This document shows, in pieces, positions 1 through 64,000 of a stretch of 64,000 nucleotides of DNA. Position 1 is the first letter of the stretch. Each line of letters begins with the position of its first letter. The stretch lies in the NCBI RefSeq assembly GCF_964355755.1, contig NC_092677.1, forward strand, positions 10,872,101 to 10,936,100, in the 5' to 3' direction. The position numbers and the translations under genes are program-made. Source of the stretch: Antedon mediterranea. Its lineage: Eukaryota; Animalia; Echinodermata. The notes under the pieces are model-generated. The model searched no databases, was not told the origin of the DNA, and saw nothing but the letters and a program-made list of their open reading frames with translations.

Positions 1-79
1 GGATATAGAAATATGGTTTGTTGACTGTACTGATAGCCACTTTCCTTGAAAATTTAGTAAACTCCATTTGTTTTACTAG

Positions 80-778
80 GTCACCTTGCTGAACAAACAT
101 ATTGAAAATGAACTAACCTCAAGAATACCAGACTTTTCCATGGAAGACTTTGCACAACAATTACAGTAAGTTTCTAATACTACATATAACAAAAAGAGGT
201 GTGTAGTAAATGAAAACAAACAAACATTTATTGTGTGCTACAGTAGAATTAATATCAGGGTATGTAGAAAAAGAGACACTTCTAAAATGTTGAACGAGTT
301 GTGCTGTATAAACCAGTCTCGTAAGTAAATAAAATTTATATATTATAATAATAGAATACATAAAATGTATTATTTATATCCATATTGCTTAAATATTTTT
401 TTCCCGTTTTATAGAAAGAGATCGAAGAAAAAACAGTTGGAAGGCGAGATATTTGAAATGCTTCTAACGTTCAGTGATTTTGTATCATTTAAAGAAATGT
501 TTTTAGATTACAAAGCAGTAAGTCGATTTTGTTTTTAAGCTCTGTCTACACTATCAAAGTTTATGTGACAAAAAAATGTGATGAGCCCATATGGACATGA
601 TGATGTCATATCACTACCATATTTGGGCACATCACAGACGAGGTCTCACTGAAACATAAAGCATAAATAAAAAATTATTGTTTTGTTTCAATTACAGGAA
701 CAAGAAGGGACTGGAATAGATCTGACATCAGGAATAATGGTCACACCATGCAAGTTTCCAGAGCCAACATCAAATTGA
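80..778 (+). CDS. ARL2BP: ARL2-binding protein (BART domain), 3' part; exons 80-165, 415-517, 698-778; 5' exons lie outside the window
   Basis: GT-AG spliced translation VTLLNKHIENELTSRIPDFSMEDFAQQLQ/KRSKKKQLEGEIFEMLLTFSDFVSFKEMFLDYKA/EQEGTGIDLTSGIMVTPCKFPEPTSN* matches the remembered ARL2BP C-terminus (IFDMLLTFTDFLAFKEMFLDYRAEKEGRGLDLSSG). Exon phases are consistent. Confidence 0.92.
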
Positions 779-1797
779 ACTTTTAACTTTAATATTTAAG
801 TATATTGTTTATGCTACAAAAACAGTTTTATCAATACATTATCAGCAATTAAGATCAGGGTATATACAGTGTATTACATCCGATTTTGGTAAACGTACAG
901 TACCTTATTTTCTTGCATGAATAAGTCTGCAGATAACATGCACATGAATAACTGTACAAGATGGGGTTTTTTTTTTGGGGGGGGGGGGGGTCCTCCTCCT
1001 AAATACCAAGCCCTACCGAACAAAGTGTACTGTACTATCAATAAAGTTCTACTTTTGATTGTAATACTGTATAAAAAATTATCAGTCAACTAATATTGCA
1101 TTGATTACGACAGGAGGAAATACAATGTTGATTGAATTATTGAAACAAAAAAAAAAGCATGATTTTTTTTACTCTAAATATATTCTATTTCCTATATACT
1201 GGTAGGGCTTGGTGTTTAGGAGAACCTGTTTTGTAGTGTTCCACTACAGGTGTGTGGCTGATAATGTAGCCATTTCAGAATTAACTTATGTTGTTGCAAT
1301 ACATTCTATTGACTGTATATGTAGTAACTTTTCCAAATTCTTTAAATTTAAAGTTGTTTAATTATGTAAATAAATGTGTAGTGTTAGACTATTCCTGAAT
1401 TTTTACCTTGAAGTTGTTGAAATAAATAATTGTTTTGTCATTAAAAGTATTTTATTATAGATTATGTAATAGCTAGAAATACACCACACCAGGTTTTATT
1501 ATTTAGATTTTATTGAAAAAGCTTCTTTAGAGCAAATTCCAATCGCATTATGTACATTAACAGTAATTTGTTTTTACAAAAATGAATATGCAAGTTGATG
1601 CATAATGGCTGGGTACCATGTAAAAACAATTATATTTTTTATCTAAAGAAAGGTTTTAAGGTATTGTAAATAATATACATGATCAATTATGTATTTTACA
1701 CCTTTATTTCATGACCACCTTGTCTTTATACAGCTAAGCTAATTTACAATGACATCACCACATTATGTGCACTGGTACACATAAATTGCATGCATCA

Positions 1798-4700
1798 TCA
1801 GTTCATGAGTACTTCTAGCTGGACTAATCTTGCATTGATATCACCTGGCATTCTGTATGGCAACATCCCCGCAAATGTAATCAGAGACTTAGCCTGGCGA
1901 CGTAAATACTCCAAGTACTGTGAAAATACATAAAATAAAATATTTGAAAGTTGGTTTTAGCATAGGCAGCAAATTAAAAAAAAAATACACATAAAACATT
2001 TGTTTGTTACTGGTCAAAGACTGATCTCCTAGAGGGCCCAGTTGATCAGTGGCTGTGATTTACTAGTAAGATGGTTCTACATTTTTCTAGTCCTTATCCG
2101 AGGACTCGTTCTACCACCAGAACCCTGGAGCAAGTAATTACGCTGTCTCGGCCACTCGCTCGATTTTAGAATATGAAGCAAATTTTTAAACAATGCATGT
2201 TTAATTAATACTGTACTTACAGAATCTTTTCCCACGTCCATTCCTCTCTGTGGCGTCATAGAGCGAGGACTATATGATGGCTTATTTCGGTTTGTCTTGT
2301 ACTTTGTGTACAGTATATTCATGGTAGCTATGAGTACATCTGGCATGCTTCGTCTTATTTCATCTTTATATTGTTTGAATTCTGCAACTCTGTCATCTAC
2401 ACTTTCTGGCGTCAAAGCTACAAGTTTTAATTTCTCAATTGTCTATAAATTAAGATTAAAATTTAAGAAACACTGATAAATAAAGCAATAAATATTTAAA
2501 AAATAAGTTTATTTATGTAATTTCTCTGTCCTCAGCCCATTAGATAGTCAACTTGACCGTCCAATGGGAGCCATTGTTGTCATTCACATGACCGTTTGGT
2601 CATACTACGTGCGCAAGGATGGTTATCATCATTGGACAAGAGAGACAATGGTCTGTTATGGCTACCTTTAACTTAACTAGTTTTAGCTCCAAAATGTAGA
2701 GAGTACAACAGAATTCCAACTCACAGTCAATGCTCTGTCTATATCTTTTGCATAGTAGATATCAAAGAAGGTAAATAGATCAAGAAGCAGGTAGAATGTG
2801 TCGGTTGTGGTTCTAGTGCCAGACAAACACTGCTTCGTGTACCTGTAAATTAAAACATATGCATAATACTTTCCATACTATCACTATTCACAATAGTATC
2901 ACTAGTAGGGCTGCCTACACATAATACTGTAGTACCCCATGTGCACAATTGTTCCTAGTACACACGGGTGTCCTCAGTAGTCCTACTGGCAACAAAAAAA
3001 TGTGATATGACATCATCATGTCCATATATGGGCACATCACTACTATATTTGGGCATATCACTACCATATTTTTCAGTTATAAATATAAAAACCAATGCCT
3101 TACCTTTGTGCAATACTTATGGCCAGATTATGGAGTCTGTCCCTGTTCGAATGCATTGTAGATGGGCTAGCTACCAATGGACTTAATAATTTATTCATCA
3201 ACTCTAAAACTTTCTCAGAGTTTTCTGCCAAGTCATACAACTTTACAGCATCTTCAAATAATCCTTTGTTTTCCGTATCTTTGGCTACCGTTTCGATGAT
3301 TCTTTGTGTGTTATCTTGGAATTTGTCGATTGCTCCAGGCTGGCGTGATCCATCTTCTTTAACTTGCCCAAGAAGCATTTCAAACTCCCTCGTTTCGGTC
3401 ACTAATTCACTGATGCATTTGGCAAATAGATTTTCTCCTTTTGAATCTGTCAGTTTTCTGTAAAAATGTATGCAAAATTTACAATTAATATTTGGAAGAA
3501 AATTGTAGGTTTTGTCATATCATATTACTCTTTTAAAAGCCTTTCTTTTTAAACAAGTTTTTCATTAATTTAAATTATTGCCCCTTCTCATCTATCTTGA
3601 TTTATGTACAGCGCATTGAGAGCTTGCTTATAATGTGCTACATAAGAATGAACTATTATTATTATTATAATATGGTAGTGAATGATAATGAGATAGATAT
3701 AGTACTGAAAATTATGCAACTTACCTAAGAAGGTAAAAATACTGCAATGCTTCTCTTGGATCAGTGGTTTGAAATTTAGCAGCATACAAGCTAACTAGCC
3801 TGGCATAATTTAACCGTCTTAATGGTTCATCATCAGTCGACACTTTTGTTACTAGATAGAAAAATCAACATCTTTAACACTGATTTGTAAGTTTTTTATA
3901 CTGTATTTACTTTTTACTACATCAATGTCCTCAGCCCATTTGTACAGTCAACTAGACTATCCAATGGGAGCCATGTTTGTCAATCACATGACCTTTTGGT
4001 CATACTACGTGCGCAAGGATGGTTATCATCATTGGACAGATATTTTGGTAATAAATAAATGTTATACCGTACTTACACATTTGAGCAGCAATACTTGTAG
4101 GAACATTGAGCAAACCCATTTCGTACAGCACAATAGCAATGTGTACAGCGTGTGAACTCAATGTCTCCATCCTCCACAAGAACTCAATCGCAGGTTCAAA
4201 CTGAGCAGACATAAACAGCACTTTGAAATACAACATCGGATTCTGTTGTGCGTTGAAATGAACTTCCCCGTAATCTTGATATAATTGTCGTTGAAGGTCA
4301 GCAAGCGATGTCTGATCAGGGGTCGCACCGAGGTCACGATCTAGACACACCTGACTGAGTTTAAGCCAAAGGTAGTCGTCTGTTTTATCGGCTACTTCAG
4401 AGTGACTATCAGAGGGATCGCAGTTACCAAGGATACAGAAAACAATTCTAAACCAACCAACAACAACAAAAAAACCACAATTACAGTTGTTCAAAATACT
4501 ATTTCAAAATGAACACCATCCAAAAGGATCAGTTTTGAGAAAGCATAGTAAAATTATTAGGCATGCTCTCAGGCCAAGATGGTCGCACATGACCTTTCTT
4601 GGGTCATGCAAAGAGTAGGTACTCTTTTTCTTGAGAAAGAATGACATCATCATTGAACAAGGTCTAATACCAATATTGAGATAAGCAACCAACTCTTAGA

Positions 4701-7700
4701 ATTGCAGAAAATGTTTTAGCTATGACGGAAGTGAACGTGCAAGTTCATTAATCTCAATTATTATACAGATATTGACTGCTTAGAGGTTAAATATAAGATT
4801 TGACATCCCCGAGGGAATATATATTTCCCGATGCGCTATATACGATTTACGATCCTCGCAGCGGTAGTCATGTGATGCAGTTTCAACCAATCATATCCAC
4901 GGATTTATATAGGTTATGTAATATAAATGTATACTACATACATACCTTTTATATGGGTCAGGACTGTGGCGTACAGCTCGTCTATATTGTAACTTAATTT
5001 TCGTTTCACTGGCTGGTGACAACCTAACAAAAGATATTGTTGTAGTTTTCAGTGTGAATAAATGGCACTGTAGCTTTGTTTTTTACATACCTGTCCTATA
5101 ATTCACAGGGTCTTTGGTTCAGTATAAAATCTTACCTATTTTGATCACTGTGCATATACTCTTGAAGGAAGTCTCTTATTTCTCCAACATCTTGCCTAAT
5201 GAAAAACAACAAACAAATATGTCTTATTATCAAAATGCATTTGAACCTTTCATAAGCTCTATCTACACTATCAAATGTGATGTGCCCATATATAGACATG
5301 ATGTCATATCACTACCATATTTGGGCACAGCACACCTTTTTTGTCAAACTAGTTTTATAGTGTAGACAGAGCTCTAGGCTAGAATAGTATGATATCCTGG
5401 CTTCAACATTCCAGGCAAATTATAATGTTGGCAGTTGCTGGTAATACTATATACACTATAGTACAGTATGAATTGTCTCTTAATGTGTATTTTTTTTTTC
5501 TTATTATTATTATATAAAGCTCTGCCTACACTATCAAACCTTATGCAACAACAAATGTGATGTCATATCCCTACCATATTTGGGCACATCACACTTTTGT
5601 TTTTAGAGTCTAGATAAGGCTATAGACAAAAATTTAAATACAACGCACTTACGATGCCCTATTAAAAGCTTGTAAAGCACCCTCTAAGTCACCGCATCTC
5701 ATACAGTAGTACACCATTGGCCATAGCGGTAACCCATCAACTTCGGCATCCTACATTGACATTTTAAAATACAAATTATTATTTTGTAGTCCTTTCTATT
5801 TCCAAATGTCCATATGTGGGCAGAATTTCTGTTCCATACTATTGAAAAATTTTGTTTAACAAAATCTATTTCAAAACATGTCACAATATGTTAGTACAGC
5901 ACCACCAAAGTGAATATTCAAATTGAAAATGTTGTCAATAAACATACCTCTAGGCCTGGCATTCCCTGTGGTACTTTGATGCGTAAAAATGCCTGCACAA
6001 GGGGGTAAATACCAGGTATACCTCCTAGCCTAGCTTGGTGCTGAGATTCAGATATGTACCCCAACAAATACTGACAGTAATTCTTCTCCAGGTATCTTAG
6101 GGCTTGGTTTACAAACGCAGTTTGAACATCTGGTGAGGTACGATTCTCTGGTACAGTTGAGGTCGACACTAATGGTACAGAGGTCATATGTCGTACCATA
6201 TCCCAAATATCCAGGATGTACTGTGGAAATCATATTAAATATTTTAGTAGCAAGTTTAATTTTCAATCGTGATCAGTAACTTAACAAACACATTCTCATT
6301 CTCACAGGCTGTTGGCAACCATGAACAAAATGCAATCAACAGTATTATTACTGTTAAGTATAGGATATTGATTCCTGTTAAGCTCTATGTCTGCTTGCTC
6401 GTCTAGTTACAACTGGGTTAAAATCCACATAAGGTAAGAATTTTCAATAATTATTTTACTATTAATTAGATGTTTTGCCCTACTCTGACGTAATTTGTAC
6501 TTTATACTAAGTACATTTGAGAATAGAAAAAAATTTGCAAGTAGTTCTCGGGTGGGACTCGAACCCACGACCTCCAGATCACTAGCCTGGCGTTCATACC
6601 TCCAGACCACCGAGCTTGCGCTGATGGCTAGTGGTTATTTTACTATTCATAGAATAATGATTTTATAACCTTTTCAAATAATAATAATAATTAACATACT
6701 TTATCATCGAGTTGTTGGGCGACACTGGTACAAAGTTCAAGAAGATCAGGTGGTAAACCACGTTGCACCACACGTTCATTAAACAAATACATCTAAAAAC
6801 AATTAAAACACAACCATTAATTGGAATCATTGTCTTATATAAACAATGAATATTCAATAAAGAAAATATCCATTTTATTAAAGATCATGTGTTTATCTTC
6901 CAAAAAAAGACTATTGGGTATGTGGTATTATAGCGCCCTCTATTTTTTTGGAATATCGGAGAAATTTTTGTACAGTAATCTCTCTGTAAGTCAGACATCC
7001 ATAAGTTAATTTTCCACTAGACGAATTTGTTCTCATGAATCAAAAGCGTCAGCTTCTACGCCGCATGCATATTCATGTTTCCATCTTCCAAATCCGTCCT
7101 TCGACGAATTCTAGTTCCCTGAGTTTAATCACTTCAGGAAAATTGGTAATTTAATTTATGAGCACTCATGTGAATCGAAAAGCTCAGCAGACCCGAGATG
7201 AACATGAAAACGGCTTTTCGAGTGGAAAGGGTAGCGTGATTTCTTTTTGCTGGAAAATCTGGTTTTACGAAATGGATTGTTAAATACTGTAGTAACAAAG
7301 ACCCTTGTAAAGATTTGTCCACAAACCTGTCTACTATAAGCCATCTGCACATGATCCATACCACTACGACTGGACATCACAATCGAGTCACCCACTGCTG
7401 AATCACGTTCAGGTGCATAGTCTAAAAGATCTTGTCCAGATCCAATCAGAGCATTCAGAAGTCTTTGTTTTTCAGATTCCCATTCACTCTGCATACTGTC
7501 CCAGAAATGCTTTTCGGCTTGACGGAATGTCTAAAAATAAACATACCAAGACTTGTACTTGATAGATTTTGTGTTTTCTGTAAGATGCTACGCACATTCG
7601 TAATTAAAAATAGATTAATAATTAGATAATTGTCTGGCAAAATGACATTCAAGGGGAACAGAGAAAATAAAATAGTAATAGGTCAACTTACATTCCTTTT

Positions 7701-8342
7701 TGTTTCTTCAATAACTGCTAAAAGAGCATTTTCTCTTTCATTTCTTAAAAAACTCTAAAATATAATAAAAAATCTGGATAAATCTCATTACCTATCTACC
7801 GTCCGAATGCTAATTTCATTAGCATACTGGACTCAAAGAAAGATGAGATTGTACTGTAAAACAGAGCAGATATACAATAATTCAATCTACCTGAATATCT
7901 GTGTCAGCAATAGGCTCAAGTGGTTCTAGGGTTCTAGTGGCGCTAAGGGTCTCAAGACGCTGAGAGACCTTCGGTACATCAAGACCTTTGGTTCCAAGTA
8001 GTATAGACCTGTAAGGGAGTGAAAATGTTAATGTACTGTATATAGTAATGCTATTTTGGTCTTATTACAATTCAAAGTTCAAAATTGAATACTTTTTTTC
8101 TTTTAGAAATAAGATGTTAAAATTTAAAATAATTATGAATATGATGGCCATTTTAAATAAACTTACGCTTTGACATTAGCAGTGTCTGGTTGTCCAGTTT
8201 GGGCAGTTTTCGACCATAACCTTTGACCTGCTTCAACTATTTGATGTATGTTACGTTCTACCCTAGGTAGATCACTTCCACTGTCGACGCCTGCCGTCAG
8301 TTGTTCTGCCTGTTGTAACAGGTCATCAAATCCCTCCATCAT
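1798..8342 (-). CDS. NUP93: Nucleoporin Nup93/Nic96, complete, ~824 aa; coding exons 8167-8342, 7891-8008, 7692-7754, 7327-7530, 6700-6792, 5948-6220, 5653-5750, 5136-5195, 4946-5023, 4077-4447, 3725-3851, 3104-3457, 2725-2842, 2221-2442, 1798-1917
   Basis: Starts [25 protein letters not shown]. Contains [42 protein letters not shown] and [10 protein letters not shown], and ends [25 protein letters not shown]. All introns are GT-AG and exon lengths sum to 2475 nt in frame. Confidence 0.97.
2085..2161 (-). mobile_element. Fragment of the tRNA-headed SINE family also at 49835-50143
   Basis: tagtccttatccgaggactcgttctaccaccagaacc...cggccactcgctc is nearly identical to parts of 50020-50140. Confidence 0.6.
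2528..4037. repeat. Two copies (2528-2638 and 3927-4037) of a ~110-bp dispersed repeat in NUP93 introns
   Basis: Both read gtcctcagcccat..agtcaact..tccaatgggagccat..tcacatgacc.tttggtcatactacgtgcgcaaggatggttatcatcattggaca. Confidence 0.8.
4564..4659 (-). ncRNA. Candidate intronic box C/D snoRNA in NUP93 intron 4448-4945
   Basis: On the host strand: TGTTC-a-ATGATGA (box C, 4653-4647) ... CTGA (box D, 4572-4569)-GAGCA. It has a 5-bp terminal stem, is 96 nt long and lies ~115 nt upstream of the 3' splice site. No convincing guide target was identified. Confidence 0.4.
5255..5373. mobile_element. Short MITE, PIF/Harbinger (Tourist)-like; related full or partial copies near 538-635, 2995-3075, 5518-5620, 16009-16147, 52104-52175, 58335-58438
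   Basis: TIR AGCTCTGTCTACACTA.../...TAGTGTAGACAGAGCT with the internal motif gtgcccatatatggacatgatgatgtcatatcactaccatatttgggcac. Copies are often flanked by TAA/TTA. Confidence 0.75.
6545..6616 (-). pseudogene. tRNA-Thr(AGT)-like sequence (tRNA pseudogene or SINE head)
   Basis: The minus strand folds with anticodon arm ccagg-ctAGTga-tctgg, T arm gtggg-TTCGAGT-cccac and A/B boxes. The acceptor stem has only 5/7 pairs and the D stem is mispaired. Confidence 0.6.
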
Positions 8343-8856
8343 GCCACCTACCAGGTAATATGATTATCCTAAAATTGGCAAGAAAATATAAAAAACATTA
8401 TTCTGTCAAATTATCAAAATATTTGAATATCAATAGCCAATGTATGAATTGAAATATTTAAAATGAAAAGACAGTCTCACTTTTTTGTATGTAAATAAAT
8501 TTTAATTTTAAGAAACACAGTTAAGTCTGATGATGTATACACACAATGCAATAAAATTCACATAAATTAAAAATAGTCACAAATTGTAAAAGCCTAGGCC
8601 TTTACTATTTACACGACTTAATAACTGAAACTAACCACAGGGCGTTGAGCACGTTTACACCGCGAAGAATTAAACCGGCAAGCAACACAGCAGCTATCTA
8701 TATTGATCCGATTGGCTTAAAGAATTTTATTTTCGTGTAAGTCTAGGCAAACTAGATTACTTAGTTCATTGTGAATGCTTAAAACAACAACATTAAATTA
8801 GGTTATTATACAACAAACAACGGAACAAATGTATATCAATTAGACCTCATGTCCAT

Positions 8857-9560
8857 CTTACCTTAGGCTTCGGATTAAAAAAAATGGTACGTGCTTAGCT
8901 TCAAAATGTGTTCAATTACCGCGACAGATTTGTTACGCCACAACCGGACCGTCAGGTGGATTCTTTCATGTATTACTACATCCACCACACATGGCATTTA
9001 AAATGGACGATTCCAAGCTTGGAGGTAGAATGATAGAGGTAAGAAAATCATCCTGAAATGGATCATGGAGGAATTAATGGATGCTCATTGCTTTGTTATT
9101 AGTTTCCGTTTTTGTTAGTTAAAGTGGCTACTGTATTAGGTTATTTAACGTCTGACTCCACGAATTAAATGAATACATTTCAAAATGTTTTACTTTATAC
9201 TTGCGATATGTAAATTCAAGACTATTCTATTTTACAACAGGTGTAGGGTATAATAGTTGGGTATTTACAGGTGGTGGATAGGGTGTTTTATAGTACTTCA
9301 AAAAAGTAGAAGATAGATATTAGATTGATATTATTATTAATAATTGTATCATTATTATTGGTTATTTTATAAGAGTTTAAACATTATTTTAATCCTGCGA
9401 TTGTAATACTACCTGTATAAGTCACTGTCTAATTGATGCCTTGCATTGCAGGAATCCTGCATTGTGTGCGCCCTCTCTTTTTGAAGTGCAGTGCAGTACC
9501 ATTATACTTCCGGTGTCCGGCATTTGCACAAATAAAAACAAACGGGTAGGGAAGGTAGGT
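8857..9560. promoter_or_regulatory. Probable shared divergent promoter region of NUP93 (-) and the JmjC-like gene (+)
   Basis: The genes are head-to-head. There is a candidate non-coding exon donor for NUP93 (cttac at ~8857-8861) and + strand donors at ~9545-9556. CpG-richer patches and an ETS-like ACTTCCGG (~9506) are present. TSS positions are inferred. Confidence 0.4.
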
Positions 9561-10218
9561 TTACAATTAAACAAAATGATTGAAAACACATGAAATCGTG
9601 TAAATAATTGACTTAGAAATAACAGCATTAATTACAGAGTTTCTTTAGTCAACTGTAATAAGCGTTAATTTAATTAGAACAACGTGACGGACAAAAAAAA
9701 AAAAGACGATTCCCATATTTAATTTATGACAACAGCTGCTGCATATGTACTGTAGTACTAGTACTAGCTAGTAGACCTAACCATGGAGTAAAGAATTTAC
9801 TCCATGGCCTAACTAGGCCTACATTTTATAACATAAATTAATATTTTATTATGTAAAAACTCTGACTTGACAGTGAGACTGTCTAAATGAACTGGCCTCC
9901 CTCACTTTAACTCCATGTCTACATTTCACAAGAGAATCCTTGAATTTTATTTTCTTTTAAGTTCTGTTATTTATTTGTTAATTTCGTAGCTTAAGTTAGT
10001 TAAGATAAAAGGTACCAAGCTTGATTAGCTTCGGCTATACCTTGGCTACCTTTTGTATTAAATTGTTTTTTTTGTTTTGTTTGATACAATAAAGAAGATT
10101 CAATTGCGCAAGTCATTTCAAATCATGCATTAAACGTATCCATTTGTGATAGCAGCATGCAACAAGTTTATGGAGAGCTAATTGTCAAATTTTTTTTCTT
10201 TTCACAGATATTTTAAAT

Positions 10219-12283
10219 ATGGAGAACTTAAAAGAAGAACTAAAAGCACAATTTAAAGAGATTTGTGCCGAAGCAGAAGATTCTGGAATTTCTGGAAACG
10301 AGCTTGCTTGTTTCCAGATTGTCCAAAGGATCAACCGGGTTAAAATACCAGCAAAGAAGTCTAAACTAAGACCAGCTCTTTCGAAAACACTTATTTCAAG
10401 TTTCGCAGTATTGATCGCTCTTGCTACATTCGAAGTTGCTGTTGTTTTTACAACACCGACGGGTTACCCAATAATTGAAGAATACCACAAGAAGATGACG
10501 GAATGGATATTTGACAATATCATTGATGTTGACATGGAAGAAGAACTCTGTATTGTTAATTTCCCAGAGATCGTACAGGATATGTTCCGACCAGCAGTAG
10601 ATTGCAACATGTGCCAGAATGTAACACAAATCGACCGCGTTTCCAACCTAACCATTGAAGACTTCACAAAAATATATGCGTACACTTCACGACCAGTCGT
10701 CATATCAGATGGGATGGCAGGCTGGACAGCTGGAGATCATTTCAGTTTTGATTTTTTTAAGAGCGTTTATTCTGAAGACAGTCCAGCTCTTGAAAACTAT
10801 GAAACAGATTGTCAGTTTTTTCCATACAAGACTGAGTTTGCTTGCTTGGGAGAAGCATTGAACATGACTAAAGAAAGAGCGAAGGAACCTTGGTATATTG
10901 GATGGTGAGTTTTAAAGGGAACTGAGCCTGGATCAGTGGCAGATTGAGGATTTTGAAATATGGGCTGCCCAGGGCCTAAAAATAGTTGAGCGTAATCTTT
11001 TGCATTACAATTTGCGAAATTGAGTGGGGCTCCGGGCGACTTCCACCTCTTGCATTATCTTGTTTCGCCCACTTCTATGTAAGAGGCTAGAATTTGTATT
11101 GCAGTTAAATTATATATATTTTAAAGAACCTTAGCAAGTTGTTTGTACATTTTGCCAGTCTTTTTTTCCTTTACATAAATAGTTTTTAATATGAGTTTTA
11201 TATTTTTACAATAGGAGCAACTGTGACTCATATGCTACAAACATATTGAGAAAACATTACAAACGGCCATACTTCTTGCCACAGAATTCAGAGTCAAGTA
11301 AAACTGATTGGATATTTATGGGTACTCCAAACTATGGCGCCCACTTACATGTAAGTAAAAACCCTAAAAGCCAAGTGGTAACATTAAGCAGAAAAGCGTG
11401 TTTTTCTCACGTAAAATCTGTATCTAACATTGTTTTATTTCTTTGAACAGATCGATTCAGTTGAAAATCCTTCGTGGCAGGCTCAGGTTAAAGGTCACAA
11501 ACTGTGGACGCTTGAGCCGGCTCCAGAGTGTTATTTTCAGTGCCCCAGCCAGTTGCAAATTACAGTGCATCCAGGAGAAATAAGTAAGTGAATGGTTGAA
11601 CTTAAAAAAATTTTCATTTTATGGTAAATTATGATAACAAAGAATGCACTACAGGTTGTGGTTTCTGCCATTATTCAATAAAAATAGTCATTGTGAAATA
11701 AATAATCTGTATTCAGGAGAAAAAAAAGTTATTTAAACTTAAACCTATATGCTTGATCGAAAACAGATATGAATCCATTTAATCTTTGACCTGATGCACT
11801 TGTATTGTTGATGACTGCATTAATATTTCCTGTGTTTTAGTAGGTTTTTTGATTGTGTAATAACAAACAGTACCTTTAGCATTCCATTACTTTAGGTTTT
11901 CACTTAAGTACTGCTTAACAATCTTGACTTAAAGTGTTCTCATGATAATGCAACTGGTTTAGTTTTTTTCCATAGCAGCATTTTCGGGAAATCATAGCTT
12001 GTTTAATTTTTAATTAATAAATAATAATAATAATATTTATTTGGCATATCATCAGGAGCAAGCAATAGGCCTGAACAGTTAACTGCTCTTTCTCCAAAAT
12101 TAACACAACAATCATTTATAAACAAAGTTAGCAAATTACTTACACTGGCATAACACCAATTGTGTTGATTAAACTTGTATTTGTACTTTTTTTTCAGTCG
12201 TTTTGGATACCAACTACTGGTTTCACAAGACACTAATTGTACAGGATGAGTTGAGTATTACGATTGGTTCAGAGTATGATTAA
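10219..12283 (+). CDS. JmjC/cupin-like 2-oxoglutarate-Fe(II) oxygenase-type protein with an N-terminal transmembrane segment, ~346 aa; exons 10219-10904, 11215-11350, 11451-11583, 12198-12283
   Basis: The spliced product has a hydrophobic stretch (LISSFAVLIALATFEVAVVF), F..IYAYTSRPVVI, PWYIGWSNC, PYFLP..SESSKTDWIFMG and an HxD..H facial triad (GAHLHID ... WQAQVKGHKLW ... PGEI..LDTNYWFH). It ends ITIGSEYD*. Total 1041 nt in frame. Confidence 0.85.
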
Positions 12284-13920
12284 ATTCAATTATTCTCCAA
12301 TCAAAACACCTGTTTTAACACTAATAACAACATTCAACAATTATGTATTTTACTGTACCAGAAATTAAATTATAATAAAGTGTAAAAGCTATTATTAAAG
12401 ATACAAAATAAAAAAAATCAAACAATTTTGTGTTTTTTTAAATTTTTATTGTGCGATTTCTAGCATTGTTATACATTACAAAATGTGAATAATATAAAAT
12501 CCCTGAAAAATAGTATAATCTATAAACTGTAACATAAAAATATTTAAACAAAATTATGCTTTTAAAACTAAATATTCTGTGTAAAAAAAACATTACTAAG
12601 GAATGTGCTCATATAAAAACTTAAATATTTAACAATAACATTGTTCTAGCTTTCCTGTTTTTAAGTATGTGCTTTTTCAATCTGCCAAAACAAATTGTCG
12701 TTATAAGGAGGAAAGTTTAGCACCAGCAGGCGGAAGGCACAATCAAATGAAACTTTAAGGATCTCTTTCAGAACACTAATAGTAATATATTTGACGGCAT
12801 TTCCTTACAAAAGCTGATCCTATGTCTTTAAATACCACAATAGGCAGAACCCAGAAGAGGCCACTGGTTTAGCACTCCCAAGAGGCCCTTAACACTGGGT
12901 AGTTGCATTAGACTACTCTGGGGCACGCCCTGGGTTTAACCAGTGAGCGATCGTAGCCGTTACACCACTGGTTAATAATAGGTTAATTTCTGTAGTAATT
13001 TACTATTGTATAATCATTAATATTATATAATATATCTACGGTATAAAGAAACCATGCATACACAATTTACCCTGTTTTTTAATATAAATTTAAGTTACCA
13101 GTTTTGTTAATATGGAAGTAGAAAGCCTTTTTTGCAGTCAGCAAATGTTTTAAATTTTTACTAAGTAGAAGCCAAGATAAAAAATACAATAGCTTAAAAA
13201 TTCACAAACAGATAAAATATGCACTACATACCATACTCCTTTTAAAATATAAAATAATCAACATTAAAAGTGAAGCAGAAATGCTATAATAAAAAAGCTT
13301 TTTCTACACTATATTGCAAATTTGTTATGGTAAAATTGCCACGTAGTCAAAGGTGACAAGTAAATGGGACTCTACTATGTCTAACTAAGAGTACTCGTCA
13401 TAATGACCATTAGCGGCTTTCGATATGCGACAACTTTCAACCCAAGACTTCACGTCATTGAGCTCTGTAAAATCAATTTACATTTGTTCATGAATACCAA
13501 CACCCAGAAGTCTTAAATTGGCCTTGACAAAAATGGTCAAACTCAACATATGCACATAGTACATCCATATGTCCTAGGACTAGGTCTTTGTAAAATCAAA
13601 AGCTCCCTATTTTATTGCACATGGGACCAATGCTAAAAGTCAGCACATACAAATGGTATGATGTATCATTTTGACGAATTCGGACTTTGTACACACAAAG
13701 TCAAATTCTTTATCACCTCGATCTCTCAATTTTTATTTATCCTAACAAGCCTCTCAAAACTAGTTTAAACTAAAATATAAATAAATAAAATAAATTTCAA
13801 AATTTGTGTTTACTAATTATATAATATTCATTTGCAATAATTTCTTGTTTACAGGTGAGTCACATGATAAAATCACTTTTGTGAAAATCTTAAATTTGTA
13901 ATTACTAATACTGTCAGTTA

Positions 13921-14010
13921 AAACCCCTCCTTTGGGGGAACCCCCTCCTTTGGGGAACCCCTTATTTGAGGAACCCCTCCTTTGGAGAATCCCTCCTTTG
14001 GGAGACCCCT
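13921..14010. repeat. Short minisatellite, ~5 copies of a 17-18-bp unit
   Basis: aacccctcctttggggg-like units in tandem. Confidence 0.75.
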
Positions 14011-15274
14011 GTGAAAATACTGTATATAATAGATTTAGATTTTAAAACCAATAAAAATAGATACATTGTTGTCTATTCTATAAAACAACACTTTGATATT
14101 GCCAATGTTATTAGCTTGTAAACAAATTTTCCTGTAAACAAATGGTATAAAAGATATCTTTCACAACCTTTAGGAATTTCATATTTATATTAATATTAAT
14201 TTTATATAATTTACATTACATGGAATACACAAACTTGAATATTAGGATTAGGAATATTATAAATGTTATGGAAGAAATTCTATAATATTAAATAGGCTAA
14301 TGCACACAAAATATAGCACACACTTGAAATAACAAAAACCCTAATTGATTTGAACCTAACCTTTTATCTGTGAAGGGATGGTGCTAATATATACATATAA
14401 TAATATCATTATTATAATACTGTAATAAATTATAATATTACGGTAATTGTATTTTTAATATTTATTATTAACAATTATTAAATGATACTATTAATATAAA
14501 AAAACCTATAATTTTTCATAATTATTATTTCTAATATAATTTTATGAAACTTGATAATACCTATGGGCTAATTCTACACAAAATATACAAAGCACACGTG
14601 ATACATTTAATTATCAGTGCCCATCTCTGTAAGCACCATCAAAACACCAATACGCACTAGATGTGTATAAAAGTGCAACACAAGCCTACAAAACTTTTAG
14701 AGCACCAATATCTATGTGAATAACTATTTCAATGCAAACATTTATAAAAGATAATACTACTGTAGTCCACTAATTGAAGACTTCATTTATCTGAAACTCT
14801 ATAAAAGTTATTAAAGTTTTCAAGATTCCACAAGACACCTCCAATATAAATAGAGGGGAATTGCAAACAGTTGATTGAGTGGGTATAGTGACATAAATAC
14901 ACAGTTGGTGGGGGGGGGGGGGGGGGGGCACTTTCCTATCTTATAAGAGAGCAGTTTCACAAATCGCTTTGGGGGCCTCAGTGTATGAGAAATTAGATTG
15001 TACTCCTTGTGCCCACTATTGCGTACTAGGTTAGGCCTAGCCTTTCCACTCTGGTAGGTTAATATTCTCTTTTGTATATTGTTGTTTTTACATACTTTTT
15101 AACGTTACTGCATACAAAACATAGAAAGATCCTCTTTGTTTACAATGTATACCCAACTCATCAACGTTCACTATTTCCCCCTATAAAACTTACCAATAAT
15201 GATCATAGTGTTACGGGCATGTACATCCCTCCGAGGGTATCGCAAACGTAAGGAAACTTTAGGGGGTCATATCC

Positions 15275-17996
15275 TTAATATGCGAGGTCTGTTCCTGTAC
15301 CTTGATCGACTCCACCTCCTTCCCCCACCCCCACATCATGCTTCTCTGGCTCCTTACTACGTTCATAATCAGGAACAGCGGTTACAGTTGTGGTTGTAGC
15401 GGTAGTGGTTCTTGATGCTGATTGACGGTCACGTACAGCTAAGAACAAACGAAAACTGAAAAAACAGCTAGTAGCAAAGAGCAAAGTCAAAACCCATGCC
15501 AACAACTATAAAAGAAAATCATATATAATTGATTAAACACTTGCAATTAACAAATTTGATTTGTTGGGTTCCTAGAATTAGTTTTTCACATAGAATGTGC
15601 TATTTACTCATGCATGCAATTTAACTTAAACAAATTTTAACAATAGACTACCCTAAATTTGATCAAATTGTGAGTCTAACTTCTTTAAAGCTCTGGGCCA
15701 AATTTTCATACTTACAGTGCAAAAGACAAGTTTTCCATGCTCTGTGGTGTTGCTATAATATTGCGCCCTCACTGAGGTAATAATAGCGGCAATGAAGAAA
15801 AGGCAAGCAAACACAAAGTTAGAAATCAGTTCCTATATTGAAAAGAAAAAAAGTATAACATCAGTTTAGTTAGTTTGCTTATAAAATATCTTGAAAATCC
15901 TTCCTAAAACTCTTTAAAAGAAATAGACATTTTTATTACATTTATACTAGGTTTATTAAATGTTTTGTTGATTTGAATGACCCATCTTTCCTTGAGTGGA
16001 ACATCTAAATCTCTGTCCACACTATTAAACTGGTTTGACAAAAAAAAAAGTACCATATAAATAAGGTAGCGATATGACATCATCATCTCCATATATGGCC
16101 ACATCAAATCTTTTTGTCACATAAACTTTGATAGTGTAGACAGAGCTTTACTCCGAGGGAGAGGCGACCAGATCACCTCCCCAGAACCCTCTATTTCACA
16201 AGAAGTACAAAATACTGTGTATGTACTGGTATGTAACCAGCTTACCGATAATTCCCAAGCAATGAAAGGGACTTTCTTGTTGAGCTGAAGTAGAAAGATT
16301 ACAAAGTACATAATAGCAGTTATCATCGCAGTCAGTCCGACAAATATCATAAAACCAAGCTTGTGGCTGCTAACAGCACAAAGGATCACCCAGTAGAGAA
16401 AACTCAATACCTAAATAAAACAAAAAACAATTCGCAGAAATGTACTTTAAAATCATCAGTCAGAAATTGTTCTATGTGCACACCAGGGACTAATTTCACT
16501 CTTCTCTGGTGTGCACACTAGGGACTAAATTCACTCTTCCCTGGTGTGCACACTAGGGTCTAAATTCACTCTTCCCTGGTGTGCACACTAGGGACTAAAT
16601 TCACTCTTCCCTGGTGTGCACACTAGGGACTAAATTCACTCTTCCCTGGTGTGCACACCAGGGACTAATTTCACTCTTCCTGGTGTTGTTGTTTAATTGG
16701 ATTGTATTGGAAAATTATTCTTGATTATTGTTTTATGCTCTCAAAACATATGTATCAACAAACAAATTAGTAGTAGTAGTTGCTATTGTCAAAAAAAAAC
16801 TTGCAAGGTAAACAATATTTTCCCACACAGATTCAGGTAAGCGGAATTCCATCAGTTGATTAGGTGTGGCTTGTGATAATTGTACCTTTCACAAGTAATT
16901 TAAAAACATGCAGATATTCTGCATGTTTTTAAATTACTAAATTACTTGTGAAATCATCAGTCCAGACGAAATTATCATTTAATTCCACTTGCCATTTGAT
17001 TGGTTAATTACTGAAAGCATGGAGTTATTCTTTACTCCATGCTGAAAGTGACATTCAATGGTGATAATGAATGATACTATTGAATGTTAAGCTTTTTGCA
17101 AAATGAAGTGCTGCCTCTCGACAATGATTATGGAAGCAGTACAGTTGATTATATATTTTCAGTGTGGAGGTTTGATGTTGTGATACAGAGAAAATTGCCC
17201 ACTGACACTGAGTACACAGTGTTAATTGTATACTACGATGAGTCATACTCCATTGTGTGCCACTTCCCTGTATCACTTACTGTAATATTCCAATTTTTCG
17301 TTATGGATGGCAAATAATCCAATATAAAATTTTCCCTCGAGACTGAGAGTAGTGATAAAAAAATAATGACTTTTACGCACCATTTATCCTCCAATACAAT
17401 TTCACAATTCACACTCTATAGTAGACTCGTATGCATGTATTAATAAATTTAAAAAACATTACCAAGATCAGGAATATAGTTATTTATTAATTATTAATAT
17501 TGATTATAATATAATTATTATTATTAATTAGTCACGGAATTGGAATTAAAATAGTAAATGAATGCACCACTAAAAAAACAATAAATGCCACACATATACT
17601 GAAAACCGTGCCAATATAGCCTCATCCGTGTTGGATAAAAATAATTATTGAGGCCATCTCGGCAAACTACTAAAACTACTAAATGAAAAAAATAAAGACT
17701 CAGGTGTTTATATTATATTATATTACACTAAAGCAAATATAACAGAATAATGTTTATATCGTATATTTACACATACATATACCTCCATGAACTAATAAGG
17801 TAGGACTTTACTATACTAGCCAGCTAGGCCCAACATCCACACTTACGATTTCGAGGATGCGAAGAACTGATGGAATTGAGCGTAGGTATGCTTGGTCAAC
17901 AGCGATACGCCCACCGCTACTGTTTGAGTTTGCAGTGGTGTGATAAGTCGAAGTCGTAGTAGTTGTTTGAATTGTATCGGGAAATTGGTTATCCAT
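15275..17996 (-). CDS. MARVEL-domain tetraspan membrane protein (plasmolipin/CMTM/MAL family), paralogue A, ~220 aa; exons 17847-17996, 16246-16410, 15716-15832, 15275-15505
   Basis: MDNQFPDT..D.AYLRSIPSVLRILEI/VLSFLYWVIL..GFMIFVG..IAWELS/ELISNFVFACLFFIAAII..HGKLVFCT/LLAWVLTLLFA. It has four hydrophobic helices and the YLRS..G/S.LR..E start typical of MARVEL proteins. All introns are phase-0 GT-AG. Confidence 0.85.
16476..16685. repeat. 35-bp tandem repeat, ~6 copies, in intron 1 of MARVEL paralogue A
   Basis: Unit gtgcacactagggactaaattcactcttccctggt. Confidence 0.9.
16684..16875 (-). pseudogene. Decayed duplicate of the paralogue-A promoter, 5'UTR and start of exon 1
   Basis: Aligns to ~17958-18155 (ttgattattgttttatgctc..aaacaaattagtagta..cttgcaaggtaaacaatat..tcccacacaga). 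The ATG region is deleted. Confidence 0.75.
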
Positions 17997-20520
17997 CTTG
18001 ATTATTGTTTTATGCTCACAAACCGTACGTATCACCAAACAAATTAGTAGTAATTACTATTGTCAAAAAAACTTGCAAGGTAAACAATATTATTTTCCCA
18101 CACAGAAGTCAAAGATCCCCAGGTACGCGAAATTCCATTGTCCGATTAGGTGGCGCTATAACTTTTAATATGTGTTTAGCTGGAATTCATTACTAATTAA
18201 TTTAGAATAATTATTATAAAATATTAATTTTATTGCGCTGCCATTATGCTGTGTCCAGGTATTTATCTTTCTGATTTTTAATATTTTATAGTACAATAAA
18301 AAAGATACCAATAGTTGATTAGATTTAATAGGTGTATTTGGTGCAAGAGTCAGTTAAGGTTTCCTCTAATATATATTATTATTACTTGCCAATTATCAAG
18401 GAACCTCTCTGGATACAAATTGTAACATTTTTTGTTTATATTTTATATTAATAATAAATGACTGTGTAAAAATAGCTATTGCCTGAAATAGCTACACATC
18501 TCCAAAACACATCTTCATTATTTAATAGAATGAAATACACAACAGAACAAAGACACTGTTGTCTCTACAGAGTTTATTCAACAATATGCCAATATTTAAA
18601 TACATTGTATTATTTAAAATGTAATACATGTACACAGTATTTTACTGTTATATAAAATAACCAACTACTACAGTACAAAACTACATATTATATTTATAAG
18701 TTCTAGTAATGCTAGGTTTGCGGTACACGATGCAGGTTTTCCAAACAGGAAGAGATTGTCTCAACATTTCGGTTGATTTGCTACAAACCATCCCTTCCGG
18801 AAAACCTACATGGTGTACCACAAACATAAGATACAAGTATGTTATAACATATAGAATAAAACTTATTTTACCTGTCTATACTGATCTCTACTAGTCCAAT
18901 AAAACACATGCATTTTCTAAAAGAACTATTGGGTGGCAAGTACATATATAGAGTGATGAATAAATATTTCAATTTTTGCTTATTTACTTCTGAATATATA
19001 TATACTACCTATGTAAAGTTCATGTACAAGTTTAAATTTTAACCAACTTTTTTTGAAAATCATTTCATATCATGAGGTATTATTAAGCGTGTTAACATGT
19101 GCGTATTGACAAATATAATGTTTTTGATAAAAGGTAAACCAGTAAATGTTTTCCTTCACCCTATTCATTTGAAAAGTTTATATAAAACCAATAAATACAT
19201 AACATTCTGGTAGAAAATGGAGATTTAAAAAAATATAAGTTAAACAAAAATAGAAGTAACCCTTTACTAATCTAACAATACTATAATATACTAGTACTGT
19301 ATATCGGAAAAAACAGACCTCTTTCTTTTATAGTGTAATTAATGAACTAATAATAATAAAAAGTATGTTTTTTTTGTATACAAATTTAGATAATTTGATC
19401 CGTTATTCATAAAAAGTGTTAAAGCATCTAAATGGCCATTATGGTTTATGCATGATACAACATATTAGCAGATCTTCCACAGGTTTAGTTATTTTTTCTT
19501 TTTACTAGAACTACAGTGTAGATTCCATCTCAAGTATATTTATGACACGCCACGTGTGCCAAAATGTTTTTCTTTTACAAATATTAAGCCGAATCGCAGT
19601 CTGTAACCTACACTACATATTAAAGGACAACCTTACAGAGAACCATATTTTGACAACATATTAGGGATGTACATATGAATTCAGAACAATTTCGAGATTT
19701 ATGATATCGCCGTGCACGAAAATTACTTGTAAACACACTTTTTAAAATAAATCTTAAAAATATAAATGTTAAATTTTGTTGTTGTTTCTTTTGCCTATCT
19801 GGATATTGAAGTGTTTTTTCAAAATAACAGCCTAATAACATTTTGGCAAATTTAAGCCTAATGCAGGTAAAATTAGCAATTGAAATGACGGGTACCTATC
19901 TCATGAGGTAGATTTTGCCAAGCACACTTGATGTCACAGTAATTTACGGCTGTACGAGCGCGCGCAGAAATATCATACATCCCTAATACATCGTCAAAAT
20001 AGGGTTCTTGAGAAAGTTGTCCTTTAAGATATCAAGGCGTATTCTACTGTACTGTAGGTTGCTATTAAAAGGGGTGGGTATCAGCTGGTTAAGCTATGTG
20101 GACCTTACAACTCTTCCCCTAACACATGTACAGGTCTAGATATTAGCACATAGTTTGGTTTTAGACATGTGTATCATATTCATTATATCATTTATATACA
20201 GTATTTAAAATGCAAGAAATGTAAGCTTAAGCAAGGTTTGTTTTTGGGGCAAGCATAAAGGCCAAGTTACACGATGAGCAGTAACGGCAAGCGCAATACC
20301 CTATCCTCAGCAGAAACTGCCCGGCGGCTCTGTGCTTTGTGTAATGGTCATAAAGAATAACATAGATTCTATATTTTTAATACAGTTACCCCTCGTCTGT
20401 GTAAATTGGCCTCAGGTGGCACATTTATCTAAAATCAATGTTCCACAATATGTTGACAGGTGCAATGTTTACCCATTAAATGTGTACATAAAAGAACATT
20501 GCAACCTGTTGAATAAACAA

Positions 20521-20922
20521 CACTCTGTCCAAACGGCATACAGTAAAGTACTGTATACCACAGCACTCTGTACAAATGACATACAGTAAAGTACTGTATC
20601 CCACAGCACTCTGTGCAAACGGCATACAGTAAAGTACTGTATCCCACAGCACTCTCTACAAACGGCATACAGTAAAGTACTGTATCCCACAGCACTCTGT
20701 ACTAACGGCATACAGTAAAGTACTGTATCCCACAGCACACTGTACTAACGGCATACAGTAATGTACTGTATCCCACAGCACTCTGTACTAACGGCATACA
20801 GTAAAGTACTGTATCCCACAGCACTCTGTACTAACGGCATACAGTAAAGTACTGTATCCCACAGCACTCTGTACTAACGGCATACAGTAAAGTACTGTAT
20901 CCCACAGCACTCCAAACAGCAT
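20521..20922. repeat. 43-bp minisatellite, ~9 copies, just downstream of the MARVEL paralogue B stop codon
   Basis: Unit acggcatacagtaaagtactgtatcccacagcactctgtacta, with the internal palindrome atacagta-aag-tactgtat. Confidence 0.93.
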
Positions 20923-21093
20923 ACATGATATTCTTTATGCCAGTACTGTAGTAAAGTATACCACAACACAATGAAATGTAAAGTAGGCTTTACCAATGTA
21001 CAGGGTGACTGAGGTACATAGATTGAAAACAGAGACAGAAACAAGACAATTGATACAAAGAGAAGAGAAGTCAAATTAGTACAAAATTCTGAT

Positions 21094-23512
21094 TCAAATA
21101 CTGTATGCAGGTGGTGGGCCGTAGGGATCCACCTTCTCAGGGTATTGTTGCTGGTGGGCACTTTCAACAACCATTACAGTGGTGTTTGTTGTGGTGGTAG
21201 TTTTTGTTGTGGCTGGACGTCCACCTCCACTACGCCTCTGACAATATGCTGTACAAGAGTGGTAGCTCAGATATAAACTTGCAGCATACAGTAAAAGCAA
21301 TATCCAGGCAAGGAGCTGTAGAATATTAAAATATACATTCAAAATACATTCACTGCAAACAAAATCAGAAGTTACGCCCTGTACGCTTAGGATTCCTAAT
21401 TCTTTCATAAACCGCAATTCTTTGACAACCTAATTATTTGGATCAGTCCATTTTCAGAGGGTTGGTGGTACAATACAAGATTTATAGTGGAGCAGTAGCT
21501 TAGTGGTTTATATGCTTGCTTTCATATCTCAAATCCAGGGTTCAATCCTATCTTTTTACTCTATTCCTTAAGCCTCAAATGTGCACCGCACGGTCAGGGT
21601 TCAATCCTGTCTATGCCAGGTAACTCATGACTATTCCTAAGTCTCATTTAAGGCTTAGGGCGTAAGTTATAGTTTATCCATTGAAGAGAATTCAACAATA
21701 TAATATAAATAAAAATATGATACATTTAGTACTTACAGTGCAAAATACAAGTTTTCCGTGAGCAGTATATCCTCTGGATTGTCCAGCTTCAACAGAGGTA
21801 AGAATAGCTGACAAAAGGTACAGGCCTGTCATCACACAGTGCAATATAAATTCCTGCGGTGAGAAAAAGATACCATAGTTTTTATTGTTATGTCAAAAAG
21901 AGTGTCCCCTCTCGATTAATGCATCTTTGGACACAATATTTGTAGCTGTGAGTAAGAGGCTTGAGAAATTGGAAGTTACTAAAAATATAACAGCCCGTCA
22001 CCAATCGCACTTAAGTGAGATACTGTATTTCCCTTAAATATGGGAAAGTATTTCACTTAATAAATATTTATTAAATATTTCCTTAAATTTTATTCACTTG
22101 GATAGAATATTTTTATTAATTTTAAGAGTACAGTGAGGGTTTCTTAGCCTAAGTTTGAATGGTGAATACGACAGGAAAATATGTTGGGAAAATGTTGTGG
22201 CATCAAAACTACAAATTCACTGGCTTCATTGTATGTACAATATAATGAAAAGAACATTTACCTAGTAAGCCCATCAGCCTTCATTAGAAAAGGTCACATT
22301 CATTTTGACTCACTTTATCTGTATTCTGTGTCTTTACATGTGTAAACTGACTTTGGGGTTGGGTCAACCGGCTCAGCTACAGTGATTAAGTTCACTTAGG
22401 TTGACCCTGGTCTTCCCAATTTCATTTTTTTTTGTTATGTACATATTGAAATAGACCGAATAAATAATGAAAGGATATATTGTTACATCGAGGCATTAAA
22501 TTTTAGTTTTTATACTTGCTTTTAAAGTGGTATTCGGAACAAAAATGATTAAAATTGTAATTTTAAAGCATAATTAACTTACAGACATTTCCCAAGCGAT
22601 GAATGTAATTTTCTCATTGATTCTGAATAGAAAAACGACAAAATAGATGCCTGTTTGTATCATTGAGCATATTCCAACAGTAACCATGAATCCTAAATCC
22701 CACCAATCTGCTGCTACCAGAATTACCCAATAAAAGAATGCTAATATCTGGAGGAAAAAGCACAAACATACATGTTACTTGTCTCTGAACAGTTTAGCAA
22801 TTAACAAAAATATGTTTTATATAAATTTATATACAAAACTAGGCCTACTACGTCGATTGATCAAAAGACAATCATTTTAACTTTGTTTAAAATGTAGACA
22901 GAAGGATGATTAAAAAAAATGTTTTGTGTTTGCTGGGTAATAATATAGTCTAGGCCTCTAGGCCTAGATTATGCATCGAAGTGGGATCCCTGCCGTGTAA
23001 TTGTTACGGTTTTTGTAAGAATTCAGATTTAATTCTCATTCTCTTATTTATTCTTTAAAAAAATTATTAAAGGATTGTCAAATAATGTTTTTATTTTTAA
23101 CCTTGAATTATTAATAACAACAAACAAACAGTATTTATTTAATAATTTATGACATTATGGATCTTGATCCCATTATTATTAATGATTTGAGAGCAATTTA
23201 GTCAGATCTAATTACGAATTAGTAGGACCCTACTAATACGTAATAGGATAATACTTAACCAGTACAGTATTATTAACCAGTAATTAGAAAAGAGCTTTTT
23301 GGTCAGTACACTACAGTAGAAGCTAGGCCCAATGAGATTCTTACAATTACGATGATGTTTATAATGCCGGGGCGTGACCGCAGATATGCCCGGTCCATGT
23401 TATCGAAGATAGATCCCTGGTTTCGCCGCGTTTGATATCCATCGTCGGTAGTCCCTGTCGTTGTTGTGGTCGTAGTAGTATGGATTGTATCTGGAAATTC
23501 GTTATCCACCAT
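21094..23512 (-). CDS. MARVEL-domain tetraspan membrane protein, paralogue B, ~223 aa; exons 23345-23512, 22583-22747, 21737-21853, 21094-21315
   Basis: MVDNEFPDTIHTTT..DRAYLRSRPGIINIIVI/ILAFFYWVIL..FIAWEMS/EFILHCVMTGLYLLSAIL..HGKLVFCT/LLAWILLLLYA..PYGPPPAYSI*. The internal exon sizes (165 and 117 nt) are identical to paralogue A. Confidence 0.87.
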
Positions 23513-24612
23513 GTCTATGCTTTTTGGAAAATAGTAGTAGTAGATACACTAAAAACGTGTCACTGTCCGTAATTTTAACGGCAAGAAAACTGATTCTAGC
23601 TAGCCAGCCTAGTAGGCCTATCTCCTTTGTGATGATGATCGATAAACCACTAAAAAAGTACTCTACACAGTAGGCCGCTATGTCCCTGCTGTTCATTGGC
23701 CCATCCCAAATGAAACTGTCCATGATTGCTGCGTTTTGATTGGCCAATGGTCACATCATATATAAAATCAAAGCAAGAACTCAAAAGCACGTGATGGCAT
23801 GTGCATTTCTCCGATCTAGTACTTGTCAAATTTGTATTTTCTGCTCTAAATTTAATTATTACCAAAAACAAAACAAAAACAAATCAAAACAAAGGTTAAT
23901 ATAATAGATTAAGACTTGGTATCCGGCTGCAATTAGCTTACGTGGTTTATTTTAGGCTTCTCTTCCTTACACGGTGCTCTTTTATTTTCATAAAATTCAT
24001 TTTTGTTATCAAATCTGGGATTGTTTAAACAGTTTTTATACTTATCAAAATGTTGAATGTATTTCCCCTCAAATAACACTAGTGATAAAAGTGACTTTTG
24101 ACGTGTTGTATAAAATATTTGTTTCATAAAACTGACTTTTGAATGCGGCGGCAACTTCAACTTTGGAGACACACTTCTTTTAGTGCTAGAGTTAACAGTT
24201 AAAAAGTACCAGTATAAACCTATATCTTTAGTTGGTAGAGGTTAGATAAATTTTAGATGCGTAGTTTGCTATTATATTTTCTATATACTTACATATCAAG
24301 CATTAAATGACGCTTAAATTGAATGTTCCCATTATATAAATTTAGCCTTGTAGACTATTCCTAATGTTAGGCCATAAGTTATATAAAATTCCTACAATCA
24401 AATAAGTAAATAATGAAACCTCTATTTTATTAGGCCTACTCGTTAGTTTAATAGATAAGCTGTATTGTACTAATGATAGCTCGCTTTAAACTTTAAATTC
24501 ACATTTTCTAATAGTTTTGTCTAGTATAAAAATAAGTAGGCCTAGTTATGCACATTTTGAACCCTTTTTATACATAATTATATTTAATGTTAATGATTTA
24601 AACTCCTGTGCC

Positions 24613-25186
24613 TAAAACGTGGTTCCCACTAGCGACGCAACACAAAGACGTAACGCAACGCAAGTGAATTGACCAATCACAAGCGATGGCTTATTCGCTT
24701 GTTATTGCTAAAGCGTGGTTCCCACTTAAGCTTGGTTCCCACTAGAACGTAACGTAACTATAACTTCGCTTGTCATTGGTTAAAACGCTTGCGTTGCGTT
24801 TACGTCCTTGCGTTACGTTCTAGTGGGAACCAAGCTTGAGCGACGCAACACAAGGACGTAACGCAACGCAAGTGAATTTACCAATCACAAGCGATGGCTT
24901 ATTGGCTTGTGATTGCTAACTGTCTATAACTTTGCTTGTCATTGGTTAAAACGCTTGCGTTGCGTTTACGTCCTTGCGTTACGTTCTAGTGGGAACCAAG
25001 CTTAAAGCGTGGTTCCCACTAGCGACGCAACACAAGGACGTAACGCAACGCAAGTTTGACCAATCACAAGCGATGGCTTATTCGCTTGTGATTCTAACAA
25101 CTGTCTTTAACTTCGCTTGTCATTGGTTAAAACGCTTGCGTTGCGTTTCCGTCCTTGCGTTACGTTCTAGTGGGAACCAAGCTTTA
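24613..25186. mobile_element. Cluster of nested and tandem PIF/Harbinger-like MITEs (~175-bp family)
   Basis: Repeated TIRs AGCGTGGTTCCCACTAG / CTAGTGGGAACCAAGCT, mostly joined at TAA/TTA. Same family as 54638-54811. Confidence 0.85.
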
Positions 25187-26749
25187 ATCTACTAAATTCA
25201 GTTGAGTTAAAATACGTTTTTGATAGCCTTGCATTAATTTTCTAATATTAGTCCTTTTAGACCGGCAGCCCAGAGACATTTGGTTAGATGAGCTAGGTAC
25301 CAATATCTGACTATTTGAGTGTGTTGGGGGTCACTTGAAGTGAATGAAAATGGGAGTCTGCCGGGTACCCCCTGCTGCGTCTAGACCGGGGGGACCCCGA
25401 AACGTGCTAAAAAATCGGCACAGGTTAGATGAGAAAGATACCACCCAATTTTACCACCATGGGATGCCCATTGGCATCCTTATAACAGTATCACAAACGA
25501 CAGACTTTTTCTCTGCTGCAAAAGGCCCGCCAGACCCCCTGAGGGAGGGCCTAAAATGGGGTTAGCATAGATGAGTGAGGTACCACTCAAAATCAATTCC
25601 AAACGAACAAGTTGTGTTCATACAATACTAAATGGATAACAACAGACTAATTGTCTGCTGCACCGCAAGTGCCAGACACCCCAAAGTTAGACTAGAGGCC
25701 CCCCTTCCCCCAACTAACCCAGCTTAGATATTGTAGATACCACCAGCAACCAATGTTATATGATTTAGCACATTGTAAGCAATACCAAATGACCTATTAC
25801 AGACTATCTGAACACTGCCCTGGCCCTGGCAGACCCCTCTAAAGTTAGACTAGAAACCCTCTTTCCCCAACTAGCCCAGCTTAGATATTGTAGATACCAC
25901 CAGCAACCAATGTTATGATTTAGCACATTGTAAGAAATCACCAAATGACCTATTACAAACTATCTGTACACTGCCTTGACCCTGGCAGACCCCTCTAAAG
26001 TTCGACTAGAGACTCCATTCCCCCAACTGGCCTAGCTTAGATATTGTTGATACCACCAGCAACCAATGTTATAATTATGATTTAGCACATTGTAAGCAAT
26101 ACAAAATGACCTATAACAGACTATCTGTACACTGCCTTGGCACTGGCAGACCCCTCTAAAGTTCCCCCATTTACCCCAAGTATATAGCCTACCTTAGATA
26201 TTGTAGATACCACCAGCAGCAAAAAAATAACCACCCAAAACAACATGTTTAATTGAATAAAGTTTAACTTTAATCGAACTAACACAAAACAATTGAAAAT
26301 ATATCAATGACGATAAAATGACCATTACCATTCTAAAGGGGAAAATAGTTTAAGAGTTTCAATTAAAACTTATATAATTATAAGCCAAATATATATAACA
26401 AGTATGGATTCGGGTAAATTTAGCATTCCTTGCCTTTGGATGTCAAAGATACATCCGTCTGTAACTCTTGGACATATTTTGAGAGAAAGCTTAGTAATCA
26501 CCCTAATCAAATTCAGGATGGTAGTAACTTAATCTAAAGTGATTTGATTAATTAATAGTGGGTAATTTTAAATGCTGTATATTATAATCTTAATCCTGTA
26601 TTCATATGTATATATATATATTTATAAATCCAAAGGCAAATTACTGAAAAAATGACAATGCTGTGGGTATCAGTGGCTGGATCTCAATGGAGATACAAAA
26701 AAAAAAGCGAAAAGCTAAATCAAAACGATAAAGTAAACAGCCAGAAAAG

Positions 26750-26793
26750 TTAGCAGAGCTTTCGCGCAACACTAGCCCTTCATCAGTGCAAGT
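26750..26793 (-). ncRNA. Minimal type-I hammerhead ribozyme motif (left arm)
   Basis: Minus strand: ttgca-CTGATGA-a-gggc-tagtgtt-gcgc-GAAA-gc-TC-tgctaa. The core is intact and stem II has one mismatch. Confidence 0.7.
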
Positions 26794-27399
26794 CTTATAT
26801 AGATGCGTTGAGGCTGCAAACGTGCTCAATTGGAATCAAGAGCGAATATATATTTTTATAAAGTAGATGGAACACGGACGTCTACTACACGGTGTTTCAC
26901 GTTAAACGATCTTCAGATAGACTGAACAATACCGTATCTCGATCGAAAAAAATATTTAAAAAAAAAATTATAAATATATATAATTTTTTTTTATGTACTT
27001 TATTTATGTAGATATGTAGTACTGTATCTATTAAAAAAGGTATTTGAACAAAATTAGAGATCTCAATGAGATCCAAATTGACAATTGCCGCAAAATCCTC
27101 ACTGAGTTTGACGTTGAAATTCACTCTAGAACTAAGAAGTTGAAAAGAGAACTTCCTGCATCCTAGTTTCAAAACAAACTCAGGATTATCGCCAATGACT
27201 GCCGTAAACAATCAACGATAATGGCCCGAAGGGAACATCACAAATTTGGTCTACCATGCAGACTTGGTCATTTCAACACAAATGACTCTACCTTCGGATG
27301 ACTTCAGGGCTTTTAGGAAACCCTGCAGAAGGTTCGTTGGGACATATAACAAGAATCAGAGCAACACCTCTGATTCAGTTGTTGAAATTGTCGACTTTC

Positions 27400-28805
27400 C
27401 GAAGGAGAGAAAAAACTTCCTTCCCGAGGACTTAAATTCTGCCCAAAACCAAGGCAGGTCGGCGCACAACAACTATCTTTGGATATAGAGTCTTTTTCTA
27501 GAAGATTACGATTACGTGAATATTTTGCTGATTCAGACAGCAGCACCACGCAAAACGAAGGCAACGTTAACAAATTTAAACCAAAAAGTTCCTGGAATCC
27601 ACCTAAAAATCGTTGTCCAGCTTTAGAAACATTTATCCAGGCTATTGAGGAGGATGTACAAAACTACGTCCCGAGTCCAGATAAACGTGACAATCTCAAA
27701 ACAAGAGAGGCAGGCCATTGCCAAATTGCGTCAGCGTAATGATATCATCATTAAACCCGCTGATAAAGGTTCTGCCACTGTTGCTATGGACATCAAATTT
27801 TATTAAGAGGAATCCTTAAGACAGCTTCATTATATATCGTAAACTCACAACGGAACCCACCCCGGAAATTGCGGATAAGGTGGCAAAATCTGTTTCTGTG
27901 ATGGTAAAAAAAAACACTCCATCGATCCTAAGATTTACAGTTACCAAATCCACTAGTAGCGTTGATTTTGTGGACACTATAGTGACCATAGAAAATGGTA
28001 CTCTCAAAACTGACCTATTCCGTAAACCCACTGATAAAAATATGTACCTGCTCCCTAGCAGTTGTCATCCCCAACATTGTACTAAAAACATACCGAACAG
28101 TAAAGCATTACCTATCAGACGTATCTGTTCTTCAGATTTAGATTTTCAGAATCGTACCGAAGAACTAACCGGACATCTCCGGAATAGAAATTACAAACCT
28201 ATCAACCTAGGTTGCCTCCATTACGGGGCTATTAATTTATTGAGAAACATATGCCCATTCTACAGTCCACAGAACGTCTCAGGACTGTTTTTCCGGAACC
28301 ACCCATTATTGCATTTCGTAGACCTCCCAACCTTCGTGATATATTAGTCAGATCCAAATGTAAGAGTGAAATTAACTCTCATGACAGTCAAAATTTGGGC
28401 AGTCACCTTTGCGGCAAATCTTGCAAAACTTGTTCATTGGTTGATTCTACTGAAAAATTTAAGAGTAACCAAACTGGCCACATTTTTCGGATAAGACAAT
28501 CAATTAATTGTCTAACCAAAAACGTCATTTATCTCATATACTGTAATATTTGTGGCAAACAGTACGTCGGAGAAACCAAAAACACTCTCCGTATGAGAAT
28601 GACACAACACAGATCAGCTATCAACACATTAAAGCTTGTTCAACCTGTAGCCGAACATTTTAATTCATCTGGTCACTCGATAACAAATTTCAGAGTTATT
28701 GCAATATTCCATGTGTCAAATGGAGCGACAAAACTTGCAAAGACAAGGAAAACCACTGGGAATTACAACTTAAAACCACAAAACCTTTTGTACTTAACAT
28801 TAGAA
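27400..28805 (+). pseudogene. Penelope-like element (probably Neptune-type) ORF remnant: N-terminal region, RT thumb, Cys linker and GIY-YIG endonuclease; RT core deleted, with frameshifts and stops
   Basis: PLE motifs SRGLKFCP, FSRRLRLREYF, KPKSSWNPP, IIIKPADKGSA, VDFVD..TDLFRKPTDK..YL..SSCHP..IP..RRICS, CGKSCKTC and NVIYLIYCNICGKQYVGET..LRMRMTQH..VAEHFN..GH. No YxDD region is present. Confidence 0.9.
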
Positions 28806-28881
28806 ACATACTCCCAGGTTGGTAAAATTATTCCATTGTCTACCTAAATTTAAGTATCAATATTAACCACCATTTAAGCTG

Positions 28882-29006
28882 TTTTTAGTCGCGTGGACGC
28901 GACTCTATAGTTCACTATGTCGGCGGTCGGTCGGTCTGTCGGTCTGTCTGTCGGTCCGGTATCACTATGCGTTTTAGCACGCGACTTATGGCTGTTGGCC
29001 GTGTTT
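28882..29006 (+). mobile_element. Small Helentron-associated (DINE/HINE-like) element inserted 3' of the PLE ORF
   Basis: T-rich 5' end, subterminal AGTCGCGTG with adjacent inverted ACGCGACT, a (GTCG/GTCT)n microsatellite, then 3' CACGCGACT plus a short hairpin and a T run. Confidence 0.6.
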
Positions 29007-29152
29007 AGTTTCATTCCAAAATTGTTTATACTGTATCTCTACCAAGCTACCTTCTTTGTTTTCTACTCTTATTCAGACTCCACCCTGTCTCCTTTTGTTG
29101 TATTTCTTTTATTCCTGTCCACCCAGGCAGCACTTGCCAGCTCTTATCCTTC

Positions 29153-29196
29153 ACTTGCAATGATGAAGGGCTAGTGTTGCCCGAAAGCTCTGCTAA
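29153..29196 (+). ncRNA. Minimal type-I hammerhead ribozyme motif (right arm), with core C3 changed to A
   Basis: ttgca-aTGATGA-a-gggc-tagtgtt-gccc-GAAA-gc-TC-tgctaa. Stem II is perfect. The nominal cleavage site is after 29190. Confidence 0.65.
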
Positions 29197-31551
29197 CGTT
29201 TCTGGCTGTTTTACTTTAGCCTTTTGATTTAGCTTTTCACTTTTTTTTTGTATTTTTATTGAGATTCAGCCACTGATACCCACAGCATTGTCATTTTTTC
29301 AGTTATTTGCCTTTGGATTTATATATATAAATATATATAGAGGATTAAGATTATAATATACAGCATTTAAAATTACCAACTATTAATTAATCAAATCACT
29401 TTTGATTAAGTTACTACAATCCTGAATTTGATTAAGGTGATTACTAAGCTTTCTCTTAAAATAGGTTGCAAGAGTTACAGACGAATGTATCTTTGACATT
29501 CAAAGGCAAGGAATTCCAGATCCTCACAATTCTTAGCAGGAATGCTAAATTTACTCGAATCCGTACTTGTTTATATTTGGCTTATATAAGTTTGAAGTGA
29601 AACTCTTAAACTATTTTTCCCTTTAAAATGGTAATGGTCATTTTATCGTCATTGATGTGATATATTTTCAATTGTTTTGTGTTAGTTCGATTAAAGTTAA
29701 ACTTTATTCAATTAAATATGTTGTTTTGTGTGGTTTTTTTGTTGGTATCTACAATATCTAAGGATATACTTGGGGTAAATGGGGGAACTTTAGAGGGGTC
29801 TGCCAGTGCCAAGGCAGTGTACAGATAGTCTGTTATAGGTCATTTGATATTGCTTACAATGTGCTAAATCATAATTATAACATTGGTTGCTGGTGGTATC
29901 TACAATATCTAAGCTAGGCCAGTTGGGGGAATGGAGTCTCTAGTCGAACTTTAGAGGGTCTGCCAGGGCCAAGGCAGTGTACAGATAGTTTGTAATAGGT
30001 CATTTGGTGATTGCTTACAATGTGCTAAATCATATAACATTGGTTGCTGGTGGTATCTACAATATCTAAGCTGGGCTAGTTGGGGAAAGAGGGGTCTCTA
30101 GTCTAACTTTAGAGGGGTCTGCCAGGGCCAGGGCAGTGTTCAGATAGTCTGTAATTATAGGTCATTTGGTATTGCCTACATGTGCTAAATCATATAACAT
30201 TGGTTGCTGGTGGTATCTACAATATCTAAGCTGGGTTAGTTGGGGGAAGGGGGGCCTAACTTTAGGGTGTCTGGCACTTGCGGTGCAGCAGACAATTAGT
30301 CTGTTGTTATCCATTTAGTATTGTATGAACACAACTTGTTCGTTTGGAATTGATTTTGAGTGGTACCTCACTCATCTATGCTAACCCCATTTTAGGCCCT
30401 CCCTCGGGGGGTCTGGCGGGCCTTTTGCAGCAGAGAAAAAGTCTGTCGTTTGTGATACTGTTATAAGGATGCCAATGGGCATCCCATGGTGGTAAAATTA
30501 GGTGGTATCTCTCTCATCTAACCTGTGCCGATTTTTTAGCACGTTTCGGGGTCCCCCCGGTCTAGACGCAGCAGGGGGTACCCGGCAGACTCCCATTTTC
30601 ATTCACTTCAAGTGACCCCCAACACACTCAAATAGTCAGATATTGGTACCTAGCTCATCTAACCAAATGTCTCTGGGCTGCCGGTCTATTTGTATTGTAA
30701 CAATTAGGACGTTGGATGTATGTATTATCAATAATCATGTAATAATCAAGAATTTCCATTTTGTTGGAAATTCTGCCGCACGAAGCGTAAAATTATTCTA
30801 ATGACTTGGTGTAATTAACAATCTATACTACGTACGTACCAAAGAACTTCTGAGTTCTTTTGGTACGTACGTCGTACCACCAGTATTATAGTTGGTTACG
30901 TCATTTCTATATTAAAGAAATTGGAAAATCCGATGGAGCGACGCGTTATAATAATTCATTTTTGCGTTTTGTGTAATATGTAACGAACTAACTAACAAAT
31001 TGTTCTAAGTTAAATATGACGCGTTTGATGTTGAAACGCAGTTTCCAACGCACATGATGCCAAGGGGATTCCTGAACAGGTATTTACAGAGAGAAGAAGA
31101 GTGATAACATAAAAGAAGAAGCTGGAAGAAAATGTTTAGTGAAAATTAACTGTACATTTGAAAGTGTAATCGACAACGTAGGCCTAGATATGTACACATT
31201 GACAAATTCATAGGTAAACCATGTGGTTTAATTTGATTCCTGTGTTAGTTTATAGTATAATACTATAGAGACTAGGCCAAGGCTAGTCTAGGCCTAGCTT
31301 AGCTAGCTAGGCTACCCGGATTCACCTTAGCTAGGCTCTAGACCGCGCCTCCTCATCATTATGTTATCTACCTAGACCTACGCAAGAAAGAAAGAAAGAT
31401 ATGTATGGCCTGGCCTGGTGGGCGGGTATTGGAAGGTTTTTTGGCGCGCGGGTGAGCAGCTAGCCAAACCTATATGACCTGCCTGTTATAATAATAATAT
31501 ATTACTATACTATAACTAGGCCTACTACACTACTAGGCCTAACCTAATTAA

Positions 31552-33124
31552 AGGGGGGTTCCGGGTTTAAAATGAATAGTAAAAAATGTAAAATATATTT
31601 GTTTGTCTCTTGAACGGTAAAAGTTTCAATTTATATAAGCGCCCAGTGAAGCAGAACGAAGGCTGTGAAATCAGGCCAGATTACAAGTGCAGCTACGGCA
31701 AAATCACACTGTGGTTACAAAATAGGAAATTCGTGAAATGGTCCATCTTCCGACGACTCGTTATCAAAAACCATATCAATTACTTTTGTAAAATTATACT
31801 TATCTCATGTAATTTTAGTCGGTCTTCCCATTTATAAAGTCAATTTTTTATGAAAATTCATCAAAACAGTGAAAAATTAGATATGTTTGCACTTTACGTT
31901 TGCCGATTTTCGCACCGACTTAGGGAAAAATCAAAATCAATGAAGCGTAACGTATACTGTACATTCCTGCTGAGGATCGAGCGAGACGAAAATACACGTG
32001 CTCTCTCTGCTGCCCATGCCTGGCATCGTCACGTGATAAGCAGATACAACAATACCAAACTGGTCGGGTCGAGTATACCCCGTCTATAATCACAACATGA
32101 ACGATGTACAGTATTTGATTGAAGGTCGACTTGACCTACCGGATTGGTATAGATAATATAGCTCGAATGAGAGAGTTGGAATATTTGTGTAGTGCAGCCT
32201 ATAGTAAAAGGCCTGGTAGTATCAATTCGCATAGGGTCTACTACACTAGCTAGCTCAATTTTTAACTGGGCCGGATCGGCTAGGTCTCCTTCCTACTACC
32301 TGGTCTACTTGCTTGATGCATGAGTATCCGCTTTTTTGGAGAGTAAACTAAGCCTATTTTATTTTAGGCCTACTTAGACGATCGGGACACCATACGTGTG
32401 GACGGCGATCGGACCTTGTTTTGCTTCAATATTTACAGCCGATTTTGTAGAACGTTTTAGGTTTAGATTGTTTAGGAGTTTGGTTGATAGGATGGGTTTT
32501 GTTATTTATGGGCCAATCGTCTAGTAGTAGGCTAGCTAGGCCCATGGGCCCCATTGTTTTAACGTAGCCATCGTGGCATGGAATCCCTAGTCAGAATGGC
32601 TCTCGCCCATATTATTATTAGGCTAGGCCTAGAGTAGTGTTGTACGTGAAGCCGATAATACGATCTGTACTATAGAGGTATAAAAATAGTATAATTTATG
32701 ACTCCGTATCTGTACTAAATTTTGTATTTCATTAAATGTCAAATAAATATATGCTACTACTGTTATTATTACACTTTAGGCCTAGCTTAGAAAATCTACA
32801 AAAAATGTATTTCACAATGATCGGGTGGTCGTCGTTTGACAGGGGAGAGAGATGTAAATTAGTTGACAAACACAACGTACATGACGTCGCGAGTTTGGAA
32901 TCCACTGGTGACGTGATCTTGTGAATATCTCATGAACATTAATGAGCTTCCCTAAGCTGCTGAAAAACAGACTTTCCATGAATTTACCCTAAAATGTATA
33001 TGAAATTAAATTTTTTTAATTTCTCGTTAATACTTCTTCATTCTGACATGTCTATATTGTTATAATATTTTTTATTTAATAAATAAACGATATTTAAAAC
33101 CAATTTTAAACCCAGAATCCCCCT
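31552..33124. mobile_element. Non-autonomous DNA transposon, Kolobok-like, in the putative first (5'UTR) intron of the CYLD-like gene
   Basis: TTAA flanks at 31548-31551 and 33125-33128. TIR AGGGGGGTTCCGGGTTTAAAAT / ATTTTAAACCCAGAATCCCCCT. No transposase ORF was seen. Confidence 0.75.
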
Positions 33125-33882
33125 TTAATACTGTAACTATCTCCTTTTGAAATGATAAAGATGAGGAAAATCAATAAATGAATATAATATTAATAAATAA
33201 TAGGCCTATTATTAATAAACAAGCACACTGGACTTGTGACAATGACCTCATATGTAAACTATTACAAAATATGAGCTGTAGGTAGTTGTTTTTAGGCTAT
33301 ACAGTATTACTGTACTGCTCCTGTAAACTTACTTGATTACCACGCCTACTGTACAGCAGCTTACCTTTAAGGATTATTTGATGGTATATATGAATAATTG
33401 TATTTCTAAAAGCGTTTAAAGGCATCAAGATTTGTGATTAGTAACAATTTGGAGTATTAACATTTTTATTTTCACCAATAATCAATCGGAAAGCGATGAA
33501 TTAGGTTATAAAATAATAATTAATGTTCAGTTTTCTTTAGTTGAAATATTTTCAACAAATGAAAATATTAACCCCATTCAACTTTTCTAAAGTAAGTAAA
33601 TTTTAAATCAGTTTAACCACTGCTTCTATCAAAGGCTAACCTAACAAGTTGGTAGAACAGAAATGGTGCACAAATCATTCACAAACTTAAAAAAAAATCA
33701 TGAGGATGGAAGATTGTTAGAATTTAGAGAAGTAATATGAGGCACATAATTAATTTAAATATTGTATTAATATTGAAATCAACTTCCAATCAAAAGTTAA
33801 GGAACTTGCAATGTATTTGTGTGTAATGTGAATTTGTTTTTATTCATTTTTTAGATGTAATTCAGATAACTACTTTTCCAGC

Positions 33883-36800
33883 ATGGCCACCTCTAGTAAT
33901 ACTTACTTTATAGTTATTGAAGACTTTGAAGTGGATAATGGTGTAAACAAAGGAAAGAAGATTGTTAAAGGAACTCTTTTGAAGTGTTTAAATGAAAATA
34001 TCAATAAACGTTCTTTGTATATGGTAACAGTGGATACAAATGGAATTTCTTTTGGTTTTCTGAGAAACCCGCATACAGTTAAAGAGATAAAATCAGAATA
34101 TGTGGATTATTTACTTGGGATACCTCTTATGAGAAGAATTGAGGCTTTTAAGGAAGGCTTCAGGCTCCTCAGAGCTGTGGAAGCAAAAGTTGGAGAAACT
34201 GTCAAAGTTCCTATCTTAATAGACCATAGAGAGTGTTTTGCAGACGCTATTATTCAATCCAAAGACAAAATTGATGATGAGAGAGGTCGTTTATTTGGTG
34301 TTGAACTACTTGTAAGTTTTAAACTTATATTAATAATAATAATTGGTTATCCGCACTTGGCGGATAACCCCTTGTTATTGTCACAATCTTTTTTTTTTTC
34401 TATATTCTTCTTTCTTGCCACGAATTTTGATTGCAGCATATCTCTATTTCTGGCCAAATTTCTGGCTCCAATAATGTAGTTTCATTTTTTACCCTTAATA
34501 AAGTTTCCTCGTGCGTGCAGTGCGTTAGTAGAGTAAACAAAATAACATTCGGGAAATGGTAGAGTCTAACGGAGATTTAGCTAAACAAACACGTGCATTT
34601 ATTGCGGACTATATAAACAGCAAGGCCGGCCGCCGGCTTCGGTGTTGTTGGGTAATAAATAATCGAGCCGGGATGGTATAAATTTTTCCCCCGACAGAAA
34701 CGTTTTTCCCTGTGCTTTGGCCTATATTATCTGCACGTTCAACAACGATACGAGTGTTCGTTTGCTAGAAATATTTTTAGCATATACGACGTACCGTCGT
34801 ACATAATTTTGTAGGCCTAGGCCTGCGCTAACTGCACTTTCGCACCTCTTGAGCATACCCAATCTAAAAACATTCACCCGCTGCACGGCGGTGACGGTGG
34901 GTGACTGTAAAAGTCTTAGGACACGATTTTCGCGTTGTACGGAAGCCACCAGCCAAGCGTAAAAAACAAAAATAACATAGCCTTCAGGGGATTTCTGAAA
35001 ACTGTAGAACTTATTAACTTGATAACTGTATGAATGCTGTACGATTAAAAACAATTTGAACAATTGTTTTGATCATATAAAATACAACAACAATTATTTT
35101 TTTTAATCATACAGTGATTTAGGCATGGCTCTCTCTCCCCAAATGCCTTACAAAAACGTTCAGGGAACAGTGTATAGACCTATTGACATAGATAAATTAA
35201 CTAAAATGTTTTTACCATTATATATCAACAATTTTTAATTTTGGCTAATGACCGATTCATTTGGCTAAATAAAAAAATTGGACTTGATTAGATAAACTGA
35301 TTTGACTAAAAAAAATATTTTGACTTTCGCCAAATGTTAGTGCTACCCCAGTGACGTCATCGTATGGCCACTCGAATATAAAATATAGGATTTTTTTCTC
35401 TTTCGTCATAGCTCATCACATTTAATGTAGCGCATCTCCACTTATCCGTATTCCATTTTTCCCTATATTTTGATATTGTTTAGGTCAATCAATTATCATT
35501 CACACCATTTACCATCAAAAGCATGAAACACTTCATCATTACAGTATATCAATATGATTGTTATAGGTTCTCAGATTGAAAAGTGATACTCATGATTAAA
35601 ACATTTTCTGGAAGCTGTAGAATTGTAGATACGAATTTTGCGCATCGGATGTTGGGAAGTCATCATGGCCAGTTGAATTATAAAAGTCGAATTTGCATAT
35701 TTTGCGTCATAAATAAGCGGGCATTCATATTCTACATATCCAAATTTCTTCAACACGTTAATATGTTGTTGCTCAGATAATTTTTTTCCAAAATTGCTAT
35801 CTACGTGTTTCATTTTGATGATGTCATCATGTTACAAATTGGATTAAAAGGTACCGAGATCGAGTCTCACCTTGGGAAATGAAAAAAGATTTTTTTTTAT
35901 TATCCGTATTGTGTGTTCAATGTTATTTCTTAGTGCATAGATTATAATTATTATATACATGATTTATAATGAAATCTAGATAAAAAGTAACTTATGTCTT
36001 TATTATGTAACAAATGTGGTTTATGACATTATACGAATTGTGATACCGGCTATTGTATTTACATTAGCAAGATCCTACCATATATTATTAAATAATTAAA
36101 TTCTGAGAAAATCAATCAATCAATATATCTTTAAAAAATCAATTACCGTACTGACGCGGGTATAAGCCCATACTCGGGTATAAGCCCACCCCCGACTTTT
36201 GACTAATTTTTATGAAAAATGAGGCACTCGGGTATAAGCCCACCCATTAATTCGAAGATCTAGTGTGTGTCATAATACATATTTTTGTATTTGGCGATGT
36301 CCATACACCGAATACACCTACCTACCTTTGATCATAACCAAGCTAGGCTAATATACGCTAGGCCATATGAGGCCTAACGGTCCTGTTTTGTTTACACTCC
36401 ATCGCGGTCGAAGATCGCTTCACACACGACGCTACATACAAGTCGCCAAAACGGAAAACCACTATTTGGTATCGGCTGCCATAAACAAGCTTATTAAATT
36501 TCTTTGGTACATTTCTATTTAACGAACATTGTATACTTGCTTTTCTGCTTGATAAATTCTTGTTCAATTGATGTTTAAAATAAGATATTCTACGATAAAT
36601 TACACGAACTGTAAGCTTAATTTTCCGACACTCTACACCTCGTGTATTTAGAGGCAACGTCGTACACGTGAGGGCGCTCGCATGGTGGAAATACACAGTG
36701 TGCATGTGCTGTTTTGACGATCTGCATTTTTGGATCCTCGGGTATAAGCCCACCCCTCAAACTTGACGTGATTTCATGTTCGAGGGGAGTGGGCTTATAC

Positions 36801-39800
36801 CCGCGTCAGTACGGTATCTTTATTTAAATCGATGCATAACCTATAGTTCGTCATAGTGACAAATTAAATCTAGTTTAACTAGAAAAAAATTTCTTAATGT
36901 AGTATTGTAACTTTTATTATTTTTGTTTTTTTTTGTCATTTTATTTTATTTCAGAAAAGTACATTTATAAGTATAGCAATATGCTCATTCTCCCACCACC
37001 ATTTTTTTAGTTTTTGTTTTTCAATACATCTTTTTTTTTCTATAGTCCGATAAAGGTTGTGGTTCAACTGATGGATGGTTTTGGGATAAATATTACTTCA
37101 AGTGTGAGAAGGATTGCGGGTTGTTTGTGCCTTTTGACAAATTGATATTTGATTCATCAAATTATGTAAAGAATATCATTGATACTTTCAAACCTGGAAC
37201 AAAGGTCACTTGCTTCACTAATGAGACAAGAGATAAATGGATAAAAGGTGTGGTGAAGAAACTGTTCCCACATCAACAACCAATTTTTGCTGCAGTTGAA
37301 TTTGTAAGTCTGCCTTTGCTTTGAGAATTCAAATCTCTTAAGCAATCTCTCAAATAGTTTTCTTAGATTTTTTTAGATGGAGATGGATAATTAGGGATAA
37401 AAGAATTACAGTAGTTTAGATTAAAAAACACTGTATCTTTGCCATTTAATTTTTTAATTACACATCACATGCCATGACATCTGATTGGTTTAGAAAGAAA
37501 GGCTTTTTTTTTTTAAATTTGATTGCTTTGTACTTTTTTTAAGGATGGTTATGTAAAAGAACTCAATTATACTGGACAGTTCGGCAGTCAGTTATTTTTC
37601 GAACCTATGGAGAACGTAGCACTTCTGGAAGTTAGTTATATGAAACCATCTTCTCTTTTTGAAGGTATGAATTTATAAAGTTACTATTGTTTCATGGTCC
37701 ACTGACTTAATCTATAGTTCCAGTGTTACAATGAGGTGGGAAAGTATTAGTTCATATGGGGTACAGCATATTACCAACATTGTAAAAATCATCATTATTG
37801 TGTGTGGGGATGTGTGCAACATACATATTTATTGTCACAATAAGCACATTAAATCAAGAATAGAAAAAATTGACGACTGAAGGACAAAATGAGATAATAA
37901 AGTCTTGATTTATTTTGCTTATTCGCCCCTTTGAAAGTTAGTCTCTAACTTATGGCTGAAACTTCTTATGGTGATTGTTTCAGTGTTCCTGCAGGTTTTA
38001 CTTAAATTGGTTTACTGAATACTAGAATAAAGGCAAATCAAGGTAAAATTCTGTAAAAAATGTAAACCATTGTTCAGCAATATAGTTTGTTTTTGGTATA
38101 AGCATATAATTAATATTGGAATGGAGTTGTGACTTGGTGGTTATAATGCTTGGCTACCAATCCTGGGTTCAAGTCCTGTCATATGTCAGGATTTTTCTAA
38201 TGACAAACTCCACTCCCAAAAACTTGTAATAAGACTTTGTTTATGTAGAGCATCTTATGTATATGTTAGTCTTGTAAATGGGATTACAACCTTAAAAAAG
38301 GATAGTGAATGAATTTAATTATTAATAATAAATTGTTAATTATTAATTGTACTTTCATCATATCCAGAACTTATTACACATGTGTATACAGCATTATATA
38401 ATAATAATTAATACACATATTAAAGGGACACAGGATCAATGTAGACACCCTTTATTTGGACCTAATGGTGACCTCAGTCTTACTGTATATCTATATATAA
38501 ATTTACGTAAGGGCAAAATTCGGTAAATCGCACGTTATTTCTAGAATGTTTCCTCGATGGTATATAAAGTTGGTTTGAATCTCGGTACTGATTTTAACCA
38601 CCTGATGTAACCCTGTTTACGAATTAAATTGAGTTAGATAATTAGTTATTGACAATTAAAACGAATTTAGGTTTAACAATTTGCCCCAAATAGGGGTGTT
38701 TTCTGATCGTGGTATAAACTGTCTAATGGATGTCCTCTTGAAAAATACCTGCACACAATAATACGAGGATGCTTCGCATTTTCCTATCTCCTCCTACGAT
38801 AATTTTTTTTTTAATAGCTGAAAACCGGTTGAACAGCTCGAGTACAGTATACAGTATATGTTGAAGACAGGCTGATTTTCTTTAAAAAAAATACTGATTT
38901 GATAGATTTAATATATGTTTATACAAATGTATTGACTTGCGATGAATGGAACATTCCAATCTCTCAGACTTCCAGTTTGTACAGGGCTGCAAATTAAGGG
39001 GTATTTGGTCGCATTTGCGACCTACTTTTTCTGTTTGCGACTAAAGAAACAGAATAGGTCGCGCATAGCGCGACAAGATCGTCTGCTTGTGCGAGTTGTT
39101 TCAAATTGAAGTCGGGTGTGTTTTCCCTATTTCAAACACTGTGTAATTTAATCTCTCTACTATACTACGGAAGGCTCAGGAGTTGCAACTAGTCACCGCC
39201 GCCGCAAAGGAGTCAGGTTCATTCAAGCGTACAAAGCCCCAAACATTTTACACTCGTTGTGATTGGAAGTTCGTCCATTTATTGCATGCTGCCTTACCCA
39301 ATCACACAAAAGAACACCAAACACACAGCACAGTGTGACGCGCGGACGACACAAACCTCGTGGAAAATCACCTCCGTTTTAAAGAAGGAATATAAAATCA
39401 ATTGTACCGCCGTACACAGAAGTTAGCCAGGGCGGGCGGCGGCGGTAGATACAAAGGATTGTCGCCGCGCAGTCATCAGCATTTTTTAGGCAGTATGTAA
39501 TTAATGATATATATAATAATATCTATTCATTATATAGATTAAACAGCAGTATTGTTTATCAGTAGATTTAATACTTTATTCCAGATTCTGATTATCGAAA
39601 ATTATATATCAGAGAAAATACCGCAACTTTTCCTACGAAGTAGCTTCGTAGATAAAACAGGCTACGTTGTTGGCTTTGTAGGTTACATTGTTTGGCTTCG
39701 TTAGTAACCTAAATAAACAACCTCACGATGTTCTTAGTAAGTAACAAGAAGGTGTGAAAATTATTATTTAATGTGTTATTTTTGACTGGCGGAGGAGGAC

Positions 39801-42800
39801 CAATTGTACATAATGTACTAAGAAATATATAATATAATAGTTTTTATTCGTAAATGTTTCATTCGTGTGTGTTTTTTTACTCTCAACGGCGAATATAAAT
39901 TTCCCACAATGTAAACGTAGAGACACGATCCAACACAATGAACTATGCCAACTAATAAAAATAATATAGCAAACGTCCAGTCGATCCAGAAAGATGCAAA
40001 CAAAAAAATCGTAAACAATTCATTCTAAATATAGTATCAGAACGTTCAATCGGTCGCTCAAAAAGCCTGCCGACAGAAGACCGTAATTAATACAGACCGA
40101 GTTTTTTGGTCACATGTCATGAAACGCGATACTCTGTTTTACCACCGCAAACCTCTCGCATGTTTTTTTTTACTCGGTACGAGGGGGGGATTGCTACAAA
40201 ACAGTGTACCTGAATTTTGCGTCACATGAAACGTAATACAGCTCTAAACTGTTCCCACGGTTCGCACGTTTTTCCCCTCCAAATTCTGGTCGGGTCTTTT
40301 GTTGTAATAATAATTTACCATGGATGTAATTTACAAAGGCCTATGTTAAATCTTAACATGGAATATATATTTATTTTGCATATATTTTGTTGGTGTCCTA
40401 GCCAAGGTGTTGTTGTTTTTATAATTCGCTAAACCAAGGTAGGATTGAATCATGTAGGCCGCCGAAACTCTCTCTGCGTGAGCTGATGGCCTCGGGCCCG
40501 ATTTCGTCTCGTCGGCGGATGTCCTGCCAAATTAGGACAACCGATGTGTAGGGCGGCTACAATTAAAAATTAACGTCTAGGATTTTAATTAGCCAACAAT
40601 ACATGTTTGTTTCCATTGTTTATGCTCCTAACTAAAGGCGATGACATTGGTGTTTACAAATTACTAACCCTACGAACCACCCTACGATCGACGTGTAGAT
40701 ATTATCATAAAATCGTAGGCATGGCAACGAACAATACTTTGGAAATTATAGGATATGTTTAGCGAACAATGACCTACGATCTATTTACGCGTAGGCTACG
40801 AAAGGTTACGCGTATATACAAAGCAGTAATTTGTTTCGGTACCGTAAAAATAATAGATCTTGCGTGAATAGGCCTATAAGTGGCGCATCAGGACCAGTGC
40901 CTAAATGTGCATAACCCAAATTAATTGAATTCTTCAGTGCTGAATTTTTATGTGCTCAGAAATCGATTGAAACAACCTATAATTACTCAAAAATCCCCCC
41001 CCCCCCCAAGCGGGGCCATTGGCGGCCCTCTGACCCCCAGCTTAAGGTTGTACTGTATTTCATTTGTGTACACCCCCACCCCCCCCCCCCCACTAAACTA
41101 AAAACGGATCTGCGCGGATGGGGTTTGAGGGAAGGGGGTTAGTTGTCGATGAAAAGGTGCTACTAAAATAATTGGTGGTGCTACCAAAAATTATTATGAG
41201 CCATCATACAAATTTGATAGTGCTACCAAGTAAAAAAGTTAATTTGCAGCCCTGTTGTAGGTAAATTTATGAGCCCTTGGTTTAACACAAGTAGGTATTT
41301 TTGGTCGCCATATGAAACGAAATTTTTTTACTGTGAATGTGGTTACTGTTAGATATATAAACACATATACAAAGAACATTTATTACTGTGACTGTGGGTA
41401 GGCTCTACTGCTGGATATATAAACACATAGGCCTATAAATATACATATACACATAAACACTTTATTACTGACAGTTGCTTCTCAACGTTTGTATTAATTA
41501 ATAATTATAAAAAATATAAACGTCGCAGTGGTGTATTGTTACATGTACTTTACTATTCCAATCGACTATGACAGGGATAGTTTTAACTCTAATGTTATAC
41601 AAAATACATATTGGGTTTGTTTAAATGAGTTAAAATAAAAAATTTGGACTCATTTTTAAAAATGTTGTTACAACCGCTAATGTAGAAAACGCCAGCTAAT
41701 GTCAATGTAGAACAGTCCACCGCTTACTGTATGTAGTAAAACCTCCAGCTTATGTAGAAACACCAACAGCTTATGTAGTAAATAAAAATCAACACCAGCT
41801 AATGTAGAAACAGTCAACAGCTCAATGATGAGAAGCGGTCCCTTAACAGAGACAGTGGTCATTCAATAGAGGTGGTCACTTACCAGATGTCATTGTGATG
41901 GGAGATGGTCGATTATGAGAAGCAGTCCCTTAATAGAGATGATTGTCCTTTAAAAGAGGTCGTCACTTACGAGAGGTGGGGTCGTTAAGAGAGGTGGTCC
42001 TTTAAAAGAGTCGTCACTGACGATTATGAGCGGTCCTTTAATAGAGAGAAAGAGGTCGTTGTCCCTTAAATGAGGTGGTCACTTACAAAAGGTGTGGTCC
42101 TTAAGAGAGGGGGTCGCTTAGGAGAGGTGGTCGCTTACGAGAGGTGGTCCCTTAACAGAAATGGTTGCTTACCATGTGTGGTCGTTTTAGAAAGTTGGTT
42201 GCTTATGAGAAGTGGAAAGACTGATAGCTAAGTAAAGATCGATGCATTTGCACATGAATGAGACATTTTTGTAAAATATATAACATTTTCTACATTAGCT
42301 GGCGATAGTAACTACATAAGCTGGGAGGCAATTTTCGTTACTACATAAGCTGTTGACTGTTTCTACTTTAGCTGGTGTTGATTTTTATTTACCACATAAG
42401 CTGTTGGTGTTTCTACATAAGCAGGAGGTTTTACTACATAAGCGGTGGGTTGTTCTACATTAACGGCTGTTTCGACATTAGCTGGCGTTTTCTACATTAA
42501 CGGTTGTAACAGATGTATTGTCCCCAAAAAACATGAAAAATGAAGATCAATTAAATCAGACTTTGAATATGTTATTTTGTAGTTTTAATAAAGTTAATCA
42601 CTTCCATAGAAACAAATACGAAAACAAATTATATTATATACAGTATATATACACTTATAAAATGACCAAACAAATGGTTAAATTCAACCAAAAAGCCATT
42701 GGCTGGCAGCCAATTTGACCATGTTTTGCTTTAAATTACATTTTTTCAGGTAAATATATAATTTTTAATTTGAAATCGCCAGTTTTTTTACGCTGAAATT

Positions 42801-45800
42801 ACTGTGTATTCGAGAACCATCTGTGGACATGACCTAGGTGGTACGCGAGCAAAGTGAGCGTACCATCTACTTGAAATAATTCATTATAAGGCTTCAACCC
42901 TTTATAAGCATAACACAGACATTAAGTATCCCGGACAATTGAAAAGAAAGACATGAAACAACTTAAAGAACTAGCCAATGAAAGATCAGACTGGAAGAAA
43001 CTGGTAAAAGAGATTTACGGAGCAGCCCAAGCGGAAATGTCAGCAGACTTTTCAGCGGAAAGGCAGTAATCAATCAAGGCTTCAACAGTAGTTATGATTA
43101 AAAGGCAAAGAGGGAATAGTTTCTCAATCATATTAATGCTTAAATCTAAAGTGCCTTATTTATATCTTTACACTATCTTTTTTAGGTGGTAAATCTAGCA
43201 AATCTTCTATAATCAACAATGTAGTTTCCTTTTTCACACCGGATAAATCAATGAACAGCAGGACTAACACATATGAAGAAGAAGTCATAAAGTCAAAAGC
43301 GGGTATTTTCTCCCTGTGATTCAAACAATAAATTGTTAAATTTACACATTATATCCTGTTTGCAGCAGCAATTAGTAGCAGCAGTAACAATTAGAATTTA
43401 TAGCAGCAATTAGTATTAGTAGCAGCAGCAATTAGTATTAGTACCAATTAGTATTAGTAGCAATTAGTATTAGTAGCAGTAGCAACAGTTAGTAGCAGCA
43501 GCAATTAGTATTTATAGCAGCAATTAGTATTAGCAGCAGCAATCAGTAGTAGTAATAGTTGCAGCAGCAACAGTTAGTTACTGCAGCAATTAGTATTAGT
43601 AGCAGCAATCAGTAGTAGCAGCAGCAACAACAGCAATTAATATTAGTAGCAGTAGCAACAGTTATTAACAGCAGAAATTAGTATTAGTAGCAGCAGCAAC
43701 AGTTAGTTGTAGCAGCAATTATTATTAATAGGAGCAGTAGCAATTAGTATTAGTAACAGCAGCAGCAATTAGTGGCAACAGCCATGTACTAGGGACAGCA
43801 GCAATTAGTAGCAACAGGGAAGTAGTAGTAGTAGTAGTAGTAGTAGCCAATTAGTATTAGTAGCAGCAGCAACAATTTATAGCAGCAGCAATTAGTAGCA
43901 ACAGCCAAGTACTAGGGACAGCAGCAATTAGTAGCAGCAGCAATTAGTAGCAACAGCCAATTAGTAGTAGTAGTAGTAGCCAATTAGTATTAGCAGCAGC
44001 AACAATTCATAGCAGAAACAATTAGTAGCAAAAGCAGCATTTAGTGCTCAGTAAAAATTAGTAGTAGAAGTATTCGTAGTAATTAGCACACGACGCACGG
44101 CAGTAGTTATCTAGGATACTGTAATTGCTTTTTAAAACATGACACTGATTCTTATTAACTGACATTTTTATCATCTAGTTGCAAATAATTCATCACCATA
44201 TTCTTCATGGGAGAAAGATTACTCAAAGGGTAGCAAAAAAAAGAAAACACGAAATGAGGAAGAAAGAGGTATTCAACATTTTTAATTGTAAAGTATAGAT
44301 AAGCCCATTCAAACTAGTAGCAATTTGAAATTGGCAGATTTTTTTATGTTTATGTTTTTTTATTAGTCACATGGGTAGAAGAAGACCTGATGTTGAGGAT
44401 TTCAAATACTATGTCACTAAGATGGTTAGAGTTTGGAAAAAAGCTTAAAATAGCCCAAAAGGAGCTTGATAAATTAGGTAGAAAGACTTATTCTTCTAAG
44501 GAGAAATCACGCCATATGCTTCAGGATTGGCAAGAAAATAATGATGAGACAGACAAGCTAGGAGTACTTGCACGAGTTTGTAAGGAGCTTGGTGAAGAAA
44601 ATTTGTGTAATAAAATACTCCAAGGTAGATATTTTTTGTATTGTTATATTTTAATGTGTTTACAATTTTATACTTGTGGATGGAAGTTAGATTTTAAATT
44701 AGCGTTGTGTCTTACCATCAAGAAATGAAATTGTACTTGAGAGTTTTGAGTTTGAATGTTACTGAGACCAAGTCTTCAATAGGGTTTGAAAGCTGAAATG
44801 CTAAATGCCTATTTTAGTCATGTAGTAGAGACTACTCCAATTTTTATCCATAAGCAAAATAGAAACATACAAATCAATGAAAATGATAATGTAATGGGGA
44901 AAAATTACTTTTGATATTTTTATTTATTTTTATTTTATTCAATCGAAACAAAGCTAGAACTGTTTACAGCACCTTGATTGATCCTAACATTGATCAAGGG
45001 CTTCTCTCATAAAAATGATAATGTAATGGGGAAAAATTACTTAACTTAAATATTTCTATTGATATTTTTATTTATATTTATTTTTATTTTATTCAATCGA
45101 AACAAAGCCAGGACTGTTTACAGCACCTTGATTGATCCTAACATTGATCAAGGGCTTCTCTCGTCCAGTGCCCACCTTGACCAGAGGAAAGGCATGGGCC
45201 AATACATCTGAGGCAGATAATAGATGCAGGTGCTGCCATAAGAGTCAGCAATGCTGATTTCAAATGCTTGTGGGCATGTGCAGTTTTTGTATTTGCTCTT
45301 TTCATCTTTTATAATTTGTTTTTATTCTACAATTATCAAAGGTTTGGATGATGATATTTTAAGATTTGTAGCACAAGAGGCTAAATACAGCTGGGAGAGT
45401 CTTGCTGAACAATTAAATGTGTCTAACATTGAACAGATTAGAAAAAGAAAAAGTGGTGATCAGGAAGCAATGTGCTTAGAGGTACTGATGATTTGGAGAA
45501 CAAACCAATCACATGCATCAGATAAAGTTACATTTCTTGCATCTTCTCTTGATCAAATTAAATTAGAATCTGTGTCAACATTTTTAATTCAAGGTAAAAT
45601 ATTTATTAATTATCACATCTTCTTATACATAGATGGTCCAGGGTTGGCATTTATCAATTTTTGCTTATATTTTTGCTTAAGCTGAAATAGTTTAGAAGTA
45701 CTTAAGCAAATAACTTATAAATTCTTTTATTACTACAGTACTTATTTATAACTTATTTATCAAACCGCCTCAGCAGAAAATTTGTCTTAGGTAAATTTTT

Positions 45801-48800
45801 TCTTAAGACAAAAAAATCTTTGATTATGCGTGCGCATTATCTTTTTTGTCTTAGTGAAGATGGCGCTATTACATTTTATCTCTGCATTTTCACAACAGAG
45901 GGCACATTCTGATTATAATGCTTTTATTACTTAAAATAGAGAAAGAGCACAAAAGTCAGAAATACATACCAAAATCAGTTGCTGTAAACTCAAACCAATA
46001 CATCTTATAAAGTAGCTTCTGGATATTAGTCACACCGCAATATTAGTTTTACTCATCTAATTCCTAGGCCATCTAACTGAAAATCGATATCATTATTAGC
46101 ATCCATGATACCATGAATACTGCAATAGAATAGCCTTTCTAGATGTTATCCTGTAGTGACAGCAACAACTTCTCTATAAACATGATTCCTTTATATTGTT
46201 TGAATTAAATGAAGGAAGTTAACATTTCACTCGCACATTACAGTTATAGCCGTAACCTAAAATAGGGTTTTTCTTTAATGAGATTTAATCTCTCTGTTTA
46301 AAAAGTATATATGGCATATTTGAAGGCAGCAGAAATATATTACTCAGTTTTATTTTTTAGGACTTGACAGTAACTTTCTAGTACAACTTTCAGTTGAACT
46401 TTCAAAATCATGGCAGGATATTGCTAGACAGTTAAAAATGACAGAAAGGGAAATCATAGAAATTAAGAAATCATCTTCTGATGAGTCCAAACAGGCTCAC
46501 CATGCATTCATGACCTGGAAAAAACAACAACCTTCAGAGACTGATCAACTTGGTACACTAGCAAAGGCTCTGAAAACTTGTGGTCATGAGGAAATGGCCA
46601 AACACTTGATTGGTGGTATGTATACATTTTGTATATTCATTATTCATTTCATTATTTTTATCTTTTTCAATATTTACATTTAACTATAAAAAAAATGAAT
46701 TGGGGAAACCAGGGTCAACCTAAGCGAACTAAATCAATGTGGCAGAGCCGATCTGAACCAATCCCAATTCAGTTTACACAATAAAACAAAACAATTAGAA
46801 GGGTAAAAATAAAATGGTACAATGAATCAAAACTTTAGTTTAGTAACGCAACTTTAGAAATTTCACACCAACTCAGCCCCACCATAGTTCATGAGTTCTT
46901 ATTCAGGTATATTTATTCATAAAATAGAAATCAATAGTACAACGGCAGCCAAAAGGCTGAAAAGTAGTATTTTACAATATTTGATAAAAAAAATATATAA
47001 ATATGTATAAATAGTAAAACTTAAAATTTGTCCACCGGTAAGTTAAATAGTGCCAGCCTATTCAATATTCATTGAAACATCATCATTAATGCGTCAGGCT
47101 AAGAAAGGGACTGGTGAAGATCTAAATCTCTCTGTACGATCAAACGGGATTTTGAGTCGAGGCTTACACGCAGACCTTAGGGTTGTAGTAGATCTTTAGA
47201 AGGTGTCTTGGCTTTCTTAAGTATAATCAAAGTGTACAAACGTCGACATGCTTTAGCAACGATATCATTCAGGCGATTTATAAAATATGACATATCTAGA
47301 TGGTCGGAAATGTCACACTCACGTTATTATAAATGTATTAACAATTGAAGATATTTTTAATATGAAAAATGAGGTACTGGCCTATATTTTGAGTATTTAT
47401 TTTTAAAGGCAACAGAAATAGGAATTTTAAATAGATGAAAAACGACACAAACAAACCCATGGACTAGGCCTAGACTCGGATGTTAACAGTTTCATTTTAA
47501 TCACATTTCCCATTTCTGAAATTCAAAAATAATACCATATCATCTTCGTTAATATTATTTATGATGATAATAATACAAAAATGAAAAAATCTGCCTTTTA
47601 TAATCTATATATAAATTTACATAAGGACAGATTCGGTAAATCGCGCTTTAATTCTGTTTACTCGATGGTATATAAAGTTAGTTCGTACTTTCGGTACTGA
47701 TTTTAACCTGATGTAACCCTGTTTAGTAATTAAATTGAGTTAGATAATTGTTATTGACAATTAAAACGATTTGCCCCAAATAGGGGTGTTTTCCTATCGT
47801 GGTATACACTGTATGGATGTCCATCTTGAAAAATACCTGCACACAATAATACGAGGATGCTTCGCCTTTACCTATCTCCTTCTACGATAATTGTTTTTAA
47901 TAGTTGAAAAACTGCTTGAACAGCTCGAGTACAGCATCATAATCTTGAAGACAGACCAATTTTCTTTAAAAAATTCTATTTTGATGGATTTAATATACGT
48001 TTATACAAATGTATTGATTTGCGATGAATGGAATATTTCAATCTCTCAGTCTCTCCCAGTGTAATTATTTGGTTTAACACAAGTAGGTAAATTTATTGGC
48101 CCTTGGTTGATAAACTTAAATCAGTTAGATATTAGTGTTGCAATACTTTGACAATAATATTGTAAATACGTATTAACCATTTTTGGTCGCCATTTGAATC
48201 GCACATAATAATCAAATAAACTTTATTACTGACAGTTGCTTCTCCACGTTTGTATTAATTAATAATTACAAAAACGTTGTAGAGGTGTAACGCTACATGT
48301 ACTTTACTATTTAAATCGACTATGACAGTGACAATTTTAACACAAGGTATTAAGTCGCAAATGCTGTACTGTATTAGTGGTATATTATTTATAGGCCTAT
48401 AAAACATGAACAAATATTTCGTTCCTGAGTGGATATAGAATATATTTAAAAATTGTGCCTCTTTGTACCCATCCTCTTCCCTATCCCTCAACCCTAATGT
48501 TGCATACAAAACACACAAAAAAAGGCTTATTTTGTGACAAGTTTCTCTTTCGGAAGTAATTCCCAGGGTGCTAATTTTAGTTGACTACATAAATCATTGT
48601 GTCTATTTATTCGTTTCTGTAAACGACAATGTATTATAGATCTGCGGTACGTACATTTGAAATCGCAATTTTTTACGCTGAAATTACTCTGTATTCGAGA
48701 ACCATCTGTGGCCACGACCTAGTTACAATAAAATTACTTTTACCTTTTTACTTCATATGTATGTTTTGTGATAGATCTGGAGGATGGGGATATTCACAAA

Positions 48801-51800
48801 ATCGCAATAAGGCTGAAAATTGATCCGACGATTATGTGTACAGCACTAAATTTCCAACTTTCACATAAGATATATTTTGACAAGAAATTTTCACGCGATT
48901 TTGCTAAAATAAAAGCAATGATTTCAAAATGGAGAGCACAGCAAAATCGTAGAGAAGACAAGAAACAAAAGTTAATAAGTTTATTGAGCAGTAATGGTTT
49001 TGATTCTGTTTTAAAAGAGGTTTTCTCAAGTAAGTAGGAAAGTTATGTTATTGAGGTAATTAATAGGAATTATTTAGAGAATTGAGTATGTACCCTTCTA
49101 TCATTAGGAAGATTACTCTCTAGATGTAACAAATATGTTAACAAATTTTAATGCAGTTTATTTCCAATAAGGTCAAAACAAATGTTAACTTCTAATAGAG
49201 ATCATCAGTGTTTCTTACTTTGCTTATCGTAAGTGATTTTATTATTTACAGAAGAATCCATCCAAGCAAGTCAAGTTTCAAGATCAGAGATAAGTAAGAA
49301 CTGTAAATTACAAGACATATTTCTTGCACTTTTTACATCACTGCACCCAGATTAACTTTTAATATAAAATAGGTTCAATTAAATACTGGTTTAATAATTA
49401 ACCAAAATTAAAATATAGACACAAGATCTTTTCTGAGTTTATTATTGTATTTCAGTTCATATATTTTAGTAATGAACTGGAATTAATTATTTTACAGTTG
49501 TATCTACAATCTATGGAAAAAACGTATCAAGACAAGATTACATACCACAGACAAGTATTTTTGTATTTATTAAATGACACATCTATAGCTATACCTTGTT
49601 TGCTTCCCTGTAGAACTTAACTCTTAGCATGAACTGTGTTCAACCCTTTTATTGTTTACTGGTTTAAAAACAATTAATTCATTATTGAATATCTTATTAT
49701 CAATTAATTTTAGTAATGAATATTGATTAATAAACAGGCCCCTATTGATCATAATGTAATGCGATATTTATATAGCGCTATTTCATGAAGATCAGAGCAC
49801 TGTCGACTTAGATGTTACACCTTTTTTAACAATATTCTTGTCCCCTAAGGGTCACATCCTGTCCATCGGCAGCCAACTACGGCGCCATTACGTCTGTCCA
49901 CGACAGTGTCTGTGTGAACTAGTACACCGGGTAACCCCCTACTTGTCTCGAAAGATGTACTAGGTTCTTTAAAGTGCACACGAGCAATATGCATACACTG
50001 GACCTACTGTACGGTTTATAGTCCTTTTCCGAGAAGACTTGTTCTACCACCAGAACCATGGACCGCGTGAGTCTCGAACCCTTGCCGATGTTATGGCTAT
50101 GGATTATGGTTCCACTGTCTTAACCACTCGGCCACTCACTCACTATTGATGGGTTTTGTCATATGTGTCAATATCATCTGTGGCCAGTTGTTGCAGATGT
50201 AGATGGTCATACAGTTCCTGTATTTTTGTCCTTTTCTGATAAGTAGCCACAATTATCTTCCATTTAATTGTGTCATTGTCTTTTGATTATGTCCCCATAT
50301 TTTTGTTTTGTGACTTCCAATTTTCTCCTACCTTATCATAGATATTCCTTGAACCAAACATAAATTTCGAATGAAAAAGAGTCTGTTTATTCTCTTGTTT
50401 TAGTTCCCTTATTTTTATCACTGGTTTAACAATTAACCAAAAATATTTATCAACAGCAGAATCAACACGCCATAGAAGCAACATATCTCATCCAAGAAAC
50501 AAACCAGAAACAGGTAAGATCTGTTTCTATCTTTTAGTACAAGAAATACTTTGTTTGTTCGGCATTCAATAATTGTAATCCTTCAAGCGCCTTTGAGCAT
50601 GTTTTTTTAATGAAAAGGGCTCTATATAAATGTGGTATATTGTATAGGCACATCCTTCAACTCGTTTAACATTACCATTCTTTTTTTTAGGACTTGATAG
50701 TGACTTTCTTGTACACCTTTCTATTAAACTTTCAAAGTCATGGCAGTATGTTGCTAGACAGCTTAAAATGGCAGAAAAAGAAATCAGAGAAATCAAGAAT
50801 TTATCTTCTGATGAGTCAAAACAGGCTCACCATGCATTCATGACCTGGGAAAAACGACAGCCTTCACATACTGATAAACTTGGTACACTAGCAAAAGCTC
50901 TGAAAGATTGTGGTCATGATGAAATGGCAAAACATTTGACTGGTGGTATGTACTGTGTACTAATCTCTAGAACAAGTCCGTCTTCCTATAACAATACTAA
51001 AAGAGGATGATTTTTATGTGTAGTACTCTGATAACATGTGTCTTGTGTATCATTTTGTATTTGCACCTCATGACAGTCAATATTGCATGGTAGTATGTAA
51101 TTATTGAGACATAACTTTTTCTTTTTACATGCTTAAGTTTTCTATGTTACATCATTTTTATAATCAGTTAAAATATTACCATTTAACTAGAGGGAAACAA
51201 ACTCAGCAAGTTCACCCTCTAAGTTGATATTATACAAATATTGCCTGCTTAGATGTAAAATATATAATTTGACATCCCTGAGGAAATGATATTTTGCTCA
51301 AAGAAATATAATTCTCGGGAGCATAATATCATTTCCCGAAGGGATGTCAAATCTTATATTTTACTGATATAAAAGGTGATACCTGTTATATTATATAGCC
51401 AACAACAAGTAGAATATCTACTGGGTCGGGTAGCTAGGCCTCCTTTATGTAATAAGCCTGCCTAGTTAGCATTGCATTCACCTTACCTTGCGAAGAAAAA
51501 TATACAGATAATTACCAATTAATGATTCCTTGGCAATAAAATATTCACTTAGCCCTAGGTATTTTGAATTAACAGAAGAATTTCCATCAATAACTACATT
51601 AATAATGATAATAATATTATCAGGTAGGCCTAGACTGAATAAATAATTCGTCTTCTTTGAGCTGAATGTTCAGTGTGCTGCGCGTACCAGGCTACTACTG
51701 TGAGTATTGACAGTCTTTCGTCGCATCTATAGAGGGCGAATAACAAAATGAGGGCGCTATGTATGCATAGTTTAAATAGTTGATTTATTTCTTCAAGCAA

Positions 51801-54800
51801 GTTATGTGGCGTGCCGTGTAAAACGTGGTCTTGTGATGATGTGGACTAATCTTCGCGAGTTCAAGTCCCAGTAGATGACTTTTGTTTATTTATCGCCAAA
51901 CGCGAGTGTTGCCACATGCAAATTACACAGTCAATATCAAACTCCTCGAGAATTTACTGGATTTTATATGTTTAATGACAGGGACACGATAATCACGCAA
52001 AAATTACTCGGTCAATATCATCGTATTTGAGGAAATATACGATTTATTTTATAAGGTTTTTGTAATATTTTTATAAAATAATTCTGAGTGGATTATTAAC
52101 CTTAAGCTATGTCTACACTATCAAAGTTCATGTGACAAACAAATATAATGTGCCCATATATGGACAGGATGATGGCTTTAATTTGTTTTCTATTTAGAAG
52201 ATGAAGAAGAGAATATCATGGAGATGGAGGTTGATGTGGATGACAGTTTTGTTTCAGATGAAATATTAGATATTATTGCAGAAGCATTAAAAGAATTTGA
52301 CGTAAATTCACTGCAAATATATTTCAAGATAAGGAGCTCATCTAGGCAATCTTATACAACAACCTTTGACAAATCAAATTTGTTGAAGACATTAAGAAAA
52401 ACTGAGACTGATTTTAAATCTAAGCTTACTGAAGCTCTGGATAGTGTTCACAGGACAGATTTGGCTGACCTATTAAAAGGTACTATACAATTATTAGCAT
52501 CATATCTACTGAAGAGACTCTGCTACACATTATCCTGGACCCACACAACAATTGTAATGGGTTGACCAGGCCTACTACAATACAAGAATGGACCCACATA
52601 ATTTTAATGAGTCAAAGGGCCCACTGCAATAGTAATGTAGATTGGACCCACACAAAAATTGTAATTGGCTGACCAGACGCATTTAATACAATATTATCAT
52701 TACATTGGTAAAATATTTGTGCCTCCCAGCTATGTATACTTTGAGGGGAATAGAGACTTCTTCCTAAAATGAGGAATTTTATTCAATTGATTTATTATTG
52801 ATGTTTACAGAAAAAACATCTCAAGAAGACAACATTACAAACCAGACAAACAAACCAGGAAGTGAAGAAATGGTTAATACTAGACCATTTTACCAGCATC
52901 AGTTTAGCATTGGAACAATGGTTGAAGTAACTGCTGTAGGCATGTCCATGTATGGTGTAATTAAATGGATTGGAGATATACCAGGAATGGAACACAAAGG
53001 TCGATTTGCTGGTGTGGAGCTGGTAAGTTTCTTTGTTAAAAATGTTTTGAATAACAAAAATTCTGTACCTACTGTACTTCCTGAGATTGTAAACTGAACT
53101 GTAAACTAAATTAGATTATTTAATTAATTAATTTTTAATCCACAAAAATGCAAATTTCTTTTCATATATTTTTGGTTTATCTTTGTGTGTTGAATAAACA
53201 AGAAAAACTGCTGTAAATCTTTATGCACTTAACTTTTCTATCATGTTGTACTTGGTAATTTCTCTAGGAGGAAGATTGCTCTGCTGCAACAGATGGCAGG
53301 TTTGGTGTTACACGTTACTTTAAAACTTTACCACACAGGGGTTTTTTTATACAAATATCAAAATGCAAGCCTGATGGTCGGTTTTCCGGTCCTATTGAGC
53401 ACACTGGAGGAGCACAAAGGCGAGGTAATTATCATATAAATTGTTCTACATCATTTTTATAGCCATTTTTGTATACTCTACAATTCAATGGTTATAAAAT
53501 ATCGTTCCTGCTTTCCCATATACTTTCTCAGTAAGTTTTATTGTAACTAAACAACGTTCCCTTCTGTTTTCTATTTTGATTATTATAGACAATGTTTTTG
53601 ATAGCCCATCGATAAAGGATGTCACGGTTCCACCCATGATGTCAAAGGTTCATCCACACGGAGCAATGGGTATCCAAGGAGACCAGAACTCGTGCTACCT
53701 TGATTCAACTATTTTTAGCATGTTTGCATTTGTTAGCGTTTTTGATGAGTTACTGCATCGCCCAAAGAATGCTAATGATATTGAAGGGTACAGTGAGGTA
53801 CAGAGAGTGCTTAGAGAGGACATAGTTTACCCATTAAGAAGGTACAAGTATACAGTACATACACCTTTATGCTTTTAACAAAAATAATATTACATTTATT
53901 ACATTATTATATTACATGTAGAAGATTACATTTTATCATAATAAACCATAATGTCAAAGTAACAGAAAGGTAAAATTCTATATAATGAGTGAGAAGTCAA
54001 ATTTATATATATTTATATGGTATAGTTTATTCCATTCTGTAAGGGGCGGGTTTCCCGCTGTTGAATGAGTATGAATAAAATAAAAATAAAATAAAATAGA
54101 AGTCAAATTCAACATTTTATTCTTTTTATTGTATCATCCTTAGATGATAATTGATGTTTCTTCTTATGGTTATTAGTTTTTATATATATTGTCATCCAAG
54201 ATTCATGGACCAATAAATTAGATTTTGTAATTTATATGTCCATGGTTGAACACTGAAGACAATCTGGTGAGGCCCTCTATTGCCCACGGTAGACACAATG
54301 CTGTGATCACCAGGAGATAGCCTACAGCTTTTGAATAGTCTAGTTCACTAAAGTTTTTTATTGCAATAATGTATACAGGACCCACGGATCAATGTTCCAT
54401 CCAAAGGACAATGAATCAACGACAGTAAAGCATCTAGCCTAAGGACACAAACCAAATGTCACAGACAGGTCTCAAACTCTGGCCTGCTCACATGCCAGTC
54501 CAATTACCATTTTTAATGAAAACTAATCCTTTGGAAGAGTAGGGTTTACCCCGGTGCACTGGTCCATTCAGCCCCTGTCATTGTGGACAGACAAACAGGC
54601 TTCTTCAGTGGCAGCATTCAACACAAAATGACCCTTAAGCGTGGTTCCCACTAGCGACGCAACGCAAGGACGCAACGCAAGTGAATTGACCAATCACAAG
54701 CGATGGCTTATTCGCTTTTGATTGCTAACTGTCTATAACTTCGCTTGTTATTGGTTAAAACGCTTGCGTTGCGTTTACGTCCTTGCGTTACGTTCTAGTG

Positions 54801-57800
54801 GGAACCAAGCTTTAGGGGCCGGGATAAGAAATTTACGTGTGTGTCATCATCTCAGTTAGTCTGCAGCCACAGGTTATTCCCCAACATTTACTTAAGAAAG
54901 CCTTCTTAAATTGTTTATTCTGTTGCTTCATTTTATAAAACATTCATTTTCTGAATTTTTTAGTTTGTTTATAGATATATTTGTATTATTTTTTGTTTAT
55001 AGGAATGGTTTAGTAAAATTTGAAAATATATATCAACTTCGAAAACTTCTGGATAAACATGGAAGTACTGTTGGTCTGACAGATCAGGAGAAAGACCCAG
55101 AGGAGTTTCTTACAACACTTTTACAAGAAGTATTGAAAAGTGATCCACTCTTTAAAATCAAGTATGTTATAAGAGACTTTGCTATTACTGTCTTATTAAT
55201 ATTTTTTTTTTTTGGCTTGTACCGTATTTATTATTTGTTTTTTTTAAATTTTCTTTTTCAATTGTATGCAAAAGGGAAAAAAGTAGTAAGCTTTCCCAAT
55301 TTATATTGTAAAAATTATATATTATGTATCTTCTTTGTCAAAATAAATGTGAAAATGAATGAATATAATTATGAATATTATATTAATATATTTATATTAT
55401 TTTTTGGTACAGGTTGTCATATCGGTCAAAGGTCAAAAAACCCATTTTCATTACATCAAATAGAAATGTATATACTTTGAACAATTTGACATAAAAATTA
55501 GCTCTCTGTGTACCTGAAATATGGGTCAAAGGTCAAAAACTGTATTTCCAGTTCATTTTTTGGTTAAAGTTTTCAATCGACTTGATAGGAAAGTCCTTGC
55601 TTTGAACAATTTGACTCCAAAAGCAAAAGTCTGTGGTCAGTAGTTTTAAAGATATCACATATTACTGCAAAACGGCTGCCATTTTGAATTATGCAAATTA
55701 TGTGAACCGCAAGGGTCAAATTTGTGGCGCCCGGCAGAAATTGAAATAGTATAGGACGGGCAACCTATACACAAAATTTAAACCAAAATATCCCAAACAG
55801 CCCCCACTAGAAGAACTGATGTAGTGTAATTAGATTAAAAATGTTTTAAAAAATGTTAGTAGAGACTTTGGTAACAAGCTTCAATCATGGTAGCCCTAGA
55901 AGGGTGAACCTTTGGTTGCACAATATTTCTAACAGTGTTTTGTGCAAGCTATTTTAAATTAATTTCTTTGTATCTCTTTTAGGGTTTATGGATCACCAGG
56001 CATGCAAGAAATGAACTTCTATCAGATGTTCATGGAGCGTGACACCACGTTGAAACAAATTCCAACAGTCCAGATGCTTTTGGAGCAGTCGTTTCTTGAT
56101 ACGGACATCAAGCTAGCTGAAATCCCATCATGCTTTGTGGTACAGATGCCTCGATTCGGAAAGGCTTATAGGTTGTACGAGAGAATTCTACCAACACTTG
56201 AGCTTGATATTACACAAATGCTGGACAACTGTAAGTTATTTTACACAATAAAAATAGTAATTTTCTAGTCTTTTAGTACTACTGTACATGTAGTTGTAAG
56301 TAAGTAAGTAATATTTATTGCTTTCCAAATACAGTACAAATATATAAAACAGTATAATGTAAATGAAATAAAAAGAGAAACATTAAATATAAAAATACAA
56401 GACTAGACAAGAAAATAAGCATGGAAAGCAGGGGATGGCCCTTTAAGCCCAGAGGCATTATCAACATTGACCATACCTATAAATGAGTCACCAATATTTT
56501 TTAATAGTAACAAATCTCATTCACATCATTTGAGAAGTATCCCCTTATCCTATATAAGTAAAAATGTCACGATGATTACTGATCAATTTATAGACTTATA
56601 TATTTTGGATTTGTTTATTAGTTCCCAGGCCATGTATTGTTTGTGGAAAACTAGCATCATTAGAATGCCGTGAATGCAGCAGTGCAAAACTAGGAGGTGA
56701 ACAGATAGCGGGTTACTGCGAGGATTGTTACATACTTGTAAGCAAAATGCCTTAGATTTTTTAAGAAACGGGGAGAACTCAGATGTTTGTTTTAATGTTT
56801 CATTAATTTATTATTTATTTTATTCTTCATATCCAGTTATACTGTACCTTATACCATTCATTCATTCATTGCAAATTGTACAAAAAAGTTTACATAAACT
56901 CCTTTGAAAGTTAAATCTTGCATTATGAATTATTTATTACACAAAAATCGTATGTATTACCTAATAATAATAATACTATATATTAATATGTTATACAGCA
57001 TCACAAAAAACCTATAAGAAAAGCACATGACGAGCCTAGAAATTTGAAAATTCAATAAATATCTTGTGTATATTTTATTATTAGAGTTACACCTACTTCT
57101 ATATAATACTATTAAAAAATGTTTTTACAGCGTCACAGAAAAGCTGAGAGAAGAACACATGAAAAGCCACGAAAATTGGAAGTTCCTGAGGACTTTCCAA
57201 ACGAACTTACAGAGGATGAGGAGTGTGATGCAATAAGCACTGAGAAAATGGAACTATTTGCTGTTGTGTGTATTGAAACAAGCCATTACGTGGCTTTTGT
57301 AAAATCTGGAGAAGAAAAACACTCAAAATGGTTGTTCTTTGACAGTATGGCTGACAGAATAGGTAAGATTTCATCTTTCTTTGTTGAAGTGGATAAGTTA
57401 TACCAAAGATGTAACACTTGATGCAAGTCTATAACCAGGATTTGTACAGGCGTAATACAATTTCAATCTTTCATCTAAATAAGTAATAATTGAAAGTATA
57501 GACATGTCTCTGTAGTCTTTTCTTCGTCAGTACATCTATAAATGGATGACTAACTGTAGTTAGGAGCAGGGATTCTAGTAGACAAACTTATGATTTTACG
57601 ATACTTCAGGAAATTACCTGTGAGGGCAGAGGGTATTACTAAATAGTAGCATAGTAGGCTAGATGAAATTTGACTTCTGCCGTGTTAGTATTGGCCAAAA
57701 ATTAGACCTATTTACTAGCATTTGTTTCAAGAAAGGAAAACCAGAGTTAGTTTGAACCTTATGAACCCATAGTACCAATCCTGCTGTTTGTAAGCTTAGA

Positions 57801-58083
57801 TGTTCAGCAGTAGAGACATATGCCAGCATGTATACCAAAAGTAATGACTCCCCCATGTACTATCAACTGTTGCCACATGGCAAGCAACATGTATTGTATT
57901 TTTTCAGGAGACCAGGATGGTTTTAACATCCCAAAGATAACAGAGCTTCCACACTTCCGAGATTGGATTGAACACCCAGAAAAACATGAACATTTAAGTG
58001 ACAAAGAGTTGGAAGAGCCATTAAGAAGACTATTATGTGATGCATATATGTGCTTCTACAGAAGTACTACAGTGCATCCATAG
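33883..58083 (+). CDS. CYLD: CYLD-type ubiquitin-specific protease with an inserted death-domain array, ~1426 aa if all exons are used; exons 33883-34311, 37046-37303, 37544-37664, 43186-43302, 44179-44268, 44367-44624, 45342-45593, 46361-46615, 48775-49029, 49252-49293, 49498-49554, 50457-50513, 50691-50945, 52198-52479, 52811-53022, 53268-53424, 53589-53841, 55003-55161, 55983-56230, 56622-56737, 57131-57362, 57908-58083
   Basis: CAP-Gly 1 (LFGVELL/SDKGCGSTDG..YFKCEKDCGLFV), a degenerate CAP-Gly 2, and CAP-Gly 3 (YGVIKWIG..FAGVEL/EEDCSAATDGRF..RYF). USP Cys box GIQGDQNSCYLDS, EKDPEEFL, QMPRFGK, B-box CIVC..CREC..CEDC..H..H, His box MELFAVVCIETSHYVAFVK, WLFFDSMADR and RRLLCDAYMCFY. All junctions are GT-AG and phase-compatible (4281 nt). 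The small linker exons are less certain. Confidence 0.88.
34343..36876 (+). mobile_element. Probable non-autonomous Helentron/HINE-like element in a CYLD intron
   Basis: 5' hairpin GGTTATCCGC-acttg-GCGGATAACC. The 3' end has a degenerate subterminal copy (gcataacc), the hairpin ttcgtca-tag-tgacaaa and ctag-ttt. Confidence 0.45.
36146..36814. mobile_element. Tc1/mariner (pogo-like) MITE
   Basis: Perfect TIR CCGTACTGACGCGGGTATAAGCCCA with TA on both flanks, and internal repeats of ctcgggtataagcccaccc. Confidence 0.85.
38982..41254. mobile_element. Non-autonomous hAT-like element with a 5-bp target duplication
   Basis: TIR CAGGGCTGCAAATTAA / TTAATTTGCAGCCCTG, with TTGTA directly on both flanks. 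No transposase ORF was seen. Confidence 0.75.
41666..42511. mobile_element. TGT...ACA-ended non-autonomous element with ~150-bp TIRs and internal ~20-bp repeats
   Basis: TGTTACAACCGCTAATGTAGAAAACGCCAGCTAATGTC / GACATTAGCTGGCGTTTTCTACATTAACGGTTGTAACA, with flanks aatgt/gatgt. Internal gagaggtggtc-type repeats run 41830-42215. Confidence 0.75.
42905..43075 (+). mobile_element. 3' fragment of a non-LTR retrotransposon (RTE-like)
   Basis: Encodes LKELANERSDWKKLVKEIY, like the A.DR..WR..V C-terminus of RTE-clade ORFs, followed by a short (aatc) tail. Confidence 0.5.
43362..44085. repeat. Low-complexity (AGC/AGT-rich) degenerate tandem repeat
   Basis: Repeated agcagcaattagtattagt-type units and (agt)n runs. 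Confidence 0.9.
47604..48722 (+). mobile_element. Second copy of the Helitron-like family
   Basis: A|TCTATATATAAATTTAC start, long alignment to 38490-38975 and 41300-41600, and it ends gaaccatctgtggccacgacCTAG|T. Confidence 0.7.
49835..50143 (-). mobile_element. tRNA-headed SINE with a Deu/Nin-like central domain; an older copy lies on + at ~54530-54830
   Basis: Minus strand: gagtggccgagtggttaagac (A box) .. ggttcgagac (B box) .. aaggactataaaccgta..ggtcc..gcactttaaagaacc..tcgaga..gtaggggtt. This resembles the remembered DeuSINE core. Confidence 0.65.
54638..54811. mobile_element. Complete PIF/Harbinger-like MITE inserted into a SINE copy
   Basis: TIR AGCGTGGTTCCCACTAG / CTAGTGGGAACCAAGCT with a TTA duplication (54635-54637, 54812-54814). 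It splits the SINE sequence gaccct-taggg. Confidence 0.88.
56999..57059 (+). other. Duplicated mini-exon or candidate alternative terminal exon of the CYLD-like gene
   Basis: ttatacag|HHKKPIRKAHDEPRNLKIQ* is homologous to the start of the next exon (RHRKAERRTHEKPRKLEVP) and has the same phase. AATAAA overlaps the stop. Confidence 0.55.
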
Positions 58084-59464
58084 ACATCTATACTTTATAA
58101 CATATATACTAAAAGTAACTGTGAGGTTACTATTCTTTGATTGTGTTTTGGGTCACTATTGGAATTGTTGGTTACTATTATTGTTGAAACTTGAAATAGA
58201 ACCCATAAAATAAAACCCGAAAAATACATAAATAAAAGCTATAATAATTGTTTATTTGGAAGCTACACTTCTGAAAAAGTTGCACACTTCTTGAATGAAG
58301 GTACGTCCAGCTCTGTAACATATTATATTGTGGGGATATTCCCAAATATGTTTGTGATATATGACATCATCATGTGTATATGTGAGCGAATCACACTTTT
58401 TTGTAGATAAAGATAAGTTTGATAGTGTAGACCGAGCTTTAGAATGATTATACTGTCAGTCAACTATCATGCACTTTACCCTGATTTTAAAAATAAAATA
58501 GTAGATTGATGATTATTAGAAAGGTGTAGGTAATATATTTTACAAATATATTTCTGATAGTCCTGATAGGGATGTACAAATTGAATAGTATTTCAAATCT
58601 CAGAACAAAAATCTCAGCAACATCTGTGTGTAGTAATTGTTTACACTTCTCAGAACAAAAATCTCAGCAACATCTGTGTGTAGTAATTGTTTACATTTTC
58701 CTCTGGATGAGGCCTCATCCAATTGTCACTACATGTACATTATGGTAAACGATATTTTTTATTTCAATCAATCAATATTAGATTTAATTCCATAAGTTCA
58801 ATTTCTATAATAATATTTTTTATTAAAATGTTTACAGAATTCTCTTGTTGTTTGTGGTTACTCCATGGTGGTTCATATGGAGTCACGGTTATAAAATGAA
58901 GTACATTATACTCAAATAAATGTTAAATTAAATATAAATAATGAAATACTCACCTTTACTTTATATTTACCTTTATTCTAAATTTATTTCTAAACACAAT
59001 ATTAAGTTTTAATAATCACTCTTTCCTAGGTAAGACTAGACTAACCTATGTTAAATTAAACATATAGGTATGATAAGGTATGATAATGAAATTGGGTTTT
59101 TTTGTGTTCAGATGGAAACTCTATAACCGTACATAAATATTTAAATAATATTTTCAGTACATTCTAAGTGAAATAAGAAGAAAATGTGCAAAAATGTATT
59201 ATTGAACACAACAAAACTATTATATTAAATGTTAGAAACAAATATCTAAAAAAAAATTGCTTACAAGATAAGGGTTAACATTTTTTTCACTGTAGGTAAA
59301 TTTGTTTTTTGTTTTTTATTAATTATGTATATAAAGTGAAAAATAGTTTTAATACAGGTAATTAGTTTTTTGGTTTGAAAATTAATTACTTTACGAATTG
59401 AAAATAAATCAAAATGAAAGATGTGTTTTATTGTGGATGTAGTAAGGTGTGACTGTAAACAGTC

Positions 59465-59760
59465 AAGATGGTTCTGTAGCAGATGGTTCTGTAGCAGATG
59501 GTTCTGTAGCAGATGGTTCTGTAGCAGATGCTTCTGTAGCAGATGCTTCTGTAGTAGATGCTTCTGTAGCAGATGGTTCTGTAGCAGATGCTTCTCTAGC
59601 AGCTGATTCTCCAGCAGATGCTTCTCCAGCAGATGCTTCTGCAGCAGATGCTTCTGTAGCATATGCTTCTGTAGCAGATGCTTCTCTAGCAGATGCTTCT
59701 CTAGCAGCAGATGGTTCTGTAGCAGATGCATCTGCAGCAGATGCTTCTCTAGCAGCAGTT
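59465..59760. repeat. 15-bp minisatellite, ~19 copies
   Basis: Unit gcagatg(c/g)ttctgta and variants. It accounts for the repetitive ORFs on both strands. Confidence 0.92.
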
Positions 59761-61489
59761 TCTTAATATATGGACCTCTGTGGTTTAACAGATGCCTCGA
59801 TGCTTCCCTGCTTATAGGTTCAATTGTATGACAGATATCTACCAATAATTCAACTTCATAGTATTTACACATATGCAAAATGCAATACAATGAAAACTTG
59901 TTTGCTGATTTTGATAGAGAACATTACAAACGAAAAAGATACTACACACCAACTCGGTATTTAAACGTGCATTCTAATTTTATTCAACTTCTATAAAGGC
60001 AATTTAAAATCAAAATTGTTCGTGAGAACGATAGGTTCAACGAATTCTGTGAATGAACTGAGTCTAAATATATGTGTAGGCTTATTTTTGTTTTTTTGCA
60101 ACAAACTTTCCTTTCTTTCCTTTTCAATGTTCAGTGCGATGGAATGAAACAGGACTGTTAATGAGAACTTAAAGATTATGGTGTACTGTGGCTGTGTTGT
60201 TGCTTTTAACTTGCTTGAAATGGCAAAACAAAATTAACTTCGAAGTATGTTTACTTTAACTTTACTTTAAAATACCCCTAGTCCAATTTTGGCGTTCAAA
60301 ATCAAAGTTTTAATTAAAAATGAAGATTTAATGCCAATTAAATAGATTTTTTGGCAACGTCGCCATTTGAAACAACAATATAATTATATTGTACAGGTAC
60401 TTTAACGTTCTTTTTATCAGGAAGAAATGGCTCTTTCTCAAGGTGAGACCCGACCCTCAGTTCGTAGCTAAAGCTATGCTGAATCTGGTAACAGGAAACA
60501 CTTTTTTATATTTATGAAATAACATTATATGTTGTATTTAATAATTAGTAGAAAACAATGTTTACTAGTATTAAAAAAACTCCTTAATGTTGTACTATTG
60601 AATTTTGACAAGGAGTTTACAATATCGTGCAATTTTTTTTGAATAAATAGGCAAATGTCAACGCTTTTATTTGTTACGTACCTGAATATGACTATAAAAA
60701 AATTGGTGATAATAACCAATCACAGTATATCATATATATATATAGCCATATTATCGCATAATTGAAGTCAATTTTACCCATTTTCCAATAATGTGGGTTT
60801 TATTCGTCGTTTTTTTATTATATTATCCTATAATTGTTGGCTACAGAAATGTTCTTGTATTTTTTTTTTACGTAACGTACAATGACTGAATATTATTATT
60901 ATAATGAATATTATCGGATCATTGAATTTTGAAAAGTCTATGTTTTGGCCATTTTGCAATAGTTTTTGCAATAGTTTTTTTCCAAAAAAATACAAAATTT
61001 CAAGCCTTATATTTTTTTAAGTAACTGGTATTATAATTTACATGCGCCAAGTATGTTATAGTAACCAGTTACGTAAAAGATAAAAGCGTCGACAATCAAT
61101 TAGTTATGTCATATATATTACTTATCGCATAATTATTGAATTTAAAAAAGTGCATATTTTGGCCATTTAAAAATCCAAATCCCTGTACTATAGTAGACCT
61201 ACAAAGAAATTTTTCGAAAATTAGCCAAATTTCGAAAAAGTTTACATAACTAGTTACTATGGCTCTATGCACATATATGTCAATTATGTTACCAAAATAG
61301 GCCTACGCACTTTTTTAAATACTGTTATTATGCAATAATATTGCTATATATGTGCAACTTATAGACGTACAGTAACCATTTATGTAAACAATTTTTCGAA
61401 AAGTAAAATATTAAAAGGACCGAAAATCGGGCATTTTTCGTAAATTTTCATGTACTATAGTACAGGGCCAATTTTCGACCTTTTTATTT

Positions 61490-64000
61490 TTCGATAAAAC
61501 TAGTTACTATAGCACAATTGACATGCGCAGAACCCATTATTCGACTCTGCGCATGTTTATTATACTATAGTAACCATTTATGTCAAAAGTGGTTACTAGA
61601 GCACAATTGACATGCGCAGAACCCATTATTCGACTCTGCGCATGTTTATTATGCTATTGTAACCATTTATGTCAAATATTAAAAGGGTCGAAAATCGACC
61701 ATTTTTCGTAAATTTTCCTGTACTATAGGCCTAGTACAGGGATTTTTTCAAGAAATGGCCAATTTTCGACCATTTTATTTTTCGATAAAACTAGTTACTA
61801 TAGCACAATTGACATGCGCAGAACCCATTATTCGACTCTGCGCATGTTTATTATACTATAGTAACCATTTATGTCAAAAGTGGTTACTATAGCACAATTG
61901 ACATGCGCAGAACCCATTATTCGACTCTGCGCATGTTTATTATGCTATAGTAACCATTTATGTCAAATATTAAAAGGGTCGAAAATCGGGCATTTTTCGT
62001 AAATTTTCCTGTACTATAGTACAGGGATTTTTTTCAAGAAATGGCCAATTTTCGACATTTTTATTTTTCGAAAAAACTGGTTACTATAGCACAATTGAAA
62101 TGCGCAGAACCCATTATTCGACTCTGCCTATGTTTATTATGCTATAGTAACCATTTATGACAAAAGTGGTTACTATAGCACAATTGACATGCGCAGAACC
62201 CATTACTTGACTCTGCGCGTGTTTATTATGCTGTAGTAAACATTTATGTCAAAAAATAAAAGGGTCGAAAATCGACCATTTTTCGTAAATTTTCCTGTAC
62301 AGGGATTTTTTCAAGAAATGGCAAATTTTCGACCATTTTATTTTTCGATAAAACTAGTTACTATAGCACAATTGACATGCGCAGAACCCATTATTCGACT
62401 CTGCGCATGTTTATTATACTATAGTAACCATTGATGTCAAAAGTGGTTACTATAGCACAATTGACATGCGCAGAACCCATTATTTGACTCTACGCATGTT
62501 TATTATGCTATAGTAACCATTTATGTCAAAAAATAAAAGGGTCGAAAATCAGCCAAATTTCGTAAATTTTCCTGTACTATAGTACAGGGATTTTTTCAAG
62601 AAATGGCCAATTTTCGACCATTTTATTTTTCGATAAAACTAGTTACTATAGCACAATTGACATGCGCAGAACCCATTATTCGACTCTGCGCATGTTTATT
62701 ATACTATAGTAACCATTTATGTCAAAAGTGGTTACTATAGCACAATTGACATGCGCAGAACCCATTATTCGACTCTGCGCATGTTTATTATGCTATAGTA
62801 ACCATTTATGTCAAATATTAAAAGGGTCGAAAATCGGGCATTTTTCGTAAATTTTTCTGTACTATAGTACAGGGATTTTTTTCAAGAAATGGCCAATTTT
62901 CGACATTTTTATTTTTCGAAAAAACTGGTTACTATAGCACAATTGAAATGCGCAGAACCCATTATTCGACTCTGCCTATGTTTATTATGCTATAGTAACC
63001 ATTTATGACAAAAGTGGTTACTATAGCACAATTGACATGCGCAGAACCCATTACTTGACTCTGCGCGTGTTTATTATGCTGTAGTAAACATTTATGTCAA
63101 AAAATAAAAGGGTCGAAAATCGACCATTTTTCGTAAATTTTCCTGTACAGGGATTTTTTCAAGAAATGGCCAATTTTCGACCATTTTATTTTTCGATAAA
63201 ACTGGTTACTATAGCACAATTGACATGCGCAGAACCCATTATTCGACTCTGCGCATGTTTATTATACTATAGTAACCATTTATGTCAAGAGTGGTTACTA
63301 TAGCACAATTGACATGCGCAGAACCCATTATTCGACTCTGCGCATGTTTATTATGCTATAGTAACCATTTATGTCAAAAAATAAAAGGGTCGAAAATCGG
63401 CCATTTTTCGTAAATTTTCCTGTACCATAGTACAGGGATTTTTTCGAGAAATGGCCAATTTTCGACATTTTTATTTTTCGAAAAAACTGATTACTATAGC
63501 ACAATTGAAATGCGCAGAACCCATTATTCGACTATGCCCATGTTTATTATGCTATAGTAACCATTTATGTCAAAAGTGGTTACTATAGCACAATTGACAT
63601 GCGCAGAACCCATTATTTGACTCTGCGCGTGTTTATTATGCTATAGTAACCATTTATGTCAAAAAATAAAAGGGTTGAATATCAGCCATTTTTCGTAAAT
63701 TTTCCTTACTATAGTACAGGGATTTTTCAAAAAATGGCCAATTTTCGACCTTTTTATTTTTTGATAAAACTGGTTACTATAGCACAATTGACATGCGCAG
63801 AACCCATTATTTGACTCTGCGCATGTTTATTATGCTATAGTAACCATTTATGTCAAAGGTGGTTACTATAGCACATTTGACATGCGCAGAACCTATTATT
63901 CGACTCTGCGCATGTTTATTATGCTATAGTAACCATTTATGTCAAAAAATAAAAGGGTCGAAAATCGACCATTTTTCGTAAATTTTCCTGTACTATAGTA
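61490..64000. repeat. Satellite array: 277-291-bp monomers, each with two ~89-bp hairpin subunits plus a spacer, in an 848-bp three-monomer higher-order repeat; continues past the window end, with a degenerate lead-in from ~60900
   Basis: Monomer starts at ~61503, 61794, 62080, 62357, 62642, 62928, 63205, 63490 and 63773. Matching ORFs at 62246 and 63094 are 848 bp apart. Confidence 0.93.

What the first reader, a model, noticed from the sequence alone, without database searches (positions are those of the whole stretch)
33883..58083. CYLD deubiquitinase fused to an internal array of about six death domains
Seen: the order CAP-Gly1, degenerate CAP-Gly2, DD1-DD6, CAP-Gly3, USP (with B-box) forms one phase-compatible reading frame, and the catalytic Cys, His and Asp are intact. 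Established: vertebrate and fly CYLD have no death domain. Mammalian CYLD reaches TNFR/RIPK1/MyD88-type death-domain complexes indirectly via SPATA2-HOIP, and its CAP-Gly2/3 linker carries the TRAF2-binding and phosphorylation sites. Inference: here that linker holds a multivalent DD scaffold that could dock the K63/M1 deubiquitinase directly on DD signalosomes. This would be a differently wired brake or switch for NF-kB and cell-death signalling in invertebrate immunity. This is the strongest candidate for an undescribed system in the window.
Basis: partly seen in the sequence, partly recalled or inferred. Interest (0 to 1): 0.88.

Follow-up and report, generated by a model that had tools for sequence, protein, structure and literature searches.

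The report
Echinoderm CYLD with death-domain array
This feather-star gene for the ubiquitin-trimming immune brake CYLD carries five clear death domains and a worn sixth inside it; sea stars, brittle stars, urchins and sea cucumbers have the same layout, which likely lets the enzyme dock directly on death-domain signalling complexes instead of relying only on adaptor proteins as in mammals.

Summary
Observation confirmed, with one correction. A 17-exon model at 33883-58083 (+) is one open frame with GT-AG introns and an intact Cys/His/Asp triad. The window is the crinoid Antedon mediterranea: RefSeq XP_071959312.1 matches it in 1054 of 1055 shared residues and joins all six repeat exons to CAP-Gly3 and the USP. 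DD1-DD5 are death domains (Pfam for three; a crinoid-free profile and AlphaFold for all five). DD6 is degenerate and unproven. Spliced contigs of a diverged animal join DD6 to CAP-Gly3 and the USP exons; the join of exons 1-2 rests on homology only. The layout is phylum-wide: 11 species in all five echinoderm classes carry 3-8 death domains ahead of CAP-Gly3. The hemichordate, amphioxus and vertebrate CYLDs listed carry none, and the USP tree follows the species tree, so this is the echinoderm CYLD itself. A coral genus, and weakly one bivalve, have a single death domain at the same place. Likely function: direct docking on TNFR/RIPK1/FADD/PIDD-type assemblies (inferred, no partner tested). 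It sits in databases as 'uncharacterized' or 'CYLD-like'; eight paper searches found no description.

The parts
33883..34311 (+). Exon 1: start codon, N-terminal region and first part of CAP-Gly1 (not in the RefSeq protein)
   Evidence: collinear with Anneissia XP_033125271.1; CAP-Gly1 50.3 bits vs shuffle max 7.7
37046..37303 (+). Exon 2: end of CAP-Gly1 and first part of degenerate CAP-Gly2 (not in the RefSeq protein; holds no Met)
   Evidence: Pfam CAP_GLY E 2.3e-5, below cut-off
37544..37664 (+). Exon 3: end of degenerate CAP-Gly2; the RefSeq protein starts at the Met at 37607
43186..43302 (+). Micro-exon A, Ser/Lys-rich linker, phase 1-1
   Evidence: RefSeq model mapped to the window
44179..44268 (+). 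Micro-exon B, Ser/Lys-rich linker, phase 1-1
44367..44624 (+). Death domain 1, one exon, phase 1-1
   Evidence: Pfam Death E 4.7e-9; six helices
45342..45593 (+). Death domain 2, one exon, phase 1-1
   Evidence: Pfam E 0.0022, below cut-off; 48.7 bits with crinoid-free profile; six helices
46361..46615 (+). Death domain 3, one exon, phase 1-1
   Evidence: Pfam Death E 2.4e-12
48775..49029 (+). Death domain 4, diverged, one exon, phase 1-1
   Evidence: no Pfam Death hit; crinoid-free profile E 2e-5; about 54% identical to Anneissia DD4; six helices
49252..49293 (+). Micro-exon C, phase 1-1
49498..49554 (+). Micro-exon D, phase 1-1
50457..50513 (+). Micro-exon E, phase 1-1
50691..50945 (+). Death domain 5, a duplicate of the DD3 exon (79% aa, 87% nt)
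   Evidence: Pfam Death E 6.4e-12
52198..52479 (+). Sixth repeat exon: acidic leader plus a degenerate death-domain-like helical unit (unproven), phase 1-1
   Evidence: 11.0 bits vs shuffle max 10.0; low pLDDT; spliced to the next exon in X1 contigs
52811..53022 (+). Linker and first part of CAP-Gly3
53268..53424 (+). End of CAP-Gly3 and linker
53589..53841 (+). USP exon 1 with the Ser568-equivalent and catalytic Cys (codon 53693-53695)
   Evidence: splice neighbours seen as loose ends
55003..55161 (+). USP exon 2
55983..56230 (+). USP exon 3
56622..56737 (+). USP exon 4: B-box zinc module
57131..57362 (+). USP exon 5 with catalytic His (57284-57286) and Asp (57341-57343)
57908..58083 (+). Last coding exon with stop codon

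Best explanation
This is the echinoderm CYLD gene, which carries a tandem array of one-exon death domains between CAP-Gly2 and CAP-Gly3; the array likely docks the enzyme, a predicted K63/M1-chain deubiquitinase, directly on death-domain assemblies, most likely of the TNF-receptor/RIPK1/FADD/PIDD type, where it would trim ubiquitin chains and so damp NF-kB output or tip complexes towards cell death. Shown: the exon chain, five folded death domains, intact catalytic and ubiquitin-binding residues, presence in all five classes, and matching repeat order among sea stars, brittle star and urchins. Inferred: phase 1-1 exon shuffling put the first domains into the linker before the classes split; later exon duplications tuned the number (DD5 from DD3 here). 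Also inferred: the abutting, sequence-distinct domains act as a multivalent docking surface, and chain specificity is as in vertebrate CYLD.
For: One frame with GT-AG introns. RefSeq joins DD1-6 to the USP. X1 contigs splice DD6 to CAP-Gly3 and on to the USP exons, and the indels in those exon-covering contigs net to multiples of three. All named echinoderm rows carry PF00531: 7 of 7 among 120 rows and 10 of 10 among 120 rows, against 1 of 113 and 0 of 110 other rows. In the USP tree the 12 echinoderm rows form one side of a branch (SH-aLRT 96), with crinoids apart from the other classes (quick tree). Repeats match by position across sea stars, brittle star and urchins, and DD1-4 match between the two crinoids at 36-57% identity. 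The core repeats are spaced 81-93 residues apart, so they abut. All 13 Patiria LOC119737423 isoforms keep DD1-4. The closest solved structures to the DD profile are PIDD, RIPK1, THOC1, FADD and TNFR1 DDs (E 2.5e-9 to 5e-5). The USP matches CYLD structures (2vhf E 3.3e-106; TM 0.89). CAP-Gly3 ubiquitin-contact positions 475/487/507/545 read M/V/E/F and the Ser568 equivalent is kept (roles from passages of PMC8511506). Mammalian CYLD needs SPATA2 to reach TNFR1 (passages of PMC5031558).
Against: Sequence likeness to RIPK1, FADD or PIDD does not name a partner; THOC1 and ankyrin DDs, which are not immune adaptors (recalled), are also on the list. The Leu622 position does not track with DD presence, so nothing here says SPATA2 recruitment was lost. 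One Patiria paralogue has Arg at the catalytic His yet keeps its DDs, which fits a role independent of catalysis. Repeats diverge fast (mostly 14-29% identity within Antedon), and DD3 vs DD5 dN/dS is 0.41, only moderate constraint. The Anneissia annotation splits array and USP into two models. The RNA joints seen start at DD6, the least certain repeat, with only 23 nt on the short side, and come from an animal about 5-13% diverged.
Confidence: 0.55

Rival explanations
1. The array mainly acts on CYLD itself: the domains pack on each other or across CYLD molecules to oligomerise or hold back the enzyme until a signal opens it.
For: Repeats abut at 81-93 residue spacing and their order is kept across classes, as in a packed unit. 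Vertebrate CYLD already dimerises through its B-box (passages of PMC5031558). Death domains commonly self-assemble (established knowledge).
Against: The repeats are sequence-distinct, not near-identical, and their number varies from 3 to 8. A single DD at the same site in Montipora is easier to read as a docking module.
Confidence: 0.2
2. The array is a decoy or cap that stops death-domain filaments from growing, largely independent of the protease, and may be released by caspase or paracaspase cleavage in the flanking linkers.
For: A Patiria paralogue lost the catalytic His but keeps five DDs. Human CYLD is cut by MALT1 at R324, and a mollusc paracaspase cuts the same site (passages of PMC5978004); that site lies in the CAP-Gly2/3 linker by the domain limits in PMC8511506. 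Disordered micro-exon linkers flank the array.
Against: The triad is intact in 11 of 12 echinoderm rows, and the array has stayed in one gene with the USP in all five classes. No cleavage site was tested.
Confidence: 0.15
3. The domains serve a non-immune role, for example anchoring CYLD at cilia, microtubules or a membrane skeleton.
For: CYLD is described as microtubule-associated and active in ciliogenesis (abstract start of PMC5584213 in the listing). THOC1 and ankyrin DDs also match the profile.
Against: The best matches are PIDD and RIPK1. CAP-Gly1/2, the microtubule-binding end (recalled), is the more eroded part here.
Confidence: 0.07
4. The DD exons belong to a separate nested or neighbouring gene, or are always skipped, and the fusion is a gene-model artefact.
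For: Symmetric phase 1-1 exons can be skipped without a frameshift. Anneissia has two models, and its DD model ends in a P-loop-like, Roc-like stretch. A 606-aa Diadema antillarum model has no DD.
Against: The same layout is annotated in 11 species of five classes. X1 contigs splice DD6 to CAP-Gly3. The Anneissia USP model is marked partial and begins at the second CAP-Gly3 exon. The 606-aa model is a 95% identical C-terminal piece of the D. setosum DD-CYLD.
Confidence: 0.03

Closest known systems
Vertebrate CYLD (human PDB 2vhf, 1ixd, 7owc/7owd; zebrafish 3wxe/3wxf/3wxg)
   Same: CAP-Gly3 plus USP with inserted B-box; about 43-45% identity over the USP, TM 0.89. Triad, CAP-Gly3 ubiquitin contacts and Ser568 equivalent are kept.
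   Different: Five or six death domains sit in the CAP-Gly2/3 linker; CAP-Gly2 is eroded; there is no PF16607 phospho-region or PVQES motif; Leu622 is His.
Canonical invertebrate CYLD (hemichordates Ptychodera and Glandiceps, amphioxus, most molluscs, arthropods and corals)
   Same: Orthologous USP; three CAP-Gly domains in the hemichordate and amphioxus rows.
   Different: No death domain by Pfam or by my profile.
Single-DD CYLD of Montipora foliosa/capricornis (XP_068684378.1, XP_068724095.1) and Solemya velum
   Same: One death domain in the same CAP-Gly2/3 linker (Montipora Pfam E 2e-13; Solemya only with my profile, E 1e-6).
   Different: One domain, not an array. Their USPs nest with corals and bivalves; a coral-plus-echinoderm clade is rejected (AU p 4e-90). 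M. capricornis also has a DD-less CYLD on a contig of different length.
Enzymes recruited by their own death-fold domain: MALT1 paracaspase (N-terminal DD; passages of PMC5978004); IRAK kinases, RIPK1, caspase-8 (recalled)
   Same: A catalytic domain carried to a signalling assembly by a death-fold module.
   Different: Those carry one domain or a tandem pair at a terminus and mostly drive the signal. Here 3-8 internal domains are tied to a deubiquitinase that normally brakes it. I recall no vertebrate USP with a death domain (recalled, not tested).

Membership tests
CYLD (USP family) | USP domain of the CYLD type with Cys/His/Asp triad | tested here: met
   C818/H1093/D1112; 2vhf E 3.3e-106
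CYLD (USP family) | B-box inserted in the USP | tested here: met
   six Cys and two His align with the 2vhf sequence
CYLD (USP family) | Three N-terminal CAP-Gly domains | tested here: inconclusive
   CAP-Gly1 and 3 clear; CAP-Gly2 11.6 bits vs shuffle max 9.1; exons 1-2 absent from the RefSeq protein
CYLD (USP family) | Orthology: USP tree follows the species tree | tested here: met
   (quick tree, 42 rows; echinoderms SH-aLRT 96; Holothuria is a long branch)
CYLD (USP family) | Cleaves K63- and M1-linked chains | not testable with these tools
   needs a di-ubiquitin assay
CYLD (USP family) | SPATA2 binding through Leu622 | tested here: inconclusive
   His here, but the position varies in DD-less CYLDs too; echinoderm SPATA2 was not searched
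Death domain (PF00531), DD1-DD5 | Profile match and six-helix bundle | tested here: met
Death domain (PF00531), DD6 | Profile match and six-helix bundle | tested here: inconclusive
   11.0 bits vs shuffle max 10.0, hhalign probability 4.7%; pLDDT 53.5, no fold match
Death domain (PF00531), DD1-DD5 | Homotypic binding to other death domains | not tested
   no complex prediction was obtained and no partner sequence was held

The most novel reading that the evidence does not exclude
Echinoderms rewired a core ubiquitin brake at the root of the phylum. CYLD became a self-recruiting, multivalent death-domain protein whose ordered array reads or caps specific death-domain assemblies and edits their ubiquitin chains without the SPATA2-LUBAC bridge. 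The same linker captured a death domain separately in a coral and a bivalve, making direct DD wiring of CYLD a repeated evolutionary solution.
Probability: 0.4. Interest if true: 0.82.

Novelty: new variant of a known kind. Interest (0 to 1): 0.64.

Why it matters
CYLD sets the balance between NF-kB activation and cell death at innate receptors, and in mammals it arrives through SPATA2 and LUBAC. A death-domain array in the CYLD of all five echinoderm classes suggests a different recruitment route in animals with greatly expanded innate-receptor families (sea-urchin expansion noted in passages of PMC2575513). It gives a concrete handle on echinoderm immunity, cell death and regeneration. It also offers a natural tandem death-domain scaffold for studying how DD assemblies are nucleated, read or stopped. 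The claim is directly testable with recombinant domains and sea-star or urchin embryos.

Tried and rejected
No genome is held for this window, so I could not check directly for a second, DD-less CYLD or for SPATA2/HOIP in Antedon. The only evidence is that no DD-less full-length echinoderm CYLD appears among the 120 rows listed of 1879 and of 182, within those searches' length limits.

No run is on record as RNA. The wide read-laying was swamped by repeats and listed no exon joints. The narrow one covered only DD6 to USP exon 1, so DD1-DD5 joints and the exon 1-2-3 joins were not seen in RNA. The 5' part of the DD6 exon had no X1 cover.

DD6 folded alone gave a low-confidence model whose 50 listed matches (best Z 6.3) are generic helical bundles: no information. 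Foldseek with the whole model listed only USP domains in the rows shown.

The careful tree did not finish; the quick tree is used. The DD tree (FastTree) has weak deep branches and was not used to name a donor.

A TRAF-type motif scan was uninformative; TSQE occurs in the Antedon linker but such matches are short and scattered. Leu622 loss as a sign of SPATA2 bypass was rejected.

Pfam scans of 30 and 54 selected hits found Death only in echinoderm rows and Montipora; the other unnamed representatives were screened only with my profile. Earlier scan findings: three look-ups, none relevant.
Full report
OBSERVATION. Three-frame translation shows CYLD-like and death-domain-like open stretches on the + strand between 33883 and 58083. 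Splicing 17 exons at GT-AG sites gives 3918 nt and 1305 aa with only the terminal stop. The six repeat exons are all phase 1-1 and 252-282 nt. Pfam Death passes cut-off for 3 of the 6 (DD1, DD3, DD5), is below cut-off for DD2 and absent for DD4 and DD6. A profile built from 33 sea-star and sea-urchin domains only scores DD1-DD5 at 26.5-62.2 bits (shuffle maxima 7-19) and DD6 at 11.0 (maximum 10.0 of 1000 shuffles). AlphaFold2 with a 68-row alignment gives five six-helix units at high confidence and a low-confidence sixth; DD6 alone is uninformative. I count five death domains and one degenerate repeat. Its position matches weak last repeats just before CAP-Gly3 in sea stars, brittle star, urchins and sea cucumber.

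ONE TRANSCRIPT? The first USP exon is 100% identical to RefSeq XP_071959312.1 of the crinoid Antedon mediterranea, named 'uncharacterized protein'. That model equals mine in 1054 of 1055 shared residues (one junction residue differs), adds five phase 1-1 micro-exons, and starts at the first Met of exon 3. Exon 2 and the start of exon 3 hold no Met, so an incomplete or alternative 5' end would give this start (inference). Exons 1-3 align across both junctions with the N-terminus of the Anneissia japonica protein, 42% identical over 729 columns. Contigs of run X1 cover the exons at depth 30-130 and leave the introns empty except one low-depth piece. They show GT-AG joints 52479 to 52811 (DD6 to CAP-Gly3; two contigs, 23 nt on the short side) and across the CAP-Gly3 intron, with loose ends that read into USP exons 1 and 2. 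Run X2 spans the same stretch unbroken, as DNA does. X1 differs from the window by about 5-13% in two variants whose indels net to multiples of three, so it is a diverged individual or close relative. Joints for DD1-DD5 and for exons 1-3 were not examined in RNA.

ENZYME. The USP matches human CYLD (2vhf, E 3.3e-106; TM 0.89). With a 956-aa vole CYLD as numbering proxy, C601/H871/D889 map to C818/H1093/D1112. CAP-Gly3 ubiquitin-contact positions 475, 487, 507 and 545 read M, V, E, F, and Ser568 is Ser (roles from passages of PMC8511506). B-box Cys and His residues align. Leu622, needed for SPATA2 binding (passages of PMC5031558), is His, but that position varies regardless of death domains. 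K63/M1 specificity is inferred from homology.

DISTRIBUTION. With the Antedon C-terminal half as query, 7 of 120 listed rows are named echinoderms and all 7 carry PF00531, against 1 of the other 113. With a Diadema query, 10 of 120 are echinoderms and all 10 carry it, against 0 of 110. Counting cluster members, the layout is in 11 species of five classes: Antedon, Anneissia (split model), Acanthaster, two Asterias, Patiria (four loci), Amphiura, two Diadema, Lytechinus and Holothuria. My profile finds 3-8 domains per protein, an undercount since weaker repeats lie nearer CAP-Gly3. Of 387 USP-bearing sequences held, 33 have a DD hit: 29 echinoderm rows (many are isoforms, one is my model) and 4 others. 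Where N-terminal CAP-Gly domains are present, the array lies between them and CAP-Gly3. Hemichordate and amphioxus CYLDs have three CAP-Gly domains and no DD. In a 42-row USP tree the 12 echinoderm rows form one side of a branch (SH-aLRT 96) with crinoids apart from the rest (quick tree). The simplest reading is that the echinoderm CYLD orthologue gained the array before the classes split (over 450 million years ago, recalled). Two echinoderm USP models without DD are partial or truncated pieces.

ARRAY HISTORY. Best-hit comparison of 59 domains shows repeat 1 matching repeat 1, 2 matching 2 and 3 matching 3 among sea stars and urchins (offset by one in Amphiura). DD1-4 match one to one between the two crinoids. 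Antedon DD1 and DD3 find first- and third-type repeats as their best non-crinoid hits, at only 26-32% identity. DD5 is an exon-only duplicate of DD3 (87% nt, dN/dS 0.41). Core repeats abut at 81-93 residue spacing. A single DD sits in the same linker in Montipora (Pfam E 2e-13) and, with my profile only, in Solemya. Their USPs nest with corals and bivalves, and a coral-plus-echinoderm clade is rejected. Separate gains are the simplest reading, but the tree cannot exclude one old gain with many losses.

MECHANISM. Death domains bind other death domains to build signalling assemblies (established knowledge), and mammalian CYLD reaches TNFR1 only through SPATA2 and HOIP (passages of PMC5031558). 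The profile of the Antedon domains is closest to PIDD, RIPK1, THOC1, FADD and TNFR1 among solved structures; no MyD88 or IRAK chain is among the 32 listed at E up to 0.1. I put 0.55 on direct multivalent docking at TNFR/RIPK1/FADD/PIDD-type assemblies, 0.2 on self-assembly or autoinhibition, 0.15 on a decoy or cap role (one Patiria paralogue lost the catalytic His but kept its DDs), 0.07 on a non-immune anchor and 0.03 on artefact. No interaction was tested.

LITERATURE. Eight full-text searches looked for the architecture; a ninth fetched CYLD mechanism papers. No listed title or abstract start describes a death-domain CYLD. I read passages only, not whole texts or supplements, of PMC5978004, PMC5031558, PMC8511506, PMC5381560, PMC12154441 (names CYLD as upregulated in Patiria pectinifera, no domain remark) and PMC2575513. 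Subscription journals are mostly missing, and supplements of echinoderm genome papers could list the architecture. It is visible to anyone who queries RefSeq or Pfam.

VERDICT. Real, phylum-wide, and a member of the CYLD family with an architecture I could not find described: a new variant of a known kind. Interest 0.64; 0.82 if direct, SPATA2-independent docking is shown.

Noticed in passing
P0080 (Patiria miniata LOC119737423, XP_038067696.1): One of four Patiria DD-CYLD loci on contigs of the same length has Arg in place of the catalytic His: a likely pseudo-deubiquitinase that keeps five death domains and has 13 annotated isoforms, one of which skips the last weak DD.
   Followed up: partly
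P0003 (Patiria miniata LOC119736553): Model with three DDs, no CAP-Gly3 and a second, partial USP domain; may be a fusion of tandem copies or a misannotation.
   Followed up: no
P0155 (Anneissia japonica XP_033125271.1) residues 671-798: After four DDs orthologous to Antedon DD1-4 comes a different DD followed by a P-loop-like stretch that resembles the start of a Roc GTPase (recalled likeness). DD-Roco genes may share or donate these exons, or the model has run into a neighbour.
   Followed up: no
P0258, P0298 (Diadema setosum, Lytechinus variegatus): Sea-urchin CYLDs have three N-terminal CAP-Gly-like units, four in all.
   Followed up: no
P0180, P0184 (unnamed representatives): Other CYLD fusions: protein kinase + CAP-Gly + CYLD-like USP region, and CAP-Gly + USP + C-terminal RING finger.
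   Followed up: no
P0162, P0173, P0175 (ticks): Tick CYLDs of 1277-1537 aa show only UCH in Pfam; the long N-terminal part has no CAP-Gly or other hit.
   Followed up: no
window 33883-53424: All three CAP-Gly units are split by a phase-0 intron at nearly the same place, just after the GVELL/AVEF/GVEL motif, which supports reading exons 2-3 as a worn CAP-Gly2.
   Followed up: partly
window about 2080-8363 (-): Nup93/Nic96 nucleoporin gene (Pfam PF04097, E 1e-40).
   Followed up: partly
window 10153-11443 (+): Gene with a 251-aa first open stretch holding a hydrophobic segment and no Pfam hit at E 0.05.
   Followed up: no
window about 15278-23548 (-): Two tandem, similar small membrane-protein genes with a weak MARVEL hit (E 0.0017).
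   Followed up: no
window 27222-28844 (+): Broken reading frames ending in a GIY-YIG domain (E 1.5e-4), like a decayed Penelope-type retroelement (family name recalled).
   Followed up: no
window 59446-59763: A 15-bp tandem repeat open in several frames on both strands, downstream of the CYLD stop.
   Followed up: no
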